Shown: piece by piece, positions 1-64,000 of the stretch | Numbering within the stretch: position 1 is the stretch's first letter | Layout: the number at the start of each line of letters is the position of its first letter | Origin: a virus | Lineage: Duplodnaviria > Caudoviricetes | Strand: one strand, 5' to 3' | IMG/VR virus record: IMGVR_UViG_3300037466_002533 | Span: 1-64,000 of that record | Length of the DNA stretch: 64,000 nucleotides | The notes under the pieces: generated by a model | Told to the model about the DNA's origin: nothing | Seen by the model: the letters and a program-made list of their open reading frames with translations, nothing else | Database searches by the model: none | Made by a program: the position numbers and the translations under genes

Positions 1-276
1 CGGTGCCGTCGTACCAGTTGGTGGCGGTACGGTCCAGCTTCTCCAGCCGGTCTGCAAGTTCATCCTGCATGCCTGCCAGTAGGCCGCTGGCCCTGTCCTG
101 CGCGGTATGGAACATGGCGAAGCCCTCCTTCTGCTCAGTAATTAGGAGCGCTTCGTCCAAGCGATATGTATTGACCTTTCATGGATGCACCTATAGCCCC
201 ATCACCTGCCAGGTTTTTGGCGGTGTGGGGCTACAGGCCGGAGGGAGGAATGGCGCGACGGCGCTCACTCATTACC

Positions 277-516
277 CTAGTTGGAGATCGGATACCTCAT
301 CGACATGCCGGTCAAGATGGTGAACGCGGCGGGGTCGTCGGTGCTGACCATCGGGGGCTGGACGGTTTTCGCCAGGATCACCCGCAAGGTGTCTCTCATG
401 CCCTGCCAGTAGAGCCGGGAATCTTGGGAGTACCCATGCTCGGCCCAGGCCTCTGCGGTCTCCAAGGCGGTCTCCAGTCGTGCCCGGCTGAGGTAGGTGG
501 GGCGCTGCTCTGCCAT
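277..516 (-). CDS. hypothetical protein (79 aa)
   Basis: ORF with AAGGAAAG upstream of ATG, co-oriented with neighbours. Confidence 0.55.
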   Translation of the reverse strand: MAEQRPTYLSRARLETALETAEAWAEHGYSQDSRLYWQGMRDTLRVILAKTVQPPMVSTDDPAAFTILTGMSMRYPISN

Positions 517-598
517 GACTTTCCTTTATCGTGTGGATGGAGAGGCCCGCCCGACGTCAGGCCGCTACGAATAACGCCGGGCGGAACCTCTCCGGTCT

Positions 599-2059
599 TC
601 AGGACGACGACAACATGCTGGACACCCAGTCGGCACCCAGGAAGCCCGCCAGCCAGGCCAGCGCGCCCTCCTCGTCATCGAACACTCCGTCGTCCTGTGT
701 CTCCAGGGCGGCGGACAGGATCTCTTTGAACGCAGGTCCCGGCTTCAGGCCGAGCGCGATCAGGTGGTGCCCGGTCAGGATGCCCTTGCGCGGCCGACCC
801 TGAGGCGTGCCGACCAGATGCGCCATGACCTCCCAGGGACCGGCAGGGGACTGATGGCTGGCGATGCCGCGACCGGCGTGGTCGGCGGCCACCACGGCGG
901 CCCACTGCTGGATCGTGGGCCCACGTCCATCATGGTCCAGCCGACGCAGCAGCCTACGTACCGCCGCCTTGGTGGGCTTTCCTGAGGCCACAGCCATGTG
1001 CTCACGCACAAGCGGCAGGACTTTGTCCACCAGCCACCCCGGCGCCCCGATGCGCGTCAGAAACGATCTGGCGGGTTCCACGCCAGCCTCGGCATGGCCG
1101 TGGGAGGTGATCCGGCCATCGGCCACATCCGGAATATCCGTATGCGTTGCCTTGCCCAGGTCGTGCAGCATGGCACCGAACACCACGACCATCCGGTCCG
1201 CCTCCGACCACCCCTCATTGTGAGCGGCTTGAGCGGCGGCGTCGGCCGCCAGACCCAGGTGGACATGCACCGGGCCCTCCGGATGCCAGTCAGGATCCTG
1301 CGGCACGTCACGGACGGCCAGCAGCTCCGGGAAGAACTCTTCCCACCCAGTCTGGTGCAGCACCTCCAGTGAACGAGAGGGATGTAACGCCTTGGTGGCG
1401 ATCTTCTTGAACTCCTCCCAGATCCGCTCGGTGGCCAGGTCGTAGAAACATGCGCGCAGGGTGCGACACATCTCCACCGTCTCCGGCGCCAGCACCATGT
1501 TGAACCGCCCGGCGAACTGGACCCCCCGCAATACCCGCAGCGGATCCTCGGCGAATGCCGGGGTGGTATGCCGCAGCACGCCACGGATCAGGTCTATCAG
1601 GCCGCCGTACGGGTCCACCAGCTCCTCGGTGATGGGATCCCATCCCATGGCGTTGACGGTGAAGTCGCGACGTCCAAAGGCCTGCTCCACCGTCAGGTCG
1701 TGGTCCACCCGCACCGCGAAGCCACGATGGCCGGAGCCGACCTTGGAGTCCACCCGGGGCAGCGAGACGTCGAACTCCTCGCCGTCCACATGCACCTTCA
1801 GAACGCCGAAGGACACGCCCACCTCGTCCACCCGGCCGACCAGTTGCAAGACCGTCAGCAGGTCCCCAGCGTCCGCCCCGTAGACCTCCAGGTCGATGTC
1901 CTTCGGGTTGAATGGGGTGGCGGGCACCATCCGGGTGCGCAGGGCATCGCGGACGCTGCCTCCGACCACAAGGGGGCGGCCCACGGCCTGGCAAGCGAGC
2001 ACCACCTTCCGGGCGGCGTCGGTAAGCGGCACCAGGCCCGGCATCACGCCCTCGTTCAT
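599..2059 (-). CDS. cca: CCA-adding tRNA nucleotidyltransferase with HD domain
   Basis: VGGSVRD, KDIDLE, RRDFTVNAM, EDPLRVLR class II nucleotidyltransferase motifs; HPEG...LHDLGK...HGHA HD domain. Confidence 0.9.
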   Translation of the reverse strand: MNEGVMPGLVPLTDAARKVVLACQAVGRPLVVGGSVRDALRTRMVPATPFNPKDIDLEVYGADAGDLLTVLQLVGRVDEVGVSFGVLKVHVDGEEFDVSLPRVDSKVGSGHRGFAVRVDHDLTVEQAFGRRDFTVNAMGWDPITEELVDPYGGLIDLIRGVLRHTTPAFAEDPLRVLRGVQFAGRFNMVLAPETVEMCRTLRACFYDLATERIWEEFKKIATKALHPSRSLEVLHQTGWEEFFPELLAVRDVPQDPDWHPEGPVHVHLGLAADAAAQAAHNEGWSEADRMVVVFGAMLHDLGKATHTDIPDVADGRITSHGHAEAGVEPARSFLTRIGAPGWLVDKVLPLVREHMAVASGKPTKAAVRRLLRRLDHDGRGPTIQQWAAVVAADHAGRGIASHQSPAGPWEVMAHLVGTPQGRPRKGILTGHHLIALGLKPGPAFKEILSAALETQDDGVFDDEEGALAWLAGFLGADWVSSMLSSS

Positions 2060-3288
2060 CGCCCCTCAACCTTCTCGAATTTCACCCGGGTCAGCACGGT
2101 CTGCTTCGTGCCGTTGTACTCGTCGTGCTTCTTGACGGTGGCCCGCACGATGGTCACCTTGTCGCCCTCGGTAACGTCATTGAAGATGCCGGAGGCGAAC
2201 CACTTGAACACGCGGCCCTGCTCGTCCTTGAAGGTGAACAGGGTGGTGGTGCCCCACTGGTTCTCCATCTCCCGGATCCCGGTGACGGTGACCTTGATGC
2301 CCGCCAGCTTGTCGCCTTCCTTGCCGACCCACTCGTTCACCGTCTTCACGGTCTGCCGCTCGACCCTCTCGTGGGTGTTGCGGTACCAGGAGGCGACCGT
2401 CGAGGCCACCAGGCCGAAGTGCCGGGCCTCGATGCGCTCCTGGGAGGCCAGGGCGCGCAGGTTGGTGGCGTAGTCGCTGTCGCCCTCGATGTTCTTGGCG
2501 AACTCCAGGACCTCACGGCCCAGGGTCTCGTTCTCCTCGGTCCGCAGCGCCTCGCGAGCCAGCGTGAACCACGGCTCCGGCTTGTCCTGCATCCGCTTGG
2601 ATGGGTACAGCAGCTCGAACACCAGGCTGGCGGTGGCGGTCCCGCCCCGGATCTCGGAGGTGGCCCGGGAGACGTAGCCCCGACCGTCCTGGCTGACCGC
2701 CAGCGCGGCCCGGATGACGTCCAGCGGAGTGTCGGTGCGAACCCAGCCGCCGCCGGTGGTACCACCCAGGTCGTCATCGTCGCCGACCTCGATCTCCGGC
2801 TCCCACTCCAGCGCCCACAGGCCGAGGACCTCGACGCCCAGGAAGGCCGCCAGGCAGGTCGACCCGACCTGCTTGATCTCGCCGTCGTCGTGGCGCAGCA
2901 GGTAGGTGGCCTTGCGGTAGCGGTCGATCCCGCAGTGGTCGCAGGTCTGGGTGGCGGGCCGGTATCCGTTCAGCTCCTGGCCAGGCATGACGGCGGTGAC
3001 GAAGGAACCGTCGGCCAGCACATCCAGGCGGGCCACGAAGGTCCAACCGGCGATCCGGTTGATGTCCGGGCGGACCAGCTCGTAGTTTACCATGGTGCGC
3101 TCGACGCGGTTACCGAACTGATCGGTCTTGGTGGCGGTCTCGATGGAGACGACGCGCACCTGGAAGACGTCCAGACCCAGCTTGGCAAGCTTGCGGTTGG
3201 CCTTCTCGACCCGGTCATAGACCGAGGGCATCTGGAACTGCAGGGCGCGGTAGGTCTGCACGGTGGCGGTGGTCTCGGTAGCGGTCAT
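2056..3288 (-). CDS. conserved phage protein with CDHC zinc motif and probable C-terminal OB fold
   Basis: TCDHCG...QVGSTCL motif; start reset to ATG 3288 just after a -10 box. Confidence 0.6.
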   Translation of the reverse strand: MTATETTATVQTYRALQFQMPSVYDRVEKANRKLAKLGLDVFQVRVVSIETATKTDQFGNRVERTMVNYELVRPDINRIAGWTFVARLDVLADGSFVTAVMPGQELNGYRPATQTCDHCGIDRYRKATYLLRHDDGEIKQVGSTCLAAFLGVEVLGLWALEWEPEIEVGDDDDLGGTTGGGWVRTDTPLDVIRAALAVSQDGRGYVSRATSEIRGGTATASLVFELLYPSKRMQDKPEPWFTLAREALRTEENETLGREVLEFAKNIEGDSDYATNLRALASQERIEARHFGLVASTVASWYRNTHERVERQTVKTVNEWVGKEGDKLAGIKVTVTGIREMENQWGTTTLFTFKDEQGRVFKWFASGIFNDVTEGDKVTIVRATVKKHDEYNGTKQTVLTRVKFEKVEGR

Positions 3289-3294
3289 GTACCT

Positions 3295-3317
3295 AGTATA
3301 GCACACTCAAAAAGATA
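3295..3317 (-). promoter_or_regulatory. promoter with TATCTTTT box, 9-nt spacer and TATACT
   Basis: minus strand TATCTTTT TGAGTGTGC TATACT. Confidence 0.65.
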
Positions 3318-3326
3318 ATTGCACCA

Positions 3327-3373
3327 GGAGCCGAGGAAGGCCCCAACCCCGTAACTGGGTCCTCCTCGACTCC
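3327..3373 (-). terminator. intergenic hairpin, probable terminator
   Basis: GGAG(C)CGAGGA...TCCTCG(A)CTCC inverted repeat. Confidence 0.45.
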
Positions 3374-3402
3374 TCCCCCGCCAGGTGACTTATCCCCCGG
3401 TC

Positions 3403-3768
3403 TCAGGCGTCGACCAGCTCCCTGTGGCTGGCCGCCCGGCGCTGCAGCCGGATGCGCCTCAGCTCGGTGTCGGCATCCGGGTCGATCCGCTGCACGGCGT
3501 CGATGACGGTGCCGATGCGCGATCCGCGCCGGTACAGTCGAACCAGCTCGTGCTGGCCGAGCGGCAACTCCTCCGGCACGTGCCCCAGCCCACGCTTGTC
3601 CAGCTCAGCGGAGATCTCTTGATTGATGCGCGGCGTCAGCCTGCCAGCACCAAGCGCGATTCTCAGCGAGCCCGCCCGAACTGTGGTCACGCCGTCTTCG
3701 GCGTCCACCAGGTTCTCGATCGAGGCCCAGGTGGTGTTCTCGTGAAGCTCCCTGACCATGGATGTCAT
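3403..3768 (-). CDS. hypothetical protein (121 aa)
   Basis: ORF, start reset to ATG after GGAG. Confidence 0.55.
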   Translation of the reverse strand: MTSMVRELHENTTWASIENLVDAEDGVTTVRAGSLRIALGAGRLTPRINQEISAELDKRGLGHVPEELPLGQHELVRLYRRGSRIGTVIDAVQRIDPDADTELRRIRLQRRAASHRELVDA

Positions 3769-3974
3769 TCTCCTTGGTTTGTTCCGACGGAAGTCCCCGA
3801 CTGGCCCTCCGTCTTTGTCAACACCAAGTTTGCCACACCTGACACCAGGCGTCACACAGTAAGCAATAATTTGCTCCATTGGGGGGTCAAACCACCAGTG
3901 GAGTCACGAGGTATGTGTTCTTTTGTCGCTTATCTACCGATTCTAGGTAGGTAAATTATCTTTTAGCCGGTCGA

Positions 3975-4376
3975 TCACTTCAGAAACCAGAACCTCACGT
4001 CATCCGGTAGCGCTCGCAGGCCCGCCAGGACCTCGTCCGTGCACACCCGCACCATGACTGACCTTCCCTCCCGGAAGTGCGGGCACATGGCGACTGCCAG
4101 CTTGCTGCACTTCTCGTGGCACAGGCCTGGGTCGAACTTACTGATGCCGCCCTTGCCCGGGTCAGTGTTGGAAACTGCCGCATAGCTCTCCTTCTCCAGA
4201 GGTAGACCACAGACCGTGCACAACCCGGCCAGCACGCACTCACCGATCCTGACGTCCGACCCCGCCCCGATCAGGTCGACCGAATAGGAGCTGTAGGGTA
4301 CGGGTAGGTGGTAGGTGGGGTCGTGCGGTCGGGGGAACCCTCTCACCATCGACGTATCGGCATCTACGTGAAGCAC
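3975..4376 (-). CDS. hypothetical Cys-rich protein
   Basis: CTVCG, CHEKC, CPHF motifs. Confidence 0.55.
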   Translation of the reverse strand: MLHVDADTSMVRGFPRPHDPTYHLPVPYSSYSVDLIGAGSDVRIGECVLAGLCTVCGLPLEKESYAAVSNTDPGKGGISKFDPGLCHEKCSKLAVAMCPHFREGRSVMVRVCTDEVLAGLRALPDDVRFWFLK

Positions 4377-4598
4377 TACGGGGAGACCTCTCGCTCAGGC
4401 CTGGGCGTGCATCACGTCCTGTGGCTTCCAACTGGCCCGCTCTTTGCTAGGCCTTGGGGGAGTGTAGGGGACAGGTACGACATCCACCTACAGGACACGC
4501 CGTGTCGTTATCCCCCTGTGAGATAAGGCTATCAGACCGACTGCACACCGTCACCAATGCTAAACCGGGCCAATCGGGTGAAAACCGTTCCGGGCGGC

Positions 4599-4871
4599 CT
4601 ATAGCCAATCGGATTGCTGTACCAGGCGGTACAGGGCCTTGGCCTCCACCACCTTGCAGTCCACCCCGCCGATCCGGATGATCGACCCGGGCTGAAGGGA
4701 CGCCGCCACGCTCTCGTACAGCTCCGCCGGGAACTCGTAGGCCTGGTTGAACACCAGGTCGAACACATGCGGGTCGGAGTGGAAGGGATACGGGTGATCC
4801 TCCGGGTTGGCGTAGTCCCAGGTGATCCGGACCTTGCGGTCCACCATCTCGGTCATCTTTCCGTCGGTCAT
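4599..4871 (-). CDS. hypothetical protein (90 aa)
   Basis: ORF, ATGA overlap with upstream gene. Confidence 0.6.
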   Translation of the reverse strand: MTDGKMTEMVDRKVRITWDYANPEDHPYPFHSDPHVFDLVFNQAYEFPAELYESVAASLQPGSIIRIGGVDCKVVEAKALYRLVQQSDWL

Positions 4872-5101
4872 GACCCCTCCAGTTCCAGCACCGGGTGGCG
4901 CTGCCCGTACTCCTCATGCAGGGCCGCCAGCTTGCCCTTCAGGACCGCGATGTCGTCATCCAGAGCCCTGGCGTAGGTGGTCAGCGCTTCGCTGGAGGAA
5001 GACCGCAGGAACTCCTCGGTCGGGAAGGTGGCCACGTCCGGGCTGAGGAAGCTGAGCTTCCCCGGCGAGCCCCGGTATCTCTTGCCGATGAGGTCGAACA
5101 T
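4868..5101 (-). CDS. hypothetical protein (77 aa)
   Basis: tightly packed ORF. Confidence 0.6.
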   Translation of the reverse strand: MFDLIGKRYRGSPGKLSFLSPDVATFPTEEFLRSSSSEALTTYARALDDDIAVLKGKLAALHEEYGQRHPVLELEGS

Positions 5102-5103
5102 CG

Positions 5104-6255
5104 TCAGACCCCCCTGGTGGACGGGCGGTCGTCCAGGTCCCGGTTGGTCTGCATGAACTCCAGCAGGGCGAAGGCGTGCCAGGCGACGGCGGCCATGTGT
5201 GGTGACCCGTTCAGCGGACCCTCATCGGTGTCCAGATCCTCGCCGTTCCAGAACTGCCAGAGGTGGCGGTTGAGGGCAGCGAAGCTCTTGGACCATTCGT
5301 ATCCCTTTCGCCACTGATGATCCGCGTACTTACTTGCTCCCCGGCCGTAGTGCTCGGCCAGGAGACGCAGAGGTTCGGCAGGGATCAGGTGGTAGGCGGC
5401 GAGCTTCACGCCCTTCTGGCCGCCTTTGGCTGACGTGGTGCGCACCTCGCCGGAACCGGCGTACTTGTCTCCGGCGTTGATGTCAATCTTGACCGGCTCG
5501 CCACGGTCGAACGCCTTATCGAACCCCTCCTCTGTCGTCTCCCCCTCGTGCGAGTCGATCAGGTCGCGTGCGAGCTTGGCCTTGACGTAAGGGTCGGTCA
5601 TAGTGATGAGCGTGGAGACCGGTAGGGAAATAGCAGGCTGGGTGGGGGTGGCTGGAGTTGTTGACCCCGTCGAGGGTGTCCACTTGGGGGCGCTGCTGCC
5701 GCTGGTGCTTACGTTGTAGAACGGGGCGGCGGAGTCGTTGATCGAGAAGGCTCCGGCTGTGAATGAGTCGCTTGGTCCTGTCCGCTGCAGGAACGCCTCG
5801 ATCTTGGAGGTGTCCTCGGGGTAGTAACCCTCCTCGCCGGAACCGTCATCGGTGCTCACGACGCGGGAGATGACCTCCACGTCCACAGGATCTAAGGGGG
5901 AACCGGATCCCGGGTTGTACCGGTAGATGTTCAGTCCCAGGGCCAGACCGGTGGCCACCTCGGCCCGGACACCGGCGCTGCTCTCCCATCCGGGAAGCAG
6001 GGCGACGGCCTGGGCCTCCTTGCAGATCCACTCCAGGTCGGCGCCCAGGGCGTCACGCAGGGAGAAGTTCTGACGACGCATGTCCTCGTCGCTGCCGGAG
6101 GGGGCCTGCTTGTAGTCGAAACCGGCCTCGATATCGCGCTCGGCCGGATTGAACACCACATGCCCGGCCCGGCGCAGACGGTCGGTCGCGTCGATGAATG
6201 CGGGGAAGTTGAAGTGTGGAACTCCCCTCATCTTCCCGGCCAGATAGATCTTCAT
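5104..6255 (-). CDS. fusion of DUF4406 (nucleoside deoxyribosyltransferase-like) and dATP/dGTP diphosphohydrolase (DUF5664-like)
   Basis: N-term KIYLAGKMRGVPHFNFPAF...VFNPAE...LPGWESSAG; C-term YHLIP...GASKY...W..G...AALNRHL...HMAAVAWHA. Confidence 0.75.
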   Translation of the reverse strand: MKIYLAGKMRGVPHFNFPAFIDATDRLRRAGHVVFNPAERDIEAGFDYKQAPSGSDEDMRRQNFSLRDALGADLEWICKEAQAVALLPGWESSAGVRAEVATGLALGLNIYRYNPGSGSPLDPVDVEVISRVVSTDDGSGEEGYYPEDTSKIEAFLQRTGPSDSFTAGAFSINDSAAPFYNVSTSGSSAPKWTPSTGSTTPATPTQPAISLPVSTLITMTDPYVKAKLARDLIDSHEGETTEEGFDKAFDRGEPVKIDINAGDKYAGSGEVRTTSAKGGQKGVKLAAYHLIPAEPLRLLAEHYGRGASKYADHQWRKGYEWSKSFAALNRHLWQFWNGEDLDTDEGPLNGSPHMAAVAWHAFALLEFMQTNRDLDDRPSTRGV

Positions 6256-6258
6256 CAG

Positions 6259-6462
6259 CTAGTCTTCTTCCTCTTCGGTGTAAGTTGCCTCGACCCAGAC
6301 GGTGATCTTCACGTCATTGAGGTCGACTGGGTGGCCCACCTTCTCGATGATCTCAGATGTCAGGTAATACCTAGACAGATCCAGGACGTATTTCGTCGGC
6401 AGCTTGACATCGCAGAGCTGCTCGAAGGTGTGGCCTTCCCTGGCCGAGTAGATCCGAGACAT
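6259..6462 (-). CDS. hypothetical protein (67 aa)
   Basis: tightly packed ORF. Confidence 0.55.
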   Translation of the reverse strand: MSRIYSAREGHTFEQLCDVKLPTKYVLDLSRYYLTSEIIEKVGHPVDLNDVKITVWVEATYTEEEED

Positions 6463-6463
6463 G

Positions 6464-6787
6464 TCAGCGGCTACGGCCGAAGAAGCCGTCCGGGTCGATG
6501 CCGTGCTCTGCCGCCTTGATGAGGAAATTGTTTACCGATTCGATGAATCCCTGGAACAGGGGTTGGGTCAGCTCCGGCTCAGACTCGGCGGTCCCGGTAA
6601 GCTTGCGGTACTTCTTGTACTGCGGCCTGAAAACCTCGTAGGCGACCCAGACATCGGACAACGCCTCATCGGCTTCGACCGGGTCTTCCGGCTCAAGGTT
6701 GCCCCAGTACTTGATGGCGGACATCAGCTCAGCTAGGGCGGCGTCGAACTTCTGCTGATCGAACGGCTTCTTGCTCATTTCTCCCAC
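6464..6787 (-). CDS. hypothetical protein
   Basis: tightly packed ORF. Confidence 0.55.
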   Translation of the reverse strand: MGEMSKKPFDQQKFDAALAELMSAIKYWGNLEPEDPVEADEALSDVWVAYEVFRPQYKKYRKLTGTAESEPELTQPLFQGFIESVNNFLIKAAEHGIDPDGFFGRSR

Positions 6788-6845
6788 TTCATTGGTTGGG
6801 TCTGAAAATAGAACTAGACCGATATCCCTGTCGGGGTACCGGCCT

Positions 6846-6862
6846 AGTCTATCTAATCTTTT
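6846..6862 (-). promoter_or_regulatory. AAAAGAT(A/T)-N3-TANNNT promoter
   Basis: minus strand AAAAGATT AGA TAGACT. Confidence 0.5.
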
Positions 6863-6885
6863 TGAATGAGCAAACCCTTATTAGG

Positions 6886-7065
6886 TCAGGCGGGAATCAA
6901 TTCCCTCTCGCGCCCGGCCACCACGGCGGCCACATCATCGATCTGCCCGTCCAGCCAGCGATCGAACTCGGTCTTGCTCATGCGGGAAGAGAGTCGCTGA
7001 ATGGAGAGCAGGGTACCCAGCACGGTCTTTTCGACCAACGAGTCCACTGAGGTGTGGTCGTTCAT
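6886..7065 (-). CDS. hypothetical protein (59 aa)
   Basis: ATG after AGGAG at the end of the previous gene. Confidence 0.5.
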   Translation of the reverse strand: MNDHTSVDSLVEKTVLGTLLSIQRLSSRMSKTEFDRWLDGQIDDVAAVVAGRERELIPA

Positions 7066-7067
7066 AT

Positions 7068-7568
7068 TTACTCCTTCTTGGCCTTGGAGAGCCGGTTTTC
7101 GCAGCACTGGTAACGGCAGCACCCGTGCGATAGGTCGAATCCGTCATTGACCGACAGATGCAAATCCTTGTCGTCGGGGTCTGGATGCCTGACGCCGTGG
7201 GAGCACTCACGCATCATTAGCATTCTATCGTGGTTGTACACCTGGGACAAGTTCGACATGTGGTGTAGCGAGGGATGATGGATGGAACATCCCCGGCCCT
7301 CGCAGGACTTCTCATCATGGACGTTGGTTAGGACCTGGCCGTTGGGCAGGAACAACCGATTGCCCATGGCGCAGACCTCTTCGCCGGTCTCCATGAGCTG
7401 ACCGAGCAACAGGCTCAGGTCCTCCAGGGTCTGGTTACGGTTCTTCAGACCGATCGCGAACAGGATCGACACCTTCTCCCCAGACCGGTCGGTGACAAGG
7501 ATCGCGGGCGTGTTTCGGCGGAAATCCATGTCCTCCAATCTTTCCTTGGGGGTTTTTCTCGTGGTCAT
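7068..7568 (-). CDS. hypothetical His/Cys-rich protein
   Basis: CSIHHPS and ECSHGVRHPDPDD motifs. Confidence 0.6.
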   Translation of the reverse strand: MTTRKTPKERLEDMDFRRNTPAILVTDRSGEKVSILFAIGLKNRNQTLEDLSLLLGQLMETGEEVCAMGNRLFLPNGQVLTNVHDEKSCEGRGCSIHHPSLHHMSNLSQVYNHDRMLMMRECSHGVRHPDPDDKDLHLSVNDGFDLSHGCCRYQCCENRLSKAKKE

Positions 7569-7592
7569 GGCGCCGCCTCTCAACTGTAGTAC

Positions 7593-7856
7593 CTACCTAT
7601 TGGGCGGCGCGGTAGAGTCGCATTCAACTATCCCGTAACCGGGATATGTGCTCTGAAGACACTGGGTGATCATCAACTTGACGATTCCAGCGAAGGGGCG
7701 TTTGGTGGTCACATCCACCGTCCCGTCATCCCGGGTCGACCATTCGATCGGCAGCCCACGTGAGCGCATCAGGAGGATCTGGTCCTCCACGCTGGATTCA
7801 CCAGGTGGGGGCGTTATCGCCCACTTCACCCGGCCGAACAAGTCCAGCGGATCCAT
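7593..7856 (-). CDS. hypothetical protein (87 aa)
   Basis: ORF right after promoter motif. Confidence 0.55.
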   Translation of the reverse strand: MDPLDLFGRVKWAITPPPGESSVEDQILLMRSRGLPIEWSTRDDGTVDVTTKRPFAGIVKLMITQCLQSTYPGYGIVECDSTAPPNR

Positions 7857-7862
7857 ATGGAA

Positions 7863-7879
7863 ACCCTACCATATCTTTT
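7863..7879 (-). promoter_or_regulatory. AAAAGATA-N3-TANNNT promoter
   Basis: minus strand AAAAGATA TGG TAGGGT. Confidence 0.55.
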
Positions 7880-9967
7880 TCATCTTGGGCGGCGCCCACG
7901 ACTGGGGTTGTAGTACCCTGCCATGCCTCTTCTGCGGTTGCTGGACATGGACTCGCTCAGGGAGTTGAGGCCCTTGCGGACGCTGCTAGTGGTGGCGATG
8001 CGGTCGGCCGCGAACCCGTGCGCCGGGACGCCGGGGGATGGCTTCAGCGGCACCTGACCGAGCATCATCTGTTGCCACTTGTCCAGGTTGCGCTCCAGCA
8101 TCCTGACGGTGGTCTCCATGACACAGTCGGCGAGGTCCTTGGTGGTGACCGGGCCGAAGTCCTGCTTGACCACCTTGCCATTCTTCTCCTGAAGGAACTT
8201 CAGCTCTCGCTCCAGCAGCGAGCCACCACCCAGGTCCTCATCGAAGAAGCTGTCGCGGTAGGAGTGCACCCATCCAAGGTTGATTGCGGCCTGGAACTTC
8301 TCGAATCTCTTGTAGTTCTCTTTGTCGGTGAAGGTGACTTCCTTGACCGTCGTGCGGTGTCCGTACATCTTTTTGAGCTGGGCGATCATACCGGCACTAT
8401 TCCACTGGTCGAAGGAGAACACGTCCATGGACCGATACTGGCCCAGGACCTCCTTCAGCTCCTCACCGACGGATACGAAGTCGATAATGCCGTCCGCGTA
8501 GTCCTGCGCCTTCCACACCTTCATGTAGTCGATGATGGCGTGCGGCCAGATGTTTCCCCACTCGTCCGGCTCGGGCGAATTTTCCAGGTGCCCGATGGCC
8601 ATGGCGAAGTGGGCCTTGGACTTTCCGGGGTCAACGTGGCCGTGATAGATGATGTCCATCTGGCCGTACTCCTTGGGCTCCAGCACGCGCCCATCCCAGA
8701 ACGGCTTGAACATGGCGTCGACCTTGTCCGGGTTCAGGTAGGCGTCCTCGACCTCGGCGAACTGGGCGTTATATTCGACCTTGAACTTGGATGGACTACG
8801 CTTCTCCAGGCGCTGCATGCCGACGTCATACGTCATAACGGCACGCTTGAGGCTGTACCCCAACATATCCGACGCCCGCTCCCAGTCCTCGTACAGCTCC
8901 CAGCTCGGAAGCTGAATGATGAGCATGGTGGGATCGGCGGTCAGCTCATCGAAGGTCTGCTCCGGGTCGTCTTCCAGGTTCTTGGCCAGCACCACCCTCT
9001 TGGTCACCTCGCCGGTCTTCTCCTGGTACTCCAGGACCGGAACCGAACCAGCGGTGTACAGCTCGTAGAACTTGCCGACCATGGAGAACGGAGAGGAGGG
9101 AATGTAGGTCAGGGAGTCCTTGCCGAACTGCTGCAGCGACGGCTGGTAGGCCTCGTAGACGGCCTCGGAGGTTCGGGGTCCCTGCGTGCCGACGAGCATG
9201 TGGGCCATCTCGTCGTAGGTGACCATGAACGCGGCGGCACCACGACCGGAGGAGCTGGCGCTGGTCATGGCCAGCATGCGAATGGTGGCGATCTCCCTGT
9301 CGATCGGGATTCGCCGGGCGGTGAGGTCTGCGATATGCCGGATGTCCGCTGGGGTCCGGATCATGATCACATGATCCTTAGAGGTCGCGATGTAGGGCTG
9401 TAGATACTTGCACGAGTCGACAGCTTCGCGGATGTCGGCGAACTGGAACTTCATGGCTTGGGGCAGGCTCGTGGCCACGGCGTGCCCGTAGGCATCCTTG
9501 TGAGGTTGGATGCCGTAGTGGTCCTGCCAGTTATCCAGGCTAACCATGTATGCCATCTGCTCGGCTCCCAGTACGCCGCCGGTCCATCCCTTGGAGGCAC
9601 GGCGCCCTAGTACCGCCTGGATGTGCGGGAACCGCCGGTAGCCGTTGCGCTTGAGGTAGTCGATGCGTTCCCAGATATCCGGCTGCACGCCGACCGATAT
9701 GCGGTTCCCGAAGTTCTTGCGCCACCCCTCGATAACATCCAGGTCGTACTGGGTCATGTCCTCGATTTCCAGGAACATGAGTTTGAGAAGGGTAAGCTGC
9801 CTAGGGTATGCCTTATAGCCGAGGAAGGACGGGTGAATGGTGAAGTCTACTATGGACTCCCACGGCTTGTTCGGCACTAGCCCGTTGGAGAACTGCTTCA
9901 GTAGATCTACACCGCCAGCGCCCAATCCCTGGACGAATCTGTTGGTTCGTTGAGCTGCGGTAGCCAA
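7880..9967 (-). CDS. terL: terminase large subunit
   Basis: LGRRASKG Walker A-like, VTYDEMAH Walker B, HVDPG RNase H-fold nuclease start, KDLADC C-terminal motif. Confidence 0.8.
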   Translation of the reverse strand: MATAAQRTNRFVQGLGAGGVDLLKQFSNGLVPNKPWESIVDFTIHPSFLGYKAYPRQLTLLKLMFLEIEDMTQYDLDVIEGWRKNFGNRISVGVQPDIWERIDYLKRNGYRRFPHIQAVLGRRASKGWTGGVLGAEQMAYMVSLDNWQDHYGIQPHKDAYGHAVATSLPQAMKFQFADIREAVDSCKYLQPYIATSKDHVIMIRTPADIRHIADLTARRIPIDREIATIRMLAMTSASSSGRGAAAFMVTYDEMAHMLVGTQGPRTSEAVYEAYQPSLQQFGKDSLTYIPSSPFSMVGKFYELYTAGSVPVLEYQEKTGEVTKRVVLAKNLEDDPEQTFDELTADPTMLIIQLPSWELYEDWERASDMLGYSLKRAVMTYDVGMQRLEKRSPSKFKVEYNAQFAEVEDAYLNPDKVDAMFKPFWDGRVLEPKEYGQMDIIYHGHVDPGKSKAHFAMAIGHLENSPEPDEWGNIWPHAIIDYMKVWKAQDYADGIIDFVSVGEELKEVLGQYRSMDVFSFDQWNSAGMIAQLKKMYGHRTTVKEVTFTDKENYKRFEKFQAAINLGWVHSYRDSFFDEDLGGGSLLERELKFLQEKNGKVVKQDFGPVTTKDLADCVMETTVRMLERNLDKWQQMMLGQVPLKPSPGVPAHGFAADRIATTSSVRKGLNSLSESMSSNRRRGMAGYYNPSRGRRPR

Positions 9968-9984
9968 TTAGGTTCAGGCGAATG

Positions 9985-10419
9985 TTAGAACTGGGACTTT
10001 GGGGAGAGCCAGACACCCTTTTCGTTGATGCGGCCCTCCACCCCGTCCGCCAGGCCGTGCTGGGTCTCGTCCTTGGCCCGGTCGAAGTCGAATTCGCTGT
10101 CCTCCAATCTACCTGTTATGGAGACCTCTGGAGAGATGTATGGATTATCGTCTTCATCGACCTCGATGTTGGTCATGTCGGCGAATGCCACGAATCCGAT
10201 CTCCCGGTAGCGCTCGACGGCCTCCTGCTCCAGGCTTCCGAGGTCCTTCTCCTTCTCGTCTGCGCTGCGGCTGGACCCGATGATCGCCTTGAACTTCCGC
10301 ATGAGTAGGGTCTGGATCTCCATGACCTGGATTCGCTCGGTCGGCAGTAGGTCGACCGTCTGGTGGCCGAGCTTGTCAGTGTCACTCAAAGGACTATCCT
10401 TTCCAGCAATGCTGGTCAT
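9985..10419 (-). CDS. hypothetical acidic protein
   Basis: ORF, start reset to MTSIAGK. Confidence 0.6.
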   Translation of the reverse strand: MTSIAGKDSPLSDTDKLGHQTVDLLPTERIQVMEIQTLLMRKFKAIIGSSRSADEKEKDLGSLEQEAVERYREIGFVAFADMTNIEVDEDDNPYISPEVSITGRLEDSEFDFDRAKDETQHGLADGVEGRINEKGVWLSPKSQF

Positions 10420-10570
10420 TCTGCGGGCCGTCAGTGAAGCCCGTGCAGATCTGTGTGTAGGGGTGGTGGTGGAACTCCACGGTCCGGCCCTCGTCCAGGT
10501 CCTTCCGCACGGAGTTGAGTACCGCCTGAGAGTCAACAATCGCTGGATTGATGAATACCCTCCGAGTCAC
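10394..10570 (-). CDS. small hypothetical protein (58 aa, MTRRVFINP...)
   Basis: GTG start after GGAAGGA, fills the gap; below ORF-track cutoff. Confidence 0.4.
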   Translation of the reverse strand: MTRRVFINPAIVDSQAVLNSVRKDLDEGRTVEFHHHPYTQICTGFTDGPQNDQHCWKG

Positions 10571-10664
10571 TCTATTCCTTCCATCGTTCGCCGTAGATCA
10601 ATATCCGAAAGTCGTTCTGCCACACAGTGTATCACAACGGCAAACGGAAGGAATAGCTTCCTCG

Positions 10665-11342
10665 TCACCGGATTCCGACCTGGGAGTGCAGGCGCGGCAG
10701 GGCCTTTCGGATGGCCTCAAGCTCAGCCCACTCGTCCTGCGTACGGCGGGTCAGCAGCTCCAGCTCATCCTTGCGAGCGACCAGGTCCTTGGCGACCACC
10801 ATGGCCTGCGCCAGGGTGACGGTGTGCCGATACTGCAGCCCGCGCCCCTTGGGCTTGAACTCGCCACCATCGGGCAGCGGGATATTGTCCACGCCCAGCT
10901 TGGGCAGCAGCAGGTCTATCATGGTGCTGGGGTCGGGCAGAGGGTCTTCCAGGGGCGGGGGCGGGGGAGCGATCGGTTCCAGCTCGCTCTCATCCAGCTC
11001 GTCATCCGGGTCCTCCACCTGCTCCGGAGACTCCTCCAGGGGGAGGGGCGGCACGCAGTCGAAGAACTTCACCTGCTCCTCGAACTCACCCCAGTCCTTG
11101 CCGGAGGCCGCTATCTCCTCGTTGCCGATGGCCACCCGCACCACGTCTTCGACGGAAGTGAAGTTGTATGGGGACTCCCACTCGTCGCGGAACTCCTGCT
11201 TGTGGTATATGCGCCGGTGGCGGGCATCGCAGTCGGGCATGTGGACGTGGAAGGAGAATCCCTCGGGGTCCAGCAGCCCCGGCCCTATCAACACCAGGCT
11301 CGTCATGTCCTCACTCCTTGCATCCGTGCGCCCATCAGGCAC
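10665..11342 (-). CDS. hypothetical protein with Pro/acidic linker and C-terminal coiled coil
   Basis: EPIAPPPPPLEDPLPDP linker. Confidence 0.55.
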   Translation of the reverse strand: MPDGRTDARSEDMTSLVLIGPGLLDPEGFSFHVHMPDCDARHRRIYHKQEFRDEWESPYNFTSVEDVVRVAIGNEEIAASGKDWGEFEEQVKFFDCVPPLPLEESPEQVEDPDDELDESELEPIAPPPPPLEDPLPDPSTMIDLLLPKLGVDNIPLPDGGEFKPKGRGLQYRHTVTLAQAMVVAKDLVARKDELELLTRRTQDEWAELEAIRKALPRLHSQVGIR

Positions 11343-11446
11343 TTAGCGATAAAGATACCACTCATGAGGTGGTTTCCGCCAGTAGGTGACGCGATGTCTC
11401 GGTGCGACCCGGGCGGGAGACGGTCTCGTGGTGGGTGCTCGTCGGC

Positions 11447-11668
11447 TCAGATGTAAGAGTCGAAGAAGTCCCACTCCGCTTCCGTGTACTCGATCCCGTC
11501 GTGCAACTCACGGATGTTGCCGTGGCCCCGGTTGCCCTTGTTGTTCCTCCACAGGTAGTCGGACTCCCGGCGGGTGATCCAGACCACCTCGTTCGGGCGT
11601 TCGAACTTGACGGTGTTGCGGCGCTGGTCGAAGCTCATCTTCGTCTGCGCCGGGGCGTTGGTAGCCAT
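11447..11668 (-). CDS. hypothetical protein (73 aa)
   Basis: AGGAACG RBS, ORF. Confidence 0.6.
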   Translation of the reverse strand: MATNAPAQTKMSFDQRRNTVKFERPNEVVWITRRESDYLWRNNKGNRGHGNIRELHDGIEYTEAEWDFFDSYI

Positions 11669-11725
11669 GGTCGTTCCTTCCCCTGAAGGTGGGGGCTGCT
11701 GTCTGAGCCCCCTGCTGTGATGGGT

Positions 11726-11741
11726 AGTCTAGCTATCTTTT
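11726..11741 (-). promoter_or_regulatory. AAAAGATA-N2-TANNNT promoter
   Basis: minus strand AAAAGATA GC TAGACT. Confidence 0.5.
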
Positions 11742-11777
11742 TCAAGGAGAGCCAGCCGGTCAGCCCGGCGAGTCGTC

Positions 11778-12233
11778 CTAGAAGCGCTTGCCGTGCTTGT
11801 GGGGCCTGGTGGAGTTGTAGGTCATCTTCTCCTCGGTGGCGCCCTGAACGTCGATGCGGACTGTCTCCGCGAATTCAGCCGTGCGTACGAGAATGTCGGC
11901 CAGCTCTGACGGAACACCTTCGGGCTTGCCGGTGGGTGAGGTCCAGCCCCTGAAGTGGCCGACTTCCCGAAGCGCTTCATACGCCTCGGAGACCTCGCTG
12001 ACTATCAGTAGCAGGCGCTTGGCGGCGTGCATCTCTTTCCAGGTGGCCTGGATGCCGTCGATGAAGGTCTGGACGTCATCCGGCAGCGGCCGGTGGTAGC
12101 CGATATCCAGGATCCTGCGGGCTACCTCGCCGAGGTCATCATCGTCGTGGAATCCCTTGCTCTCGGAGTGATCGAAGGCCTTCTTCTGCAGTTCTCGGAG
12201 GTTTCCGATCTGTACTGGTGTTGCGGTGGTCAT
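11778..12233 (-). CDS. MazG-like NTP pyrophosphohydrolase
   Basis: LLIVSEVSEAYEALR...GVPSELADILVR (ExxE...ExxD). Confidence 0.8.
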   Translation of the reverse strand: MTTATPVQIGNLRELQKKAFDHSESKGFHDDDDLGEVARRILDIGYHRPLPDDVQTFIDGIQATWKEMHAAKRLLLIVSEVSEAYEALREVGHFRGWTSPTGKPEGVPSELADILVRTAEFAETVRIDVQGATEEKMTYNSTRPHKHGKRF

Positions 12234-12433
12234 GTTTTCCCCTCGTAGTGGTAATTCCAGGAGTCGGGAACTAGCGGCACCGACTTACCTCTCGAATAAA
12301 TCATGTCGTCAACCTCCAGGAGTGGTGGAGGGACGGGCACACCGTTGCTGGTGCGAACATTGACATCGTGGATCTCTCCGGCCGCCGGACCACCACGAAG
12401 ATAGGCGCAGATGATTACTTCTCTGTTGGGCAC
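12230..12433 (-). CDS. hypothetical protein (67 aa)
   Basis: start reset to GTG overlapping the exonuclease end. Confidence 0.45.
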   Translation of the reverse strand: MPNREVIICAYLRGGPAAGEIHDVNVRTSNGVPVPPPLLEVDDMIYSRGKSVPLVPDSWNYHYEGKT

Positions 12434-13113
12434 TGAACCGGCCAATCGTCGTTCACCTTTTCGTTCTTGCCGATCCGCGTGAAGTAGCTCTGCAGACCGG
12501 CGGCCCACACCTTGTGGGAGTGCTGCTGCTGGCGGAACAGGTCTCGCAGATCCGTCTGCCGCAGGTACGCGCTCTTGTCCCGCATGATCTGGGCGATCTT
12601 CACCGTGGCGATGGTGTCCTCTTCCGAGGAGTGGGCGCTCTTGTTTACCACTCCGTAGTAGTCGGCAACAACAGCCAGGGTCGCCTTCTTGTTCCCGGCC
12701 ATCCGGTGAAGGACCATGGTGTCGATGACGGGGCCGGTGACCTTGAACGGCTCTTCGCCGTACCGCTCCAGTTCGGCGTTCAGCACACCGAAGTCGTAGC
12801 TGATGTTGTGCCCGGTCAAGGTGCGCCCCTCGTTCCAGCCCTGCTCGATCAGGTCTCGGAGGTCGCGGACGACCTCGGCCCCGGGTCGCGCATCCTTAAC
12901 CATGTCGTCGGTAAATCCATGGATATTGGTGGACTCCGGGGGGATCGGGATGCCGGGGTTGGCGACGAAGGTCATCGCCGTCAGATCATCGTCCCGCTCG
13001 TACACCAGGGAGGCGGTGACCACCCGGGCGGTGCGTACATCCACGCCGGTGGTCTCCAGGTCGAATCCCAGGAATGGAGAGTCAACCAGGGTGTGCTTGT
13101 TGTTGTCGGGCAT
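12415..13113 (-). CDS. dnaQ: DnaQ-like 3'-5' exonuclease (Pol III epsilon family)
   Basis: FDLETTG ExoI, GHNISYD ExoII, HSSEED ExoIII. Confidence 0.85.
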   Translation of the reverse strand: MPDNNKHTLVDSPFLGFDLETTGVDVRTARVVTASLVYERDDDLTAMTFVANPGIPIPPESTNIHGFTDDMVKDARPGAEVVRDLRDLIEQGWNEGRTLTGHNISYDFGVLNAELERYGEEPFKVTGPVIDTMVLHRMAGNKKATLAVVADYYGVVNKSAHSSEEDTIATVKIAQIMRDKSAYLRQTDLRDLFRQQQHSHKVWAAGLQSYFTRIGKNEKVNDDWPVQCPTEK

Positions 13114-13116
13114 TGT

Positions 13117-13452
13117 TCAGAATTCTCCGTAGGTGACGGGAGTGCTTTTGATATGGCGCAGAGGCTTCTCGGAAAAGATCCCTATGTTAAGATCGTCGTC
13201 GTTGATCACCATGACCATGTATCCGGTCTGGACGTAGTCGTCCAGGGTGACGCCCTCCAGCATGGGCGCCCAACCGAATGTCCTCCTGAAGTAGGAGGCA
13301 ATGGCCTTCACCTGACGGGCGGTCACATCCTGTTGTGCAGTGGAGACGATGGTGCTGTCGCCATAGGCGGACTCGAACACCAACAGCTTGACGCCATAGA
13401 TGTCGAAGTTGTACAGGAGATCACCGAAGACTGTGGGTGCCTCGGAGGACAT
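13117..13452 (-). CDS. hypothetical protein (111 aa)
   Basis: tightly packed ORF. Confidence 0.55.
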   Translation of the reverse strand: MSSEAPTVFGDLLYNFDIYGVKLLVFESAYGDSTIVSTAQQDVTARQVKAIASYFRRTFGWAPMLEGVTLDDYVQTGYMVMVINDDDLNIGIFSEKPLRHIKSTPVTYGEF

Positions 13453-13660
13453 CCTCCGCCTCCTGTCTGGCCTTGTCGTAGAAACTCGGGGCCGCCTGGA
13501 TCTTATCCTCAGGCACCGACACCTCGACGGCGGCGTTGGATATGGTCCTGCTGATGCGCCGCGCCAGCAGCCTCTCTCCGGCCTTCTGATAGGCCAGCCT
13601 GATCAGCGCCAGCAGGATGACTGCGGCGAACACCAGTAGGATGATTACTCCAGTTGACAC
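13421..13660 (-). CDS. small membrane protein
   Basis: N-terminal hydrophobic helix VIILLVFAAVILLALI. Confidence 0.55.
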   Translation of the reverse strand: MSTGVIILLVFAAVILLALIRLAYQKAGERLLARRISRTISNAAVEVSVPEDKIQAAPSFYDKARQEAEDVLRGTHSLR

Positions 13661-13666
13661 GCTGTC

Positions 13667-14662
13667 TCACACCTTCGAGAAGTCCGGGAATGGCCGCTCG
13701 CAGGTGGCGCAGCGGTCCAGCATCTGGTCGGTCCGGCCGACGAAGTCACCGGCCGTCGCCTGCAGGATGATCTTGTGACGGTAGGGGAGGTCGTCGTTGG
13801 CGACCTTGGCGAACACCTGCAGCACGTCGTAGACGGTGGGCTCATCGGGCAGCGACGAAGAAACGTCCATGATCCGGGCGATGATCCGGTTGGGCAGTTT
13901 GCGCTCGTGGGCCACATGGTAGATGAACTGAGACCGCTTGCCGACGATCGGCCGGTCGGCGGTCTGCCGGTAATCCTCCGCACGTAGCACCAGATCCTGC
14001 TTCAGGCCCAGGACAACGTTGGAGATCTCCGCCGACAATTCATCCAGGTCCTTACCCCGCAGGGAGATCTTGGAGGATACCTCGGCCACCGAGATGCCGG
14101 TGTCGTTGCCCTGGCGGTGGAAGTAGCTGGATACCGTCGGGGGCTTCTGCAGGTCCGGGTATGCAATGATCCGCAGGCCCGCACGGGCCACATCATCCTC
14201 TTCCGGGTGGTCCGAGCTGTCTCCGGGGATGGCCACAGTCCTGTCGGTCAGGACATCTACGTGAAGATATCCGGGCTCGGAGATGAACGTCTGCACCTCG
14301 TCGGTGCTGTCGAACCTGCTGGCGATCAGGTCCAGGTAGGTGGTCAGCGGGAACGCCTTGGTCTCCGGGTCCGCCAGGCTGACGATGTGGTTGTCCTGGT
14401 GGTAGATGGCCACCCGACCCTCGTTGCCCGATGCCCAGTAGTTCAGGTTGGCCGCCTGCAGCTCGGGGCTGCACTTGGACACGTACCGCAGCGGCACCTT
14501 CAGGAAGGGCGCCAGGTTGGTCAGGGCGTCAGCGTCGAAGGCGAACTCATCCTCGCCATCGACCTGTACTGATTCGGGGGTTACGGAGAGGGATGAGACC
14601 GGCACCACCTTGGGGGTCCGGAACACCCCGCCCGACAATTCCTGAAGTTCGGAGACCTGCAT
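13667..14662 (-). CDS. hypothetical protein, possibly DUF932-like
   Basis: LKVPLRYVSKCSPELQAANLNYW segment; C-terminal CATC. Confidence 0.5.
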   Translation of the reverse strand: MQVSELQELSGGVFRTPKVVPVSSLSVTPESVQVDGEDEFAFDADALTNLAPFLKVPLRYVSKCSPELQAANLNYWASGNEGRVAIYHQDNHIVSLADPETKAFPLTTYLDLIASRFDSTDEVQTFISEPGYLHVDVLTDRTVAIPGDSSDHPEEDDVARAGLRIIAYPDLQKPPTVSSYFHRQGNDTGISVAEVSSKISLRGKDLDELSAEISNVVLGLKQDLVLRAEDYRQTADRPIVGKRSQFIYHVAHERKLPNRIIARIMDVSSSLPDEPTVYDVLQVFAKVANDDLPYRHKIILQATAGDFVGRTDQMLDRCATCERPFPDFSKV

Positions 14663-14703
14663 TCATCATTCCTTACATAGGTGGGTTGATGACTTCACCG
14701 AGA

Positions 14704-14720
14704 ATCGTAGCAAATCTTTT
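14704..14720 (-). promoter_or_regulatory. AAAAGATT-N3-TANNNT promoter
   Basis: minus strand AAAAGATT TGC TACGAT. Confidence 0.5.
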
Positions 14721-15363
14721 AAGACGTCAACTCCGGCGGTGTCTCCTCCACCAATTCTGCGTCCTCGATATCTCCGCTGCGCAGTTCCTCCAGGCGGTCC
14801 ACGATGGCATTCCACAGCTCCTGGGGAACGACATCTTTTACGGCCCGCATGATCATGTTCACCTGGGCCATGGCCTCCGCCGCCGAAGTATGGTCGGCAG
14901 ACTCCCGCTCGAAGTCCTGGACGAACTTAGCCGCCTCCAGGGTCTCCTTGACGGTGGGCTGGATCTGCTCGGTGACGATCAGCTCGTGGCCCTTGCGCAT
15001 GGCGATCTCCGCCACGGAGATGGGCCGCAGGATGCTGTCGACCCCTTCTTCGAAGTCGATGCCTTCCTCGGCCGCCCGGCGCTCCAGGTACCTCCTGACC
15101 GCCTCGTCCTTGTACGGCAGGTGTTTGTGGCAGTGGTTGACCACTGACGAGTAGGAGGGGGCGCTGGGGATGGCCCTGGATTCCGCCATGTCCTGTAGCT
15201 GCCGGGTGATGTCGGCGTACGACATACCGTTGATCGCCATGCGGGTGACGAGAGTTCTGATGGGATAACCCAACCGGCAGATCCCGCAGTTACCGTGCCC
15301 TTTAACCTTCTTGATCAGGGAACTACCGACCTGGTCCTGGGGAGGCATCCGTCCGTCACTCAT
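14719..15363 (-). CDS. zinc-finger/HTH protein, possible terminase small subunit
   Basis: CGIC...HTH-like MSYADITRQL...HCHKH; TerS assignment is a guess. Confidence 0.4.
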   Translation of the reverse strand: MSDGRMPPQDQVGSSLIKKVKGHGNCGICRLGYPIRTLVTRMAINGMSYADITRQLQDMAESRAIPSAPSYSSVVNHCHKHLPYKDEAVRRYLERRAAEEGIDFEEGVDSILRPISVAEIAMRKGHELIVTEQIQPTVKETLEAAKFVQDFERESADHTSAAEAMAQVNMIMRAVKDVVPQELWNAIVDRLEELRSGDIEDAELVEETPPELTS

Positions 15364-15700
15364 TGGGCTCGCCGTCCAGGTTGGGGGTGGCGTTGCTGGA
15401 GTGCGGTCCTCGGGTCAGCGGATTGTAGGCTCTGCGGTACAGCCCGCTGAAAAGATGGGCCTCGGGGAATCCCTGTGTGGGCATGACTTCTCGGGACCGA
15501 CGCAGGTCCAACTGTGACTGGGTGAGGAAATCTCGCAGGTCGGAGTGTGAGGTTACCCCCTTGCGGGACTTGGCCAACAGGTGGGCGGCCAGCTCCTCCA
15601 ACTCCCAGTCGTCTCCGGACTTGGTGCGGGTCAACCTTTTCCCGTCATTCCGAAGGCCCTCTACCCTCTCGTCGCGCTCCCTCTCGCGGTCAGTCGCCAC
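15356..15700 (-). CDS. hypothetical protein (114 aa)
   Basis: tightly packed ORF. Confidence 0.55.
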   Translation of the reverse strand: MATDRERERDERVEGLRNDGKRLTRTKSGDDWELEELAAHLLAKSRKGVTSHSDLRDFLTQSQLDLRRSREVMPTQGFPEAHLFSGLYRRAYNPLTRGPHSSNATPNLDGEPNE

Positions 15701-16079
15701 TGTCAGCCTGCTTCCGGTACCGGGCGCTCTTACGGAAAATCTCGTCGCGGCGGGCCACGTCAGCCTCCATGAACTCCATCATCCTTCCCAGACCATAGTT
15801 CTTGTACTGCTGAACGGGTGTGGGCCAGGTGGTGAACCCCATCTTTTTGGCGACGTCGACCTCGGACAGGTCCTCAACGCACATAAGCCAGACGGCTTCA
15901 CGCTGTCTGGGCGGTAGTACGGAGAAGGCTTCGAGGATGTCGAGGTAGTGGTAGTCCTCTCCCTTGACGGTTATCGTGTGCAGGCCTGCCGACTCGACCA
16001 GGCTCTGCCAGGTGGCGAAATTCTTGAGGATCCTGGCGAACTGGCTCCGCTTGGCCTTGTATTCAGCGGTCTCTGCCAT
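15690..16079 (-). CDS. sigma-70 region 4-like HTH protein
   Basis: LPPRQREAVWLMCVEDLSEVDVAKKMG. Confidence 0.7.
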   Translation of the reverse strand: MAETAEYKAKRSQFARILKNFATWQSLVESAGLHTITVKGEDYHYLDILEAFSVLPPRQREAVWLMCVEDLSEVDVAKKMGFTTWPTPVQQYKNYGLGRMMEFMEADVARRDEIFRKSARYRKQADSGD

Positions 16080-16085
16080 GTGGTG

Positions 16086-16787
16086 CTATTCCCATCTGTT
16101 GTGCTCCGAGATCCTCCATTGCCGGATACGCTCGAAAAGCCGGGCTACTTCCTTGATCTCCCGCTCGAACACCTGGGCGTTCGAGTAGATCCAGTACCGA
16201 TACAGGTAGTTGTACCGATCATCGCGGGCCTTGCGGTTCGCCACAGCTTCCCGCTGGGGGTTGGTCCCCTGCACGGGCGACTCGAACGCGGCATGGTACT
16301 CGTCCTGGTAGACGTACCTGGCGTAGGCCGTCTCCAGGAACAGCTCCTGCACACGCTGGGATGTCACTATTTTCAGTTCTTGCAACTTCAGGAGAGTTCG
16401 CTCGATGTCATATCCATCGAGGCTCTTCCAGTCCTCCACGTAGGTCCCGTCGGGGTTCCGCTCCCAGACGGGTCTGCCATCTTTATCGGTGATGACCTGG
16501 CCGTGCTTATTCACCCGTGCCGTCCGCACGGATGTGTATATCTCATCCAGCAGTTGGAAGCTCGCCCCGTACAGGTCGGCTACCACCATTTCGGCGGCTG
16601 ACTTCAGTTGGTCGATGACGAGACGATCATCCTGCTTCCAGTCGGGCTTGACCTTGTTCTGCACCAGCCGATGCCGGGCGTACCTCTGCTCCTGGATGGT
16701 CTGGTCCTCGGCGGAGATGTCTCCGTCCACGTCCTGGGCCATTTCTCTCTCCAGGTCGTCCACCTGCTGCTGTACGGGATCGGCCAT
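16086..16787 (-). CDS. hypothetical helical protein (233 aa)
   Basis: long ORF in operon. Confidence 0.6.
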   Translation of the reverse strand: MADPVQQQVDDLEREMAQDVDGDISAEDQTIQEQRYARHRLVQNKVKPDWKQDDRLVIDQLKSAAEMVVADLYGASFQLLDEIYTSVRTARVNKHGQVITDKDGRPVWERNPDGTYVEDWKSLDGYDIERTLLKLQELKIVTSQRVQELFLETAYARYVYQDEYHAAFESPVQGTNPQREAVANRKARDDRYNYLYRYWIYSNAQVFEREIKEVARLFERIRQWRISEHNRWE

Positions 16788-16788
16788 G

Positions 16789-17313
16789 TCAGAGCCACTC
16801 TGCGTCTTCGGGGTCGGGCACAGCCCACACGCCCTTCTTCTGGCAGGCGAGACCGATGATTACCGAGTCGAATGCGTCATACTGACCAGTGGTGACGCCG
16901 AACTGACTCTTGATGTCCGGATAAAGCTCCAGCACCTTTTCCCTCACCTGAATCTTGGTGGCCTTGTGGTCGCCCACGATCGCTTTCTTGGCGGCAACCG
17001 CAGCTATCCCCTGCCATGGCAGTCTATAATGAAATGCAAGACATTTCAAGGCCGCACTGACAGAAACAACGAAATCTTTATGGCTCATGTTCCCTATCGC
17101 CGGGACGATCTCCCAGCAGACATGAGTGACTTCCCATACACGGATCAACGACAAGAACTCCAGGTACAGCTTTTCAAGCTGTTCGTTGAGCCTGTCCGTG
17201 AATGTGGCCTTCTCCGATCGGTGATGCAGCCGGGCACAATGGAGTAGCTCGCCGTCCTCGAAAATGGATACGCCGACCTTGGTGCTGCCGGGGTCTACGG
17301 ATAGGAGTCTCAT
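16789..17313 (-). CDS. ruvC: RuvC-like Holliday junction resolvase
   Basis: LLSVDPGSTKVGVSIFE, VCWE, DAFDSV catalytic pattern; start reset to 17313. Confidence 0.8.
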   Translation of the reverse strand: MRLLSVDPGSTKVGVSIFEDGELLHCARLHHRSEKATFTDRLNEQLEKLYLEFLSLIRVWEVTHVCWEIVPAIGNMSHKDFVVSVSAALKCLAFHYRLPWQGIAAVAAKKAIVGDHKATKIQVREKVLELYPDIKSQFGVTTGQYDAFDSVIIGLACQKKGVWAVPDPEDAEWL

Positions 17314-17483
17314 ACACTTCTCGTGAGTAGCAGGCCTATTTCGCTGGCGACCGACCTGCAGTAATCGCACTGGTCGGTGCCGTGTGGGTAATCATTGACC
17401 TTCAGATGTTTCTTCAGGGAGGCGTTTAGGGCCTTCCTGTTCTTGGTGACCAGCAGCAGTGCCTGGCCCGAGTATACCGCCAT
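17310..17483 (-). CDS. small hypothetical protein (57 aa, CDYC)
   Basis: ATG after GAGG; stop overlaps the ruvC start (ATGA). Confidence 0.5.
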   Translation of the reverse strand: MAVYSGQALLLVTKNRKALNASLKKHLKVNDYPHGTDQCDYCRSVASEIGLLLTRSV

Positions 17484-17493
17484 TTCTCTTACC

Positions 17494-18216
17494 TCATCTC
17501 TTGCCCTCCCAACTACATTGAATCGGGCAGAATTGTCCGTTGCCTGGCAGGCAACACGTCTGGGGAGGATCGTTGTCGGCGATGGCCTTACGAACCCTCT
17601 CCCACTTGCTGTATATCTGGTCCAGCAGCTTGGGCTCCAGGTTGACCCGGACCTCCTTGAGCCGCCAGGGTCTTCCCATCTCCGCTATCAGCACCAGGGA
17701 GGTCTTCAGGCCCAGCTTGTCCATGTACGGATGGAGCTGGTGCACCCAGGACTTGTAGGGGCTGGAGAACCGTTCGAAGCTCATGCTGTTCATGGACTTG
17801 ATGTCCACCAGCTCGCCCTTGAAACGTAGGTCGGCGTGGCCGCGCCAGTGCCGCTCCTCGTCCACCAGCTTGATCTCTACGTCGTCCTCGGTGACCAGCC
17901 CGGCGTGGATTAGCTTCTGCTGGATGACGTGGTGCATCATGGTTCCCATGAGCGGGGTCATGATGCCGGTATAGTCGTCCTGACGCTTCTTCAGTTGTTT
18001 GCGCCGAACCGGGTGGAGCATCTCGTAGAGAGCCCTTTCCCCATACAGCGCATGTGTCGAGGGGTGGAAATAGTCGTCGTCCAGGGAGTCGTGATAGTAC
18101 GGATCGGGGACTGTGAAGTTGTCGGGCCAGGTGGGGTTCAGCAGTGCTGCCTGAACATATGGGGCAACCACCTGCTTTTCCGCCATCAGACGGAACAGTG
18201 CTGATCCATATGCCAT
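17494..18216 (-). CDS. Cas4/PD-(D/E)xK family exonuclease
   Basis: GTMMH, GHAD, VDIKS, QLHPY motifs and C-terminal Cys cluster. Confidence 0.7.
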   Translation of the reverse strand: MAYGSALFRLMAEKQVVAPYVQAALLNPTWPDNFTVPDPYYHDSLDDDYFHPSTHALYGERALYEMLHPVRRKQLKKRQDDYTGIMTPLMGTMMHHVIQQKLIHAGLVTEDDVEIKLVDEERHWRGHADLRFKGELVDIKSMNSMSFERFSSPYKSWVHQLHPYMDKLGLKTSLVLIAEMGRPWRLKEVRVNLEPKLLDQIYSKWERVRKAIADNDPPQTCCLPGNGQFCPIQCSWEGKR

Positions 18217-18567
18217 TTACTTGTCGATGCCCCTCTTGGCCAATTCCATAATCATCAGTAGGTCATCCAACTGAAGAACCACATAGTCCTGTGGGTCGGC
18301 ATTGACGAACCTTACCGGTAACATGAACATCTTACCCAATTCGGCGGCCCTCTGCAACCATTCCGAGAGCATTTCCGAATTGAGCGAGTACGACTTCTTC
18401 TCCGTGCATTTACAGTCGATTATCATGGGGATCGGGTTCAGCCGGTTATGGCCGGTCGATCCGTCACCCGGATCGTTGAACTGATTGCCTGACGCGATGG
18501 TGCTGTTCAGGCCCAGGGCCTCCTGCAGCTCCCTCTCGTGGCGCTGCCAGTTCTTCTCAACTGCCAT
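18217..18567 (-). CDS. small PD-(D/E)xK nuclease, resolvase-like
   Basis: SGNQFNDPGD...IDCKCT. Confidence 0.6.
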   Translation of the reverse strand: MAVEKNWQRHERELQEALGLNSTIASGNQFNDPGDGSTGHNRLNPIPMIIDCKCTEKKSYSLNSEMLSEWLQRAAELGKMFMLPVRFVNADPQDYVVLQLDDLLMIMELAKRGIDK

Positions 18568-19729
18568 TCTTGGAGGCTGCCAATGCCTTGATCTCAGCCA
18601 GGGTCTTGGCGCCGCCCATATTGTTGTCGAAGTCTTCCAGGCTCTGCTCCGGGTCGGCGGACATGGGGACGATCTCCGACATGTCGACGGTGCCGGACTT
18701 CATCTTGTCCATGGTCTGATCGAACAGCTTCGTCCGGGCCTTCGGGTTTTCTTTCAGGAAGGCGGCGAATGCGGAGTTGCCGAGGATCTTGCCGTCCGGC
18801 AGAAGATCATGGTACAGCCAGGCACCCTTGCGCTCCACCACCTCGGTGAGCACGGAAAGCCTTGCTACTTCTTCTATCTGGTCGATGCCGAAGCCCAGGT
18901 CGTTCTTGACGTTGTAGAACCAGTAGGTGGCGATGCGGCCCGGGGCGCCGACGGAAGACTTTATGACCTTGACGTTGACCTGGTACCCGACCAGCATCTC
19001 CTCGCCGTTGATCTTCTGAAAGGCCTCGCCGTCCTTGCCCTTGGGACCACGCTTGACCTGCAGGCGCAGGGAGCAGGCATGCTTCCAGGCCCGTCCGCCG
19101 GGGGTCATGTGCCGCTGGTACCCGGACATGTCCTCGCGGATCTGGTTGATTCCGATAGTGGTGAAGTTGAACTTGCCGGACAGGGTGGTGGCATACTTGG
19201 CGAACTGGGTGATGATGCCCGAGTTACCAGCGAACTCCCTTGTGTTGGCGTCCTTCTCCAGCCCCTTGGCGGTCGGTGAGCCACCTATGGAGTCCCAGGC
19301 GATGGCGGATACCGCGCCGGACTTGGCCATATCCCGGTAGATGTTCACTCCCTCTTCGGCATCGCTGGGCTTGATGACGATCATCCGATCCGGCTCTTCG
19401 ATGAAGTTCTCGGCCCAGTCGGTCTCCAGGCGATGTTCCATGTCGATGAAACCGACGCCCCGGTCCGGAAACTGCTTGAGGTAGTTGTTGAGTGCATGGA
19501 GCACTCCGGTGGTCTTGCCGGTACCTTCGGCCCCGGCGATCTCGATCACCCTACCGAGGGGGTAGCCGCCGATCCCCAGGGCGTAGTCCAGAGATAGCGA
19601 CCCCGTGGAAACCACGTCGTAGGCCGGGATCTCCGAGAGGTGGTAAATGGCGTTGTCGCCGTACGACTTCTTGATCTGTGCAAAGATCTTTTCCAATGCA
19701 GTGCTGGTCATGTGTCCTTTTATGTCCAT
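18557..19729 (-). CDS. recA: RecA-family recombinase
   Basis: STGSLSLDYALGIGG, GAEGTGKTT Walker A, WDSI Walker B, INQIRE, TPGGRAWKH. Confidence 0.92.
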   Translation of the reverse strand: MDIKGHMTSTALEKIFAQIKKSYGDNAIYHLSEIPAYDVVSTGSLSLDYALGIGGYPLGRVIEIAGAEGTGKTTGVLHALNNYLKQFPDRGVGFIDMEHRLETDWAENFIEEPDRMIVIKPSDAEEGVNIYRDMAKSGAVSAIAWDSIGGSPTAKGLEKDANTREFAGNSGIITQFAKYATTLSGKFNFTTIGINQIREDMSGYQRHMTPGGRAWKHACSLRLQVKRGPKGKDGEAFQKINGEEMLVGYQVNVKVIKSSVGAPGRIATYWFYNVKNDLGFGIDQIEEVARLSVLTEVVERKGAWLYHDLLPDGKILGNSAFAAFLKENPKARTKLFDQTMDKMKSGTVDMSEIVPMSADPEQSLEDFDNNMGGAKTLAEIKALAASKNGS

Positions 19730-19757
19730 TCAGATATCGGTATCCCCATGTCCGGGA

Positions 19758-22700
19758 CTATACCGTGGCTTCCATTCTATCCAACCTCAAAAGATTCTTC
19801 AAGTGTACGCCCTTTTTCAGCCTTTCAACCTGGCATACGACAGGGGCGTCCTCATCCAGGAAGTGCTTGACACCGGAGTACTTGTCGGAGAACACGGTGA
19901 TCTCGAACATCTCCCCGCGCCAGTCGATGGTGATCCAGCCCATCTGGCCACCCTTCTTGTCGCGGTAGGGCCGGACCTTGCTGATCAGGCCACCGATATT
20001 GACGATCTCGTTTGGCAACAGATCATCCATCTCCGCCACGGTTTGGATGCATTCCTGCTCGATGATGTCGGCGAAGGCCCGGATCGGGTCCCTAGTGATA
20101 TAGGAGCCCACCAGGCTCTTCTCTATCTGTCCCACCACGGCATCGTCATAGAAGTCCGGGATCTCCTTGTTCTTGATCTTCCGCTGGGTGTAGAACTCCT
20201 CCAGGAGCTTCGCCCGGGGACCGAACCGGTCCAGGGCGCCGATGGAGATCAGGTTGGTGCCGACGGCGGAGTTGAAGGAACTCTTGGGCACCCGGTCCAG
20301 GATGTCGTCCAGGCCACTGAAGGGGGCGGCGAACTTGATTGCCTCGTAGGCGCTCTGGCCGAGCCCCTTGATGGCGGTCAGGCCGTAGCGGATGCCCTCG
20401 TCGGTGGCCGTGAAGTGCTCGCCAGACTCGTTGATGTCCGGCGGCAGGATCTGGACGCCCTTGCGCTGGGCCTCAGCGACATACTGGGGGATCTTCTCCG
20501 GGTCGGTGGACATGAGGGCGGTGTAGAACTCCAGCGGGTAGTAGTGCTTCATCCAGGCCTCCCAGCAGGTCAGGAGCGCATAGCCCTGGGAGTGGGACTT
20601 GTTGAAGGAGTACCCGGCGGACGGCTCGATCAGATCCCAGATCTGCCGGGCCACCGTCTCGGGCCTCTTGCCTACCGGGGTGCGACGGGCGAATTCCTCG
20701 TTCTCCAGGCAGCGCTTGATGAAGTCCTCCTTGTAGGACTTCATCTTGTCGGCCAGCTTCTTGCCCATGGCCTTTCGGAAGCTGTCGGCCTCCTCCAGGC
20801 TGTACCCGGCGAGCTGCTGCACGATGGCCATGATCTGCTCCTGGTACAGGATGACCAGCTCGGTCTCCGCCAGGATGCCCTCCATCATGGGGTGCGGCGT
20901 ACGGGCTATCTTGAGCCCGTGCCTGCGGTCGATCAGCTCATCGAGCATGCCCGCGTCGATGACGCCAGGTCGGTTGGCGGCGATCAGGGCTGCCACGTCC
21001 CGCTCGTTCTGGGGCTTCCAGCGGGCACAGACCGGTGCGGCGGAAGGAGTCTCAATCTGGAACAGGCCGAGGGTGCGACCCAGGGCCATCTCTTCGTAGA
21101 TCGCCGGGTCCTCGTACTCATCCGGCCCGAACTTGTAGTAGTCGATCCACTTGCCGTGCCGCTCGTACACCAGGTCCCGGGCCACCTGCAAGGTATCGAG
21201 GTGACGCAAGCCCAGAACGTCCAGCTTCACGAAACCGAGCCAGGCGACGTCTTCACCGAACTTGACCGAGTTCTCGAACTGGGACACCAGCCGATTGTCG
21301 CTCTTCTTGACCCGCAGCGGCAGGATGCCCAGGAAGCTGTCGTTGGACACCAGGACACCGGAGGCGTGCGAACCGGACTGGCGCACCATGCCTTCCATCT
21401 CTCCCAGCTTCTCGAACAGCTTGGGGTACTTGCGAAGCCACGGCAGCAGGTCCTTGCTCTTCTCTTCTATGAGCTGGGCCAGGCTGGGGCTCTCGGGGTC
21501 CTCATCGTCCGGATCGTATTTCCCGACCTGGTCGATGATCTTGCTCATGGCATTGGCGTCTTCGAACGGCACCTTCAGCACGCGGCACAGGTCCTTGAGG
21601 GTGCCCTTGAGCTGGGACCGGCTGATAGTGCCCACGGCACAGACGTTCATGGCGCCGTACTTGTCCACCAGGTACTGCAGCACCTCCCCACGCCGGGACT
21701 GCGGGAAGTCCAGATCGATGTCCGGCAGGGAGTCGGCGGTACCGCCGCCACGGCCACGGTTGATAAACCGCTCGAAGATCAGGCCGTAGTGGATGGGGTC
21801 GATCTCGTTGATGTCCAACAGGTATGCCACCAGGCTACCGCCGGAGGATCCACGGGAGGCGCCCACCAGCATCTTCAGTCGCTTCTTGGCGAACTTGGTG
21901 TAGTCGGCCACCACGTTGAAGTACCCGTCGAAGTCCAGACCCAGGATCAGCTCCAGCTCGTTCTCCAGGCGCTCCATGTACACGGCCTCGTCCAGGCCCT
22001 TGAGGGTGACCTTCTCGTGAAAGCCTTCCTCGATGTGGTCCAGGAATAGGGATCGGTCGGTGTCCGGGGCGCCGGTGACCGAGGGGACGCGGAGCTTGGG
22101 CTCGATGGTGACGTTGCAGCGCTCGGCTATGGCTGCCGTGTTATCGATGGCCTGCTCGATCACCGACCTCTGGATGCCGAAGCGGGACATCCACTGATAG
22201 ATCTCTTCATCGGTCATACTCCAGGCGGCAGTCTGCCCGGAATCGGTCTTGTCACCGTCGTTGTGGGTGGAGATCTCCCATACCAGGGCGTGATTCTCCC
22301 AGTCGTCCGGATGGGCGTAGTGGGAATCGTTGACCACGATCAGCGGGATGTTGTACTTGGTGGCCAGCGCCACCTTCCCCTGGTTGACCTTGGCCATGTC
22401 GTCGTTGAGCTTCTGCTCCCGTTCGGTGCGGGGATCGATGAACTGCCAGGTGTGCAGCTCCATGAAGAAGTTGTCCCGACCGAAGGTGTCGATGTACTTG
22501 CCGATCAGGTCCAGGCACTTCTCGGTGTCGTCGGCGATGATGGCCTTGGCCATGTATGACAGTAGGCAACCGTCGGTGGCGATGAGTCCGGATGCGTGCT
22601 CCGCCAACATATCCCAGTGGGCGAGCGGATTGTAGTAGAAGCTGTCCTTGTAGGCCTTGGTCGACAGGGACCACAGGTTGGACAGGCCGATGTTGTTCTC

Positions 22701-22985
22701 CGCCAGGAGAATGATGTGGGAGTAGAAGTTTCGTAGCTTCTGCTCGCGGTAGAACCCCACCGGCTGGTCGATCAGATATCCCTCCATGCCGAGGATTGGT
22801 TTGATGTCGGCGGCCAGGGCCTTCTTGTACATGGAGATATGGCCAGCCACGTCACCGTGGTCAGTGATCGCTACCGCTGGGGCGCCTATCTCTTTGGCCC
22901 GAGAGATCATCGAGTCGATGGATGCATATCCATCCAGGAAGCTGTACTCGGAATGCGAGTGCAGGTTCACGTATCGTTGTGTCAT
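19758..22985 (-). CDS. dnaE: DNA polymerase III alpha subunit
   Basis: LHSHSEYS PHP, ITDHG, SLPDIDLDF, HASG, KLDVLGL, YSFNKSHS. Confidence 0.95.
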   Translation of the reverse strand: MTQRYVNLHSHSEYSFLDGYASIDSMISRAKEIGAPAVAITDHGDVAGHISMYKKALAADIKPILGMEGYLIDQPVGFYREQKLRNFYSHIILLAENNIGLSNLWSLSTKAYKDSFYYNPLAHWDMLAEHASGLIATDGCLLSYMAKAIIADDTEKCLDLIGKYIDTFGRDNFFMELHTWQFIDPRTEREQKLNDDMAKVNQGKVALATKYNIPLIVVNDSHYAHPDDWENHALVWEISTHNDGDKTDSGQTAAWSMTDEEIYQWMSRFGIQRSVIEQAIDNTAAIAERCNVTIEPKLRVPSVTGAPDTDRSLFLDHIEEGFHEKVTLKGLDEAVYMERLENELELILGLDFDGYFNVVADYTKFAKKRLKMLVGASRGSSGGSLVAYLLDINEIDPIHYGLIFERFINRGRGGGTADSLPDIDLDFPQSRRGEVLQYLVDKYGAMNVCAVGTISRSQLKGTLKDLCRVLKVPFEDANAMSKIIDQVGKYDPDDEDPESPSLAQLIEEKSKDLLPWLRKYPKLFEKLGEMEGMVRQSGSHASGVLVSNDSFLGILPLRVKKSDNRLVSQFENSVKFGEDVAWLGFVKLDVLGLRHLDTLQVARDLVYERHGKWIDYYKFGPDEYEDPAIYEEMALGRTLGLFQIETPSAAPVCARWKPQNERDVAALIAANRPGVIDAGMLDELIDRRHGLKIARTPHPMMEGILAETELVILYQEQIMAIVQQLAGYSLEEADSFRKAMGKKLADKMKSYKEDFIKRCLENEEFARRTPVGKRPETVARQIWDLIEPSAGYSFNKSHSQGYALLTCWEAWMKHYYPLEFYTALMSTDPEKIPQYVAEAQRKGVQILPPDINESGEHFTATDEGIRYGLTAIKGLGQSAYEAIKFAAPFSGLDDILDRVPKSSFNSAVGTNLISIGALDRFGPRAKLLEEFYTQRKIKNKEIPDFYDDAVVGQIEKSLVGSYITRDPIRAFADIIEQECIQTVAEMDDLLPNEIVNIGGLISKVRPYRDKKGGQMGWITIDWRGEMFEITVFSDKYSGVKHFLDEDAPVVCQVERLKKGVHLKNLLRLDRMEATV

Positions 22986-23055
22986 GTCTGACCTGCTCCT
23001 TTAGCCCTTCCGGTCGTCAGACCTGGGCTAGATGAAAGGATCTGGTTTTGCTGCG

Positions 23056-23127
23056 TGCCATGGCGAGGGCTCGAACCTCGCTTGCCCGGTCTACCCAGGC
23101 TTTCCCGATGAGTCGTCACTCCATGGC
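23056..23127 (-). ncRNA. cryptic tRNA-like element between ssb and dnaE
   Basis: GCCATGG/CCATGGC acceptor, CGAGG-TTCGAGC-CCTCG T arm, GCCTG/CGGGC stem with loop GGTAGAC, no canonical D arm, 72 nt. Confidence 0.5.
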
Positions 23128-23200
23128 ATGACTGATGCTGGCGCTTCTGTCTTTTATACCCGAGCAGCGCTGGGGCCAGATCAGCCTCATACCAGCAGCC

Positions 23201-24136
23201 TTACTTGCTGCTGGGGTACCTCTTTGTCACCTGGGCGCGAAGCTCGGCGAAAGAGGTGGTCGCCCGGCCACCCACGGAGGCCTTGGGCTTCTCTTCCTCG
23301 GACCCCTCGTTCTCGTCGTCCTCGGACTCGTCGTCGGAATTGGAGGGGCTGGATTCGGTGCTGCCGCCGATCAGGTGGCGGTTATAGTACTCCTCGGTTC
23401 CACGCCGCTCCATCCATTGCACCAGGCGTGCGAATACCGGGTCATCCTCACCCTCGACCGGCGGGATACCGTAGTAATCCCACAGCTTCTCGGGGGTATC
23501 CAGCTCGTCATCCCTGGAGTCGGCGATGATGGTGTACTTGGTGTCCAGACCATCGCCATCACGAGTGATATCGTAGTCGCGATCGACGTAGGTTTCGAAC
23601 TTGGCGTAGTACCCGTTGACCGCAGCCCAGAAGCCCTTGACGCCCTGCTTGACGACGCCGAACGTCGGGCACTCCACCTTCTGCGTGGGTCCGTCGGGGT
23701 CGTTTGGGTCTACCAGGATCTCCAGCTCCTGAGGGCGCTCCACGTTGGTCTTGCTGGGGCGATCGTAGTCCTTCACCGCGACGATGGCGATGACGACCGT
23801 GCGTGGCTTGACCGGAACGATCTTCTCGTTGCCGGACTTGTCGGTCACCTTTCTGGTGATGTTCTTGCAGATCCAGCATGGCCGCTGAAGGGGGCCGTCC
23901 AACTGGTCGGTGCAGACGAAGTCGCGAGACTTGTTGTCACGGCACTTGACGAACTCGTGGAAGCCGATCTTCAACACGTTCTCGGTGAGGATGCGGACCG
24001 CGAAATTCTCCTTGTCCTTCCAGCTCACCGGACGCAGGACGTCGATCGGATGAGCTGCCTTGCCGAAGTCGCCACCGCTGCTGGCGGCGGCCTCGATTGC
24101 CTCCTTGACGGCGGAGAAGCCGGTCTGGTAACCCAT
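23201..24136 (-). CDS. single-stranded DNA-binding protein (gp32-like)
   Basis: H/C...CWIC zinc site, acidic C-terminal region, replisome context. Confidence 0.65.
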   Translation of the reverse strand: MGYQTGFSAVKEAIEAAASSGGDFGKAAHPIDVLRPVSWKDKENFAVRILTENVLKIGFHEFVKCRDNKSRDFVCTDQLDGPLQRPCWICKNITRKVTDKSGNEKIVPVKPRTVVIAIVAVKDYDRPSKTNVERPQELEILVDPNDPDGPTQKVECPTFGVVKQGVKGFWAAVNGYYAKFETYVDRDYDITRDGDGLDTKYTIIADSRDDELDTPEKLWDYYGIPPVEGEDDPVFARLVQWMERRGTEEYYNRHLIGGSTESSPSNSDDESEDDENEGSEEEKPKASVGGRATTSFAELRAQVTKRYPSSK

Positions 24137-24168
24137 GTCGTGCCTTTCTTGAATGTTGGCCCGTGGCC

Positions 24169-24855
24169 TTAGTCCGTGTGTTTCTTGAATAGGTTCGTCA
24201 GGACGTGGAATGCGATGAAGAAGTTGGGTTCGATGTGTTCGGGGATGACCAGGTACTCTCTTGCTCCTATGCGCCGGACGTTGAATCCCTGCACCTTTTC
24301 AAGCGATATACGCACCCTACCATATGCCCCGTATAAGCGATAAACCGCTCCTACGACCTCATACCATCTATCGACCTTGTCGCGATCCTCGCTCAGGGCC
24401 AGGTAGCTGTATCCCTTGTCCCGCTCTGAATCTTCCTCTTTCCGGGGTGGGACCCAGGTCGGATCGGCCCATCTCAGGGCCTCCACCTCGACCTCTCCCA
24501 GAAAGACGTGCCCGGGCGGTGTTCTGTTGTACTCCTGCCGGGTGGTCGGGTCGGATAGCGTTTCATAGGCCTGCAACAGGAGCCTGAACTCCTCCGGGTC
24601 TCCCCCGGCATCTGGGTGCGCCAGCTTGGCCTTCTGTTTGAAAGACCTGCGAATCTTGCCGATGTCGGCCCACGGGGTAACACCCAACATCCGGTAGTAC
24701 CCGTTGGGGTCATTGAAGTTCAGCGGCATCCTCTGGAGTACTGCCGAGGTGATGGGAAACCCCCCGCTGCCGAACATCCGGAGCTGCTCAGATGGGGGAC
24801 TTGTCCGGAGGGGTTGGCCGAAGAGGAGTGGGTCCTTCCACCAGGGTTCGCTCAT
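24169..24855 (-). CDS. J-domain (DnaJ N-terminal) protein
   Basis: YYRMLGV...AKLAHPDAGG...AYETLSD with intact HPD. Confidence 0.85.
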   Translation of the reverse strand: MSEPWWKDPLLFGQPLRTSPPSEQLRMFGSGGFPITSAVLQRMPLNFNDPNGYYRMLGVTPWADIGKIRRSFKQKAKLAHPDAGGDPEEFRLLLQAYETLSDPTTRQEYNRTPPGHVFLGEVEVEALRWADPTWVPPRKEEDSERDKGYSYLALSEDRDKVDRWYEVVGAVYRLYGAYGRVRISLEKVQGFNVRRIGAREYLVIPEHIEPNFFIAFHVLTNLFKKHTD

Positions 24856-24894
24856 CCGCCGGTTCCTTCGCCTTCTTGGTCCTGCGTGGCTGCC

Positions 24895-26055
24895 TTACCA
24901 CCTTCGAATCTTCGACCTTGTTGAACTTTTTGAATCCCATTTCCGTTTCACCTCCTCGATCCTGTCCTTGAAGGTGCCGATGACCAGCGCCCCCAGTCTC
25001 TTTCCGTCTAACCAGGCGTCCAGATGGGCAGGCTTCGTGAGATCGCCGATGTCCATTCCCTCTGGAGCGTCAACGATGTAGACCTTGCAGAAGTTCTTCA
25101 GCCCGTTGTACAGCTTGACGGTCCCGGACCAACCGCTGATGTCGTTGTCCATGACCAATATCACGGTACCAAATCTTTTAAGCAATTCAACCTGGGTCGG
25201 GTTGACCTTTCCAGAGAACGTCCCGACCAGGTTTCCGTATTCCTCGAAACCCTCGTCCACCCAGGTCTCAGCCTTCAATATGGACATCACCGATTCCACC
25301 ACAACTACCGTATCGAATCCCCGATCGACCACATTGTCGTAATTAAAGAGGGTGGACTCCTTGGGAAACCCCGGCGAGTTGTGATACTTGGGCGGAGGCT
25401 CCACGCCTTCGCTGGTGATGAGCATCGGGGTCTGCGGCCAGCGGGGGTCGCTCAGGGCGCGCTTCTGGTACCCGACCAGCTTGCCGCCCCAGAAGTGCGG
25501 AATGACGATCTTAACGTCTTCCTGGTCGTACCCCACCTTGTACCGCACGATGGTGTTCTCGGAGATGCCCCGCTCCTCAGTCATGTACGGGTGGATGGCC
25601 AGCCACGGCTCCAGGATGAACGTGGAGTAGGTCGGCATGGGGGTCTCGAAGTCGTTGTTGGCCAGGAGCTTACGGACGGTCTCCAGGACGTTCTGGGCGC
25701 CGCTGTCCTGCCAGTCCACCGCACCGATGCGGGCCAGCTTGTCCAGGGCCTGGACGCGGTCGCACCGCTCCATCTCCTGGATGAACCACAGCAGGTCCCC
25801 ACCACCGCCGGTGAAGCAGTTGTACACCAGCTTCTCGGTGTTGAGGGCCGCCGACGGGGAGCGGTCGCCGTTGGTGTGGTGCGGATAGACCCTGTCCAGT
25901 AGGCACGAGTGGATGATCTCGTCGCCCTTGCGGTAGATGTTCTGTGCACCATAGTGATCCAGGACCGCATCCGGGTTGACGCGCCGCAGGATAGAGCGGT
26001 ACATGTCCCTGTTGGTATGTTCCTGTACGGCGCCATACCCGGTCTTGTAGCTCAT
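24895..26055 (-). CDS. DNA primase (zinc-binding domain plus TOPRIM)
   Basis: HSC...YNCF zinc domain, VVVVES and MDNDISG TOPRIM. Confidence 0.85.
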   Translation of the reverse strand: MSYKTGYGAVQEHTNRDMYRSILRRVNPDAVLDHYGAQNIYRKGDEIIHSCLLDRVYPHHTNGDRSPSAALNTEKLVYNCFTGGGGDLLWFIQEMERCDRVQALDKLARIGAVDWQDSGAQNVLETVRKLLANNDFETPMPTYSTFILEPWLAIHPYMTEERGISENTIVRYKVGYDQEDVKIVIPHFWGGKLVGYQKRALSDPRWPQTPMLITSEGVEPPPKYHNSPGFPKESTLFNYDNVVDRGFDTVVVVESVMSILKAETWVDEGFEEYGNLVGTFSGKVNPTQVELLKRFGTVILVMDNDISGWSGTVKLYNGLKNFCKVYIVDAPEGMDIGDLTKPAHLDAWLDGKRLGALVIGTFKDRIEEVKRKWDSKSSTRSKIRRW

Positions 26056-27308
26056 AAGTCGGACTCGGATAGCTCGCGGTCGACACTGATCTCGGTGTAG
26101 TTCTTCAGGTGCCAGTTTAGGAGCCAGTGCTTGGGGGCGCCACGGCGATGCTTCATGGTCTGGAACAGCATGGCATTGTTCACGGCCATCTCTTCGGTCC
26201 GGACGATGGCGAAGGCATGGTCGGCCACCTGCTCGATGTTGGACGACAGGCCAATCTTCTCCAGGGATGCCTTGCCGGACTTGGCCATCTCCCGGTTGAA
26301 CTGGGCGGCCACGACCACTGACAGGAACTTGGACTCCTCTTCGGACACCTCGGTCTTGATGTCGTTGGTTATCTCGGCGATGACCTGGTCCCGGCGCTCA
26401 TGCCGGTTCGTTCTCGGCTGGATGAAGCTGAGCTGGTCCAGCAGCAGATAGTTGGCGCCCCTCTGGCGGGCCCTGTTGATGATGCTCTGGACCGTGCGCT
26501 CCTCCATGGGCGGATGGTCCACGAACAGCGATCCGGTGTCTCCAAGCCACTCCTGGGCCCGTTTGAGGGCATCCACCTGTTCCTTGTCCAGCTCGCCCCG
26601 GGTCAGGGCCGTGTAGGGCACGCCGGATGCCAGGCAGTCGATCCTGTCTTCGATGTCCTTGCGGGACAGCTCCAGGGTCACCAGATACGGAGTCCATCCG
26701 GCCTTCAGTGCGGAGATGGCGGCGTTGGCCAGGAACCAGCTCTTGCCGGTGCCGGTCCATCCGACGAGGTAGGCCACCTCGGAGGGCAGGATGCCGTAGA
26801 TGTGGTTGTCGATCTCCGGCAGCCCCAGTGGGGCACCCCGGACGCTGCCGTCGAAGGTGGCCCGCTCGATGTATCGGTTCAGCCGATCGTCGGCGTTCTC
26901 GGACATGTCGGACAGAGAGCGCCGGTTGGTGATGGCCTGGGTGATCTCCCAGGACATCTTGGACATCTTCTCCAGGGCCAGCTCTCCCTGGTCCTTGCTC
27001 AAGTGGTCGGCCACCGTCTCGATGGCCTCGACCAGGTTGGCATCCCGCCATTGCCTTTTTATCGCATCCACCAGCCACGACAGGGTCTCTTTGGGCTTGG
27101 TGAACTTGAAGCTGGGGAACTCGTGGTGAATGACGTCGTCGGTCGGCGCAGACTGTCGGTCGCTATCAAACCAATACTGCAGGGTGAACTCGAATATCGC
27201 CCTGTTGATCGGAGACTGGAAGTGCTTAGCCTGCAGGCCTAGATCCCAGGCCTTTTCGATATCTTCACTGGTGCCGAGCGACGAGAGGATGTTGTCCTCA
27301 AGATTCAA
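26052..27308 (-). CDS. dnaB: DnaB-like replicative helicase
   Basis: GWTGTGKS Walker A, LLLDQL, AAQFNR, EQVAD, KHRRG. Confidence 0.88.
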   Translation of the reverse strand: MNLEDNILSSLGTSEDIEKAWDLGLQAKHFQSPINRAIFEFTLQYWFDSDRQSAPTDDVIHHEFPSFKFTKPKETLSWLVDAIKRQWRDANLVEAIETVADHLSKDQGELALEKMSKMSWEITQAITNRRSLSDMSENADDRLNRYIERATFDGSVRGAPLGLPEIDNHIYGILPSEVAYLVGWTGTGKSWFLANAAISALKAGWTPYLVTLELSRKDIEDRIDCLASGVPYTALTRGELDKEQVDALKRAQEWLGDTGSLFVDHPPMEERTVQSIINRARQRGANYLLLDQLSFIQPRTNRHERRDQVIAEITNDIKTEVSEEESKFLSVVVAAQFNREMAKSGKASLEKIGLSSNIEQVADHAFAIVRTEEMAVNNAMLFQTMKHRRGAPKHWLLNWHLKNYTEISVDRELSESDL

Positions 27309-27323
27309 GGAGGGACACCTCTC

Positions 27324-28112
27324 TCAGACTATTGGTCGGATGTTTCCTGAGCGCACTTCATCGAAGGTCCTGGACCGTGCCTTTTGCCGGAAGTCCTTGC
27401 CCCTCACTTCTTGAAGGATAGCATTTTCGCTTAGGAGGCTGATCACTGCGGACCCGTACCCCTGCCGCAACTGATCTTCGCTCATGTTGGTGGTGATGAA
27501 GGTGGGCCTGCCGTGCTGGACGCGGGTCCGGAGCAGGAAGTCGAAGGTGGTCTCCGACAGGTTGGTCTTGGTCTTGTACTCCCGGCCGAGGTCATCCAGG
27601 AGCAGCACCTGGGACATGACGACCCGCTGCTGGAAAAGGGTCTTGTCCTCCTTGGACGCCCATCCTGCGGTGAACATCTCCATCATCCCGGCGAACGTCG
27701 TGGCGAAGCACGAGTACCCCTCGTGCAGAAGCGACTTCAGCAGCAGGTTCATGGCCAGCGTCTTACCCACGCCGTATTCGCCGGTGAGGATGATGCTGAC
27801 TCCGGAGCTGATCATGCGCTGATGGTTTTTCAGGTACGCATCGACGGTCCTGCGAAGCTCCGGATCGCCCTCGTAGTCGTCCCACGATAGGCGCTGGTAC
27901 AGAACACCTATCCCGGCGTTGAGGTAGTGCTTGTGGTACTGGAGCTGCTGTCGGCAGTCGCACTTATGCTCGACTCCCTGCCACTTGTACGTGCCCTCCT
28001 TGTTGCAGGTGGGGCAATACTCGTCAGGATCTGGCCGGAGGTCTGGATGTTGCTGGTACAGACGGTGTGCATCATCGTCCGACAGGAACCTCTTATCAAG
28101 AGGCAAAGGCAT
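27324..28112 (-). CDS. DnaC/IstB-like AAA+ helicase loader
   Basis: CPTC zinc motif, GEYGVGKT, LLLDDLG, TFITTN. Confidence 0.85.
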   Translation of the reverse strand: MPLPLDKRFLSDDDAHRLYQQHPDLRPDPDEYCPTCNKEGTYKWQGVEHKCDCRQQLQYHKHYLNAGIGVLYQRLSWDDYEGDPELRRTVDAYLKNHQRMISSGVSIILTGEYGVGKTLAMNLLLKSLLHEGYSCFATTFAGMMEMFTAGWASKEDKTLFQQRVVMSQVLLLDDLGREYKTKTNLSETTFDFLLRTRVQHGRPTFITTNMSEDQLRQGYGSAVISLLSENAILQEVRGKDFRQKARSRTFDEVRSGNIRPIV

Positions 28113-28497
28113 TGGCGAAGTCCCGGAACGATGCGAAGCTGCTGGTGGCAGACACCCTGGAGGGCTTGGAGAACGCGATCATGGCCTCGGAGTGTATCTT
28201 GTCGGTCCACCACTTGTTGGCGACGCAGAACCAGGCGGTCTGGAATCCCTCGCCGTTCTTCTGTCCACCATACTGATAGAAGATCCACTTCAGCATTAGT
28301 CCGGCGCCCTCCTTGCCGTACATGGTGACCAGACGGCGCATGATGGAGCGATCCTTGCCCTGCACGAACGCGATGCGGTACCCCAGGGTCTTCTTGGCCA
28401 TGGCCTGCAGGTAGGGGAGGTAGTCGTCCAGGGCGAACTTATGAACCGGCTTCCCCAGCAATCTCTCGCCGTGATCCAGCTCGTTAAAGTCTTCCAT
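28096..28497 (-). CDS. hypothetical protein adjacent to helicase loader
   Basis: ORF overlapping loader gene. Confidence 0.55.
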   Translation of the reverse strand: MEDFNELDHGERLLGKPVHKFALDDYLPYLQAMAKKTLGYRIAFVQGKDRSIMRRLVTMYGKEGAGLMLKWIFYQYGGQKNGEGFQTAWFCVANKWWTDKIHSEAMIAFSKPSRVSATSSFASFRDFANAFAS

Positions 28498-28897
28498 CGG
28501 ACCCTCCTCTGTCTAGTGACAAGTATTTACGTGACTTGGAGGCGAATGTGCTCTGATGGTTTCTCACAATCACCCGATTGTCTTCCAGGAGATCGGCGGT
28601 CGTGACGGGAGACTCCTTGATGAAGGAGATGCTGCTGATGGGGATCCAGCAGAACCTGGTGTCGTATTGCACCAGGCTCAGCCACTCCTCATCGATTCCC
28701 GCTGGGAATCCTTCGATCTCACCGGCCGTGGTGACCACGATGATGGCGTACCCTCGCGATGCCTTGTTCGCCAACATCTTCACGAAGATCGCATCGGCGG
28801 GCAACACCAAGGTGTCGGTCTTGGGTGGTGTCACAGTTCGTTCCTCAGTTCCATAGAGATCCCTGGTCGAGTTTGGCGACCAGGGAATCCAGCTCAT
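28484..28897 (-). CDS. hypothetical protein (start may be GTG near 28834)
   Basis: ORF in operon. Confidence 0.5.
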   Translation of the reverse strand: MSWIPWSPNSTRDLYGTEERTVTPPKTDTLVLPADAIFVKMLANKASRGYAIIVVTTAGEIEGFPAGIDEEWLSLVQYDTRFCWIPISSISFIKESPVTTADLLEDNRVIVRNHQSTFASKSRKYLSLDRGGSDGRL

Positions 28898-29732
28898 ACC
28901 TGGCCAGATACTCTCTGAGGCCGGGCTTGTGGGAGTTTGGGTCCCACACTCCGATCTCGTCGGGTATCAGATCCAGGAACCTTTCCCCGTCCAGACGGAT
29001 CATGTCGTAGTTCTGCATGACCAGCTCGGCATAGGGGGCGATCTTGGGTTCTTTCTTGATTACCTCGTAAAGGTCGCCGTGAGCCAGGATCATCTTCGTG
29101 GCGGTCTTCGGGCCGATGCCCTTGACACCGACCACTCCGTCCCCCGAATCACCCATGAGCGCCCACATCTTCGGCAATTGCTCTGGAGTGAGTCCGTACT
29201 TGTCCTGCACGACCTTCGGCGTGTAGAACACCTCTGGCGTCTTGCCGATCGACGGCCTGTACACCGTCACTGTATCAGAGGCAAGTTGTAAAAGATCGTG
29301 ATCAGCGGAGACGATGGTTGTCTCTACGCCCTGCGCCTTGTTGACGATGGCGGCAATCAGGTCGTCGGCCTCAACCCCCTGGGAGTGTATCCAGGTAATG
29401 CCGACCAGGTCCAGGAAGTCCTGGAACATGGAGAACTGGGGCTTGGGGTCGAACGGGAAGGGGCTTTCCTTGCGGTTGGACTTGTACTCGGCCCGGATAT
29501 CTTGCCGGAACTTGGATCTGCCCCAATCGAAGGTGAAAACGATGCAGCGGCAAGGTACTTCACGAAGCAGCTTGCGGAGCGAGTTGATGGAGCCCAGAAC
29601 CATACTGGTCGGCACACCGTCGGATGTCTGAAGTACCTCTCCGTCGGCCCGGAATCCCATACCACCGGCGTTGCGCAGGCAGAAGTTGTTCCCGTCGACC
29701 ACCAGGAGCGGTACCGGTCTAGCTAGCCTCAC
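28845..29732 (-). CDS. 5'-3' exonuclease (Pol I N-terminal / flap endonuclease family)
   Basis: VVDGNN, FTFD, YKSNR, EADDLI, SADHDLLQL, LMGDSGDGVVGVKGIGPKTA. Confidence 0.92.
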   Translation of the reverse strand: MRLARPVPLLVVDGNNFCLRNAGGMGFRADGEVLQTSDGVPTSMVLGSINSLRKLLREVPCRCIVFTFDWGRSKFRQDIRAEYKSNRKESPFPFDPKPQFSMFQDFLDLVGITWIHSQGVEADDLIAAIVNKAQGVETTIVSADHDLLQLASDTVTVYRPSIGKTPEVFYTPKVVQDKYGLTPEQLPKMWALMGDSGDGVVGVKGIGPKTATKMILAHGDLYEVIKKEPKIAPYAELVMQNYDMIRLDGERFLDLIPDEIGVWDPNSHKPGLREYLARYELDSLVAKLDQGSLWN

Positions 29733-29982
29733 CGGGTATGTCCCAGCCGAATTGAGCCAGGCCACTCAGGTCGTCCGGAACCTCATCCGGATAGTCGACG
29801 TAGGCGCGGATCTCGTGGATGGCCCGGTTGAACCCCTGTGCCCATGCGTACAGGTACAGTTGGTAGTCTTGCGGGGTCTGCTCCGGTGGAAGGTCCAGCC
29901 TGAACTGGGCGCTCGCCAGACTGTCAGCCAGCTTGGTGCAGAACTCTCTGGCTGTCTCGCGGTCGATCTCTTCGAGGCTCAT
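29719..29982 (-). CDS. hypothetical protein (87 aa)
   Basis: tightly packed ORF. Confidence 0.55.
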   Translation of the reverse strand: MSLEEIDRETAREFCTKLADSLASAQFRLDLPPEQTPQDYQLYLYAWAQGFNRAIHEIRAYVDYPDEVPDDLSGLAQFGWDIPGEAS

Positions 29983-30476
29983 GTTATCTCCATAGCTTTC
30001 AGTACCGAATCGAAACCCTCGTCATCGCCCGCGACGGCATAGACCTTGGCCAGGGTTCGTAGGTATTCGGGGTAGATCTCCCCGCTATCGGTCCACAGAA
30101 CAGTGGCGGACTGAACTGATCCCAGTCCAGCGATCAGGCGCAGCTCATCGATCGAGGTGACTCCATCGAGATGAACGGGCTTGGTGAAGTTCTCGTCCTG
30201 CAGCAGCCAAAGGCACACCTGCAGCTTGGTGAACTTGAAGTGGTCGCGAGACTCCTGCCAGGGGAAGGCCTCCGGTATCCGGAAGTGTAAGAATGCCGGA
30301 ACGACAAGGGTATCCACGTCCGGGTCCTCGTTCAGAGTGCGGAGGTCGACTGCGAATTCTTCGAAGCTGCCATTGACCCTGGGCTGCGGAAGCGTCTCCA
30401 GCCTCTTCAGGTCCTCTTTCCGGTTCCTGACCATCGGCCAATACGAACCGGGATTGTATTTCACATACAGCTTCAC
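29979..30476 (-). CDS. hypothetical protein (165 aa)
   Basis: tightly packed ORF. Confidence 0.55.
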   Translation of the reverse strand: MKLYVKYNPGSYWPMVRNRKEDLKRLETLPQPRVNGSFEEFAVDLRTLNEDPDVDTLVVPAFLHFRIPEAFPWQESRDHFKFTKLQVCLWLLQDENFTKPVHLDGVTSIDELRLIAGLGSVQSATVLWTDSGEIYPEYLRTLAKVYAVAGDDEGFDSVLKAMEIT

Positions 30477-31039
30477 GCCGCCACCTCCATGGGAGGATCA
30501 TACACTATCTTTTCCAAGGATTCCCGGAGCTTGCTGCGGGCGCTGGATAGATAGAATGCCACCCTGGACTTGGACAGGCCGAATATGGACCCGATCTCGG
30601 CCTGTGTTTGTTCGGCCCAGTAGAGCCGGAACACCATTTCCCGTTCGCGGTCATCGTCCAGTTTGGCCACCGCCTGGCGGACGGCCTCGCGGATGTCGCC
30701 GGTCTCCACCATCAACATGTCATGGTCGGTCAACGGCTGGTCGTACTGTTCCGGGGCGACGTCGATCGATTCTGTCTGGCGTCGGAGGGGATCTATGGAG
30801 TTGCCTGGGCGGCGCTCGGATCCGGTCCAGGAACGCCGCTTCACAGCAGTGATGATGGCATTCTTGACTGAGTTCACGTAATATCCGTGGCCGACATCAT
30901 GATGGTCGCTATCTATCCTGCATACGACTATACGGGCTTCCTGCATAACATCGTCCCGAATTGACGGGTCCTTGCACACCTGTGAGGTGAATATCTGAAT
31001 GAATGGCTCAATGTAGGCCAGACGATCTTCTATGTTCAT
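30473..31039 (-). CDS. ECF-like sigma-70 family factor
   Basis: DDVMQEARI region 2; LDDDREREMVFRLYWAEQTQAEIGSIFGLSKSRV region 4. Confidence 0.78.
   Translation of the reverse strand: MNIEDRLAYIEPFIQIFTSQVCKDPSIRDDVMQEARIVVCRIDSDHHDVGHGYYVNSVKNAIITAVKRRSWTGSERRPGNSIDPLRRQTESIDVAPEQYDQPLTDHDMLMVETGDIREAVRQAVAKLDDDREREMVFRLYWAEQTQAEIGSIFGLSKSRVAFYLSSARSKLRESLEKIVYDPPMEVAA
30497..30513 (-). promoter_or_regulatory. AAAAGATA-N3-TANNNT promoter inside the sigma gene 3' end
   Basis: minus strand AAAAGATA GTG TATGAT. Confidence 0.55.
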
Positions 31040-31059
31040 TTGTGGTTTGGGCTTCTCTT

Positions 31060-31746
31060 TTACTCGAATCCATGCTTCTTGCGGTAGGCGGCATCGGTGT
31101 ATGGCTCCAGCGAGCCGGTGGTCTTGCCGATCAGTTCGAACTTACCGGATCGTACCGCTACAACGTACCCGGTCCGCTGCGCCATCCAGGTGGGCAGCGT
31201 GTCGATGAGCTTGTGCACCTTGGGCGTGTCGCCCTTGGCCTTGACCACGGCCTGCAGGATCTCGGCCACCGGCCGGATGACCGGCTGGCGGGGTCGCACC
31301 GGCCCCCAGAAGGAGTTCCAGGCGATCTGAGAGGCCGTCTCCCGGATCCAGGGGCATGGTGGTACCGCAGGCACCGTGAAGGTGCTGGGGGACTGCTGGG
31401 CGGCGATCTGGGGCGTTGCAGGGATGGTCTCCGGGGCCACCTGGCGCCAGTCGAACTCGGAGTTGGAAAAGTCCCCCGGACGCATGAAGTAGCGCACCGT
31501 GGTGGTGAGCTGCACCACCGCGAAACAGATCCGATCCGGGGTCAGGTTGTTGTGGCACTGGTAGGTGACCGTCTCGCCCCACTGGTTGTCAGGCTTGACG
31601 CGGATCGGCGTCATGAGGCGGTGACACACCGGACACTGGACCTCCTTGGCCCAGTCTGGCAGGGCCTTCTTCAGGTCCTCCACGGTCAGGGAGGGCTTCC
31701 CAGCCTTCTCCATGCGGGTCGGCGGGAGCTTCAATTTCCTACTCAC
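31060..31746 (-). CDS. hypothetical protein with zinc ribbon
   Basis: CPVC...QCHN...RIC. Confidence 0.55.
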   Translation of the reverse strand: MSRKLKLPPTRMEKAGKPSLTVEDLKKALPDWAKEVQCPVCHRLMTPIRVKPDNQWGETVTYQCHNNLTPDRICFAVVQLTTTVRYFMRPGDFSNSEFDWRQVAPETIPATPQIAAQQSPSTFTVPAVPPCPWIRETASQIAWNSFWGPVRPRQPVIRPVAEILQAVVKAKGDTPKVHKLIDTLPTWMAQRTGYVVAVRSGKFELIGKTTGSLEPYTDAAYRKKHGFE

Positions 31747-32311
31747 CAGGATTCATCCCCAAGATGTCTTCGACAAACTCACCGATATGGTCACTGGCCT
31801 CATCGACATCCGAGCTGACCGGTACGGCCATATACCGGTCGGCCACCTCATTCCAGGCCTCGGCCGGAGTCTTGGCCGATGGGTCGGGCATGAAGAAAAG
31901 CATCGGCTTATATCTTCGCACATATTCTTTCAAAAGATATTCCAGCAGATGGACCTGATGGGCGAACATCATGCCATAGGAGTGAACGGGCAGTTCAGCG
32001 GCATCGTTTTCCAGATGGATCCTCTGCATCGTAGCCATCCGAGCCTTGGCCAGAGCCAGGGACGCATACAGGGAGTCCTGGACGACCTCCAGGGCGTTCT
32101 CATCCTTCCGGTGCTCAACCTCGTTCTCTAGCTGGACGAAGGGCCAGGTGGGGGCACCGAACACCGTCGGAAGCTCCAGGTCGCGCCGCAGGTACAGACC
32201 AGCGGACTGCTCCAGGACCTCGATGACATACGCATGCACGATCTTGCAGACCTCGCCGACTGCGTCCTGGTCACTTCCGAAAAGGACGATGGTCCTGGCC
32301 AATTTACTCAC
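31739..32311 (-). CDS. hypothetical protein (190 aa)
   Basis: overlap-coupled ORF. Confidence 0.55.
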   Translation of the reverse strand: MSKLARTIVLFGSDQDAVGEVCKIVHAYVIEVLEQSAGLYLRRDLELPTVFGAPTWPFVQLENEVEHRKDENALEVVQDSLYASLALAKARMATMQRIHLENDAAELPVHSYGMMFAHQVHLLEYLLKEYVRRYKPMLFFMPDPSAKTPAEAWNEVADRYMAVPVSSDVDEASDHIGEFVEDILGMNPGE

Positions 32312-32619
32312 CTCTCCCTGCCGGGCATGAAAGCAGATATCCGGCGAGTGACTTTCTCGTAATGATCGGGATCTATCTTACCGAATCTCTTTAGAGAGTC
32401 AGCCATGGCCTGGGTGGTAGTCAGAGAATACCGGTGCCGAGGTCGGGCGGTGTCGGCGTGATCGATCCGGGTGGGTTCTATCCTGGTGCCGTCCGGCCAC
32501 CGCAGGTTGCCGTTCAGAGAGTGCAGGTACACCCACTGCTTGGTGCGCCCGAAGAACAGACCCACCTCCTGCAAGGACAGGAGGCGGGTCCGGGGCACTC
32601 CCCTCTTCAGGTTGCTCAC
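32308..32619 (-). CDS. helix-turn-helix DNA-binding protein
   Basis: LLSLQEVGLFFGRTKQWVY; true start GTG 32619 overlaps upstream stop. Confidence 0.6.
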   Translation of the reverse strand: MSNLKRGVPRTRLLSLQEVGLFFGRTKQWVYLHSLNGNLRWPDGTRIEPTRIDHADTARPRHRYSLTTTQAMADSLKRFGKIDPDHYEKVTRRISAFMPGRER

Positions 32620-33356
32620 TTCTGCTTCGGGACGTCCCGCACGACCAGCCGGGTGGTCTTCGGGGCGCCGGGGACGATAGCCTCGCGTACCTGCTCGATC
32701 AGCTCCGGGTTGCGGGCCAGGAACGCGGTCAGCCGGTCCTCGTTCAGGACCTCCTCGGTGCGGGCCGGGATGACCTGCCGGGGGATCTTGACGGTGTCGA
32801 AGACCTGCTTGGCCTGGTCGCCCAGGGCCTCCTTCAGAGTATCGGTGTCGAAGGTGGGGTCCTGCCGACCGCCGCCCTCGCGGGCGAACTTGCGGCCCTG
32901 GGTCTCGACCACGATCTCGCCCGGCTGAAGCTCGGGGTCCTCGACACCGGCCAGCTCGTTGGTCAGGGTCAGGGAGCCGAACACCATCTCCTTGACGCGG
33001 TCCTTGCGAGCCTTGATTGCGACCTCGGCCTCGGTGATGGCCGTCCACTCCTCCATGAGGAGAGCGGCCTGGGTCTTGTCCAGAACGACCGGCTCGTTGG
33101 CGTCGAAGACCGCGAACACGTCGGGCACGGCCTCGAAGATCTCGCGCAGCTTGTCGCGCTGGTCCTGGCTGAGGTGGTGCTTCTTCCAGGACTCCAGGCG
33201 GGCCTTCTTGGTGGCGGTGGGCTCGGCGCCCTGGTCGACGCGGGCCTTGGCCAGCTCACGCATGAGCTGGGACAGGTCCAGGGTGGGGGCGGTGTCGGGG
33301 GTGGTTGCCAGGGTGGCGGTCACGTTGTGCTCCTTCGGGGACTCGGGGTTGATCAT
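32616..33356 (-). CDS. hypothetical protein (start possibly GTG 33323)
   Basis: strong phage codon usage. Confidence 0.6.
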   Translation of the reverse strand: MINPESPKEHNVTATLATTPDTAPTLDLSQLMRELAKARVDQGAEPTATKKARLESWKKHHLSQDQRDKLREIFEAVPDVFAVFDANEPVVLDKTQAALLMEEWTAITEAEVAIKARKDRVKEMVFGSLTLTNELAGVEDPELQPGEIVVETQGRKFAREGGGRQDPTFDTDTLKEALGDQAKQVFDTVKIPRQVIPARTEEVLNEDRLTAFLARNPELIEQVREAIVPGAPKTTRLVVRDVPKQK

Positions 33357-33392
33357 GAGAAGATTTTATCCTGGGGGTCCGACAGTGGTCGG

Positions 33393-33701
33393 TTAGGGCG
33401 CTACCACGTCGAACGCGAGCCCCTGCCGCGTGCGGAACGACTTGATCGGCACCATGGCCTTGGCGACCTGATCCGACGTGAGCTGGTGGCGGGCGCCGTT
33501 GCGCTCCTGACGCTGGGCCTCCTGGATCAGGGTCATGAGCTTGGACGCGGCCTTCGCAGGAGCCTGCCAGTACGGCCAGCCGTCGCTGTTGGCGTTGACG
33601 GCATCGCGCAGGTTCGACAGCGTCACGCACGCCGAAGACAGCACGGTGTCGTACTCGAACTGATCCAGTGCCTCATCGATCTCGTACTCGTTCATCCACA
33701 T
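33393..33701 (-). CDS. hypothetical protein (102 aa)
   Basis: AGGAGG RBS downstream of promoter. Confidence 0.65.
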   Translation of the reverse strand: MWMNEYEIDEALDQFEYDTVLSSACVTLSNLRDAVNANSDGWPYWQAPAKAASKLMTLIQEAQRQERNGARHQLTSDQVAKAMVPIKSFRTRQGLAFDVVAP

Positions 33702-33736
33702 GACCTGTGACCTCCTGTGGTGGGCTGAGTACCTCT

Positions 33737-33759
33737 AGTATACCACACCCAAAAAGATA
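33737..33759 (-). promoter_or_regulatory. promoter with TATCTTTT box, 9-nt spacer and TATACT
   Basis: minus strand TATCTTTT TGGGTGTGG TATACT, near-identical to 3295-3317. Confidence 0.65.
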
Positions 33760-33825
33760 ATCACCCGACGGATAGCCTGCGGATCTGCCACGGCCACCCT
33801 GCGAATCTACCACGGCTGGACTCCT

Positions 33826-33846
33826 AAAAGATAGATGTGATATACT
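33826..33846 (+). promoter_or_regulatory. divergent promoter with AAAAGATA box
   Basis: AAAAGATA GATGTGA TATACT. Confidence 0.55.
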
Positions 33847-33890
33847 GGTGCCGAGGATCACCCCTTCGAGCACCTGGAGTGTGCGCCGTG

Positions 33891-34085
33891 ATGATGCCGG
33901 ACATCGACAAACTGATCGCCTTCGAGTCGGGCGAGCTGGATCAGGACGCGACCGTGGAGCTGTTCCAGGACCTGGTCAACAGCGGGCTGGTGTGGAGCCT
34001 GCAGGGCTTCTACGGCCGGACGGCGAACGACCTGATCGACGCGGGGCTGGTGACGCTCCCGCAGAGTGAGGAGGATGAGGGATGA
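33891..34085 (+). CDS. small conserved phage protein
   Basis: FESGELD...LFQDLVNSGLVWSLQGFYGRTA. Confidence 0.65.
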   Translation: MMPDIDKLIAFESGELDQDATVELFQDLVNSGLVWSLQGFYGRTANDLIDAGLVTLPQSEEDEG

Positions 34086-34243
34086 GCAAGCATAAGGCAG
34101 CCGCTGGGCGCCGGACCGACGAGCACCAGAGGATGGTGCTAGGTCTCCGGTCGTCCGGGGCTGCCCGCTGGGACCACCGCCCTCGGCGTCTTCGCACCCG
34201 AGCCGACGTTAAGCGTCAGGCCCTGCGGGACCAGCAAGGATGA
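34082..34243 (+). CDS. small basic protein (53 aa)
   Basis: ATGA overlap, GAGG RBS, MSKHKAAAG...RQALRDQQG. Confidence 0.5.
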   Translation: MSKHKAAAGRRTDEHQRMVLGLRSSGAARWDHRPRRLRTRADVKRQALRDQQG

Positions 34244-34323
34244 GTGGGCGCCCCGCGTGTTGCCACGCGAAGTTGTGGTGTGGTCGTTTAAGCCTGAGCA
34301 CGCGCACGGGCTAGGACCCACTC
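34242..34323. terminator. structured element between convergent genes
   Basis: GAGTGGG/CCCACTC closing stem with internal CGCGT/ACGCG hairpin. Confidence 0.35.
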
Positions 34324-34330
34324 GATCGCC

Positions 34331-34741
34331 TTAGGCTGGCTTCCCGAACGCCATATCTCTGCCTCGCTTGAGGACTCGAATGACCCTGTTCAGTTCCGGC
34401 CAATTGAGCACGGAGAACACCGAATTGTACCCGAACTCTCGGGGTCCGTGCCCACCACTGGACACGATGCCCAGGATCCGTGCGCCTACGTCACGGGTAG
34501 ACAGGTCGGAGAGGTTGGCGTCGAGCACCGCTCGGCCAATGCGCGCCAGCGTCTCCGGGTCGCCGTACAACTGGTCCACCAGGCTCTTGTCGAAGTTCTT
34601 GGTGGTGACCCCCACCCGAACCTCCTGGCCGCCGCTCTCCTCGCCCTTGCCCCAGAGGACTTCTACGTCGAAGTTTCCTCCGCTACTGCTGATGTGTTCC
34701 TTTGGCATCTCGCCATCTCTCTTTCCGCCCATCACGGGCAT
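34331..34741 (-). CDS. hypothetical protein
   Basis: ORF with phage codon usage. Confidence 0.55.
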   Translation of the reverse strand: MPVMGGKRDGEMPKEHISSSGGNFDVEVLWGKGEESGGQEVRVGVTTKNFDKSLVDQLYGDPETLARIGRAVLDANLSDLSTRDVGARILGIVSSGGHGPREFGYNSVFSVLNWPELNRVIRVLKRGRDMAFGKPA

Positions 34742-34779
34742 CTTTTATAACTCTCCGGACCCTAGCGGCCGGAATCTTA

Positions 34780-35091
34780 TCAAGCTCGCGCTGGGGCAGT
34801 CCACTGGCCCTGGTCGTCACCCTGGGTCCGGCTGGTGGCCCAGAAGATGTCGTTGCCGTCCAGCAACACCGAGAGGTTCACAGAATCATTGGAGAGGTTA
34901 CCCCACACGCGCACGACAACTGCCGGGTATACGTCACCGGCGTAAGCATGATTGCCGACGTGGGCGACGTGCCCAGTATCAGGGCCGCCAGCCTTGCGAT
35001 AATCGTTGAAGTCCTTTCGCCGCCTGTTGATGGCGTCAGCATCGTACTGAGTCAAGGTATACAGGACGATACTGCCCGGTGATGCAATCAT
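34780..35091 (-). CDS. hypothetical protein (103 aa)
   Basis: ORF. Confidence 0.6.
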   Translation of the reverse strand: MIASPGSIVLYTLTQYDADAINRRRKDFNDYRKAGGPDTGHVAHVGNHAYAGDVYPAVVVRVWGNLSNDSVNLSVLLDGNDIFWATSRTQGDDQGQWTAPARA

Positions 35092-35108
35092 GAATGTGTG
35101 TATCCTCT

Positions 35109-35360
35109 CTAGGCGTTGATCTGCTGAAGTCGATCCTGCGACTCCTTGATGACGTGGGCCACGATCGGCTCCACGATCTCCCGGTTCAGGAACTCGGTGG
35201 CTCCAGCCACCTGTTCCTCGGTGGGAATTCCCTGCCAGCTCACAGAGGCCTCTACGCCGGGCTTTATCCAGTTCTGGAGCTGTCCGCCGGAGCTGATCGA
35301 CAGGGATGCGTCCAGCTTCATCGTCAGGGTGAACCGGTCCACCGGTGCATCATCGGACAT
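35109..35360 (-). CDS. hypothetical protein (83 aa)
   Basis: ORF. Confidence 0.55.
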   Translation of the reverse strand: MSDDAPVDRFTLTMKLDASLSISSGGQLQNWIKPGVEASVSWQGIPTEEQVAGATEFLNREIVEPIVAHVIKESQDRLQQINA

Positions 35361-35561
35361 TTAGTTTTCCTCCTCGATCTCCACCAGGTATCCGTTGTTC
35401 TCCAGGTGGATGATGATGTCTTCGCCCAGCGTCGTGGGGGTTTGTCCACGACGGCCACTCTCCAGGAGCGGGGTGCCCCTGCCTCGGTTGACGACATGTA
35501 TGACGTAGTCCTTGGCGGCAGACTTCTCCTCGGCGCTCTGCGTCTTCTTCTCGACCTGCAT
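35361..35561 (-). CDS. hypothetical protein (66 aa)
   Basis: start reset to TAATG overlap. Confidence 0.5.
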   Translation of the reverse strand: MQVEKKTQSAEEKSAAKDYVIHVVNRGRGTPLLESGRRGQTPTTLGEDIIIHLENNGYLVEIEEEN

Positions 35562-35899
35562 TACTTCCGGAACTCCTTTATGACGTTCTTGGTGTTCAGG
35601 TCGGTCAGTATGATGATCTCTGCGCCGGAGTTGGCCCACGAGTGAAACTGGCTCTCGGCGTCCGCCGATCCGGAGAAGAACTTCACCCTGGAGGTCTTCT
35701 GTTCCCCGGCTATCGTCCGATATGCCTGCTCGACTCGGTAGTTGTAGAACGACGACACGCTTTCTTCCACCTTCTCGATATTCGCCATGTAGCCGAATTC
35801 GGCCAGTTGGCCGATTATCTGGTCGCCCCACCTGGAGTCGAGCAGGGGTCGCTGTTCACGACCCTCGTCCGGCTCCACACGAATCAGATGGTATCCCAC
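35561..35899 (-). CDS. hypothetical protein (112 aa)
   Basis: ORF after promoter motif. Confidence 0.55.
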   Translation of the reverse strand: MGYHLIRVEPDEGREQRPLLDSRWGDQIIGQLAEFGYMANIEKVEESVSSFYNYRVEQAYRTIAGEQKTSRVKFFSGSADAESQFHSWANSGAEIIILTDLNTKNVIKEFRK

Positions 35900-35905
35900 C
35901 AGGGA

Positions 35906-35922
35906 AGTATAGAGTATCTTTT
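35906..35922 (-). promoter_or_regulatory. AAAAGATA-N3-TANNNT promoter
   Basis: minus strand AAAAGATA CTC TATACT. Confidence 0.6.
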
Positions 35923-36385
35923 AGTACCTTGCATTCCGACCGGAGATGAGCTGACCCCTTTGCGGGACGAAAGGCTTCCATAGCGGGATCATACCCGCCT
36001 CCTCCGGGGTACGGTCGCGCTTCTTGACGTTGCAGGTCTTGCAGGCGGCGATGGTGTTGGTCCAGGTGGACTTGCCACCCTTGGATACCGGGTGGACATG
36101 GTCTATGGTGTTGGCGGCCCCGCCGCAGTAGGCACACTTGTACTTGTCCCGCCGCAGCACGCCGGACTTACTCCAGACGATCGGCTTGGAGTAGAACCAG
36201 TCCAGCTTCTGGTACTTGATCAGGCGCATCGACAGCGGGAACGGAAACGGCCCGAAAGGGCGGTCCTCATCTACCTCATCGAACTCCGCCACGTTCCGGA
36301 TGTACATGCGGATGGCGTGACCTGGAGTGACGTAGAGGATGGGTTCCATTCCGGCGTTCTTCACCAGAACACTCTTGCGGGCCAC
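35921..36385 (-). CDS. HNH endonuclease
   Basis: CAYCG...TIDHVHPVSKGGKSTWTNTIAACKTCNVKK. Confidence 0.88.
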   Translation of the reverse strand: MARKSVLVKNAGMEPILYVTPGHAIRMYIRNVAEFDEVDEDRPFGPFPFPLSMRLIKYQKLDWFYSKPIVWSKSGVLRRDKYKCAYCGGAANTIDHVHPVSKGGKSTWTNTIAACKTCNVKKRDRTPEEAGMIPLWKPFVPQRGQLISGRNARY

Positions 36386-36476
36386 GGGGATTCAATTCCC
36401 TTTCCTATCCGCCGCCCTCACACAAGGCGAACCTCATTCCTCTGAGGCATCCTATCAGAATAGGTCCAAAGAGATA

Positions 36477-36935
36477 TCAGATCTTCAGCGCTTCGAGGGC
36501 GAGAGAGTACTTGTTCATCAGTCGACTGCGGGTGGCCTCGTCCAGCCTGGCCAGTCTTTCAGGGTCGGTGTTGTGGGCGATGTCGGCCAACTTCACCAGG
36601 CGGGCCACCCGGTGATTCCTGACTCGGGCCCAGTACTTCTCGTTGGTCTCATCCGGAAGATGGGTCAGAATGAGCACCAATGTCACCACGTAGCTCGGGA
36701 ACCCCTTGTCGAGCAGCGATATCGCAGCCTTCAGGCCGCCGCAGTCCTCGATGACGTCGTGAAGCCATGCCACAGCCTCCAGGAGGTCGATCTCCGGATC
36801 GTCCGCATGCCGCTCGCGCACGATCCTGGCCACGGCCTCGGGGTGATCGTAGTACGGTGCCCCCAGCTTGTCGGTCTGACCCAGATGAGACGATATGGCG
36901 AACTGCCTGGCATTGTCCACAAGAATGGAGTCCAT
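36477..36935 (-). CDS. HD-domain hydrolase, RelA/SpoT hydrolase (SAH/Mesh1)-like
   Basis: HLGQTDKLGAPYYDHP, WLHDVIED, LTH, VKLADIAHN. Confidence 0.78.
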   Translation of the reverse strand: MDSILVDNARQFAISSHLGQTDKLGAPYYDHPEAVARIVRERHADDPEIDLLEAVAWLHDVIEDCGGLKAAISLLDKGFPSYVVTLVLILTHLPDETNEKYWARVRNHRVARLVKLADIAHNTDPERLARLDEATRSRLMNKYSLALEALKI

Positions 36936-36938
36936 CGA

Positions 36939-37421
36939 TCAATCGCCTTTCACGTTCAGCACCTGACGAAGCTCGTGCTTGATCTCCACCAGATCCTCCT
37001 CATAATTGTTCGAGCGCTTCATTTCCTTAAGTAGATCGGAAACCCTCTTCGAGAGATCAACATCCCTCGGATCTCTCCTCAGCAGCCTTCCCTTATCATC
37101 TCGCATCCTGGGAGGCCTATTATCGAACCAGAGTAGTGCCAGATCGGCCTGGTCTCGCTTCAGCACCAGGTACGGAAGCATATCACGTAACAACGACGCG
37201 GCCCCACAGCCACTGGTCTGATATATGTAGGCGCAGCGACGAGACTCTCTTTTCAACTCACATATGGCTCCGTCGTACTTGTCACGGAGGTTATAGAATA
37301 TCCGATCCACCTTTGGCGACCTATTCTGGGTTATCTGAACACGGAGTGTTCTACCAGTTCCTCCCCCGGCATAGGTGCCAATATTCCCCTCCCCATCGAA
37401 GAATCCGACAAGATAAGACAT
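36939..37421 (-). mobile_element. LAGLIDADG homing endonuclease fused to the displaced RtcB C-terminus
   Basis: YLVGFFDGEG motif; last 18 aa DLVEIKHELRQVLNVKGD duplicate the RtcB end; lower GC. Confidence 0.82.
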
Positions 37422-37428
37422 CTCAACA

Positions 37429-38586
37429 CTAGTCGCCCTTGATGTTGACGATCTGTCTGAGGACATATCTCACCTCCACCAGATCAGAAGAGTCATTCAT
37501 AACTACTTCGACGTCCTTGTAGGCGTCCGGGTGCTCGTCCAGGAAGGCATCGGACTCGCCCCAAGCGATGCCCTCCATGCGGGCGTCCAGGTCCTCCCGG
37601 GTGAATCTGGACTTGGCCTTCGAGCGGGAGTACTCCCTACCGGCACCGTGCGGTGCGGAATTGAAGGACGACTCGTTGCCAAGCCCCTGGACCACGTAAG
37701 AACGAGTTCCCATGGATCCGGGGATCAACCCCCACTGTCCGGGCTCTGCGTTGATCGCGCCCTTGCGGGACAGCCACACACCATCGCCCAACTTCTCGGT
37801 GTAGTTGTGATGGCAAGAGATGTCCTGACGCCACTGCACGAACTCCCGCCCCATGAACAGGGACAGGGCGAAGGATACCCGGCCCATCATCTCGATCCGG
37901 TTGAGTAGAGCGAACTGCTGTGCCCAGTTGAGAGCTTCGATATAGGAGTCGAACTCGCTGGTTCCCTCCTCCAGATAGGCCAGGTCGCGATTCGGCAGTT
38001 TCTTGCCGTCGCAGAGCTTCTGAGCCACCTCGATGTGCTTCTGGGCCAGCCTGTTGCCCACCCCACGGGATCCGGAGTGCAGGAACATCCACACCCGGTC
38101 ATCCTCGTCCAGGCTGACCTCGATGAAGTGGTTGCCCGAACCCAGGGATCCAAGCTGCAGCCGCCAATTGGGAGATACCTCCTCGGCCTGCTCGATGCCG
38201 GGGAGGGACTCCAGGGCGAAGATCCGGGAGGATTTGGCGCGGCCGGAGGGGCTGTTGTACTTCCCCGCCGACAGCGGGATATCCTTCGAGATAGCTGCAT
38301 GCAGGACACGCAGATCGCCTGCGGCCAGCAGGTCATCGCGCCTGAACTGGGTCAACACCGCGTTCATGCCGCAGCCGATGTCCACACCGACGGCGGCAGG
38401 CATGATCGCGCCCATGGTCGGGATGACGGAGCCTACGGTGGCACCCTTGCCCAGATGGGCATCCGGCATCAGAGCCAGCCAGGGCTGTACGAACGGCATG
38501 GAGGCGGTCTGGAAGGCCTGCTCCAGCGTCTGCGGCGCGATGATCGACGCCCAGTTGAGCAGCTTGTCGTTCAGGATCTGCATCAT
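37429..38586 (-). CDS. rtcB: RtcB RNA 2',3'-cyclic phosphate/5'-OH ligase
   Basis: MPDAHLGKG, VGVDIGCG, LGSGNHF, HSGSRG, HHNY, PGSMG, HGAGR, AYKD. Confidence 0.95.
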   Translation of the reverse strand: MMQILNDKLLNWASIIAPQTLEQAFQTASMPFVQPWLALMPDAHLGKGATVGSVIPTMGAIMPAAVGVDIGCGMNAVLTQFRRDDLLAAGDLRVLHAAISKDIPLSAGKYNSPSGRAKSSRIFALESLPGIEQAEEVSPNWRLQLGSLGSGNHFIEVSLDEDDRVWMFLHSGSRGVGNRLAQKHIEVAQKLCDGKKLPNRDLAYLEEGTSEFDSYIEALNWAQQFALLNRIEMMGRVSFALSLFMGREFVQWRQDISCHHNYTEKLGDGVWLSRKGAINAEPGQWGLIPGSMGTRSYVVQGLGNESSFNSAPHGAGREYSRSKAKSRFTREDLDARMEGIAWGESDAFLDEHPDAYKDVEVVMNDSSDLVEVRYVLRQIVNIKGD

Positions 38587-38593
38587 GCCCTAA

Positions 38594-38610
38594 ACGATAG
38601 CATATCTCTT
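38594..38610 (-). promoter_or_regulatory. AAGAGATA-N3-TANNNT promoter for rtcB
   Basis: minus strand AAGAGATA TGC TATCGT. Confidence 0.5.
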
Positions 38611-38668
38611 AAGCAAAAGGCCCCTGCGCATTTGAGCATCGTGGAGAGGCTTGGCAGGGGCTCGGTTG

Positions 38669-38738
38669 CTGCCAGGGTAGGTGTCGAACCTACACCACGA
38701 GGGTCAAAGCCTCGCTGCCCTGCCGAGAGCACCTGGCA
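38669..38738 (-). tRNA. tRNA-Gln(TTG), shortened D arm
   Basis: TGCCAGG/CCTGGCA, CGAGG-CTTTGAC-CCTCG, T loop TTCGACA. Confidence 0.8.
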
Positions 38739-38743
38739 ATAGG

Positions 38744-38815
38744 CCGACGCGGCTGGATTCGAACCGAGCTTCCCGAGCTTTGCCACCCGTGGTCCACCAT
38801 GGACTCTTCACGTCG
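38744..38815 (-). tRNA. degenerate tRNA-like gene with 8-nt anticodon loop (TGGCAAAG)
   Basis: CGACGTG/CGCGTCG acceptor, GTCC/GGAC D stem, bulged T stem with TTCGAAT. Confidence 0.45.
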
Positions 38816-38819
38816 CCGG

Positions 38820-38892
38820 AGCCCGAGACCTGATTCGAACAGGCGCTTCCACGTTACGAGGGTGGCGTGCTACCGCTAGACACTACCCGGGC
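38820..38892 (-). tRNA. tRNA-Thr(CGT)
   Basis: cloverleaf, loop CT-CGT-AA. Confidence 0.88.
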
Positions 38893-38893
38893 G

Positions 38894-38967
38894 AGCCCCA
38901 AGCCGAGTATGATTCGGCACCTTCGCTTTACAAGAGCGACGTTCTAGCCGGTTGAAACTATTGGGGC
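38894..38967 (-). tRNA. tRNA-Thr(TGT), T loop ATCATAC
   Basis: cloverleaf, loop CT-TGT-AA. Confidence 0.8.
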
Positions 38968-39053
38968 TAGTGCACGGTGCTCTATCCCCTGAGCTACATC
39001 GCGTCCCATGAGGGATAGCAGGCACGGATTCGAACCGTGCGACCTCCGCGCCG
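38968..39053 (-). ncRNA. circularly permuted tRNA mimic (T arm, capped acceptor region, D arm)
   Basis: CGCGG AGGTC GCACGG TTCGAAT CCGTGC ... TCCC TCAT GGGA ... TA GCTC AGGGGATA GAGC A CCGTG; CCGTG pairs with CGCGG. Confidence 0.7.
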
Positions 39054-39125
39054 AGCCCATGCCGAGATTCGAACTCGGTCTTCCATCGTACCAGGATGGC
39101 GTACCACCAGTAATACTTCACGGGC
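39054..39125 (-). tRNA. tRNA-Thr(GGT)
   Basis: cloverleaf, loop CT-GGT-AC. Confidence 0.88.
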
Positions 39126-39273
39126 CTGCCCCTCTTCGCCCACCCGCTTCCAGGCGCGATGGCGACGATGTCCGACGCGGCTCCTGGACGGCTCATCCGA
39201 GCCAGACGCATCGGTGGATTGGTCGGGGACTCAACCCTCTGGGGTACACTACGGTTGCCGTGCGAGCCCATAG

Positions 39274-39347
39274 TCAGCCACCCGCGAGTCGAACGCGGTA
39301 TCTCTGCAATCCCGATGCAGCGGATTATGCCGTTTTCCCAGTGGCTG
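39274..39347 (-). tRNA. tRNA-Pro(GGG)
   Basis: cloverleaf, loop TC-GGG-AT (C at 33). Confidence 0.75.
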
Positions 39348-39363
39348 GTATTCAGTTATAGCG

Positions 39364-39437
39364 TCGGGATGGCAGGAGTTGAACCTGCTATCTTCCGGAT
39401 CCGAACCGGACGGATTATGCCGTTTTCCCACATCCCG
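39364..39437 (-). tRNA. tRNA-Pro(CGG)
   Basis: cloverleaf, loop TT-CGG-AT. Confidence 0.88.
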
Positions 39438-39521
39438 TTAGCCCGAGGTTTGTCTGGATGGCTTACATCCACCGGCCGCGCCGGAGGGTCATCGCCGCTT
39501 CGCGATCCTCGGATCCCTTCG

Positions 39522-39594
39522 TCGGGGAGGTGGGACTCGAACCCACGTTCTCCTGCCTCCAAAGCAGGCGGCCTTGCCGCTGGCCTACACCCCG
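39522..39594 (-). tRNA. tRNA-Pro(TGG)
   Basis: cloverleaf, loop TT-TGG-AG. Confidence 0.92.
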
Positions 39595-39694
39595 TTAGCC
39601 AGATCCCTGCTAGAGGAGCTGGGTTTCGCCTTAGGTCCGGTCTAGCAGTACGCGCCGGGTTTCAAGCCTCGGCCGCAACCGAACCACGGCTACG

Positions 39695-39769
39695 TGCCCC
39701 CGGCACGATTCGAACGTGCGACCCACTACTTAAAAGGAAGCTGCTCTGGCCAGACTGAGCTACGGAGGC
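39695..39769 (-). tRNA. tRNA-Lys(TTT)
   Basis: cloverleaf, loop CT-TTT-AA. Confidence 0.9.
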
Positions 39770-39785
39770 ATATTAAGTTGTAACG

Positions 39786-39859
39786 CTCCGGTAGAAGGGT
39801 TCGAACCTACAACTTCCTCCTTAACAGGGAGGCACTCTGCCTAGTTGAGTTATACCGGA
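39786..39859 (-). tRNA. tRNA-Asn(GTT)
   Basis: cloverleaf, loop CT-GTT-AA. Confidence 0.92.
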
Positions 39860-39873
39860 ATAACGGTACTGCG

Positions 39874-39947
39874 CCCACCTGGTTCGATTCGAACGAACGA
39901 CATACCCGGCTTCAACGGGTCCCTCTCCCAGACTGAGGTACAGGTGG
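39874..39947 (-). tRNA. tRNA-Phe(GAA)
   Basis: cloverleaf, loop TT-GAA-GC, G73. Confidence 0.85.
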
Positions 39948-40046
39948 TTAGATGTTCACTTATTACATCAACATCTTCTTTAGTGACTTAGGCTGAACCC
40001 CCCAGACGCCAGCTCCTCTATGCGTCTATCTATATCGACTGCCACG

Positions 40047-40132
40047 CGGAAAGCTGAGGTCACGATCCCCAGCCGGTCTCCCGGCCCAACTCTTTAGCAA
40101 AGAGCGCCCACGCCCTGGTGGGTTAACCTTCC
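40047..40132 (-). tRNA. tRNA-Ser(GCT), T loop ATCGTGA
   Basis: long variable arm, loop TT-GCT-AA, G73. Confidence 0.8.
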
Positions 40133-40176
40133 ATGTCAGAAGTTTACCACTTTCGGTAAACTTCCGTCAACTCTAT

Positions 40177-40398
40177 TTAGTTGTCACCGCCGTCTTCGGC
40201 TACGGGGATGGAGATCTTGATATTCAGCCTGTCCTCGGAGTCTCGCCAGACCTCGATCTCCATCTCGTCCAGGACAGGGGTTAGGTCCTCGGAGTCCACC
40301 CTGCTAGCCACTGCGGCCAGGGTCCGGACGATCGCCTCGAACCAATGGTCCTGCTTGTCCTGCTGCAGGACGGAGTGGGCTCTAACCATTGACGCCAT
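40177..40398 (-). CDS. hypothetical protein (73 aa) inside tRNA array
   Basis: ORF filling the gap between tRNAs. Confidence 0.55.
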   Translation of the reverse strand: MASMVRAHSVLQQDKQDHWFEAIVRTLAAVASRVDSEDLTPVLDEMEIEVWRDSEDRLNIKISIPVAEDGGDN

Positions 40399-40421
40399 AT
40401 TAAGTTTCCTTAGTTTTCACG

Positions 40422-40492
40422 AGGGGATGACGAGAATCGAACTCGCGTATTCAGTTTGGAAGACTGACGCTCTACCGTTGAGCTACATCCCC
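40422..40492 (-). tRNA. tRNA-Gly(TCC)
   Basis: cloverleaf, loop CT-TCC-AA. Confidence 0.93.
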
Positions 40493-40630
40493 ATGCTAGC
40501 TGCGTCGATCGACATACGTTCCGCCACCACGGCGGTCGCCACGCCAACCTGCACGCTAGGTGCTGCATCCATAGCCGCCGCCAGTGAATGGGTGGTTGGG
40601 CCGTCCAGTCAGCGGTACACATGGATCGCG

Positions 40631-40702
40631 AGGCCCCGACGTGATTCGAACACGCACATAACAGGGTTGCAGCCTGCTGCCTTACCATTCAGCCACGGGA
40701 CC
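40631..40702 (-). tRNA. tRNA-Cys(GCA)
   Basis: cloverleaf, loop CT-GCA-AC, U73. Confidence 0.92.
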
Positions 40703-40731
40703 ATCATCTAACTATTAAGTTGTACTCGCAC

Positions 40732-40748
40732 ATCATACCATATCTCTT
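40732..40748 (-). promoter_or_regulatory. AAGAGATA-N3-TANNNT promoter in tRNA array
   Basis: minus strand AAGAGATA TGG TATGAT. Confidence 0.5.
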
Positions 40749-40750
40749 TG

Positions 40751-40825
40751 TACCCCAGCCAGGGCTCGAACCTGGACCTTTCGGTTTTTAAGACCGTGCC
40801 ATACTACCAGTTGGGCTACTGGGGC
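40751..40825 (-). tRNA. tRNA-Leu(TAA), short variable loop
   Basis: loop CT-TAA-AA, A73. Confidence 0.8.
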
Positions 40826-40826
40826 G

Positions 40827-40910
40827 CGGAGGCCGGAGGGCACGATCCCCTGCGACTGAACGCTCAACCCGCTTCGAACGGGCGCCTGCCACCTGGCAGA
40901 TTCAGCCTCC
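40827..40910 (-). tRNA. tRNA-Ser(CGA), T loop ATCGTGC
   Basis: long variable arm, loop TT-CGA-AG, G73. Confidence 0.78.
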
Positions 40911-40911
40911 A

Positions 40912-40997
40912 TGGCGGAAAGGCGGAGAATTGAACTCCACGGCTGTTAGACCGCGCTGACTTTCCAGATCAGCTCCGGGACCACCCGGTGCCCTTCC
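40912..40997 (-). tRNA. tRNA-Ser(GGA), CCA encoded
   Basis: long variable arm, loop CT-GGA-AA. Confidence 0.85.
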
Positions 40998-40998
40998 G

Positions 40999-41081
40999 AG
41001 GAGGGTAACAGTAACGATCTGTCAGGCTTGCACCTGGCCGAGTTTTCAAGACTCGCAGCCGGACCTCCGGCACTACCCTCC
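40999..41081 (-). tRNA. tRNA-Ser(TGA), T loop ATCGTTA
   Basis: long variable arm, loop CT-TGA-AA, U73. Confidence 0.75.
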
Positions 41082-41086
41082 GAGCG

Positions 41087-41160
41087 TACTCCTGGCCGGA
41101 TTCGAACCGGCACTGGACGGGACTTGAGACCGTTGCCGCTGCCAATTGGGCTACAGGAGC
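41087..41160 (-). tRNA. tRNA-Leu(CAA), short variable loop
   Basis: loop CT-CAA-GT, A73. Confidence 0.85.
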
Positions 41161-41171
41161 ATTACTGGAAT

Positions 41172-41265
41172 GCCATGTCGGCTCTCACCCGGGTCGAACG
41201 GGCTCCGCCTTGATCAGGGACGAATCGGGAGGGATCAGCTCCACAGCCTAGCTCGCCGACATAGC
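41172..41265 (-). ncRNA. tRNA-like cloverleaf without a normal anticodon loop
   Basis: 11-bp closing stem, AGCT/AGCT arm, TGATC/GATCA arm with 17-nt loop, GCCCG-TTCGACC-CGGGT T arm. Confidence 0.5.
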
Positions 41266-41271
41266 ACGCCG

Positions 41272-41347
41272 TACTCACGGAGGGATTCGAACCCACAACG
41301 CACCGGATCTGAGCCGGAGTCCTCTGCCAAAATTGGGATACGTGAGC
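41272..41347 (-). tRNA. tRNA-Leu(CAG), short variable loop
   Basis: loop CT-CAG-AT, A73. Confidence 0.88.
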
Positions 41348-41370
41348 ATGTTCAGTTCTTGTACTACAAG

Positions 41371-41443
41371 TGCCGCAGACGGGGGTCGAACCCGCATCAT
41401 CCACCTTGAAAGGGTGGCGCCCTGACCATTAGACCACTGCGAC
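41371..41443 (-). tRNA. tRNA-Glu(TTC)
   Basis: cloverleaf, loop CT-TTC-AA. Confidence 0.9.
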
Positions 41444-41444
41444 G

Positions 41445-41517
41445 TACCCCAGGAGGGAATTGAACCCCCGACAGGTTGGATATAAGCCAACTGCTCTCAC
41501 CACTGAGCTACTGGGGC
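41445..41517 (-). tRNA. tRNA-Ile(TAT)
   Basis: cloverleaf, loop CT-TAT-AT, A73. Confidence 0.88.
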
Positions 41518-41673
41518 AAGACGTGCCCGGCGGGATCCATACCGGTCGGGCAAACGCTGCGTCGTCACGGAGGCTACCCGATGAAACGACTGGACCTGCA
41601 GCGACGGACTATCTCCAGCCTTATCCGTCCATGATTAGCTTGGCCCGGAAGCCATCCCGGGTTGCATCTGGAG

Positions 41674-41748
41674 TACTCTCGGAAGGATTTGAACCTTCGC
41701 ATCCCACCTTATCAGGGTGGTGCCTTAACCGGACTTGGCCACGAGAGC
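41674..41748 (-). tRNA. tRNA-Ile(GAT)
   Basis: cloverleaf, loop CT-GAT-AA. Confidence 0.92.
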
Positions 41749-41753
41749 TTGCG

Positions 41754-41826
41754 TACTCCGAGAGGGACTCGAACCCTCGACCCACCGATTAAGAGTCGGT
41801 TGCCTCTGCCGCTGAGCTACCGGAGC
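41754..41826 (-). tRNA. tRNA-Lys(CTT)
   Basis: cloverleaf, loop CT-CTT-AA. Confidence 0.92.
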
Positions 41827-41844
41827 ATGTTCAGTTGTCCTACG

Positions 41845-41918
41845 AGGGGTAGACGGGGTTCGAACCCGCGACCTTCACCTTGGCAAGGTGACGCGCTGAC
41901 CAACTGCGCTACTACCCC
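41845..41918 (-). tRNA. tRNA-Gly(GCC)
   Basis: cloverleaf, loop TT-GCC-AA. Confidence 0.95.
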
Positions 41919-42044
41919 AGTGCAGCCCAAGGGGAGATTCTCGACGCTCACCACGCCATGTGACCATGCGGAGCTGGCCTGGGGCCAGGAGCTGGTCTCG
42001 GCATCGCAGGGAGCTACCCTGATACCGACGTTCAAGGACTGTCG

Positions 42045-42113
42045 AGCCCCCCGAGCGAGTCGAACGCTCCTGCCGAGATTCGTAGTCTCAGCGATGGATC
42101 CGCCATGGAAGGC
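42045..42113 (-). tRNA. tRNA-Arg(ACG), reduced D arm
   Basis: loop CT-ACG-AA, T loop TTCGACT, 69 nt. Confidence 0.72.
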
Positions 42114-42119
42114 ATGTCG

Positions 42120-42338
42120 CTAGAAGGTCTCTAGCTGCTGCTCCGGTAATCTTACTACAGTGATATGACGTTGTCTAGTGCTTATCTCATCCCCGTGAAC
42201 CTGGATCTTGACATTGCCCAGCTCGTCGGTGTCTACGCCGTGAACTCGCCAGTCCTGGTCCCATACCTTGAGGCCGTCGCCGGTCTTCACCCTGCAAGCC
42301 TTCTTGAGCCGTGTCCGTCCCATGTACATGCCGGGCAT
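42120..42338 (-). CDS. hypothetical protein (about 70 aa)
   Basis: ORF filling the gap between tRNAs. Confidence 0.5.
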   Translation of the reverse strand: MPGMYMGRTRLKKACRVKTGDGLKVWDQDWRVHGVDTDELGNVKIQVHGDEISTRQRHITVVRLPEQQLETF

Positions 42339-42385
42339 TGTACCACACCTACCTATTGGTGGCTCCCAAGGGTAGGCACCCTACG

Positions 42386-42455
42386 TACCCGCACTGAGAG
42401 TCGAACTCAGCAACCGAACCTTCGGAGGGTTCGGCGCGCATCCGGCGCTACGGGT
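42386..42455 (-). tRNA. tRNA-Arg(CCG), atypical (no 8-9 connector, 7-bp anticodon stem)
   Basis: ACCCGTA GCGC CGGAT GCGC G CCGAACC CT-CCG-AA GGTTCGG TTG CTGAG TTCGACT CTCAG TGCGGGT A. Confidence 0.7.
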
Positions 42456-42456
42456 C

Positions 42457-42533
42457 TGGCGCCCCAGGCAGGATTCGAACCCGCATCGTCCGTTACGGCT
42501 GAACTGCTTAGAAGACAGTGCCGGTACTGGGGC
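42457..42533 (-). tRNA. tRNA-Arg(TCT), D-armless with long variable arm, CCA encoded
   Basis: GCCCCAG TACCGGC ACTGT CT-TCT-AA GCAGT [18 nt] GCGGG TTCGAAT CCTGC CTGGGGC G CCA. Confidence 0.7.
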
Positions 42534-42538
42534 CAGCG

Positions 42539-42610
42539 TCTCCCAGGAGGGATTCGAACCCCCAACCTAGACGTTAGGACCGTCTTGCTCTTCCGTTGAG
42601 CTACTAGGAG
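42539..42610 (-). tRNA. tRNA-Arg(CCT)
   Basis: cloverleaf, loop GT-CCT-AA. Confidence 0.88.
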
Positions 42611-42617
42611 ATATGAT

Positions 42618-42827
42618 CTACTTGCGGAGCACTATGGCCGCGAAGATCACGACCACGATGGTCAAAACCAGGGCCAGTGCGAATGCTCCCCAGAGCGGGG
42701 CAGTCACCCACCACCAGGACCAGGAGATCACACCGACCAGCTTCAGGACGAGGAACACCACGAAGAGGACGAACCCAACCCCCATGGGCTGAGAGTTGAC
42801 CTTGACCGATATTTCTCCGCTGAACAT
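42618..42827 (-). CDS. small two-TM membrane protein
   Basis: VLFVVFLVLKLVGVISWSWWWVTAPLWG. Confidence 0.75.
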   Translation of the reverse strand: MFSGEISVKVNSQPMGVGFVLFVVFLVLKLVGVISWSWWWVTAPLWGAFALALVLTIVVVIFAAIVLRK

Positions 42828-42852
42828 CTTTCCCTTTTCCTTCTCTTGAGAG

Positions 42853-42927
42853 TGCTCTCGAAGCGATTCGAACGCTCACTGTCAACGATCTCGGCGTTGT
42901 CCCTCTGCCAGATTGGGGTACGAGAGC
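42853..42927 (-). tRNA. tRNA-Leu(GAG), short variable loop
   Basis: loop CC-GAG-AT, A73. Confidence 0.85.
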
Positions 42928-42942
42928 CAGGTTTTCAGTTAT

Positions 42943-43110
42943 TCACCATCGAGACATGGCGTCGAGGTATTCCTCTCGGCCGCACGGAGGGCAGTATACC
43001 ACATAGTTGTACGGTGCGTCGGCGACTTTCTGGGCCTCCTCCGGAGCGAGTTCCCGCAGGACCTTGCCGCAGGACTGGCACTCCAGAACGGCCACCATCA
43101 TCTGGGCCAT
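42943..43110 (-). CDS. small zinc-ribbon protein (55 aa)
   Basis: GGAGG RBS, CQSC...CPPC. Confidence 0.65.
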   Translation of the reverse strand: MAQMMVAVLECQSCGKVLRELAPEEAQKVADAPYNYVVYCPPCGREEYLDAMSRW

Positions 43111-43314
43111 GGGGCACCTCCACTCTTGTTGTGGCACGGCAGATTCGCTTCTCGCGGGGTCTCCCCTTGTGGGAGAGAATGCCCAATCCACTTCACCGTG
43201 CCCGGCTCTTTCGCCGTCTGCCACTTGAGTTCGTAGACTGACTACATCCGGCTGGCTAGACCGGACCAAGCCATTCCGATGGCCTGATACCCAAAGGGGC
43301 CTAGTTGCGCCCCG

Positions 43315-43388
43315 TGCTCCCGAGGCGATTCGAACGCCCACTGGCCAGGATCTAAGCCTGGTGCCTCTGCCAATTGGGCTACGGGAGC
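43315..43388 (-). tRNA. tRNA-Leu(TAG), short variable loop
   Basis: loop CT-TAG-AT, A73. Confidence 0.9.
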
Positions 43389-43394
43389 TTTCGT

Positions 43395-43637
43395 TCAGAC
43401 CAGGACGGACTCGGCCAGGGACCTCTGGAACTTGCGCTGCGAGTCCCGGAGGTTGCGCTTGCCGTCGACGTTCCAGCGGGGCCCGACCGGGATGAAGTTT
43501 CCGGTCTTGAGGACAATGACACCGTAGTGCGATCCTCGTGGGCGACTCTTCTGGACGTGAGCTTCTGACCTGAACTTGATATGCTCGCCACGCTTGGTAC
43601 GGGCGACCCAGATGACATCCTTGATCTTGGCGGACAT
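43395..43637 (-). CDS. basic hypothetical protein (80 aa)
   Basis: AGGAG RBS, ORF. Confidence 0.6.
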   Translation of the reverse strand: MSAKIKDVIWVARTKRGEHIKFRSEAHVQKSRPRGSHYGVIVLKTGNFIPVGPRWNVDGKRNLRDSQRKFQRSLAESVLV

Positions 43638-43690
43638 TTGAAGGTCTCCTCATTCGTTGTGTCCGGCTTTCTTACCCGGATCCTACGATG

Positions 43691-43707
43691 AGTGTATCCT
43701 ATCTTTT
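43691..43707 (-). promoter_or_regulatory. AAAAGATA-N3-TANNNT promoter
   Basis: minus strand AAAAGATA GGA TACACT. Confidence 0.6.
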
Positions 43708-43719
43708 TCATCGATCCAA

Positions 43720-44031
43720 CTAGGCGTGAGACAGCTCGTGAGCCTCCAGGTCGGTGGGGTCCAGGTCGACCCGGGCCTTCTGTTTGCCCCCGGACCAGCT
43801 CAACACGATGCGGATGGGGCACTCCACCTGAGCCCCGCACGTCAGACAGTTGATGAGCACGAAAGTCTTTGGTGCACGGTCCATCTCGGGCTTCAGAACC
43901 AGGGCGTAGTGGGCGGCGAAGATGCTGCGATAGTCCTGGTTGTCCTCGGACTTGCTCTTACGCCACTGCGACCCTGCCCAGAACGCCAGGACGGACAAGA
44001 GGACCATGAACACGGCTAGCGTCGGGATCAA
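43720..44031 (-). CDS. membrane-anchored protein with CLTC motif
   Basis: N-terminal hydrophobic helix. Confidence 0.6.
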   Translation of the reverse strand: MIPTLAVFMVLLSVLAFWAGSQWRKSKSEDNQDYRSIFAAHYALVLKPEMDRAPKTFVLINCLTCGAQVECPIRIVLSWSGGKQKARVDLDPTDLEAHELSHA

Positions 44032-44038
44032 AGCGATA

Positions 44039-44086
44039 CCCCCTCGGCTACAGGATTCCTATTTATTAGGCCTGCAGCCGAGGGGG
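44039..44086. terminator. strong hairpin downstream of the Ro gene
   Basis: CCCCCTCGGCT(A)CAGG...CCTG(C)AGCCGAGGGGG. Confidence 0.5.
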
Positions 44087-44139
44087 CTCGTATTAGCTGG
44101 TACGGCTATTGTACCCTCATACGGTACGATAGCCGACGA

Positions 44140-45801
44140 TCAGGACTCCCAGGGCCAGCTTCCGAATCCAGCCGCCTCGATGTTCTGCATCATGGCGAAC
44201 GCCGAGTCGGTCAAGCCTCCGACCGCGTAGAAGTTCCCGCGACCCTGCGGCGCATGAGCCGCCTGGTACCCGGCGACGTTGAACGTGAAGGTCGTGACAT
44301 CGGCGGGAACCACGTCCGGCAGGGACTTGCCGTAGTAGTCGGCCTGCTCGTCGGTGACGATCACCAACCGGTTGACGGCGCCTCGGAACCGACGCAGCAA
44401 CGTCTCGGCGACCTGAACGGTCCTGGTGCCTCCGGCGATGGGTAGCTCCTTGTAGAACCTCTGAATGTTGGACAGCAGCGAGGCGCTGTAGTCCACCGTG
44501 AACGGATCAGACCGGTCGTCGTAGGCGAACACCACGGCGTTCTCCGCACGCAGCGCCAGGGCCAGGCCGAAGGCCACTGCGTTGTCGTACCGGCTCACGG
44601 TTGAGTTGCCCGAAAGGAGGTCACTCATCGATCCGGAACGGTCGATCATCACCAGGGTGTCACCGGACAGCTCCGGCACCGAGCGCAGGGAGATGTCCAG
44701 GGCCTTGGACAGTGCTGGCTCCCACAGCTTGCGGTACTTGGGCTGTACGGCCTCCGACACAGTCCGGAGTCCGTAGTACCCGGCGGGCTGCGGAGCGACG
44801 GCGCGGTACGCGGACAGGAACCGCAGCGGGAGCTGCCTGGACGACAGCACCGCCTCCTCATCAGCGATCTTCTCGGCCACGAACTTGGCGTAGGAGTCCG
44901 AGATTCCGGCCTTTGCGAAGTTGCGGAGGTTGCGGATCAGCGCCATGTACCCCATGTTCGGGATCACGGACTCCCAGAAGGTCGCGGTCAACTCACCACC
45001 GAACCAGGATGCCAGGGACTCCCAGGTGTGTCCGGCGAGCCGGGCGGCATCCGGGTGATCCTTCAGGAACGCCTCACGTTCCTCCCGAGGGATGTCCGCC
45101 ATGACCTGGCGGTCGACCAGCGTCGTTAATCCCTGGTATCTGGATAGGTCGACGTTGTCGTATCGGCGATCCTGCGCGTAGGCGAAAACCGCTGCCTTGT
45201 AGGGGCTGTCGGTAGTGTCGACCTGAGACAGGGAGATGACGTCGCCGAAACGGATTGCGGCGCCCTGAGAGTCGTACTTCAGGACCGACTTCTCGTTGTA
45301 CAGGGCCTTCGCGGCATCACCCAGGGCGCGCTTGAACCACTTGGGCAACGGCTTGCCGTAGTTGGCCAGCCAATAGCCCAGGGCCTCGCTCGGCTCGTCG
45401 GCGCGCTGCAGCACGGAGCGTAGCACGGCACGAGGGGTGAGGCTGTCGAACGGAGCACGCCCGCTGACCGTCCGGCCATACTCGATGGCGCCGGTGATCG
45501 CGGCGGTGCGGATGTTCCCGCTGGTGCGCAGCCAGGAGAGGAAGTTGGCCACCCACTCCGGGTCGGCCTTTGCCACGGAGCGAATCAACTCGACGTAGCG
45601 GCTGTCGCGAGCCTCGGCGGACTCGTAATAGGTATCCTGGCCGGTGAAGTTGGTGACCCCCAGGAGGAACAGGGCGGACTTCTCGGCGTACGCGAATCCC
45701 TTGCCGCCGTTGCCGGTCGGCACGTCGGACTTCGGGGACGCGGTCAGCACCGAGGTGTTGCCACTCGGCGCGGTGCGCACGTTCTTGGTGAAGCGAGCCA
45801 C
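44140..45801 (-). CDS. rsr: Ro60/TROVE-domain RNA-binding protein with vWA domain
   Basis: GNIRTAAI, YDSQG, GYMALIRNLRN, SRQLPLRFLSAY TROVE motifs; IDRSGSMS and IVTDEQ vWA MIDAS; start reset to GTG 45801 after GGAGG. Confidence 0.92.
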   Translation of the reverse strand: MARFTKNVRTAPSGNTSVLTASPKSDVPTGNGGKGFAYAEKSALFLLGVTNFTGQDTYYESAEARDSRYVELIRSVAKADPEWVANFLSWLRTSGNIRTAAITGAIEYGRTVSGRAPFDSLTPRAVLRSVLQRADEPSEALGYWLANYGKPLPKWFKRALGDAAKALYNEKSVLKYDSQGAAIRFGDVISLSQVDTTDSPYKAAVFAYAQDRRYDNVDLSRYQGLTTLVDRQVMADIPREEREAFLKDHPDAARLAGHTWESLASWFGGELTATFWESVIPNMGYMALIRNLRNFAKAGISDSYAKFVAEKIADEEAVLSSRQLPLRFLSAYRAVAPQPAGYYGLRTVSEAVQPKYRKLWEPALSKALDISLRSVPELSGDTLVMIDRSGSMSDLLSGNSTVSRYDNAVAFGLALALRAENAVVFAYDDRSDPFTVDYSASLLSNIQRFYKELPIAGGTRTVQVAETLLRRFRGAVNRLVIVTDEQADYYGKSLPDVVPADVTTFTFNVAGYQAAHAPQGRGNFYAVGGLTDSAFAMMQNIEAAGFGSWPWES

Positions 45802-45821
45802 GATGTTCCTCCACTGGGTTG

Positions 45822-45894
45822 GGTTCCGATATAAGGGTGGGATCGGTTGGGTTTCCATTATGAGTGAAGTAACCGAACCCAGCACACCGGAACC
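45822..45894 (-). ncRNA. minimal Y RNA (YrlB-like, no tRNA domain)
   Basis: GGTTCC GGTGTG ... GTTACTTC ... TTATATC GGAACC; same terminal motifs as the two adjacent YrlA. Confidence 0.7.
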
Positions 45895-45906
45895 GATGTC
45901 ACGAGT

Positions 45907-45924
45907 AGTGTAGCACAATCTTTT
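45907..45924 (-). promoter_or_regulatory. AAAAGATT-N4-TANNNT promoter for minimal Y RNA and rsr
   Basis: minus strand AAAAGATT GTGC TACACT. Confidence 0.55.
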
Positions 45925-45932
45925 TGCATGGC

Positions 45933-46071
45933 GGACAGATATAGAGGCGGCCTTGGTCTTTCGTCAGCCCGCTCTACCACTTGAGCTACCAGCCCCGAAA
46001 TGGAACTGGACGGGATTCGAACCCGCAACCTAGCTGGTTCATAGAAGTATCCATGACCTGCGCACCTGTCC
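45933..46071 (-). ncRNA. yrlA: YrlA-type Y RNA 1
   Basis: GGACA GGTGCG...GATACTTC...GCGGG TTCGAAT CCCGT CCAGTTCC ATTTC GGGGCTGG TA GCTC AAGTGGTA GAGC...TATATC TGTCC. Confidence 0.88.
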
Positions 46072-46083
46072 TACCAGGTAGCT

Positions 46084-46214
46084 GAGCAGATATAAGTCGC
46101 ACGAGGAAATGTTAGCGCTCTGCCATTGAGCTACCGCCCCATTGGAGCGGCCGGGACTCGAACCCGGATCTCTCTGTTCATAATCAGAAGTAACCTCGAA
46201 CTACGCACCTGCTC
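46084..46214 (-). ncRNA. yrlA: YrlA-type Y RNA 2
   Basis: GAGCA GGTGCG...GTTACTTC...CCGGG TTCGAGT CCCGG CCGCTCC AAT GGGGCGG TA GCTC AATGGCA GAGC...TTATATC TGCTC. Confidence 0.88.
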
Positions 46215-46301
46215 TGGTGAGGATGGAGGGATTCGAACCCCCTAAGCCAATGGCGGCGCGGTTACGGCGCGCTACGACCACTCCATCGTCGTCGCATCCT
46301 C
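46215..46301 (-). tRNA. tRNA-Tyr(GTA), CCA encoded
   Basis: long variable arm, loop CC-GTA-AC, A73. Confidence 0.82.
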
Positions 46302-46451
46302 AGATTCACCGCTTGACCTGCCATACCGTTGCGCAATACGAAGGCAGTATCTTCATGTCTCCTCAAACCAGTCGGGGACGACACTTCTGGCCCTGCCCTG
46401 GCTGACATTGACTGGCTAGTTATCGCAGGCCGCAGGCGGTGAAGGCCATAG

Positions 46452-46524
46452 CACGGGTGACAAGATTCGAACTCGCAACCAACGACTTTGGAGATCGCTG
46501 CTCTCCCAATTGAGCTACACCCGT
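46452..46524 (-). tRNA. tRNA-Trp(CCA)
   Basis: cloverleaf, loop CT-CCA-AA, G73. Confidence 0.92.
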
Positions 46525-46553
46525 ATATGTTCTCTGTTGAGTTGTCTTGTGAC

Positions 46554-46570
46554 AGCCTACGCTATCTCTT
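46554..46570 (-). promoter_or_regulatory. AAGAGATA-N3-TANNNT promoter
   Basis: minus strand AAGAGATA GCG TAGGCT. Confidence 0.5.
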
Positions 46571-46754
46571 ACCTGTCCGCAACCAGCTTTTCGAGCTGGC
46601 TCGGGTCGGTGGCCTTCGAGTGATTGTCTCCCCGGTACCGGACGAACACCCAGGTGTTGTTGACCGAGGTGATGACCCCGTCCTCCCTGGAGCCGTTGCC
46701 GTTCTTGTACACAACTCCGGCGCCCAGGAGGCTCTTGGCCTCTTCGATCGTCAT
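46569..46754 (-). CDS. hypothetical protein (61 aa)
   Basis: GGAGGAG RBS. Confidence 0.65.
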   Translation of the reverse strand: MTIEEAKSLLGAGVVYKNGNGSREDGVITSVNNTWVFVRYRGDNHSKATDPSQLEKLVADR

Positions 46755-46778
46755 AGCTCCTCCATGCGATCTTCCTAG

Positions 46779-46853
46779 CGATTCGTACGGGATTCGAACC
46801 CGTGTTCTCCACCGTGACAGGGTGGCGCTTTCGGCCAGCTAAGCTAACGAACC
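46779..46853 (-). tRNA. tRNA-Asp(GTC)
   Basis: cloverleaf, loop CT-GTC-AC, G73. Confidence 0.93.
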
Positions 46854-46854
46854 T

Positions 46855-46928
46855 TGGGGTGGCCGGACGGTAATGATCCGTCTTCCCCGCAGTCACAGTG
46901 CAGTGCATTACCTTTATGCTACGGCCAC
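46855..46928 (-). tRNA. tRNA-His(GTG), T loop ATCATTA, CCA encoded
   Basis: loop CT-GTG-AC, C73; encoded -1 base is T. Confidence 0.82.
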
Positions 46929-46930
46929 AG

Positions 46931-47002
46931 TACCGGTACCCTGAGTCGAACAGGGGCACGGAGGGTATGAGTCTCCTGCTCTCGCCACTGAGCTATACCG
47001 GC
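46931..47002 (-). tRNA. tRNA-Met or Ile2 (CAT)
   Basis: cloverleaf, loop CT-CAT-AC. Confidence 0.85.
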
Positions 47003-47036
47003 ATATGTAGTTGTAATTTCCTGCGACTTAATTGCG

Positions 47037-47109
47037 CTGCCCCCGAAGGATTCGAACCTCCACCCAAGACATTCAGAATGTCCGACACTGCCGATTATGC
47101 TAGAGGGCA
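47037..47109 (-). tRNA. tRNA-Gln(CTG)
   Basis: U1-A72, loop TT-CTG-AA, G73. Confidence 0.88.
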
Positions 47110-47125
47110 CTGTTCAGCTATGTAG

Positions 47126-47199
47126 TGGCGGGGGCCAGATTCGAACTGACGACCTTCAGCTTATGAGGCTGACGAGCTACCGAGCTGCTCTACCCCGCA
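47126..47199 (-). tRNA. tRNA-Met(CAT), initiator-like
   Basis: U1-C72 mismatch and fMet-type D arm GAGCAGCTCGGTAGCTC. Confidence 0.85.
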
Positions 47200-47364
47200 T
47201 TGATCTGGAGCCTTCCTTTACAGGGCGCTCCAGCATACCCCGGCCGCAGTGCGGTGATCTTCCGCAGTAACGGACTTTGATCGATGGCTTCGTCCCCAGA
47301 TGCCTTTTCGCTAAGTGGCACCATGATATGGGGATAACCCAACCATCGATCCTCTTTGGTGTGG

Positions 47365-47374
47365 ATTCTACACA
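47365..47374 (-). promoter_or_regulatory. extended -10 element
   Basis: minus strand TGTG TAGAAT upstream of the structured spacer at 47205-47345. Confidence 0.4.
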
Positions 47375-47391
47375 GTTCGAACCCTAACCAG

Positions 47392-47460
47392 TGGAGGATA
47401 CCGGAATCGAACCGGTCTAGGGACCGTGCAAAGGTCCCGTGATTTCCCAGATCATCCCCC
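47392..47460 (-). tRNA. tRNA-Ala(TGC), reduced D arm
   Basis: G3-U70, GGGACC-TTTGCAC-GGTCCC, 69 nt. Confidence 0.78.
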
Positions 47461-47563
47461 GGGGAACAGCTATTAAGTTAGGAACGTCACCACATGCCTA
47501 CTAGGATAGCCAACATCAAAATGGATCTCAGCGGATCATCCTAAGCACTATTCAGTTGTCGAG

Positions 47564-47634
47564 CACCCCATGGCGGTTACGATCCGCCTCCGCCTGACTG
47601 AGAATCAGGAAGACTGCCATTATCCGAATGGGGC
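47564..47634 (-). tRNA. tRNA-Glu(CTC), T loop ATCGTAA
   Basis: loop TT-CTC-AG. Confidence 0.8.
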
Positions 47635-47808
47635 TTGTTGTGCCGGTCGAGCGGGCCTGGTAGGCGGCCAACCACCGGCACTAGGGTAGGAATCCGGACC
47701 CTATCCGGCCCTTCCCCCAGCCACTGCCGCCCCGGCTACCACCCCGGTTTAGCATTTCCATGGGAGCAGTTTATGTCGAAAGACGACAGTTCCATACTCC
47801 AGGGAACG

Positions 47809-47881
47809 TACACCCGGCAGGACTCGAACCTGCGATAAGCTGTGTGTAAAACAGCCGCCTTAGCCGCTAGACGACGGGTGC
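47809..47881 (-). tRNA. tRNA-Val(TAC)
   Basis: cloverleaf, loop TT-TAC-AC, A73. Confidence 0.9.
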
Positions 47882-47889
47882 AAGATTTG

Positions 47890-48135
47890 ATGAGCTACTA
47901 AGCCTGGCCGGGTACCCTCGGCAACTGTCGGCTGTTCGCTCACTGGATCGCTGAGCCTCACCGCTCCCATCCGGCTCTCCAGACCCTGGTGAGGGGCCTC
48001 GGAGCTAACGTCTCTGTGAAGTTAGGTGCCCTGTTAGCCGGGGCCAGGCCCGGGACCGTTGTTACCCATTGTCCCGGAGCAGGGGCGGAGATTATGTGTG
48101 ACCCTCACCCTCTCCGCTAGGTGAGGCACGTCTTG
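47890..48135 (-). ncRNA. unassigned pseudoknotted structured RNA heading the tRNA array
   Basis: H-type pseudoknot CCTCACC/GGTGAGG with GCGGAGA/TCTCCGC; CCGGGAC hairpin; GCCTGGCC/GGCCAGGC closing a multibranch domain. Confidence 0.55.
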
Positions 48136-48147
48136 GTGATGTCTGAG

Positions 48148-48165
48148 ACTCTACACTAAAAGATA
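48148..48165 (-). promoter_or_regulatory. promoter at head of RNA island
   Basis: minus strand TATCTTTT AGTG TAGAGT. Confidence 0.45.
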
Positions 48166-48330
48166 CGGTGGCGCAAGTGGTTTTTGAGGAGGGGATGGCT
48201 GACCCGGACTATCTATCGCCGACCACCTTCGCCCGGACCCATTGCCGACGGCTCGGCCTTCCCCTTGGTGCGTCTTTGAAGTTGTCCCTATATCTTAGAC
48301 TATGGACCCTGTCTTGTCCATACTATCTCT

Positions 48331-48795
48331 TCAGTGGTTGTCGTCCAGGCGGGCCTGCAGCTCCTCCGCCGTGATGTACCCCTTCCTGAGGGACGTTAGG
48401 CCCGACTTGACCCTCCATCGATACACGGCGAAGTCCACCGTGTCGACCGGCGTCACCACCAGTTCGGCATCGTTGAACTTGACCGACATGGTGTAGCCGG
48501 TCTCCTGGGTCTCCCGGAGCATCTCCTTGGCCAGGTCATTCACGTATCGGCCGAGCGCGACGTGGCCCGGAACGGTCTTGGTGATCCCGTTGGGCTTGAC
48601 CGGCTCCTTGGCAGTGATCTCCACTCCGGCCTGGTGTGCGGCGAAGGCTCGGTTCCTCCGAACGGAGATGTCCTCATCGCCGACCTGCGGCCCAGGCATG
48701 ATTCTGGCGCCGCAGGTGCAAAGGTCCGGCGTACTACCGAGCATGCCCAAGGCTGCCCGCTGGTGTTGTTCCAGCACGTCTCTGACGCTACTCAT
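48331..48795 (-). CDS. hypothetical protein (154 aa)
   Basis: ORF with CTCG. Confidence 0.6.
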   Translation of the reverse strand: MSSVRDVLEQHQRAALGMLGSTPDLCTCGARIMPGPQVGDEDISVRRNRAFAAHQAGVEITAKEPVKPNGITKTVPGHVALGRYVNDLAKEMLRETQETGYTMSVKFNDAELVVTPVDTVDFAVYRWRVKSGLTSLRKGYITAEELQARLDDNH

Positions 48796-48796
48796 C

Positions 48797-49267
48797 TCAC
48801 TCCTCCGTTCCGAAGATGTCGACGCCGTTCTCCATCATGATGATCTTGAGGATGAAGGACGCCTCTATGCCCATCATCTTCTCCACCAGGGACAGCTCCT
48901 CCTGGCAGAACCGCCAGTCGTGATTGCCGGGGGTGCGGGCGTGAGCCAGCTCGTGCAGCACGACCAGCTCGCGCATGGCCCAGCGGTCCAGCAGTGGGAT
49001 GGCGATGGTGTTGGTGTCCCGTTCATAGTGGGACTTGGTCTGACCTCGGCGCTCGCGCACCTTCGGCGGATCCATGCCCAGGATCTTGCAGACCTGTGCC
49101 AGGTAGGCCTCGATGTTGGCTAGCTGGCCGAAGTTCCGCTCCATCGGAACGATGATCTTGGAGCCAGCTATCTCAATGATCGGGTAGTCGTACTGCCGCT
49201 TCAGGATCCGGCCGAACTCGTCCTCGGCGTCGTAGACGCGCTGCCGCTGGCCGTCGCGCACGCTCAT
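48797..49267 (-). CDS. TIGR04338-family HEXXH metallohydrolase (Rv0185-like)
   Basis: RDGQRQRVYDAE N-terminus, AHY-like KSHY, AIP, RWAMRELVVLHELAH. Confidence 0.8.
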   Translation of the reverse strand: MSVRDGQRQRVYDAEDEFGRILKRQYDYPIIEIAGSKIIVPMERNFGQLANIEAYLAQVCKILGMDPPKVRERRGQTKSHYERDTNTIAIPLLDRWAMRELVVLHELAHARTPGNHDWRFCQEELSLVEKMMGIEASFILKIIMMENGVDIFGTEE

Positions 49268-49431
49268 TCGTTACCTTCCAGATAGGTAGCGATGAGCGCC
49301 GTATCGGCGGTGTGGTACTCCACACCCGCTTCCTCAGCAGCCTCGATCGCTGCCATGCGCTTCCTCGGGGTTGCCTTGTTCCAGTCATCCAACATCTGCC
49401 TGATGATCTCGCGGATCTCCTGAACGGTCAT
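49264..49431 (-). CDS. small hypothetical protein (55 aa)
   Basis: start reset to ATG after promoter. Confidence 0.5.
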   Translation of the reverse strand: MTVQEIREIIRQMLDDWNKATPRKRMAAIEAAEEAGVEYHTADTALIATYLEGNE

Positions 49432-49438
49432 GATGGTG

Positions 49439-49459
49439 ATTCTACCCTTCCAAAAGATA
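49439..49459 (-). promoter_or_regulatory. promoter with TATCTTTT box, 7-nt spacer and TAGAAT
   Basis: minus strand TATCTTTT GGAAGGG TAGAAT. Confidence 0.5.
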
Positions 49460-49594
49460 GATGTCCACCGGACTCGCGAAGGTCCCGCTCGCGGCATCCC
49501 CATCCCCGGCACAGCCACACATCGACCAAGCGCCCGATCAGGGTTTTGATCACGTAGTGCCGTTGCCACCGTCCGCAGTACGGACAGGTGGGGA

Positions 49595-49792
49595 TCACTG
49601 CTCCTTCTTGGTGCCGGGCAAGCCGTCCTGGACATAGCCGCAGAACAGCATGCCGGACTCGTTGCGGTAGTAGAACATCCCCCGGGCTACGCGGGTGACC
49701 ATGCAGATGTCGGGGCGGGCGGTCCCGGCCTTCGGGCTGCCGACGATCATGCTCTTGTGGGCGAACCGGTCGCCGCGCTTGATGTTGTTCAC
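49595..49792 (-). CDS. small hypothetical protein (65 aa)
   Basis: GTGA overlap with upstream gene. Confidence 0.5.
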   Translation of the reverse strand: MNNIKRGDRFAHKSMIVGSPKAGTARPDICMVTRVARGMFYYRNESGMLFCGYVQDGLPGTKKEQ

Positions 49793-50034
49793 AGACCAGC
49801 ACTTCCCATCACGATGAGTGCGACGATGATGATAGCGATCGTCAGCAGGAACAGCGACCCCACGACGGCGTTCTCCGCCGTGGTGTGCCGGGGCTGGGGA
49901 GGGTACTGCCAGCAGCAGTCGCACAGGATGCCGTCATCGGTCGTCCAGTACTGCTGACCCTCCGGGACCGGCCGGTGGCATGTGTCGCAGTCCACCGACC
50001 GGCCCAGGACAGCCGTGAGACGCCTGGCGGTCAT
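49789..50034 (-). CDS. zinc-binding membrane protein (81 aa)
   Basis: CDTC...CDCC and C-terminal TM helix. Confidence 0.6.
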   Translation of the reverse strand: MTARRLTAVLGRSVDCDTCHRPVPEGQQYWTTDDGILCDCCWQYPPQPRHTTAENAVVGSLFLLTIAIIIVALIVMGSAGL

Positions 50035-50882
50035 ACCAGGGCCTTCCGGGCACCGCCGAGGGCCGCCGAGCCCCCCAAACGCGCACGGCGGCCTGCCGAG
50101 TCACCAGCGCCGGTGGCGTGGGACGAATGCGAACCGGCCTGGCTGCCCTTCCAGGTGCCACGGGCCTTGCTGTGGGTCTTATAGAAGTCCTGGACCTCCA
50201 GCTCGGTGGCGCGGATCGCCAGGGCGGTCGAGGTGGACCCCTCAGCCACTCGACCCTCCAGATAGTCCTGCTCGTTCCGTAGCGCCTCGTCATCCAGCGC
50301 CTGCTGCTCGGCTTGCTTCTTGGCCTCCGTCAGGCGGGTCCCGATGCGGTTGGCGTAGGCCTCCTGGAAGTTGATCCGGGCGGTCCGGCCGGACACCGGG
50401 AAGTGGCCCCAGTCGCGGTAGGATCCCCAGGCTTCGTCGTGATACGTGCCGATGCGCAAGACCGTCTCGTTCTTGTACTCGCCCTTGCGGATGTAGGCGT
50501 CGGATGCCGCCACCATCTGCGGGAGCACGGAGGCGTAGATCGCCTCGGTCAGCTCGATGTCCTCGGCGAAACCGAAGGCGATCACGTAGGTGGAGTTGTG
50601 GGCGATGTTGAACTTGACGTTGTTCGCCCTGCCGATGGCCAGGAACAGGTCGCAGTAGGTGCCCAGGCCCTTCTTGCCAGCATCGCCGATGCTGATGGTG
50701 CGCTGGATCGGCGTCTGGCGCCGCTCTTTCTGGGCGGTGATCTGCCGGGCCTTCGCCAGGTCGATGGAGTAGGTGGTGGCCAGGCGCTGCGCGGCCTGCA
50801 GGTAGGCGTCGGCTTCGTGCTCGTTCTTGGTGCTCTCGGCCTTGCGCAGCAGGTTGCCAATCTTGACCAGGATGTCTGACAT
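50031..50882 (-). CDS. DUF2786-domain protein (Rv0184-like)
   Basis: ILVKIGNLLRKAESTKNEHEADAYLQAAQRLATTYSID; start reset to ATG 50882. Confidence 0.82.
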   Translation of the reverse strand: MSDILVKIGNLLRKAESTKNEHEADAYLQAAQRLATTYSIDLAKARQITAQKERRQTPIQRTISIGDAGKKGLGTYCDLFLAIGRANNVKFNIAHNSTYVIAFGFAEDIELTEAIYASVLPQMVAASDAYIRKGEYKNETVLRIGTYHDEAWGSYRDWGHFPVSGRTARINFQEAYANRIGTRLTEAKKQAEQQALDDEALRNEQDYLEGRVAEGSTSTALAIRATELEVQDFYKTHSKARGTWKGSQAGSHSSHATGAGDSAGRRARLGGSAALGGARKALV

Positions 50883-50943
50883 GGGGCTGTGACCCTCCAT
50901 GGGACGTGCCGGTCGACTGGGTGCCACCGGCGGTACAGGGACA

Positions 50944-50965
50944 ATCATACCACATGGAAAAGATA
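50944..50965 (-). promoter_or_regulatory. promoter with TATCTTTT box, 8-nt spacer and TATGAT
   Basis: minus strand TATCTTTT CCATGTGG TATGAT. Confidence 0.6.
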
Positions 50966-51002
50966 GTCTGGCAAGACTCGCTGATCAGGATGGGTTGTGC
51001 CC

Positions 51003-51024
51003 TATCTTTTTGGTGTGGTAGGAT
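51003..51024 (+). promoter_or_regulatory. divergent promoter with TATCTTTT box, 8-nt spacer and TAGGAT
   Basis: TATCTTTT TGGTGTGG TAGGAT. Confidence 0.6.
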
Positions 51025-51063
51025 GGATGCTGTCAGGGTCACTGCCACCCCGGGAGACACCAG

Positions 51064-51375
51064 ATGACCACCACCGTGACCGGCCAGCTCGTCTTCGAGA
51101 TCGCCGCGTGCGACGGCCACTTCCGCTACAACGTTACCTTCCAGGGGCCGGACGCCTCGGCGCAGGCGATGACCTACATCGAGCGCCAGGAAAAGAAGCA
51201 CCAGCGCTCGGACGGCCTGGGCCAGATCGTGTGGGACCTCGACTTCGACCGTTCCGACGAGTCGCTGGTCTCCGAGGAGCTGTCCTCCTTCCTGTGGCCG
51301 TCTTGCGAGCACGGGCTGAGCCTGCGGCTCTGCGCCGGTCCGGGCCACTACCCGATCTATCACCCCTACAACTGA
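51064..51375 (+). CDS. hypothetical protein (CEHG...CAGPGHYP)
   Basis: GGGAG RBS, phage codon usage. Confidence 0.65.
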   Translation: MTTTVTGQLVFEIAACDGHFRYNVTFQGPDASAQAMTYIERQEKKHQRSDGLGQIVWDLDFDRSDESLVSEELSSFLWPSCEHGLSLRLCAGPGHYPIYHPYN

Positions 51376-51417
51376 TCCCGCCCGTCCCGATTCCCCACCT
51401 GCACGAGGAGAAGAGTC

Positions 51418-52053
51418 ATGAAGTTCGACCCGATTGCCCGAACCCTGACCCTGGAGTCCACCGACTGTCGGAACTGCTCCGGCGGCCGAGCCGGGGCAGG
51501 ACGTCAGTTCGCCCGGAAGACCTGCCTGGACTGCGGCGGCTCCGGCAAGGGCAAGCGCGGCAAGCGTGGCGGCTGCAACAAGTGCATCGGCCAGGGCACG
51601 GTCATCGACTTCGACAACACGGTGCTCTGCCCGGTCTGCCAGGGCGACTTCCAGGACGCCTCGTTCGAGAACTGGTGCGATACCGCACCGTCGGCGGCCA
51701 TGGCCACTCTGGAAGTCCAGGTCGTCCGGCAGAACCGGGAGACCACCTGGAACGAGCAGTTCCTCGGGGTCAACTGCTTCTGGTCCTGCACCGACTACGG
51801 CACCCAGTGGGACAAGGGCGAGGCGGGTGATCGCGAGCTGGCGGTGTCGGTGTACAACGAACTGTGCAACAGCCGTGTGCAGGCCGTCAAGCTGTGGCCG
51901 CGCAGCCAGTACGACTCGAAGGCCACCACCATGCCGATGCCGGAGCGGGCGTACGTGATCGTCAGCCGCAGCGGCTACTCGGTGCGTCCGGAGGTCCCGC
52001 GTGTGACCGGCGCGTTGCCCCGGAACACCTACGACGCGATCATCTCGGAGTGA
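51418..52053 (+). CDS. protein with DnaJ-type CxxCxGxG zinc finger
   Basis: CRNCSGG, CLDCGGSG, CNKCIGQG, CPVCQG. Confidence 0.7.
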   Translation: MKFDPIARTLTLESTDCRNCSGGRAGAGRQFARKTCLDCGGSGKGKRGKRGGCNKCIGQGTVIDFDNTVLCPVCQGDFQDASFENWCDTAPSAAMATLEVQVVRQNRETTWNEQFLGVNCFWSCTDYGTQWDKGEAGDRELAVSVYNELCNSRVQAVKLWPRSQYDSKATTMPMPERAYVIVSRSGYSVRPEVPRVTGALPRNTYDAIISE

Positions 52054-52055
52054 CC

Positions 52056-52484
52056 ATGACTGCCACTGATTCGTTCGACCCGGACGCCATCTCCGACAAC
52101 GAGTGGACTGAGCACCCGCTTGGCCTCATGCAGGACGGCAGCTCGGTAGGGGGTGACGTGCAGGCGTCCGACCCGTGGTCTCGCCGGTTCGCCCGGCGTG
52201 CGGAAGATGTGGTGGGGCGCTTCGAGGTCCTGACGTTCTACGGCTACTGGGCCATTGACGACATCAACGGCAACCCGAACGAACCGGACGAGCCGCGTGG
52301 CATCACGGTGCAGGTGGAGTACGTCGAATGCACCGACCCGAACGATCCCGGCATCACCGAGACGTATTCGAACTACCTCTACTGGGACCACCAGGAGGAC
52401 GACATCACGACCGATCCACGCGAGCGCATCGAGCGCCTATCCCCGGATGACTTCTACTCGGCCATGGAGCAGGTGACGGTATGA
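52056..52484 (+). CDS. acidic hypothetical protein (142 aa)
   Basis: start reset to ATG 52056. Confidence 0.6.
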   Translation: MTATDSFDPDAISDNEWTEHPLGLMQDGSSVGGDVQASDPWSRRFARRAEDVVGRFEVLTFYGYWAIDDINGNPNEPDEPRGITVQVEYVECTDPNDPGITETYSNYLYWDHQEDDITTDPRERIERLSPDDFYSAMEQVTV

Positions 52485-52915
52485 CCACCACGAAGCCCTA
52501 CACCTACGAGGTGGGCCAACCGGTCTACGTCATCGACCAAAGCACGAAGATGGTGCTCCGGCTGGAGGTCACCGAGATCACGCCCGGCAACAACATCCGC
52601 GTGTTCCGTCCAGAATACAACCCCCGGGGCTACACCTTCGCCAACGACGATGTCGGGGCGAACGGAAAGGTCCGAGCCACCTCCCTGTCCTTCCTGGACG
52701 GCACCATGTTCCCCCGGGACCACCCGGAGACTCACCGGAGGTGGCTGGCCCAGGAGCTGCACCGGCTGGTGCGGGCCACCCAGACCGCCGTCATCGGGGT
52801 AGAGCAGCACCCGTCCGACGAGACTCTGAAGGACCTGGAGAATATCATCCGGGACCTGGATGAGACCGTCGCCAGCTACCGGGGCGCCCACAACAAAGCG
52901 AAAGGACACCGATGA
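52481..52915 (+). CDS. hypothetical protein (144 aa)
   Basis: ATGA overlap. Confidence 0.65.
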   Translation: MTTTKPYTYEVGQPVYVIDQSTKMVLRLEVTEITPGNNIRVFRPEYNPRGYTFANDDVGANGKVRATSLSFLDGTMFPRDHPETHRRWLAQELHRLVRATQTAVIGVEQHPSDETLKDLENIIRDLDETVASYRGAHNKAKGHR

Positions 52916-53205
52916 AGACCGAAGAACTCGGGCCGCTGACGATGGATGACGTGATCGCCCTGTCGGCCCTGTGGGACCACATCGGCCAGGCCGTTCGGTG
53001 GCTGGACACCGACGACCGGGAGCGCTGCGGGGTGATCCGGGGCCTGCGGGCCGAGGAGGGCAGCGACGGCTACGTCCGGCAGGGCCAGGACGTCCGTACC
53101 ACCTACATCCGCATCACCGACATCGACACCGGCTGGGAGCTGTGGCGGGAGACCATGTGGTTCGCCAAGCTACTCACCTCTGGCCAGGCCGCACTGCGGG
53201 ATTGA
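52912..53205 (+). CDS. hypothetical protein (97 aa)
   Basis: ATGA overlap. Confidence 0.65.
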   Translation: MKTEELGPLTMDDVIALSALWDHIGQAVRWLDTDDRERCGVIRGLRAEEGSDGYVRQGQDVRTTYIRITDIDTGWELWRETMWFAKLLTSGQAALRD

Positions 53206-53225
53206 GCCGGGAGTGACAACCTCAT

Positions 53226-53444
53226 ATGATTATCCCTGTGATCACACGGGAGAACCTGGCCGAGGCCCTGTGCATGCAGTTCTCCGACGAGCCGGGTCTG
53301 TTCTGGAACGGTCTGTCCGACCAGAGTCAGGAGGCCTGGCTCTCCACGGCAGATTCGATCCTGAACCGGCTGGAGGTGATGCAGAACGTGGACAGGGCCG
53401 GTGTGGGTCTGCTACCGGCGCGACTCCATCAGGGTCAGGAGTAG
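53226..53444 (+). CDS. hypothetical protein (72 aa)
   Basis: ORF. Confidence 0.55.
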   Translation: MIIPVITRENLAEALCMQFSDEPGLFWNGLSDQSQEAWLSTADSILNRLEVMQNVDRAGVGLLPARLHQGQE

Positions 53445-53585
53445 TTCTGGGTCGATCTGGTCCACGAACGCCGCCCAGTGCTCCTGGCAGAAGAAGGTCT
53501 TCTTCTTGCCGATCTTGATCATCATGAAGTCCTCGGTCTGCACGTCGCAGGCCGAGCAGGCGCGAACCTTAGAGGTACTGCTCAT
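53412..53585 (-). CDS. small zinc-finger protein (57 aa)
   Basis: CSAC...CQEH; below ORF-track cutoff. Confidence 0.5.
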   Translation of the reverse strand: MSSTSKVRACSACDVQTEDFMMIKIGKKKTFFCQEHWAAFVDQIDPELLLTLMESRR

Positions 53586-54843
53586 CAACCCACCTGTCGG
53601 TCTCGGTGATCACTGCGGACAGCATGCCGGGAGGGCAGATGGTTCCGGCGTACTCGGAGAAGTGCGGGGATCCGCCGTCCATGGTTCTGGTCTGGCGCCA
53701 CAGGCAGGAGCCCCAGTTGGTTCCAGCGTCGTGGTGGAAGTGGTGCGTGATCAAGACATCGGAGTCGCCGATCGGAGTGCGTCCGGCGGCCTGCCGCATG
53801 AACCAGTTGCGGGCCTTGATCTCCGGGGAGGTCCCGGCGGTCTTGCCGAAGACGTGCCCGTGAGTGGTGCCCAGGATCCAGCCGTTGACGTTCATGGTCT
53901 TGGACAGGCTATCGGTGGCGATGTTGAAGCCGACGTGCGACAGGCGCGGATCCCGCTCGGCCGCCGCCGCAGCGTGCTCGAAGACTGCGCAGTCGTCGTT
54001 GTCGCTGAGGTTGACCCGCTCCTGCTCGATGCGGTGCTCGCCGTGGTTACCGCCGACCACCATGACGTCGACCTTGTCGAAGTGCGGCGCCAGCCGGTCC
54101 AGCCCCTCCAGGATCAGGTTGCGGCACAGGTTGATCTGACCGCGTCGGTCAAGGTCGATCTGGTAGGCCTGATTCTTGAAGACGGCACAGTTTTCGATCA
54201 TGTCGCCGCCGCCGATGATGACGAGCTGACCCAGGCCCCGGCCGATGATCCGCAGCTCCTCCACCCTCGCGATGGCCGCGTTGAAGGATGCGTCCAGGCG
54301 CTCCACGATCTGCTGGGACCCCTCCCCCTCACGCAGCCACTTGCCGACCTGCCAGTCGTTCCAGGACAGCACGAAAGCCGCCGGGCCGTCGTACTTGGGC
54401 TGGATGCGAGTGCGGTCCTTGCGGAGTCTGAGGAGAGTGTCTACGCCGTCCTCGGGAGAGATCTGCACGGGGATCTGCTCGACGGCGAAGCGATAGCGCC
54501 ACACCGGCCGGGTGACCGCCGGTGACTTGGTGCGCTTGCTGCTGTTGTCCTCCCCCGGGTGCCCCATGAACTCCGTGTTCCGGTGCCAGGCCGCAGGGTC
54601 GTACTTGGCCTCAACCAGGCGCAGGCGATAACCATCTGGGACCGGGATGCCCATCGAAGCCACCGCCTCGTCCCAATCCTTCTGGGCCTGCAGGTGCGGA
54701 AGTAGGTCGGTGGTGATCTCTGTCGGATATCCGTCGCCGCCGTACTTCACGCCAGGCTCGAAGCCCTTGGGGTGCGGATTCTTCCGAGCGCGCCGGGCGT
54801 CTTCGAGGTCCTTGGCCTCGGTCAGCTTCTCATACAAGCCCAT
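53569..54843 (-). CDS. calcineurin-like metallophosphoesterase
   Basis: WNDWQVGK, GGDMIE, GGNHGE, THGH, THHFHH; start reset to MGLYEK. Confidence 0.75.
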   Translation of the reverse strand: MGLYEKLTEAKDLEDARRARKNPHPKGFEPGVKYGGDGYPTEITTDLLPHLQAQKDWDEAVASMGIPVPDGYRLRLVEAKYDPAAWHRNTEFMGHPGEDNSSKRTKSPAVTRPVWRYRFAVEQIPVQISPEDGVDTLLRLRKDRTRIQPKYDGPAAFVLSWNDWQVGKWLREGEGSQQIVERLDASFNAAIARVEELRIIGRGLGQLVIIGGGDMIENCAVFKNQAYQIDLDRRGQINLCRNLILEGLDRLAPHFDKVDVMVVGGNHGEHRIEQERVNLSDNDDCAVFEHAAAAAERDPRLSHVGFNIATDSLSKTMNVNGWILGTTHGHVFGKTAGTSPEIKARNWFMRQAAGRTPIGDSDVLITHHFHHDAGTNWGSCLWRQTRTMDGGSPHFSEYAGTICPPGMLSAVITETDRWVDEQYL

Positions 54844-54890
54844 GTCAGGGAACACCAGCCTTCTTGGAATGCGGGCTGGGTAGCAAAGAA

Positions 54891-55151
54891 TCAGTAGGCA
54901 CAGGCGCACCGGTGAGCGGCATGTTCCTTGACGTGCCAATACTCGATGTCGTAAAGGGGTGTGCCGTCCTTGTTCTTCTCGGACTTGATCAGGGCGGTGA
55001 CATTGGTCAGGGACACGTCCCGAACCTGGAACACTGCCTCCAGAGCCTCTCGGTCCCTCTTCGGCATTTCCGCCATGATGCTGGCAATAGCGCAACCGGT
55101 CCGACGATTCTTCTTAACCGCCGGGTCCGCCAATTTGTCAGCCAAACTCAT
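54891..55151 (-). CDS. hypothetical protein with C-terminal H/C motif
   Basis: start reset to MSLADK; HAAHRCAC. Confidence 0.55.
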   Translation of the reverse strand: MSLADKLADPAVKKNRRTGCAIASIMAEMPKRDREALEAVFQVRDVSLTNVTALIKSEKNKDGTPLYDIEYWHVKEHAAHRCACAY

Positions 55152-55232
55152 CCTGCTACCTCCAACTATTACGCCATCTCGGGCGCCAGTTACCACCACT
55201 GTAGCAGATAAGGATCTAAAAGATACTCTCCG

Positions 55233-55559
55233 TCACTTCCCGGAGGATTCGTGGGCCGCCCGGCGCCTCTGCATCTCCTGGGTGTAGGCCGCCTGGAAGA
55301 CGATGAGCTGCCGCACCACCCAAGGCTGGGAGTCGTAGAAGGGCCGCCCGCCGCCGGTGAAGTTGTTGTACAGCAGCAGCAGAGCATTGGCCAACTGGTC
55401 AGGGTTGTAGACCTTGGTCCCACCGTCGTAGTCGATGACGGTGCCGCCAGCGGTGATGTGCTTGGCCAGGTTCTCCGCCAGCTCGATGATGTCCTTCTCG
55501 TACTGACGGGTGGCCGACTGGAGGATCTGGGTCCTCTCGATCGGGTTCTTCCAGTCCAT
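55233..55559 (-). CDS. hypothetical protein (108 aa)
   Basis: GGAGGAG RBS. Confidence 0.65.
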   Translation of the reverse strand: MDWKNPIERTQILQSATRQYEKDIIELAENLAKHITAGGTVIDYDGGTKVYNPDQLANALLLLYNNFTGGGRPFYDSQPWVVRQLIVFQAAYTQEMQRRRAAHESSGK

Positions 55560-55631
55560 GTCGCCCTCCTCCGTCGACCAAGATCAACTTCCGGCCAATA
55601 CTCTTAGTAGTATTCTTGATGATACTCAGAG

Positions 55632-55648
55632 AGTATAAACTATCTTTT
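55632..55648 (-). promoter_or_regulatory. AAAAGATA-N3-TANNNT promoter
   Basis: minus strand AAAAGATA GTT TATACT. Confidence 0.6.
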
Positions 55649-55672
55649 AAGAGTACTTATATAGATCAAATA

Positions 55673-55703
55673 GGAGCCCCCGAAGGGGGCTCTTAGGGGG
55701 GTA
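55673..55703 (-). terminator. intrinsic terminator after SNF2 helicase
   Basis: GAGCCCCC-TTCG-GGGGCTC then CTATTT. Confidence 0.7.
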
Positions 55704-55779
55704 GAGACCTTCATTGCAACGGCCAGAGATGGTCTCTATTCCCGGGAACCCTTGGAATTCTCGAATTCACCCATTCGGC

Positions 55780-57582
55780 TCAGCCGAAGAGGATCTTCTC
55801 CAGCTCCTCATCCTCGGGCTCAGGTCTGCTAAGCGCCTCGGTGGATCCTTGGATCGAAGCTGCAATCTTCCGGCGTCGATTGTTGATGCCCCAGATCCTC
55901 TCCTCGACGGTGTCCTCGGTGTAGAACCCGAAACAGGTCAGTCCGTCGAGGTGGGAGTCGGCCCGGTCGATCCTGGAGTTCCTCTGGAGCAAAGTGTCGT
56001 AGCTGTAAGGGATCTCGTAGTTGATGACGTACCTGGCCTGCTGGAACGACAGACCATGAGATCCGGCGTCGGACGACAGGAACACGGTGATCGATGGGTC
56101 CTGGCGGAAGGTGTCCTGAGCCTGCTGGGCCTCGGCCGGGGACATTCCGCCGTGGTGAGTGACCACACTGATCTTCCGGCGTCTCAGCTCCTTCTCGATC
56201 AGGAACAACCCCAAGTTGGTCAGCTCGGTGAACACGATGACCTTTTCCCCGGCGTCGGCCATGTCCTCGATCAATTCCATCACCGCCGACATCTTGGCGG
56301 AGGTCTTCGAGGAGAGGTCCGGCCGGGCTTCGGTGATGATCTGAGCGATCTCCGACTCGGAGTGCTTCAGAGACTCGGCGGTGTTGCACAGGTACCTCAG
56401 TACCCGGTAGTACTGACCCCAGTTGTTCGGGTGATCCTTGCCCCCAACCTCGGTGATCAGGTCATACAGCTCCCGGTCCTCCTTGGACATCTTCACCGGC
56501 ACCGGGATGAACTCCAGACCCTTGAAGAACTCCCGGACCCCGGGATCGGTCTTACGGACGACGTGTGTCAGGTGGTGGACCCGGTGCCGGACCTCGGCCA
56601 GCTTCTTGGTGGACCAGTGATAGGTGACCTGTGTGCCCCAGGGAGTCTGCACTAGGGTCTGGGAGTCGCTGTAGTCGTCCCTGAAGCTCGAAAGGGTCCC
56701 CAGTGGGTTCTTGCCCTTGGGGAGGTCGAAGAGGCGCCAGAATCGCTCGGGATCGCTGTTGATGACCGTCGCGGACATTGGCCACACCCAGGGGGTTTTG
56801 ACCTCGCGTATGAGGCTCCTGATGCCCTTCCCGGCCCGGTTTGGAGAGCCGTCTGTGTACCGCAGGACCTTCTGCACCTCGTCCAGGATGAACAGCACCC
56901 GGCGACCCTTGATCAGCTCCTGCAGTTCGGCGTAGTCGTGGTCTGCCTTCTCGTAGTTCAGGACATAGACCTCGGCGTCGGCGGCCCGGTACTCGGCCTG
57001 TCGCTTTGTCTTGGTGCCGTCCACGACCTTGGCGGTCAGGGCGGTCTTCTCGTTCACCTCGCGGCACAGGTTGATCTTGTTCTTGGTGATGGTGAACATG
57101 AGGGCGACGTCGATCTGACCCCGGTTGAACAGCTCCTGCGCGCCCGCAGCGGCCTGCAGACCCTTGCCGCAGCCGGTGGCGTGGTTGAAGAAGAAGAATC
57201 TTCCAGGGGCGCTCAGGGCCTTGTTGAGGGCGTACTGCTGGAAGGGGAACAGGGACCCGGGCTTGCCGTCTCTAAAAGGTAGGGTAAGGTGTTCTACGTG
57301 AAGCGGCCTGGACCATTCGGCCGACTGCTCCAGGACAGCCTTGGCCGAGGGGAGAACATATACCAGATAACCGTCTGATTCGAGCTGGCGGACGAACTCG
57401 TCCCACATGCCGGTCTCCAGAAGTACGGAAAACTCCGACAGGTACTCGGGAACATACTTAGACAACAAGGTCGACGGGTCTAGCGACTGGATGAGCAGTT
57501 GCCCTGAATAGCAGATAGCCTCTTCCACCACAACAGACTCCGCGCCTAGCGGAACCTCAGCTACGTGCTGAACAAACAACAT
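55780..57582 (-). CDS. SNF2-family helicase
   Basis: HATGCGKG motif I, ILDEVQ, MSAT, LSSDAGSHGLSFQ, QRNSRIDR. Confidence 0.85.
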   Translation of the reverse strand: MLFVQHVAEVPLGAESVVVEEAICYSGQLLIQSLDPSTLLSKYVPEYLSEFSVLLETGMWDEFVRQLESDGYLVYVLPSAKAVLEQSAEWSRPLHVEHLTLPFRDGKPGSLFPFQQYALNKALSAPGRFFFFNHATGCGKGLQAAAGAQELFNRGQIDVALMFTITKNKINLCREVNEKTALTAKVVDGTKTKRQAEYRAADAEVYVLNYEKADHDYAELQELIKGRRVLFILDEVQKVLRYTDGSPNRAGKGIRSLIREVKTPWVWPMSATVINSDPERFWRLFDLPKGKNPLGTLSSFRDDYSDSQTLVQTPWGTQVTYHWSTKKLAEVRHRVHHLTHVVRKTDPGVREFFKGLEFIPVPVKMSKEDRELYDLITEVGGKDHPNNWGQYYRVLRYLCNTAESLKHSESEIAQIITEARPDLSSKTSAKMSAVMELIEDMADAGEKVIVFTELTNLGLFLIEKELRRRKISVVTHHGGMSPAEAQQAQDTFRQDPSITVFLSSDAGSHGLSFQQARYVINYEIPYSYDTLLQRNSRIDRADSHLDGLTCFGFYTEDTVEERIWGINNRRRKIAASIQGSTEALSRPEPEDEELEKILFG

Positions 57583-57651
57583 TAGTGAACCAATTCAATC
57601 TTTCGTTCGGAAACCCCGACTTCAAAAGTACCAGTTAGAATCTTTTCCTGC

Positions 57652-57933
57652 TCAGGAGAGGGTTGCGGTCTTCCATGCGGAGCCGTCCCATACCTTCAGT
57701 GCGTTCGTCGCACCGCTGGTGTCCAGCCATACCGGACTGACCGAGTGGTCGGGAGCTGAGTCTCCGATCGCTATCTTGGCGTACCCAGGTCCATCAGACA
57801 CAATCGGAGTCGGAGGAGTTACGACATCTCCATCGGCATCGCGCAGACTTGAGCGACTGGCCTGTTGCTCACCCTGGAACAGTCCAGGGTAGGTGGAGGT
57901 GTCCACGGTGCCGCTGTAGGCGATGAATGTCAT
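57652..57933 (-). CDS. small virion structural protein
   Basis: VWLDT...LKVWDGSAWK tail-associated motif; follows baseplate genes. Confidence 0.55.
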   Translation of the reverse strand: MTFIAYSGTVDTSTYPGLFQGEQQASRSSLRDADGDVVTPPTPIVSDGPGYAKIAIGDSAPDHSVSPVWLDTSGATNALKVWDGSAWKTATLS

Positions 57934-58001
57934 AGCTGTTACACTCCTTATTCAGGGTTGTTCGACAACCCTTAATCAGACCCTCTACTATTTAGGGTTC
58001 T

Positions 58002-61000
58002 TCAGTACAGGTATACGGGTGTTACGGTGATTCCGTAGACGTACTGATCGGTCCGGTACATGGTGATACGAAAGACCAGGCGGTTGTCGGCGGTCGGGAA
58101 CACCAGGAACTTGTTCGGCTCATTGACGATGTCGACTGCCTGGAAGAAATGCCCCCCGTCATCATTGGAGATTTCGTAGCTGGTCATCGACCGCTGATCA
58201 AAGAGGCTTGAGACGTAGATAGTCTCCTCCTCGGTGCCGTCGAGGATCAGGTTTATCCTCCAGTTGTCGGCGGTGCCTGAGGCGTCGGCCGGGATCAGGT
58301 CGAAGAAGCTGCTCTTGTACGAGGTCCACACGCCCGGAGTCGGGTCGATGACGAACTCCTTCAGGATCGACCCTGAGATCGGCGTGGTGTCTTCGAGCTG
58401 GATCTTGATGATGTTACCGGTCTTCGCCGGACGCAGCAGATCCACGCAGATGCGGATCAAGCAGCGGCCTGTCTCGATCTGCGCCGAGCAGACACCGGCG
58501 GCGCCGACACCGGCTGCGCGAAACACCTTGGATGCGATTCTTCCACGGTAGGACAGATTCGAGTCCAGGTCGACACCGACGAGGGCGCTGCTGGCGCCCC
58601 AGTTGGCGACCGTGTCGGACCATACAGCCGTATCCGAGGACCAGAAGGCGGACCCGTCATTGTTAAGGCCCAGTGGGTTGATCGAGCTGTTGTTGTCCAG
58701 CAACCAGGACTCGAAGGCGCTGCCCTGGATAGACACTGCCACCTTGTTGAAGGTGCCGACGGAGTTGAACGTCTTGGTGGCAACGATTGTGGGGATCTGT
58801 CCCGTGATGAATCCCCACTGAATGCCGCGAGATACCGTGCCAGAGCCCGGTAGCTGCGTGGCAGTCCAAGATATCCCATCGCTGGAGGTGAAGACCTTCC
58901 TGCTCTCGTCGGCGTTACTGAAGGTGCACACCGTGGCCAGCTCCTCCAGTGCGGGAGACCAGGAGACGATGTTGGAAGACGACGGGAGTGTGTACCTGGT
59001 CGTCCAAGCCAGCGCATCTGAGGATGTGACGATGTCATTGGAGTTTATGGCACAGAACAGGTTGAGGCCTTCGAACCAACCAATGAAGCTGAAGGCTACC
59101 ACACCGGTCAAGCCGGTCGGAGTGGACATGGTCCAGGACTGACCGTCTGCGGACAAAAGGATCTTGGAGGATGCGGACGTCACTAGAACGAACTTGTTGA
59201 TGGAGGATGACCAGCAGGAGGCGTTGCTCAGGAAGCTGGATCCGGTCGTGGACTGTAGACCCCCGTCTACGGACCAGGTTTCCCCAAGGTCATCAGAGTA
59301 GGCAACAGCATTGCCCCATCCGGTGATCGACCCGGCGACGATGATGCGGTCCGTCGATCCCGTGGCCGTGGTGACGGACCAATCGGTCCCCAGACCTCCC
59401 AGCGGAAGGGTAATCGGATCCCAGGTCTGGCCGTCGCGGGACAGGACGATCTTCTTGCTCTGGATTCCGATGAACACGTCGAGGGTGTCGATGTGGACCA
59501 TCCGGTTGAAGGTGATTCCGTCGTCATAGACGCTGTTCCAGTTCACGCCGTCCGTGCTGACTTCGATGCTACTGCCGTCGGTACCGGCAAAGATCTTGTT
59601 GGTGGGTGAATACCAGAAGCTGAACGGAACCGAGGTATCTGTCGGGTGGAAGGACCAGTTGGTATCGTCGGTGGATCCGTACGAACCGGAGCTGGATCCC
59701 TGCGCGACCACCACCCACTGCGGCACATCGGCGATGTATCCGCCACCGATGCCGGTACCCTCATCCGGATCTCCGGACCATCCATGGACGGGAGTGGTGG
59801 GCGTGCCCGGCATGACTCCTTGACTGTTGTCGGCGTCGATGACCGACTCATCGATCACCGGCAGGACGTACTTGTCGGAGTCGACTGGAACGGTGTAGTC
59901 GTCCTGGAAGATCTGGACCTCTCGCAGACCGGCGAAGTAGGCGATGGCGGCATCCCTTGTTGCTGTTGCCGTCTCATACCGGTGCACCGACACGTTGATG
60001 AATCGGGTGCGCTTGGTGTTCAGCTCGGAGGAGCTGACCGGCTTCTCGGTGCTGGTGGAGGTGTTGACGATCTGGTCCATGACCTCGGCGCCGATGCGCA
60101 GCTCGCCACCGGGCAGCGTCCACCAGCCCGGTGTGCGGGACCCGAGCACGCCGGACTCGCTGGCGTCGGATATCCTGGTCGGGTCCGTGCGGGACAGCAG
60201 GTCCTGGACGCTGTCGTTCTGGGTGGCCATCGGCAGAACGCTGTTCACCGGGCCGCTAGGAGAGTCGTAGAGCCGCACCAGGGCCGAGGACAGGTGAGTG
60301 GTGTTGTTGGCGCTGGCGGCCTGCAGGGAGCCGTTCAGGGCCGTTTCCTGGGCCATCGCCGAGGAGTCGTAGGATGACTGGTTGCGGATGTCGGAAACGA
60401 TCTGCGATCCGGTGAACACCCGGGTCTTCGGGAGGAAGTCCCGAGGCGTGTTGCTGTTGATAGACCGGTTGATCGGCAATGTTCTGGGAAGACCTACGCC
60501 GGTTCCCCGATCGTTGGAGATCGCGGTGTTGTCTTGGACTCCGCTGAGCGACCCGGTGATCGCCGAGTCCGGGAACTTCAGGTATGGTACGGTCACGCCC
60601 TCCTCGTGGATGGGGTAGGGCTGTGCCACCAGGTGGGAGAACTCGAACTTTAGGTGCTTGGCGTAGATCGGGGCTGGGAGGTACAGGAACCCGCGCTCGG
60701 TGATCCAGTCCATCCAGATGGGGGTCCACATCTTCTCGGTGTAGAACTCTTCGCCGACACCGCCGTATCCGTCGACGCCGGAGGTGTACTCCCCCACGTA
60801 GACGGCGTTGTCCAGCGGGCTGCTGTACAGGCCGCCCTGCTTCTGCTGGTTCCCGGCCTGGGGCCGCAGGTATGCGTAGGGGTCGGTGATGAAGGACTGG
60901 ATGGAGCTTTCCCGCTCGTTCGACGTTCCAATCTTGATGATGGCGGCGCGCAGAAGTCCAAGAGGCGCAGGGAAGGTCAGCTCGGCGTTCTTGGAGTACA

Positions 61001-62264
61001 GCTTCGCCAGGCCCTGGTAGTTGCCGCTCGGAGTGAAGGTCACGCTGGTGTCGGACACCACGCTGCCGGACACGGACACCACCAGCCGGGCGGTGAGGTC
61101 CCCTGCGGTCTCGGCCTGGGAGACGGCGCATACGATCTGCAGCCGGGTTCCTGGGATGTACGGTACGGAGCTGGAGGCTACTGCGGAGGATCCGGTGCCG
61201 CCGACGTCGAAGGAGAACACGCCGGTGGAGGTGTTGTAGGTCAGGACCGGTCCAGCCGGTGCGTCGTTCGCCGTAGTCTGCTGGAAAATAGTTGGGCTGC
61301 CGGTCAATCCGGCGGCCAGGTCCAGCTCCAGGCCGATCCATCCGATCTTCGGGGCTGGGAAGTTGGCGCTGCCGGATCCGGGAGTGGTCAATAGGGCTCC
61401 GGTGTGGATCTGGTAGCTGCCGGACTCCTGCAGGTCAATCCCCTTGGTACCCAGGAAGTTGGTGCTAACCAGGGCAGACTTGTTGCGCATCGGCTGAGGG
61501 TGCACGACACCGATATTGTCGTCGTTGGAGTAGTACACGTTCAGGGTGCAGCCGGTATAGGTCGGGTCGATCCAGATGCGGTCGATCCGGGAGGCTCTCC
61601 AGTCCGAGGCGGACGGGTCGGAAACGGTGACGTAGAAGTTCACCACGGCGTTCGGGGACGGCTGAGGTGCACTACGCCACATAGTGAACGAGTCGGAGTC
61701 CACAGCCAGATCGGCGCCCCACTGCTTGATCTGGCGGCGCACGACGTTGCCCAGGCTGTCGATCTCCAGACCGATTGGATACAGGGAGTCCTCGGCCGAG
61801 TGTACGGCGTTCTTGATCAGGATGTCGCGAATGCCCAGCGAGTACAGGTCGGACTTGTTGGAGGTCTCCCGGCGCTGCACCCGGAACTCCAAGCTGGTGA
61901 CGGCCATCGTCAAAAGCTGACGGGAGATCGGCACCCAGGACTGGTCGCCGAGGGTGGATCCTACCGAGCCGGATACCTTACCGCTGAACTGCTTCTGGTT
62001 GACGTCCAGCAGCATGAACCGCACACCGGACGTGGTGGTGCCGTATACCTCGTAGTTCTGCGGGACGTTCAACAGGGAGAAGCTGATGCTGTTGACCGTT
62101 GCGGGACTGCGCATCTTGACGGTGATGATCTCCCAGGTGGGGTCGGTCGAGACACGCGGGTTGGACAGCCAGTAGCGGTCATTGTCACGCTTGTTGGTAA
62201 ACTCAGACTGTTGCGCGGCAACCTGGGCCTGGGAGTATCGGCCATTGATGAGGATGTCAGACAT
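58002..62264 (-). CDS. large baseplate/tail structural protein with inserted Asp-box (BNR) module
   Basis: 1420 aa, beta-rich, six SxDGxxW-type repeats, downstream of baseplate genes. Confidence 0.65.
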   Translation of the reverse strand: MSDILINGRYSQAQVAAQQSEFTNKRDNDRYWLSNPRVSTDPTWEIITVKMRSPATVNSISFSLLNVPQNYEVYGTTTSGVRFMLLDVNQKQFSGKVSGSVGSTLGDQSWVPISRQLLTMAVTSLEFRVQRRETSNKSDLYSLGIRDILIKNAVHSAEDSLYPIGLEIDSLGNVVRRQIKQWGADLAVDSDSFTMWRSAPQPSPNAVVNFYVTVSDPSASDWRASRIDRIWIDPTYTGCTLNVYYSNDDNIGVVHPQPMRNKSALVSTNFLGTKGIDLQESGSYQIHTGALLTTPGSGSANFPAPKIGWIGLELDLAAGLTGSPTIFQQTTANDAPAGPVLTYNTSTGVFSFDVGGTGSSAVASSSVPYIPGTRLQIVCAVSQAETAGDLTARLVVSVSGSVVSDTSVTFTPSGNYQGLAKLYSKNAELTFPAPLGLLRAAIIKIGTSNERESSIQSFITDPYAYLRPQAGNQQKQGGLYSSPLDNAVYVGEYTSGVDGYGGVGEEFYTEKMWTPIWMDWITERGFLYLPAPIYAKHLKFEFSHLVAQPYPIHEEGVTVPYLKFPDSAITGSLSGVQDNTAISNDRGTGVGLPRTLPINRSINSNTPRDFLPKTRVFTGSQIVSDIRNQSSYDSSAMAQETALNGSLQAASANNTTHLSSALVRLYDSPSGPVNSVLPMATQNDSVQDLLSRTDPTRISDASESGVLGSRTPGWWTLPGGELRIGAEVMDQIVNTSTSTEKPVSSSELNTKRTRFINVSVHRYETATATRDAAIAYFAGLREVQIFQDDYTVPVDSDKYVLPVIDESVIDADNSQGVMPGTPTTPVHGWSGDPDEGTGIGGGYIADVPQWVVVAQGSSSGSYGSTDDTNWSFHPTDTSVPFSFWYSPTNKIFAGTDGSSIEVSTDGVNWNSVYDDGITFNRMVHIDTLDVFIGIQSKKIVLSRDGQTWDPITLPLGGLGTDWSVTTATGSTDRIIVAGSITGWGNAVAYSDDLGETWSVDGGLQSTTGSSFLSNASCWSSSINKFVLVTSASSKILLSADGQSWTMSTPTGLTGVVAFSFIGWFEGLNLFCAINSNDIVTSSDALAWTTRYTLPSSSNIVSWSPALEELATVCTFSNADESRKVFTSSDGISWTATQLPGSGTVSRGIQWGFITGQIPTIVATKTFNSVGTFNKVAVSIQGSAFESWLLDNNSSINPLGLNNDGSAFWSSDTAVWSDTVANWGASSALVGVDLDSNLSYRGRIASKVFRAAGVGAAGVCSAQIETGRCLIRICVDLLRPAKTGNIIKIQLEDTTPISGSILKEFVIDPTPGVWTSYKSSFFDLIPADASGTADNWRINLILDGTEEETIYVSSLFDQRSMTSYEISNDDGGHFFQAVDIVNEPNKFLVFPTADNRLVFRITMYRTDQYVYGITVTPVYLY

Positions 62265-63633
62265 TAGGCAGCACCGGCAGTTCTATCCTGGTGGAGATTC
62301 GGTTGAACCAAGGAGAGGACACGGAGGAGGGCTTAGCCGGAGGTGCTGCCGCAACGGCCATATCCGGGGTCCACACCTTTCTGATGGCCTCAGTGAACTT
62401 CAGCGGAAGGCGGTAAGCTACCTCGGTGGTCTCGCCGTTCGGTAGTTTAGCCACCTGGAAGGCCTCAGGGTAGTATCGACCCTGTGTGCTCTCCAGGATG
62501 TTCCGCTTGATGTCGTCTATGTATTCCTGCTGGCTCTGGAAGCCGAATGTGTATGGGCGCTGGGCCGGGATGGTAAGGGCCGGTGCTTGATCGGGGTGGA
62601 TACCGTACTTACCACCAGGGTAGTTGTCCGGCGAGTCGGCCTTCTGGTACGGAATCCATGGAGTCCAGGCGGTGACGTCCCTGCTGGTGATCTTGTAATT
62701 GTCCTCGGCGAATACTCCACCGTGTGGATCCTCGGAGCTATAGGTGACGCTGTCGACGTTACCGGTATCCACCGTGAAGTACTGCGAGAACTCCTGGGAG
62801 GCGTTGAAGGCGGCCTGCGGCGCCCGCACCTCCTGTCCCTCCTGCACCCAGCGGTAGGACCCGTTGGGTTCCAGGGAGGCGTCGAGAGTGGAGTTGGCAC
62901 CCCCGGTGACGTACGGCTCCAGAACGTAGTAGGTGGACGATGCCAGGGCATTGAGGGTGTCCTGCTTGAGGTTCGGAGTGACACCCGTACCAACCAGGGT
63001 AACTATGGAGTCCACCGGAGCCAGGCGGCGCAGTAGGGCGCGGAGCTGCGCCTGTTCCACCGTTGCCAGGTTCTTGTGAGCCCGGATGATGATCTCGTTT
63101 CGGGCTACGCCGCCGGTCTGGGACAGGGCCACTAGGGACGGGTAACTGATGTATCCGTCGGTGAACTTCCACATCTCGTAGATGTCGCAGTCCGCTGATA
63201 TGGCAGACTTCACCAGGAGCCTCAGACCGTCCGGACTTCCGCCCAGAGCGATGGCCTTGAAGAACATCTTGATCCGGGCGCGGTACCAGGAGTCTTTGAT
63301 CTGGATCTCGTCCCACTGGTCGCTGGTCAGGATATCGGTGGATGGGTTGTAGGAGTAGGACTCCGAGGCGAACCTGGTGAGCTGAGTCATCGTGCCGAAG
63401 ATGTCGTCCAGGTCGGAGAAGTAGGTGGTGTCCAGGCTCTGCGACAGGCGGGCCAGGAGGAGCTGCTTCTTCAGTGTCCCCACGCCGCCGTCGCCGATCA
63501 GGGCGTCCATGAAGTTGTAGAGGTTGGAACCCTCTTCGTTTCGATAGACGGTAGGCGAGAACGACCGCATGCGCCACGACGTCGACTTGGTCGGGAGTAG
63601 CGGTGCTGTCGCCTGGTCTACAGGTGATGTCAT
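62257..63633 (-). CDS. baseplate wedge / tail-I-like protein
   Basis: follows baseplate J-like gene; YRARIKMFFKAIALGGSPDGL. Confidence 0.55.
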   Translation of the reverse strand: MTSPVDQATAPLLPTKSTSWRMRSFSPTVYRNEEGSNLYNFMDALIGDGGVGTLKKQLLLARLSQSLDTTYFSDLDDIFGTMTQLTRFASESYSYNPSTDILTSDQWDEIQIKDSWYRARIKMFFKAIALGGSPDGLRLLVKSAISADCDIYEMWKFTDGYISYPSLVALSQTGGVARNEIIIRAHKNLATVEQAQLRALLRRLAPVDSIVTLVGTGVTPNLKQDTLNALASSTYYVLEPYVTGGANSTLDASLEPNGSYRWVQEGQEVRAPQAAFNASQEFSQYFTVDTGNVDSVTYSSEDPHGGVFAEDNYKITSRDVTAWTPWIPYQKADSPDNYPGGKYGIHPDQAPALTIPAQRPYTFGFQSQQEYIDDIKRNILESTQGRYYPEAFQVAKLPNGETTEVAYRLPLKFTEAIRKVWTPDMAVAAAPPAKPSSVSSPWFNRISTRIELPVLPNV

Positions 63634-63636
63634 GGG

Positions 63637-64000
63637 TCAGCTACCGAAGTTGTTGGTGGAGCGGCGGATGAACAGGCTGTTGATGTCTCCCGGAAGGTCT
63701 AGGACTGCGATGCTGTCATCATCCAATTGGAAGTCGCTGGTGTAGCTGGTCACCACGGACCCGTTCTTCAGCTCGGCCGCCGAGTACGGTGCTCCGTCGG
63801 TGGTCTTGGCGATCCTGCAGTTATCGACGCCGGTTGTGTTATGCACGATGGCGGTCAGGTCGGAAAGCTGCACCCAGGAGCCGAAGGGCAGATTGTTGAT
63901 GTAGTTCTGTAGAGCCGTGACGATCTGGGCGTTGGTGTTCTGCACACTGGCGCCGGTGTCGTACATGACCACGAAGTAGAACCTCAAGCTCTTCTGAACT
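63637..64000 (-). CDS. baseplate J-like protein, C-terminal part (runs off window)
   Basis: ALQNYINNLPFGSWVQLSDL...VHNTTGVDN. Confidence 0.55.
   Translation of the reverse strand, partial: VQKSLRFYFVVMYDTGASVQNTNAQIVTALQNYINNLPFGSWVQLSDLTAIVHNTTGVDNCRIAKTTDGAPYSAAELKNGSVVTSYTSDFQLDDDSIAVLDLPGDINSLFIRRSTNNFGS

Follow-up and report, generated by a model that had tools for sequence, protein, structure and literature searches.

A putative tRNA supply and repair island with an orphan abiF-motif RNA in an uncultivated actinophage

The window analysed here comprises 64,000 nucleotides of the 88.7-kb metagenomic contig of an uncultivated actinophage (IMG/VR record IMGVR_UViG_3300037466_002533, positions 1 to 64,000), whose completeness estimate of ~59% corresponds to a genome of roughly 150 kb. 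Positions 36477-48135 hold an 11.7-kb island with all its parts on the minus strand: an Aph1-like HD_4 hydrolase, a LAGLIDADG endonuclease, the RNA ligase RtcB, about 40 tRNAs, Ro60, Y RNAs and an abiF-motif RNA. Scans with ARAGORN and Infernal placed all the tRNAs of the contig within 38.6-47.9 kb. The features considered are the following.

599-2059, minus strand: CCA-adding enzyme with C-terminal HD domain (PolyA_pol head, E = 5e-13; RNA-binding domain, E = 4e-5; HD, E = 2e-8)
35921-36385, minus strand: HNH homing endonuclease at the downstream edge of the island (Pfam HNH_5 and HNH, E ~1e-12; GC3 0.82)
36477-36935, minus strand: single-domain small alarmone hydrolase (SAH; HD_4, Aph1-like), 152 aa (PF13328, phrog_990, PDB 7smg)
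36939-37466, minus strand: LAGLIDADG homing endonuclease, I-MsoI-like (PDB I-MsoI, E = 2.7e-9; phrog_5046, E = 9e-22)
37429-38586, minus strand: RtcB RNA ligase, 385 aa (PF01139, full model, E = 9e-105)
38622-38658, minus strand: abiF-motif RNA hairpin of the AbiF antitoxin type (RF03085, 51 bits; MFE z -3.3)
38668-43388, minus strand: distal block of ~30 tRNAs (ARAGORN default and relaxed, Infernal RF00005) for Gln, Thr (3), Pro (3), Lys (2), Asn, Phe, Ser (4), Gly (2), Cys, Leu (5), Glu, Ile (2) and Arg (4)
40177-40398, 42120-42338 and 42618-42827, minus strand: small ORFs in the distal block, called by GC3; the last matches phrog_1374
43395-44031, minus strand: two small ORFs downstream of Ro60 (80 aa, GC3 0.81; 103 aa, GC3 0.86)
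44140-45801, minus strand: Ro60/Rsr orthologue with TROVE and vWA domains, likely 553 aa (TROVE, E = 4.6e-16; phrog_850, E = 8e-45)
45822-45894, minus strand: candidate third, minimal Y-like hairpin in the Ro60 leader (z -3.9)
45933-46071, minus strand: YrlA-like Y RNA no. 1 (RF02553, 37.1 bits, E = 1.5e-6, local; z -2.8)
46084-46214, minus strand: YrlA-like Y RNA no. 2 (RF02553, 36 bits, E = 3e-6; z -2.95)
46215-47881, minus strand: proximal tRNA block (Val, Glu, Ala (weak), Met, Gln, Met, His, Asp, Trp, Tyr)
46569-46754, minus strand: 61-aa ORF in the proximal block (phrog_18065, E = 4e-12; GC3 0.87)
47200-47390, minus strand: structured spacer in the proximal block (z -3.6; hairpin of ~73 nt)

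A preliminary description of this DNA had listed an HD hydrolase, RtcB, tRNAs, Ro60 with Y RNAs and a CCA enzyme. Domain and RNA matches revealed that each of these parts is real and, by homology, every one falls in a family with the chemistry attributed to it. The LAGLIDADG endonuclease (36939-37466) and the abiF-motif RNA (38622-38658) had been overlooked. No significant terminator signals were detected in the island.

Of the 37 calls that ARAGORN made with default settings, three are odd: one corresponds to the tRNA-like domain of a Y RNA, and the other two overlap around a D-armless tRNA-Arg(UCU). Relaxed settings added Ser-GCU, Ser-CGA, Ser-UGA, Ala-UGC and Arg-CCG. The number of 40 tRNAs given earlier was approximately confirmed, with about 40 anticodons for all 20 amino acids, 34 of them firm and about five to six weak; the four tRNA-like oddities mentioned there were also recovered, folded, in the distal block (38742-38815, 38968-39052, 41177-41271 and 42457-42533). 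Scores with the general tRNA model are low for many of the tRNAs, and several have unusual features: lack of a D arm, permutation or, in the weak Ala candidate, an A3-U70 pair where G3-U70 is the norm for tRNA-Ala. The CCA end is encoded in only four tRNAs, so that the others require a CCA enzyme for their ordinary maturation. The claim of many structured spacers was not borne out, as five of 20 spacers reach z <= -3 against shuffles and at least six hold instead small ORFs with the third-position GC content (GC3) of real genes. Shine-Dalgarno-like purine runs precede four of the spacer ORFs, and two have PHROG matches. The GC3 of the 80-aa and 103-aa ORFs is gene-like, and their sole PHROG match is weak.

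The gene for the CCA-adding enzyme is not part of the island: it lies on the same strand at a distance of 34 kb, abutting a 416-aa gene. Its head, RNA-binding and HD domains were all matched, in agreement with the earlier assignment. In addition, the protein matched phrog_2244 (E = 7e-67) and the NCBIfam model for multifunctional CCA addition/repair enzymes (E = 6e-56, below the model cut-off). An HD phosphoesterase domain is present in the E. coli-type Cca enzyme.

The Ro60 protein matched the TROVE proteins of PDB entries 9l5y and 9kop (E = 4e-22) and contains the vWA MIDAS motif DRSGS. A 592-aa version of the ORF, starting at 45918, was discarded as an over-call; homologues align from residue ~39, and the likely start is the GTG at 45801, preceded by a GGAGGA ribosome-binding site. 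The Y RNAs announced for Ro60 correspond to two YrlA-like RNAs identified with Infernal and a third, short candidate. In both YrlA-like RNAs the match covers the T-arm/acceptor-hairpin/D-arm module, at 36-37 bits, under the Rfam gathering score of 69, and the exact GNCGAA motif is absent. Model positions 23-86 are matched in Y RNA no. 1, which has the closing stem GGACAG/CUGUCC and a tRNA-like module that ARAGORN mis-calls as tRNA-Arg. Y RNA no. 2 begins flush after the CCA of tRNA-Tyr, and its MFE fold contains a long closing stem, a T arm, an acceptor-like hairpin and a D arm. The third hairpin shares with these two RNAs the pattern GGUGYG...UACUUC...UAUAUC and the closing stem, and sits behind an extended -10 promoter-like site (45907-45920); neither a tRNA-like module nor an Rfam match was found in it.

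RtcB is predicted to be an intact ligase, as the motifs MPDAHxGxG, DIGCG, GSGNHF, HSGSRG and HGAGR (metal-binding, nucleophile) align to solved RtcB structures. Its closest phage relatives, in Mycobacterium and Corynebacterium phages, are 54-56% identical. Members of the RtcB family seal breaks with 2',3'-cyclic phosphate and 5'-OH ends, of the type left by metal-independent RNases, HEPN enzymes among them. The LAGLIDADG gene overlaps the 3' end of rtcB by 38 nt and looks recently acquired because of its GC3 of 0.57, in comparison with 0.80-0.86 in neighbouring genes. Regarding the HD_4 hydrolase, the PF13328 score was 27.3 bits for a cut-off of 27.2, and matches were obtained to phrog_990 (E = 2e-43), to SpoT/RelA hydrolase models (E = 1e-8 to 1e-9) and, over the full length, to the (p)ppApp hydrolase of PDB 7smg (E = 3.3e-16), in an alignment that includes the HP and LHDxIED motifs; phage homologues are at most 42% identical. 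It resembles PaSpo (Salmonella phage SSU5) and Aph1 (7smg) as a single-domain HD_4 protein of ~150 aa, but its substrate is putative, by homology only. Pyrophosphorylation of tRNA 3' ends by a toxSAS is reversed by the SAH of phage SSU5, which removes the pyrophosphate (bioRxiv 10.1101/2024.07.05.602228). Among the relatives examined, no SAH directly adjoining RtcB and a tRNA array was seen.

AbiF (Abi_2) is a HEPN RNase. It is bound directly and neutralised in trans by the abiF-motif RNA (bioRxiv 10.1101/2025.04.15.648962; review PMC12737573). The single copy of this motif on the contig lies between the last tRNA and rtcB, 9 nt downstream of tRNA-Gln(UUG) and 35 nt upstream of the rtcB start, and its score is above the RF03085 gathering threshold of 37, with E = 1.6e-6 for the window. 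As in the described motif (abiF RNA motif, AbiFr or RCd22; RF03085; bioRxiv 10.1101/2025.04.15.648962), a hairpin carries the 23-nt conserved loop. In contrast with AbiF systems, the island hairpin sits in the terminal part of a tRNA array, with rtcB following in the place of abiF; it is a single motif, whereas RCd22 has two. Neither Pfam nor a custom HMM found an AbiF (Abi_2) gene on the contig, and the remaining ~41% of the genome could hold one. In an Actinomycetes MAG, the leader of a cognate AbiF gene contains an exact copy of a 47-nt stretch over the hairpin, the best match of the island in that genome.

The exact abiF loop is present in 50 viral loci. The motif is mostly an orphan in viral contigs: an Abi_2 gene accompanies the loop in 3 of the 41 viral loci with enough downstream sequence to judge its presence, in comparison with 51 of 83 bacterial ones (Fisher p = 2e-9). 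Furthermore, 16 of the 50 viral copies lie at most 150 nt from a same-strand tRNA (1.9 expected), 12 of these 16 reach the Rfam threshold, and the tRNA-adjacent hairpins span viral loci of 33% to 67% GC. A short U run follows the island hairpin, which could therefore be a mere attenuator ahead of rtcB. Pseudo-ToxI of Pectobacterium phage phiTE is reportedly a phage-borne mimic of a type III RNA antitoxin, and its role in escape is said to have been shown experimentally. Like the island hairpin, this phage RNA is said to resemble a host antitoxin with its own toxin gene absent; however, it reportedly targets ToxN, whereas the island RNA is a putative antitoxin of the AbiF HEPN RNase.

By homology, Ro60, the Y RNAs and RtcB correspond in this phage to the tRNA-damage operon rsr-yrlBA-rtcBA of bacteria. 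In Salmonella Typhimurium (PMC7790460, PMC4201824), as in the island, a Ro60 orthologue, upstream YrlA Y RNAs and RtcB lie on one strand, and the Y RNA module consists of T arm, acceptor-like hairpin and D arm. YrlA is an RNase P substrate to which CCA is added (PMC4201824), and has been proposed as a nuclease competitor (PMC7790460). Compared with this operon, the island lacks RtcA and an RtcR-type regulator, which, like archease, PNK and peptidyl-tRNA hydrolase, were not found on the ~59% complete contig. In addition, its RtcB is ~5.5 kb from Ro60 with ~30 tRNAs between them, it has up to three Y RNAs whose stems and 5' motif depart from the Rfam consensus, and it adds the SAH gene and the abiF RNA.

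Among phages, Streptomyces phage BRock and related ~111-kb phages (KX925554; IMG/VR L054-L056) carry a Ro-like protein in the middle of a 25-30-tRNA array that, similarly to the island, ends in an annotated RNA ligase. This Ro60 is just 37-39% identical to that of the island, and tblastn found no homologues of the island RtcB, HD hydrolase or CCA enzyme within 10 kb in these phages, nor was an abiF core present. By the same search, the annotated BRock RNA ligases showed no homology to the island RtcB. Corynebacterium phage PSonyx has RtcB 4.6 kb from tRNAs, and in Streptomyces phage Quantum SAH, Ro60 and tRNAs are only loosely linked. That relatives carry the parts separately indicates that the parts are separable, which argues against an integrated reading. 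The parts list and rationale are common to the RNA-repair sets of jumbo phages (Iyer et al. 2021, PMC7824862, section 3.4.9), in which the phage's own tRNAs, backed by RtcB or ATP-grasp ligases, a TROVE protein, a CCA-adding enzyme and phosphoesterases, are interpreted as RNA-repair counter-defence against host RNase effectors. In comparison with these sets, the island belongs to an actinobacterial-lineage phage of roughly 150 kb, is packed as one block, and has an alarmone hydrolase and an orphan antitoxin RNA in addition.

We consider the island to be an actinophage accessory module that likely sustains phage translation when cellular tRNAs are depleted or damaged, with a probability of about 0.6. 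According to this model, the tRNA array would be transcribed as long precursors, from which host RNase P and RNase Z would excise the tRNAs, also releasing the Y RNAs and the abiF hairpin. The last of these would bind and silence host AbiF, and breaks still occurring would be resealed by RtcB. Ro60 and the Y RNAs might deal with misfolded or broken RNA, or compete for tRNA-directed nucleases, and the hydrolase would clear (p)ppApp, (p)ppGpp or tRNA 3'-pyrophosphate produced by toxic alarmone synthetases. The distant CCA enzyme would complete the ~36 tRNAs lacking an encoded CCA and could also rebuild clipped ends. The module looks to have been put together piece by piece, with homing endonucleases at its HD/RtcB end.

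An alternative that we regard as possible, though rather unlikely, is that the phage degrades or shuts off host RNA and swaps the tRNA pool for its own, with no counter-defence involved. The CCA enzyme, RtcB and Ro60/Y RNAs would then mature and quality-control 40 highly expressed, divergent tRNAs, and the hydrolase would blunt the host stringent response so that ribosomes stay active. Because ~36 of 40 tRNAs lack an encoded CCA, maturation alone needs a CCA enzyme; low-scoring, odd tRNAs are the kind of RNA that Ro60 surveillance would encounter; a complete decoding set points to an exchange of the entire pool and not of a few targeted species; and 422 phage records of diverse kinds, some with few tRNAs, include SAH-type hydrolases. 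However, this does not account for the orphan AbiF antitoxin RNA, with its identity to a cognate bacterial copy. RtcB is not known to take part in the maturation of bacterial tRNAs that lack introns, and the array yielded no introns; in addition, the rsr-yrlBA-rtcBA operon is induced by, and answers, tRNA cleavage (PMC7790460).

It is also conceivable, but improbable, that a permissive, highly transcribed array has gathered morons and homing-endonuclease cargo with no joint mechanism. In favour of this, two homing endonucleases, HNH and the LAGLIDADG gene of foreign GC3, are found next to and within the HD/RtcB pair, an argument for mosaic assembly; unrelated small ORFs, six in all, are dispersed across the array, relatives show subsets of the parts in different arrangements, and the CCA gene is far away. 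Against an accretion without function, it is unlikely that random cargo would yield five non-tRNA parts all acting on tRNA-like RNA, RNA ends or translation-linked nucleotides. Moreover, Ro60 within tRNA arrays recurs in distant phages, abiF hairpins adjoining phage tRNAs recur in viral loci of 33% to 67% GC, and Ro60, Y RNA and RtcB share one operon in bacteria (PMC7790460).

Returning to the supply and repair module, the layered counter-defence put forward in the preliminary description is plausible, its parts being real and their families fitting, while their functional integration is suggested only by proximity and the shared strand. Nothing found in the island specifically addresses VapC, MazF or MenT, the toxins named there. 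The outline of the counter-defence concept has already been published (Iyer 2021; Hughes 2020), so the concept is not new. The orphan AbiF antitoxin RNA directly upstream of rtcB may represent a fifth layer that fits this concept, and it is the unusual piece of the island, the other parts being known phage equipment for RNA supply and repair.

The first 64 kb analyzed here belong to an 88.7-kb IMG/VR viral contig that is ~59% complete according to CheckV, and the GC content is ~60%. A nucleotide search of the island (36477-48135) against the phage collection returned only short rtcB stretches, in Mycobacterium phage Estes and Gordonia phage Culver. At the protein level, RtcB showed 54-56% identity to RtcB of Mycobacterium and Corynebacterium phages, and Ro60 showed 36-38% identity to Ro60 of Streptomyces, Arthrobacter and Gordonia phages, with IMG/VR relatives of Ro60 at 42% identity or less. 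On the basis of these matches, the analysis indicates an actinophage without close sequenced relatives as the source. All parts of the island and the gene encoding the CCA enzyme are located on the minus strand, and promoter and terminator scans gave the same counts as in shuffled sequences. The features considered are the following:

599-2059 (-): class II CCA-adding enzyme with HD domain (PF01743, PF12627 and PF01966 in order)
35921-36385 (-): HNH endonuclease, following the LAGLIDADG/HD end of the island
36477-36935 (-): single-domain HD_4 hydrolase, 152 aa (PF13328, marginal at 27.3 bits against a cut-off of 27.2; phrog_990, E 2e-43)
36939-37466 (-): LAGLIDADG endonuclease of the I-MsoI type, 175 aa (E 2.7e-9)
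37429-38586 (-): RtcB (PF01139, 351.7 bits, model positions 1-426, E 9e-105; phrog_1075, E 6e-135)
38622-38658 (-): abiF RNA motif between tRNA-Gln(UUG) and rtcB (RF03085, full model 1-37, 51 bits against a gathering threshold of 37)
40177-40398, 42120-42338, 42618-42827, 43395-43637, 43720-44031 and 46569-46754 (-): six small ORFs
42457-42533 (-): tRNA-Arg(UCU) candidate that lacks the D arm, has a long variable region and encodes its CCA (Infernal, 36.3 bits)
45822-45894 (-): third Y-like hairpin, 73 nt (z -3.9; same stem and GGUGYG / UACUUC / UAUAUC pattern)
45933-46071 (-): YrlA-like Y RNA no. 1 (RF02553, local Infernal, 37.1 bits, E 1.5e-6, model positions 23-86)
46084-46214 (-): YrlA-like Y RNA no. 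2 (RF02553, local Infernal, 36 bits, E 3e-6, model positions 28-81)
47200-47390 (-): non-coding structured spacer (imperfect hairpin of ~73 nt, z -3.6)
47391-47460 (-): tRNA-Ala(UGC), the sole Ala candidate (27 bits; A3-U70 and a 4-69 mismatch, not G3-U70)

The abiF hairpin, missed in the preliminary description, is present as a single copy on the contig, and the gene downstream of it is rtcB instead of the gene encoding the Abi_2 (HEPN) toxin. This arrangement differs from that of the AbiF/abiF-RNA type III toxin-antitoxin system, since the bacterial RNA precedes abiF, whereas the phage RNA precedes rtcB. In bacteria, the RNA located in front of abiF neutralises AbiF in trans by direct binding (bioRxiv 10.1101/2025.04.15.648962; PMC12737573). 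No match to PF07751 (Abi_2) was obtained on the 88.7-kb contig, and the Abi_2 HMM built in this analysis gave no match within the window; as the contig is ~59% complete, a copy elsewhere in the genome is possible. The 47 nt covering the hairpin are identical to the leader of the cognate Abi_2 gene in an Actinomycetes MAG (locus L132), and this identity takes in stem bases, which vary between AbiF systems. The abiF stretch is also the best match of the island in the Actinomycetes MAG (98% over 50 nt), with the tRNAs at 76-86%. It has to be noted that the Abi_2 match in L132 (1312-2438) extends across two overlapping frames, which may reflect a frameshift or an assembly error.

The exact 23-nt loop of the hairpin was found in 50 IMG/VR loci with GC contents ranging from 33% to 67%, and an Abi_2 gene was present in only 4 of 49 IMG/VR records with the loop. 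A two-round HMM built in this analysis was then applied to the copies. Among viral copies whose downstream sequence was long enough, Abi_2 was found after the hairpin in 3 of 41; in bacteria, it was found in 51 of 83 (Fisher p = 2e-9). The ORFs after the viral copies encode capsid, HNH, radical SAM and other proteins, and no toxins. Furthermore, a tRNA was located on the same strand within 150 nt of the hairpin in 16 of the 50 viral copies, mostly 10-20 nt away, with ~1.9 expected if random; 12 of these 16 copies reach the Rfam threshold. The same search gave 0 of 32 for bacterial orphan copies. The simplest reading would be that the orphan hairpin is a phage-borne decoy antitoxin freed by tRNA processing. 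We found no paper stating such a decoy reading of orphan abiF hairpins in phage tRNA arrays, and the main text of Weinberg 2017 contains no mention of abiF.

Other placements of the hairpin were also observed. In three viral contigs without tRNAs (L009, L020 and L035), the orphan hairpin lies directly 5′ of the major capsid gene, where it is likely part of a highly expressed late transcript. In two related viral contigs (L021, 8270-8524, and L023, 3525-3779), it is found between tRNA-Val and tRNA-Asn, and a stretch of 80 nt situated ~60 nt past tRNA-Asn matches the tmRNA model (56 bits, with the threshold at 47).

With regard to the gene that follows the hairpin in the island, its identification as rtcB in the preliminary description is well supported, as the entire PF01139 model is matched and the metal-binding and nucleophile motifs are kept. 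Motifs MPDAHLGKG, DIGCG, GSGNHF, HSGSRG and PHGAGR align with those of Thermus thermophilus RtcB (PDB 2epg), and in this alignment the metal-binding Cys, His and Asp residues and the nucleophile His of the HGAGR motif are present. The predicted activity is the GTP- and Mn-dependent joining of 2′,3′-cyclic-phosphate or 3′-phosphate ends to 5′-OH ends. RtcB was found in 710 phage records.

The LAGLIDADG ORF, to which the preliminary description made no reference, overlaps the 3′ end of rtcB, including its stop, by 38 nt, and its third-position GC (GC3) of 0.57 is foreign as compared with 0.80-0.86 in the neighbours. The PHROG label of this ORF ("HNH") was dropped in favour of LAGLIDADG on account of the I-MsoI match. 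The match to RtcB in Corynebacterium phage Lederberg falls into two pieces across ~2 kb, and the best NCBIfam models for the island RtcB are intein-containing forms. Because of the overlap, the split match and these models, rtcB looks like a homing hot spot.

The hydrolase at the end of the island consists of a single HD_4 domain that carries the HD catalytic motif, and it lacks a synthetase domain. Among solved structures, the best match is a 149-aa (p)ppApp hydrolase (PDB 7smg, E 3.3e-16, full length), in which the HP and LHDxIED motifs are conserved and aligned, and models of the SpoT/RelA hydrolase region also match. "SAH-like" was a fair description. The predicted substrate is (p)ppGpp, (p)ppApp or tRNA 3′-pyrophosphate. 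SAH was found in 422 phage records, and PaSpo, the SAH of phage SSU5, reverses tRNA modification by a toxSAS (bioRxiv 10.1101/2024.07.05.602228).

All tRNAs of the contig are located at 38.6-47.9 kb. ARAGORN gave 37 calls at default settings. Of these, one falls on the tRNA-like domain of a Y RNA and two overlap each other at the D-armless Arg(UCU), and all three are counted as artefacts or oddities. Relaxed settings added Ser-GCU, Ser-CGA, Ser-UGA, Ala-UGC and Arg-CCG; the tmRNA calls at these relaxed settings were taken as noise. The count of 40 tRNAs was reproduced from both sets of calls as 40 anticodons, which serve all 20 amino acids and can read every sense codon if wobble is allowed, and 28 tRNAs exceed the Rfam threshold with Infernal. 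The CCA end is encoded in only four of them (Tyr, His, Ser-GGA and the D-armless Arg). Since A3-U70 replaces the G3-U70 identity pair in the sole Ala candidate, its identity appears doubtful and alanine charging may be in question. The tRNA-Arg(UCU) candidate is wedged between Arg-CCU and Arg-CCG, and more tRNA-like pieces are found at 38742-38815, 38968-39052 (permuted arm order) and 41177-41271. No repeats other than tRNA-derived ones were found in the array.

The CCA enzyme contains a Pol-beta head, an RNA-binding neck and a C-terminal HD domain. Its closest counterpart is the multifunctional Cca of the E. coli type, of which it is a relative and not an equivalog (190 bits for NF008137, multifunctional CCA addition/repair, whose cut-off is 451). 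The 416-aa gene upstream of the CCA gene has no Pfam or PDB match, and its Atlas matches are limited to unnamed viral clusters. Searches of the contig for RtcA (PF01137), archease, a PNK-type kinase (AAA_33) and peptidyl-tRNA hydrolase were negative.

The Ro60 protein consists of a TROVE domain (PF05731, E 4.6e-16) followed by a vWA domain with a MIDAS motif, and it matches the PDB TROVE proteins 9l5y and 9kop (E 4e-22) with DRSGS (MIDAS DxSxS) placed over DVSGS. The 592-aa ORF was ruled out: because homologues align only from residue ~39 and a GGAGGA site precedes GTG 45801, this GTG is most likely the true start. The reported association of Ro60 with Y RNAs was sustained, as the two YrlA-like RNAs lie on the same strand 130-410 nt 5′ of this start, well inside the ~4 kb within which a same-strand Y RNA is expected for Ro60 (PMC4201824); Y RNAs beside phage Ro60 genes were already reported in 2014 in that study. 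In Streptomyces phage BRock and its IMG/VR relatives, Ro60 is found mid-array among 25-30 tRNAs.

The Infernal matches of both Y RNAs correspond to the YrlA tRNA-like module (T arm, acceptor-like hairpin and D arm), at 36-37 bits against an Rfam gathering threshold of 69 and with the stem parts of RF02553 unmatched. In the MFE fold of Y RNA no. 2, which begins flush behind the CCA of tRNA-Tyr, the three elements are enclosed by a long closing stem in the textbook shape. No exact copy of the GNCGAAN0-1G motif (a putative Rsr contact near the 5′ end) was found in the three Y RNA candidates, the nearest being the inexact GUUCGAGG in Y RNA no. 2; the three have in common GGUGYG, then G[G/U]UC...GG[A/U]UACUUC. 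The third hairpin, which is devoid of the tRNA module, is part of the Ro60 leader and is preceded by an extended -10-like site (GATTGTGCTACACT, 45907-45920, minus strand). This site recurs with two mismatches at 3295-3308 (-), at the start of the 416-aa gene preceding the CCA enzyme, which hints at a shared regulation of the Ro60 leader and the 416-aa/CCA genes, at a count not above chance. As a separate observation, the piece at 38968-39052 (-) is a free-standing permuted tRNA-like RNA whose T arm, capped acceptor-like hairpin and D arm follow the module order of YrlA without the long Ro-binding stem, its MFE z-score being just -1.4.

The many structured spacers of the preliminary description were partly confirmed, as 5 of 20 spacers of at least 45 nt fold beyond dinucleotide shuffles (z ≤ -3) and six hold small ORFs. 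These ORFs are 61-103 aa long with gene-like GC3 values (0.68-0.87), and Shine-Dalgarno-like purine runs are present upstream of four of them. Two match PHROG families with no assigned function, 42618-42827 (phrog_1374), which resembles a membrane protein, and 46569-46754 (phrog_18065). One long structured non-coding array was ruled out, six spacers being small genes and most others folding like shuffles. Spacer 47200-47390 contains no ORF and has no Rfam match.

Each part of the island and its overall rationale are ordinary for phages. Phage tRNAs together with RtcB or ATP-grasp ligases, TROVE, CCA-adding enzyme and phosphoesterases have been described as an answer to host RNases (Iyer et al. 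2021, PMC7824862). In bacteria, cleaved tRNAs switch on the rsr-yrlBA-rtcBA operon; YrlA has been suggested as a possible competitor for anticodon nuclease (Hughes et al. 2020, PMC7790460). That operon has RtcA and RtcR beside RtcB, whereas the phage contig has no PF01137 match. What is unusual is the density, with five RNA-directed functions and a full tRNA set in 11.7 kb, and the location of the abiF RNA directly before rtcB, where abiF sits in bacteria.

The preliminary description had proposed a layered counter-defence against tRNA-targeting toxins, combining replacement, repair, decoy and alarmone removal. As judged from sequence comparisons, this reading fits best, in view of the antitoxin RNA without its toxin, of RtcB chemistry and of how the bacterial operon behaves; self-sufficiency of the phage is a possible alternative, which accounts equally well for the presence of the CCA enzyme, of Ro60 and of a full complement of tRNAs. 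Within the counter-defence reading, we tentatively propose, with a probability of about 0.4, that a captured antitoxin RNA in a tRNA precursor silences AbiF and is deliberately paired with RtcB repair, and that arrays serve as small-RNA platforms. The hairpin would have been taken from a host and expressed within the phage tRNA precursor, from which RNase P and RNase Z would cut it free, so that it could silence the host AbiF HEPN RNase, and RtcB, encoded directly downstream, would reseal the cyclic-phosphate breaks made by HEPN enzymes. One locus would then combine prevention and repair against the same nuclease class, next to replacement of tRNAs, Y RNAs that mimic tRNA, and removal of alarmones, and phage tRNA arrays in general would provide a platform on which small anti-defence RNAs are expressed and processed. 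That the block was probably put together piecemeal is indicated by the homing endonucleases, by the small genes scattered through it and by arrangements that differ in relatives, and therefore its "integrated" character is still something that we infer.

Defences directed at tRNA and other RNAs, such as anticodon nucleases, HEPN RNases, Cas13 and toxic alarmone synthetases, make up a rapidly expanding branch of bacterial immunity, and to our knowledge the phage answers to them have been worked out in few cases only. The locus offers a compact test bed in which nearly every proposed answer (replacement, repair, mimicry, alarmone removal and a false antitoxin) is found in one block. The most useful lead comes from the orphan AbiF antitoxin RNA, as it makes a simple prediction testable in trans and names a likely host-side target. 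Altogether, it hints that phage tRNA arrays may also be launch pads for small anti-defence RNAs.

Follow-up and report, generated by a model that had tools for sequence, protein, structure and literature searches.

A tRNA body in permuted order, flush between two tRNA-Thr genes of an actinobacterial phage that encodes Ro60, Y RNAs and RtcB

The closest described system is the tRNA-like domain of the Y RNA YrlA (RF02553; PMC4201824; bioRxiv 10.1101/312249), in which the T arm comes before the D arm, the nucleotides of the tertiary contacts are retained and a stem at the position of the anticodon stem is formed from the 5′ and 3′ parts of the RNA. A tRNA origin of Y RNAs was proposed by Chen et al. 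2014 (PMC4201824) and Wang et al. 2018 (bioRxiv 10.1101/312249), the steps of which have not been observed. The same order of arms is present at every junction of tandem tRNA genes, where T arm, acceptor 3′ strand, discriminator, short spacer, acceptor 5′ strand and D arm follow one another, and such junctions are the class of false positives named for YrlA searches by Chen et al. 2014 (PMC4201824). Finally, the circularly permuted tRNA genes of Cyanidioschyzon merolae and other algae, as outlined by Soma et al. 2007, begin with the 3′ half, followed by the 5′ half, and their termini come together in a loop of the mature cloverleaf.

Here we analyze an element of ~85 nt on the minus strand of a phage genome (positions 38968–39053), in which the 3′ half of an arginine-type tRNA is followed by a 5′ half. 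The element is real and derives from tRNA: its halves make up a permuted tRNA body, and its free ends meet at the position of the anticodon loop. With the YrlA domain it shares the arm order, the tertiary-contact nucleotides, the stem closed by both ends of the RNA and a D arm identical to that of many bacterial YrlA modules, as well as its context, the phage itself encoding Ro60, Y RNAs and RtcB. It differs from YrlA in that a Ro-binding motif or handle is absent, the T stem is 6 bp long and not of the conserved sequence, the acceptor-like stem-loop is not closed (3/7 vs. 5–7/7 positions paired), and the element borders tRNA genes directly, with no long terminal helix, at a distance of 5.1 kb from Ro60 (20 bits with the YrlA model vs. 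a cut-off of 69). Its layout and its arms are those of tandem tRNA-Arg pairs from metagenomes, yet it lacks the outer half of either tRNA, its truncated ends are complementary to each other over 6 bp and it stands alone between two unrelated, complete tRNAs. Like the algal genes outlined by Soma et al. 2007, it has its 3′ half upstream and termini that meet in a cloverleaf loop; unlike them, it forms no acceptor stem, is not recognized as a tRNA after re-joining and resides in a bacterial virus, the required splicing endonuclease not having been reported in bacteria.

The window analyzed covers the initial 64 kb of an IMG/VR record of 88.8 kb from an uncultured actinobacterial phage, with ~60% G+C and genes on the minus strand. 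ARAGORN called 37 tRNA genes in 38668–47881, most of them confirmed by Rfam. Further genes encode a CCA-adding enzyme, DnaE, DnaB, primase and RecA, and an HD protein is encoded in the island that surrounds the element, the main features of which are the following.

37429–38586, minus strand: rtcB, 385 aa, 382 nt downstream of the element (Pfam PF01139, E = 9e-105)
38893–38967, minus strand: tRNA-Thr(TGT) (ARAGORN; Rfam 49.3 bits)
39053–39125, minus strand: tRNA-Thr(GGT), with no encoded CCA (ARAGORN; Rfam 48.8 bits)
44140–45918, minus strand: Ro60/TROVE gene, 592 aa (Pfam PF05731, E = 5e-16)
45940–46214, minus strand: two tandem YrlA-type Y RNAs directly upstream of Ro60 (Rfam YrlA model, 37.1 and 36 bits)

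The island of Ro60, Y RNAs, RtcB and tRNAs is real and matches both the bacterial rsr-yrl-rtcB operons and the Ro60-encoding mycobacteriophages (PMC4201824). In each of the two Y RNAs of the phage, an acceptor-like hairpin of 7 bp fits flush between the T arm and the D arm, and a second hairpin, resembling an anticodon arm, precedes the T arm; the tRNA body is opened where the D arm would lead into the anticodon arm. An ARAGORN call of tRNA-Arg(tct) at 46002–46080 (minus strand) is actually part of the second Y RNA. The RtcB of the phage is 65–68% identical to that of Geodermatophilus, Blastococcus and Modestobacter, a similarity at the sequence level that hints at a host among the Geodermatophilaceae or at capture of the gene from that lineage.

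Several gaps and calls of the array are themselves unusual. Between the last tRNA (Gln-UUG) and the start codon of rtcB lies a full-length abiF RNA motif (RF03085; 38622–38658, minus strand) that scores 51 bits against a cut-off of 37, is present as a single copy in the 88.8-kb record and has no match in any of 14 control genomes. This motif is normally located upstream of abortive-infection abiF genes, and the phage copy could be a mimic of an antitoxin or regulator. The gap at 40998–41085 (minus strand, 88 nt) takes a cloverleaf shape. Its outer stem has 8 bp and its first arm 5 bp; an anticodon-like arm with UGA (Ser) in its 7-nt loop, an extra arm and, at the T position, an arm whose loop is atypical complete the fold. 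Probably this is a type II tRNA of non-canonical form that neither ARAGORN nor Rfam detected. Structured spacers with long outer stems, each with a T-arm-like hairpin in a non-T position, occupy 40826–40911 and 41161–41270 (both minus strand), and overlapping calls at 42385–42549 (minus strand) comprise a tRNA-Arg(UCU)-like unit that lacks a D arm and has a long variable arm and an encoded CCA, together with the next tRNA-like unit. The Thr cluster is flanked on one side by a degenerate, cloverleaf-like piece of 79 nt with a bulged acceptor and an imperfect T stem (38739–38817, minus strand) and on the other by a 147-nt gap that holds a T-arm look-alike without C56 (39126–39272, minus strand).

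The element fills its own gap exactly: by the ARAGORN and Rfam coordinates, tRNA-Thr(GGT) ends at 39053/39054 and tRNA-Thr(TGT) starts at 38967. In the direction of transcription its parts are as follows.

39052 and 39053, minus strand: unpaired 1–2 nt, 5′ of the closing stem (sequence reading)
39046–39051, minus strand: closing stem, 5′ strand, which corresponds to the anticodon stem's 3′ strand; 6 bp with 38972–38977, one of them G-U
39041–39045, minus strand: variable-loop equivalent, 5 nt, bearing G46 and C48 (reading; alignment to the variable loop of tRNA-Arg)
39022–39040, minus strand: T arm with a 6-bp stem, perfect by reading, and a canonical 7-nt loop
38997–39021, minus strand: centre of 25 nt, made of acceptor 3′ strand (7), discriminator (1), spacer (10) and acceptor 5′ strand (7)
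39004–39015, minus strand: mini-hairpin within the centre, 4 bp with a 4-nt loop, flush with neither arm
38995–38996, minus strand: U8-A9 (sequence reading)
38979–38994, minus strand: D arm of tRNA-Arg type, with a perfect 4-bp stem and an 8-nt loop containing G18 G19 A20 A21 (reading)
38978, minus strand: A26 (sequence reading)
38972–38977, minus strand: closing stem, 3′ strand, which corresponds to the anticodon stem's 5′ strand (pairing with 39046–39051)
38968–38971, minus strand: single-stranded 3′ tail of 4 nt, its end being the RNase P site 5′ of tRNA-Thr(TGT) as predicted from the known cleavage site

As read from the sequence, the nucleotides of the tertiary contacts are all in place (U8-A14, G15-C48, G18/G19 with the T loop, U54-A58 and C13-G22-G46), and the nucleotides left over at the two ends, 5 + 2, make up a 7-nt loop at the anticodon-loop position. 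The D arm is identical to D arms in tRNA-Arg genes and in bacterial YrlA modules; the T stem is 1 bp longer than in tRNA-Arg and in the YrlA modules and family consensus. A sequence-only reading that preceded this work had placed the T arm, the D arm, the 5-nt variable loop and the CCGTG and CGCGG strands at these minus-strand positions, had let the two strands pair as an anticodon-like stem whose loop is the free ends, had noted the exact filling of the gap between the two tRNA-Thr genes and had found the Ro-binding stem absent. All of this is confirmed. Its further claim that the topology is that of YrlA is right as far as the permuted tRNA body is concerned, but the element is opened in the anticodon loop, unlike the phage's own Y RNAs.

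What did not stand is the hairpin-capped, imperfect acceptor region that the same reading had seen in the centre. Only 3/7 of the outer centre positions pair, while ~2.6 are expected by chance, and all that is formed is the detached 4-bp mini-hairpin; in the Ro60-linked YrlA-type modules of this and other phages, by comparison, 5–7 of the 7 positions pair (n = 13, ten of them with 7/7). The centre of the element has no acceptor-like helix. A centre composed of 7 + 1 + 10 + 7 nt without complementarity of its strands is what two different tRNA genes show where they adjoin, and this is the deciding point for reading the element as a relic. The alternative named beforehand as a refutation, two tRNA halves that remain from neighboring genes, fits the centre better than a purpose-built mimic does. 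Nor does folding single out the tRNA-like form: RNAfold gives it −32.7 kcal/mol, 2 kcal/mol short of the preferred structure, which reaches −34.7 kcal/mol by pairing the D loop with the centre and destroys the D arm. With a z-score of −1.39 against shuffled sequences, which is not significant, thermodynamic stability was rejected as a sign of function.

We found no relative of the element in any of the collections searched. The 801-nt neighborhood had no blastn match among 50,697 phage records, and the T arm with its variable loop had none in 185,579 species genomes. The exact pattern of T arm and D arm matched seven IMG/VR loci, all ordinary tandem tRNAs; a looser pattern of the architecture matched nothing in IMG/VR and 25 loci in JGI metagenomes, all of them either bacterial YrlA modules or tandem tRNAs with tRNA-Arg in second place. 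For the proteins of the phage, the best identities in IMG/VR viral contigs are 61% for RtcB and 39% for Ro60, with RtcB reaching 72% on a 48-kb ENA contig (P0002). For DnaE no relatives were found in IMG/VR viral contigs, and the best match among cultured phages was that of Rhodococcus phage E3 (47%). The closest Ro60 among cultured phages is that of Streptomyces phage BRock (38%), which has an island of the same type (8640–9115 and 17347–18426) with three consecutive Thr tRNAs in its tRNA array, two unannotated YrlA-type modules just upstream of the Ro-like gene and an ATP-type RNA ligase instead of RtcB.

Other Ro60 phages were compared by scanning for a T arm followed by a D arm within 12–45 nt (161 sources, 1.84 Mb, 795 tRNAs) and by close inspection of the Ro60 neighborhoods of BRock, Atuin, VanLee and Ro60-encoding IMG/VR contigs, about a dozen phages. 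In the neighborhoods inspected, permuted modules outside called tRNAs occurred only beside the Ro60 gene. The element is the sole orphan among the modules compared, being far from Ro60, flush between tRNAs and paired in its centre at the level of chance. On metagenome contigs many bacterial YrlA modules have a D arm that is letter-identical to that of bacterial tRNA-Arg, and in the tandem-tRNA matches to the D-arm pattern from metagenomes the second tRNA was tRNA-Arg in 8/8. Judging from such sequence similarity, YrlA's tRNA-like domain may descend specifically from tRNA-Arg.

Considering the arm order and the setting of the element, it could be viewed as a third YrlA-type Y RNA that binds the phage Ro60. 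It lies on the strand of the Ro60 gene, within the same island, and the YrlA model (RF02553) aligns weakly over its full length with 20.0 bits (E = 0.18 in the 801-nt search; span 38945–39065). The gathering threshold of 69 bits, moreover, is missed not only by the element but also by the accepted Y RNAs of the phage (36–37 bits). However, the outer stems of that alignment are taken from the acceptor strands of the flanking Thr tRNAs, with many mismatches, and the score falls inside the range of 10–30 bits that plain tandem tRNAs in another phage's array obtain with the same model, which at E up to 1 finds matches in 13 of 14 control genomes. In the search with YrlA and tRNA models that had been proposed as a check, the tRNA model gave nothing at the element. 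Of the YrlA traits, the T arm followed by the D arm and the conserved tertiary-contact nucleotides are present, whereas the closed acceptor-like stem-loop between the two arms is absent. No Ro60-binding motif or handle, no terminal stem and no GNCGAA-type motif 5′ of the T arm was found at the element, and the handle motifs common to both Y RNAs of the phage occur only at 45873–46211 and nowhere else in the array. By the criterion of Chen et al. 2014 (PMC4201824), a Y RNA is encoded on the strand of its Ro60 gene and no more than 4 kb away from it; the strand is the same, but the Ro60 ORF lies 5,088 nt upstream in the direction of transcription. The element is opened at the anticodon loop, while the Y RNAs of the phage keep an anticodon-arm-like hairpin, and we consider its membership in this family very unlikely. 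A recent copy of the phage's own Y RNAs was likewise rejected as its source, the point of permutation being different and the similarity to them (34 and 46) lower than that to tRNA-Arg (64–75).

A further alternative is a genuine tRNA gene, permuted as in Cyanidioschyzon, the ends of which would be ligated, with RtcB as the suggested enzyme, and the centre opened to give a working tRNA. The order of the halves, the rebuilt 7-nt loop and an rtcB gene 382 nt downstream are in line with it. It is already contradicted by the inner strands, which pair at 3/7 positions and form no acceptor stem. Neither ARAGORN nor the Rfam tRNA model made a call covering 38968–39052, the latter even at E up to 10, and when the natural ends were joined and the centre opened, ARAGORN recognized none of the 26 resulting versions as a tRNA; the rebuilt loop has A instead of U at position 33, and a splicing endonuclease of the kind required has not been reported in bacteria (literature). 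The element cannot mature to a working tRNA, and this alternative deserves next to no credence.

The end chemistry of the RNA points the same way. RNase Z cleaves CCA-less precursors behind the discriminator, and RNase P acts at the 5′ end of the tRNA that follows; both leave 5′-phosphate and 3′-OH ends, whereas RtcB joins a 3′-phosphate or 2′,3′-cyclic phosphate to a 5′-OH. A promoter or terminator was sought inside the element and none was found, so the element should be transcribed together with the tRNA array. Cleavage by RNase Z after tRNA-Thr(GGT) and by RNase P before tRNA-Thr(TGT) would then free an RNA of ~85 nt with a 5′-phosphate and a 3′-OH, able to form the closing stem with an intact elbow of T loop and D loop. 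The release by processing of the flanking tRNAs that had been suggested earlier is therefore reasonable as an inference, but the suggested role of the RNA as a substrate of RtcB is not, because its ends would be wrong for this enzyme, and circularization by RtcB is unlikely. If folded as a tRNA body, the RNA would expose an intact elbow on a stem of 6 bp that ends in a 3′ overhang of 4 nt, and would lack an acceptor arm.

The descent of the element was approached by aligning each half separately to 316 unique tRNAs from loci that had not been chosen by their arm pattern. The 3′ half matched best to tRNA-Arg(UCU) and the best five matches of the 5′ half were all tRNA-Arg; with the halves re-joined, the top four of the 316 were again all tRNA-Arg (UCU, UCU, ACG and ACG), from Ro60-encoding phages. 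Scores of Arg tRNAs exceeded those of all others in this set (Mann-Whitney p = 3e-6). Summed over the halves, tRNA-Arg reached 64–75 compared with 33–57 for phage YrlA modules, the two of this phage having 34 and 46. Among loci selected by the D-arm pattern, on the other hand, a bacterial YrlA module had a summed score of 87 vs. 76–80 for tandem tRNA-Arg junctions. Since YrlA bodies are themselves Arg-like, similarity alone leaves descent from YrlA possible. Tandem tRNA-Arg pairs from metagenomes contain the same string of T arm, spacer and D arm. The complements of both acceptor strands were sought across the array and no matching half was found, by which a split tRNA with its other halves elsewhere in the array was rejected as well.

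Cumulatively, these findings suggest that the element is probably a relic or "proto-Y RNA". We read it as a gene fragment of tRNA-Arg type in circularly permuted order, which is not a tRNA and not a Y RNA either, and hold it to be about an even call that it arose as a by-product of tRNA-gene turnover. It would represent what is left of two neighboring tRNA-Arg genes around their junction, each cut back to its anticodon loop and now abutting a tRNA-Thr gene, with the 3′ half of one arginine-type tRNA, a spacer of ~10 nt and the 5′ half of the second. As the halves would come from related genes of two Arg isoacceptors, the strands of their anticodon stems would still pair and close the element, and as the acceptor strands would come from different genes, they would not pair. 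That both halves are independently closest to tRNA-Arg is consistent with this relic, and so are the degenerate tRNA-like pieces in the neighboring gaps (39126–39272 and 38739–38817) and the lack of both a tRNA call and an orthologue in any collection searched. Yet the relic needs two truncations, each in an anticodon loop and each flush with a complete tRNA, and that the leftover loop nucleotides sum to exactly 7 is unexpected from two independent random deletions. Complementarity at 5/5 positions of the corresponding stem strands was seen in just 5 of 70 real tandem tRNA pairs of any kind (7%), and the element has 6 bp. The flawless arms, closing stem and tertiary nucleotides call for either a very recent origin or selection, the outer halves are absent from the array, and a bacterial YrlA module matches at least as well as the tandem junctions do. 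A single site-specific event or selection would explain the truncations, the sum of 7 and the missing outer halves better than two random deletions, and for this reason we leave the relic at no better than an even balance.

Part of the same evidence may be read in favor of a functional tRNA-elbow mimic without a handle, which tRNA processing would excise and which would fold as an L-shaped body, resembling a tRNA-Arg nicked in its anticodon loop and competing for a factor that senses the tRNA elbow or a break in the anticodon loop, e.g. a host tRNA-targeting nuclease, a damage sensor or ArgRS. The perfect T arm, D arm and closing stem, the complete tertiary contacts, the 7-nt total of the ends and the rarity of the closing complementarity among tandem-tRNA controls (7%) all count in favor of such an RNA, and the island holds Ro60, two Y RNAs, RtcB, an HD protein and a CCA-adding enzyme. 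The ends left by metal-dependent PIN/VapC nucleases, 3′-OH and 5′-phosphate, are the same as those left by RNase P and RNase Z. Work on YrlA has, in addition, proposed an unknown effector that binds the elbow (bioRxiv 10.1101/312249). Against a mimic stand its single occurrence, with no orthologue in the collections searched and hence no covariation, the dozen or so other Ro60 phages in which permuted modules lie only beside Ro60 and all have an acceptor-like helix of 5–7/7, and a tRNA-like fold that is not of minimum energy (z = −1.39). The folded RNA could conceivably compete for elbow-binding factors. We regard a functional mimic as possible but rather unlikely. Its narrower form, a Ro60-independent mimic of tRNA-Arg nicked 3′ of the anticodon that ordinary tRNA processing would cut from the phage tRNA operon and that would divert a host tRNA-targeting nuclease, or a sensor of tRNA damage, as decoy or competitor, appears improbable; the decoy for anticodon nucleases or their sensors that the sequence-only reading had envisaged gains no support from our data, there being no orthologue to show conservation and the acceptor pairing being at chance. 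Most likely the element has no dedicated function, an inference, like its origin and its processing, from what is shown here of its anatomy, its affinity to tRNA-Arg and its lack of an acceptor helix and of handle motifs, and a relic of tRNA-gene shuffling is more likely than a proven decoy.

Keeping in mind that a single sequence with no relatives found can bear modest weight, the element matters in different ways under the different readings. If the decoy were true, it would constitute a new class of phage counter-defense RNA that evolved independently of the Y RNAs of the same genome. Should the RNA prove to be expressed and stable, it would stand as the first mimic of the tRNA elbow to lack a Ro60 handle, placed in a phage island for tRNA supply and repair, and would offer a simple way to reach the unknown factor that reads the elbow of YrlA and tRNA. 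If the element is only a relic, one genome shows finished Y RNAs together with their presumed raw material, a T arm joined to the D arm of the next tRNA.

What the first reader, a model, noticed from the sequence alone, without database searches (positions are those of the whole stretch)
45822..45894. Minimal 73-nt Y RNA hidden in the Ro leader
Seen: GGTTCC/GGAACC closing stem with the GGTGTG, GTTACTTC and TTATATC motifs of the two YrlA RNAs, but no tRNA domain. It lies between its own promoter (45907-45924) and the rsr RBS, inside what the ORF track calls coding sequence. Inference: it is either a released YrlB-like RNA or a cis leader through which Ro autoregulates its own mRNA.
Basis: partly seen in the sequence, partly recalled or inferred. 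Interest (0 to 1): 0.7.

Follow-up and report, generated by a model that had tools for sequence, protein, structure and literature searches.

The report
Minimal Y RNA leading phage Ro
A 73-base hairpin just upstream of a phage's Ro (rsr) gene is a real small "Y RNA" without a tRNA-like part; this type proves common next to Ro genes in actinobacterial phages, so it is a solid but fairly ordinary new member of a known kind.

Summary
Window 45822-45894 (minus strand) is a 73-nt stem/internal-loop/stem/loop RNA. It shares its closing stem and its 5' and 3' boxes with the two YrlA-type RNAs just upstream, and it has no tRNA domain.

A covariance model built only from 19 similar elements in other viral contigs hits exactly these coordinates, full length (49.6 bits, E about 1e-9). 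It finds nothing comparable elsewhere in the 88.8-kb record.

About 100 rsr loci from viral contigs, metagenomes, one actinobacterium and two cultured phages carry arrays of such modules upstream of rsr on the same strand. I counted 185 distinct modules, 103 of them minimal.

The ORF-track start (TTG 45918) is an artefact. Homologue N-termini place the rsr start at GTG 45801, behind a GGAGGA ribosome-binding site.

The "own promoter" is plausible. It is one of 12 copies of a box, AAAGAT-N3-6-TANNNT, of which 0.16 are expected by chance.

Most likely this is a YrlB/Yrn2-like Ro partner, transcribed as the 5' leader of rsr and then released. Cis autoregulation of rsr is not excluded and not supported.

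Its Ro box (GGUGUGCUG) departs from the family consensus at two conserved positions. The scan had already noted the three-Y-RNA array on this same DNA.

The parts
45822..45894 (-). Y3: a 73-nt minimal Y RNA module. It has a closing helix, an internal loop with the Ro box, helix 2 and an apical loop.
   Evidence: Fold. Full-length match to CM R1, which was built from other contigs: 49.6 bits, E 1.3e-9.
45880..45888 (-). 5' box GGUGUGCUG. The family consensus is GGUGCGnAG, the presumed Ro-contact strand.
   Evidence: Column counts over 54 other modules: C at column 11 in 50 of 54 (Y3 has U); A at column 14 in 46 of 54 (Y3 has U).
45866..45872 (-). The UUACUUC motif that opens the apical loop.
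   Evidence: Nearly invariant in the family: columns 26-31 are conserved in 50 to 54 of 54 modules.
45839..45880 (-). Helix 2 (GGGUUCGG / CCGAUCCC, 7 of 8 pairs with one U.U) enclosing the apical loop.
   Evidence: Anchored helix-2 analysis of 181 modules: mean 7.0 of 8 pairs, against 5.85 with swapped tails.
45828..45834 (-). 3' box UUAUAUC. UAUAUC is the window-specific form of the family's GAUCUC/GUUCUC.
   Evidence: Column 163 is C in 54 of 54 other modules and A in Y3; the same UAUAUC is read in the two window YrlAs.
45907..45923 (-). Promoter-like box AAAGAT-TGTGC-TACACT. The predicted start is about 45899-45901, 5-7 nt before the Y3 stem.
   Evidence: Pattern AAAGAT-N3-6-TANNNT: 12 matches against 0.16 expected, 11 on the minus strand. 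The generic sigma-70 scan does not call it.
45807..45812 (-). GGAGGA Shine-Dalgarno of rsr, starting 10 nt after Y3.
   Evidence: Sequence. Unpaired in the centroid fold of the leader.
44140..45801 (-). rsr (Ro60/TROVE), true start GTG 45801.
   Evidence: Pfam TROVE, E 4.6e-16. tblastn hits begin at residue 1. The closest homologues start MARFT / MSRFT, aligned to V-ARFT.
45934..46070 (-). YrlA-2: a Y RNA with a permuted tRNA-like domain.
   Evidence: RF02553, 37.1 bits, E 2e-6, below the gathering score. Shares the boxes.
46084..46214 (-). YrlA-1: a Y RNA with a permuted tRNA-like domain.
   Evidence: RF02553, 36.0 bits, E 4e-6, below the gathering score. Shares the boxes.
44035..44135 (-). 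Two strong hairpins just after the rsr stop; probably the end of the Y3-rsr unit.
   Evidence: Fold -64.5 kcal/mol, z = -8.8. There is no long U tract, and the terminator scan does not call them.

Best explanation
Y3 is a genuine Y RNA of the tRNA-less type, like M. smegmatis/Salmonella YrlB, D. radiodurans Yrn2 and Thermus phage Yrl1/2. It is the third and rsr-proximal member of a YrlA-YrlA-minimal array inside the phage's tRNA island.

Inferred mechanism:
- Transcription starts at the AAAGAT/TACACT box, a few bases before the closing stem. It reads through Y3 into rsr and stops at the hairpins after rsr.
- Y3 is therefore made as the 5' leader of the Ro mRNA and in step with it.
- The closing helix plus internal loop (5' GGUGUGCUG, 3' UUAUAUC) is the Ro docking site.
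- Cleavage or trimming in the 20-nt spacer would release a Ro-bound RNA of about 73-80 nt. Lacking the tRNA-like tether, it would act as a gate on Ro or as an adaptor to another partner, rather than as the PNPase-type tether proposed for YrlA.

Shown here: family membership, structure, position, the true rsr start, and recurrence of the promoter box. Inferred: Ro binding, release from the mRNA, and the gate or adaptor role.
For: - A CM from 19 minimal modules of other contigs (A1, R1) matches 45822-45894 end to end at 49.6 bits, E 1.3e-9. This is the only strong hit in the 88.8-kb record.
- The family's closing helix is 96% paired, with compensatory changes in 6 of 8 pairs. No shuffle of 500 reaches the covariation score.
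- Helix 2 averages 7.0 of 8 pairs against 5.85 in the control, with GC/CG/AU/UA alternation.
- Linkage to rsr is tight: 153 model hits in 79 rsr loci, all on the rsr strand and nearly all within 1 kb upstream. The bacterium Marinactinospora has the same layout.
- The order YrlA, minimal module, short spacer with free SD, rsr recurs in Gordonia phage Rabbitrun (27-nt spacer). In L207 a minimal module likewise lies 30 nt before rsr, behind another minimal module.
- All three window modules share the lineage-specific UAUAUC, as expected if one Ro reads all three.
- Literature: M. smegmatis YrlB lies between YrlA and rsr and is processed from one precursor. Every studied species has a tRNA-less hairpin Y RNA (PMC4201824). 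Phage phiLo Ro binds two upstream Yrl RNAs (PMC12135203).
- Promoter box. rsr start.
Against: - Y3's 5' box departs from the family at two of its most conserved columns: U for C (50 of 54 others have C) and U for A (46 of 54 have A). No other module examined combines both changes. It also lacks the CGAA / GNCGAAN0-1G core named in the literature, so Ro binding could be weak or lost.
- No orthologue from a close relative was available. The best Ro homologue whose context I could see is 48% identical.
- No terminator or known processing site separates Y3 from the SD, so release is an assumption.
- The promoter box has a spacer 1 nt longer than most copies and fails a standard sigma-70 scan.
Confidence: 0.7

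Rival explanations
1. Cis-acting operator. Y3 works mainly while still attached to the rsr mRNA. Ro binds the closing helix, which ends 10 nt before the SD and 20 nt before the start codon. This blocks 30S binding (negative autoregulation), or instead protects the 5' end of the mRNA from decay.
For: - The promoter box makes Y3 the obligatory 5' leader of rsr.
- The spacer to the start codon is the shortest seen: 20 nt, against 27-56 nt in relatives.
- Many relatives place a different control element, an SD-burying CUCCC...GGGAG hairpin, at this position. Translation of rsr therefore seems to be regulated in the family, and the window lacks that hairpin.
- The closest Ro homologue whose context I could see (L141, 48%) has at its SD a mini-hairpin CCCGGUGUG...GUAUCGGG. 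It carries only the Y3-like basal helix.
Against: - The RNA alone does not occlude the SD.
- Y3 keeps the complete architecture of free-standing modules (helix 2, the UUACUUC loop), which an operator would not need.
- The L141 case is a single example; 5 other regex hits were chance matches.
- No Ro autoregulation is reported in the papers read (PMC4201824 has no mention of autoregulation).
Confidence: 0.15
2. Decaying duplicate. Y3 is a degenerate copy of a Y module that has lost Ro binding. It persists only as a stable 5' hairpin of the rsr transcript, or as neutral spacer.
For: - There are two substitutions in the otherwise near-invariant Ro box, a combination unique among the modules examined.
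- Its CM score (49.6 bits) is in the lower half of minimal-module scores, which run 53-69 bits for most.
Against: - All 16 modelled pairs are canonical, the length is full, and the UUACUUC and lineage-specific UAUAUC boxes are intact.
- Each single substitution occurs in other, apparently intact modules: U at column 11 in 4, U at column 14 in 5.
- The U for C change creates a U-A pair with the lineage-specific A, so it looks compensatory rather than decayed.
Confidence: 0.1
3. Coding sequence. The region encodes an N-terminal extension of Ro, starting at TTG 45918 or ATG 45858.
For: The frame is open from 45918.
Against: - The five closest homologues (51-65% identity) align from MARFT / MSRFT to the GTG 45801 start.
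- The only one with an extension has an unrelated sequence there.
- tblastn alignments to phage Ro genes start at residue 1.
- A GGAGGA SD precedes GTG 45801 and none precedes the other candidate starts.
- The stretch is a covarying RNA family member.
- The same over-call is seen in the Rabbitrun annotation.
Confidence: 0.02

Closest known systems
YrlB of Mycobacterium smegmatis, and the tRNA-less hairpin Y RNAs Yrn2 (D. radiodurans) and YrlB (S. Typhimurium); Chen et al. 2014, PMC4201824
   Same: - A second Y RNA beside a tRNA-like YrlA.
- In M. smegmatis it lies between YrlA and rsr on the same strand and is co-transcribed.
- A long hairpin formed by pairing the 5' and 3' ends, with the Ro motif near the 5' end.
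- Lies in sequence mis-annotated as the N-terminus of a CDS (reported there for YrlA).
   Different: - M. smegmatis YrlB is said to keep a possible T-arm; Y3 has none.
- Y3's box is GGUGUGCUG rather than GNCGAAN0-1G.
- Y3 is phage-encoded, sits in a tRNA island, has a promoter-like box of its own and ends 20 nt from the start codon.
Yrl1 and Yrl2 of Thermus phage phiLo (PMC12135203)
   Same: Phage-encoded, tRNA-less, stem/bulge/stem RNAs directly upstream of the phage Ro gene. They are shown to bind phage Ro and host PNPase.
   Different: The phiLo Ro is only 24.9% identical over the tblastn match. The Yrls were picked by a CGAA motif that Y3 lacks. No array with YrlA-type members is described there.
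YrlA (Rfam RF02553)
   Same: The same Ro-docking stem and boxes as the two window YrlAs. The same locus and strand.
   Different: Y3 lacks the defining tRNA-like domain and gives no RF02553 hit, even at E up to 10.
Metazoan Y RNAs (Rfam RF00019)
   Same: A terminal helix carrying the Ro site, with a 5' strand GGU-G/C-x-G resembling GGUCCGA. In the window lineage the helix is more fully paired, as in animals (G-C, G-U, U-A, G-U ...).
   Different: No sequence homology is detectable. The transcription machinery differs. There is no bulged C and no La-binding U tail.

Membership tests
   49.6 bits, E 1.3e-9, model positions 1-73 of 73, no non-canonical pair.
   Ends 20 nt before GTG 45801. In the family, all 153 hits are on the rsr strand.
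Bacterial Y RNA (Chen et al. 2014 criteria) | Encoded within about 4 kb of a Ro60 orthologue, on the same strand. | tested here: met
Bacterial Y RNA (Chen et al. 2014 criteria) | [quoted passage not shown] | tested here: met
   12 consecutive pairs in the MFE fold. The family helix covaries.
Bacterial Y RNA (Chen et al. 2014 criteria) | GNCGAAN0-1G (CGAA) motif near the 5' end. | tested here: not met
   Y3 reads GGUGUGCUG. The family consensus GGUGCGnAG only resembles the motif, and Y3 lacks both the C and the A.
Bacterial Y RNA (Chen et al. 2014 criteria) | Bound by Ro/Rsr, with Ro-dependent accumulation. | not testable with these tools
   Needs immunoprecipitation, EMSA or Northern blots.
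YrlA (RF02553) | A tRNA-like domain (T-arm, D-arm, acceptor-like stem) between the strands of the Ro stem. | tested here: not met
   No RF02553, tRNA or ARAGORN hit on 45822-45894. The loop is only 26 nt.
Autoregulatory 5'-UTR operator (ribosomal-protein or coat-protein type) | The protein's binding site overlaps or abuts the RBS of its own mRNA. | tested here: inconclusive
   The stem ends 10 nt before the SD, and the SD is not paired. Binding and repression were not tested.

The most novel reading that the evidence does not exclude
The phage makes its Ro protein from an mRNA whose 5' leader is itself a Y RNA. Ro would bind that leader to set its own translation or mRNA stability, so that a Ro-Y RNA pair works as a self-contained feedback unit. 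The basal-helix-only hairpin at the SD of the nearest relative (L141) would be the stripped-down operator form of this arrangement.
Probability: 0.15. Interest if true: 0.6.

Novelty: new member of a known kind. Interest (0 to 1): 0.35.

Why it matters
Ro60-Y RNA particles are conserved from bacteria to humans, where they are a major autoantigen. The roles of the tRNA-less Y RNAs are the least understood part of the system.

This element itself is one more member of that class. The session also shows that such minimal modules are very common: 103 distinct ones in about 100 rsr loci. They sit in ordered arrays with YrlA-type RNAs, are absent from Rfam, and are routinely over-annotated as protein, including in GenBank records of cultured Gordonia and Streptomyces phages.

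The window, together with Gordonia phage Rabbitrun, offers a tractable case in which the minimal Y RNA is the leader of the Ro mRNA. That makes the question of released RNA versus cis regulator directly testable.

Tried and rejected
- Rfam at gathering and at E up to 10: nothing real on Y3, only a 16-bit mir-1397 hit on the opposite strand.
- megablast and blastn of the locus against phage records: no close relative, only a 74-nt tRNA-like match to Gordonia phage GMA2.
- Searches for a close orthologue of Y3:
  - Ro-based scans of viral, metagenome and genome contigs gave at most 48% identity.
  - The protein database holds homologues at 65% and 51-55% identity.
- The MAFFT alignment mis-registers helix 2 (53-61% paired). 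I replaced it with an anchored analysis.
- The generic sigma-70 and terminator scan found nothing at the locus.
- Longer folds that include coding sequence gave unstable alternatives with no significant z-score, so I did not use them.
- SD sequestration by Y3: rejected.
- A regex search for further 'basal-helix-only' hairpins at rsr SDs found only L141.
- The weak full-length RF02553 hit at 42405-42509 (24.6 bits) looks like overlapping odd tRNAs, not a fourth Y RNA.

Full report
**What is there.** The window is part of an 88.8-kb IMG/VR viral contig. Its minus strand carries a tRNA island at about 38.6-47.9 kb, with 37 ARAGORN tRNAs. A Ro60/TROVE gene sits in the middle of the island (Pfam TROVE, E 4.6e-16). 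It is 33-39% identical to the "Ro-like RNA binding proteins" of Streptomyces and Gordonia phages.

Read on the minus strand, the 400 nt before that gene hold three units:
- YrlA-1 at 46214-46084
- YrlA-2 at 46070-45934
- the reported element at 45894-45822, here called Y3

**Checking the observation.**
- Y3 reads exactly as described and folds into a single long hairpin: -29 kcal/mol, z = -3.9, and 0 of 200 shuffles fold as well.
- The composite motif GGTGYG-N5-15-RKWTACTTC occurs three times in 64 kb, against 0.00 expected. The three sites are these three units.
- The two upstream units give sub-threshold YrlA (RF02553) matches on their permuted tRNA-like cores (E 2e-6 and 4e-6). Y3 gives no tRNA or YrlA signal at all.
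- The motif sharing is approximate. Both YrlAs have GGTGCG rather than GGTGTG, and YrlA-2 has GATACTTC and CTATATC.

**It is not coding.**
- The mechanical ORF runs from TTG 45918.
- tblastn alignments to phage Ro genes begin at residue 1 of the GTG-45801 protein.
- The five closest homologues in the protein database (51-65% identity) begin MARFT / MSRFT / MARYT, aligned to V-ARFT. The only one with an N-terminal extension has unrelated sequence there.
- GGAGGA lies 5 nt before GTG 45801.
- The same over-call exists in GenBank for Gordonia phage Rabbitrun. There the annotated Ro CDS starts inside a Y module, 48 nt upstream of where homology begins.

**Relatives and family.**
- Ro-based and pattern-based scans brought in about 100 rsr loci. 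Upstream of rsr, on the same strand, they carry arrays of 1-6 modules. Each module runs: closing stem, GGUGCGnAG, helix 2, UUACUUC, a variable domain, the return strand of helix 2, and (G/U)(A/U)UCUC plus the closing stem.
- Many modules carry a T-arm or a full tRNA-like domain. Many others are only 68-84 nt with no such domain.
- I aligned 19 minimal modules from other contigs (A1) and built model R1. R1 hits the window at 45822-45894, model positions 1-73 of 73, 49.6 bits, E 1.3e-9, with all 16 pairs canonical. This is the only strong hit in the whole 88.8-kb record.
- Across 24 sources R1 found 55 modules. Across 79 further rsr loci it found 153, all on the rsr strand and nearly all within 1 kb upstream. 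It also hits Streptomyces phage BRock and Gordonia phage Rabbitrun, where these RNAs are unannotated or overlaid by "hypothetical protein" calls.
- After removing duplicates there are 185 distinct modules, 103 of them 90 nt or shorter.

**Structure support.**
- The closing helix is 96% paired, with compensatory changes in 6 of 8 pairs. None of 500 shuffles reaches the covariation score, and slid registers fall to 40-61% paired.
- MAFFT and the CM mis-register helix 2 (53-61% paired). I therefore anchored it on the invariant UUACUUC. The mean is then 7.0 of 8 pairs, against 5.85 when 3' tails are swapped between modules. Positions 2, 3 and 5 alternate among GC, CG, AU and UA, and position 4 often holds a mismatch.
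- Y3 fits this pattern: GGGUUCGG pairs with CCGAUCCC in 7 of 8 positions, with the U.U at position 4.

**How Y3 differs.**
- Over 54 other modules, column 11 is C in 50 and column 14 is A in 46. Y3 has U at both, giving GGUGUGCUG. Each change occurs alone in a few other modules, but the combination is unique.
- All three window modules have UAUAUC at the 3' box, where column 163 is C in 54 of 54 other modules. In this lineage U9 pairs with that A, and in Y3 U11 also gains an A partner. The basal helix therefore becomes 12 uninterrupted pairs.
- A 3' box shared by all three modules argues that one Ro reads all three. The altered 5' box is the main reason for caution about Ro binding.
- Strictly, Y3 lacks the GNCGAAN0-1G / CGAA motif used in the literature (PMC4201824, PMC12135203).

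**Arrangement.**
- The usual order is minimal module first and YrlA-type last, followed by a 37-56-nt spacer before rsr.
- In many relatives that spacer folds into a CUCCC...GGGAG hairpin that buries the SD.
- The window has the reverse order: YrlA, YrlA, minimal, then a 20-nt spacer with a free SD.
- This is not unique. Gordonia phage Rabbitrun has minimal, YrlA-type, minimal, then 27 nt before rsr, and its proximal module has a similar loop (...AUGAAACCCACAC against ...AUGGAAACCCAAC). L207 has a minimal module 30 nt before rsr.
- It also matches M. smegmatis, where YrlB lies between YrlA and rsr and both are cut from one precursor (PMC4201824).

**Promoter.**
- The sigma-70 scan finds nothing at this site.
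It gives 12 matches against 0.16 expected, 11 of them on the coding strand and typically upstream of gene starts. One lies at 45923-45907, with a spacer 1 nt longer than most copies.
- Its -10 element ends 12 nt before the Y3 stem, so transcription would start 5-7 nt before the stem.
- Nothing terminator-like separates Y3 from rsr. Two very stable hairpins follow the rsr stop (z = -8.8).
- The best reading is therefore a transcription unit of promoter, Y3, rsr, hairpins, in which Y3 is the mRNA leader. In Rabbitrun and L207 the gap before the proximal minimal module is only 13-15 nt. A dedicated promoter is therefore not a general feature of the family.

**Mechanism.**
- Most likely (0.7): Y3 is a Ro-binding, YrlB/Yrn2-like Y RNA, made together with the Ro mRNA and released by cleavage or trimming. 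Because it lacks the tRNA-like tether, it would gate Ro or link it to a different partner.
- Cis operator on rsr translation or stability (0.15). For it: the obligatory leader position, the shortest spacer seen, the missing SD hairpin, and one relative (L141, Ro 48% identical) with a basal-helix-only hairpin CCCGGUGUG...GUAUCGGG fused to its SD. Against it: the SD is free in the RNA-only fold, Y3 keeps the full module architecture, and L141 is a single case.
- Decayed copy (0.1).
- Coding extension of Ro (0.02).

**Novelty and verdict.** tRNA-less Y RNAs next to Ro are known in bacteria (PMC4201824), and phage Yrl RNAs are known to bind phage Ro (PMC12135203). Y3 is a new member of that kind. 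The wider result, a large minimal-module family that is absent from Rfam and often mis-annotated, is useful but incremental. Interest 0.35.

**Limits.**
- E-values from R1 are rough, because calibration was shortened.
- All functional statements are inferences from sequence.

Noticed in passing
L018, L020, L034, L039, L044, L049, L069, L070, L086, L125, L026: the spacer between the last Y module and the rsr start: In many relatives this 37-60-nt spacer folds into a CUCCC...GGGAG hairpin whose 3' arm is the Shine-Dalgarno (-13 to -29 kcal/mol). It looks like a conserved translational control of rsr. The window and L007 lack it.
   Followed up: partly
L141:2390-2417: The closest Ro homologue whose context I could see (48% identical) has, fused to its SD, a 28-nt hairpin UCCCGGUGUG-AUUGAUUG-GGUAUCGGGA. 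It reproduces only the basal helix of Y3 (CCGGUGUG / UAUCGG), with no helix 2 or UUACUUC loop. It was the only such case found.
   Followed up: partly
window 6846, 7863, 11726, 14704, 25163, 30497, 35906, 43691, 45907, 55632 (minus strand): A promoter-like box (A)AAAGAT(A/T)-N3-5-TANNNT recurs 12 times against 0.16 expected, 11 of them on the coding strand. It is probably a phage-specific promoter class.
   Followed up: partly
window 45826-45834, 45938-45946, 46088-46096 (minus strand): All three window Y modules carry UAUAUC where column 163 is C in 54 of 54 modules from other loci (GAUCUC/GUUCUC/UUUCUA forms). L141 also has UAUC. This may reflect co-evolution of the RNA box with this Ro lineage.
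   Followed up: partly
L234 (Gordonia phage Rabbitrun NC_060133) 803-877 and 1094-1174; L235 (Streptomyces phage BRock) 778-968: Cultured phages carry unannotated Y modules. In Rabbitrun one lies under 'hypothetical protein' gp93 and another under the annotated 5' end of the Ro CDS (gp95). That CDS starts 48 nt upstream of where homology begins.
   Followed up: yes
window 42385-42549 (minus strand): Overlapping odd ARAGORN tRNA calls (Ile 42385-42473, Arg 42457-42549) coincide with a weak full-length YrlA match (24.6 bits) and a weak tRNA-Sec match. This is an aberrant tRNA-like pair, not a convincing Y RNA.
   Followed up: partly
window 38622-38658 (minus strand): An abiF RNA motif (RF03085) scores above its gathering threshold: 51 bits against 37. 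It lies at the downstream edge of the tRNA island.
   Followed up: no
window 44035-44135 (minus strand): Two very stable hairpins lie directly after the rsr stop (-64.5 kcal/mol, z = -8.8). The second has about 20 GC-rich pairs and no long U tract.
   Followed up: partly
L153 (Marinactinospora rubrisoli NZ_JBHTBH010000012) 1223-1445: A bacterial chromosome shows the same unit: minimal module, YrlA-type module, SD hairpin, rsr. The phage arrays therefore mirror an actinobacterial host arrangement.
   Followed up: partly
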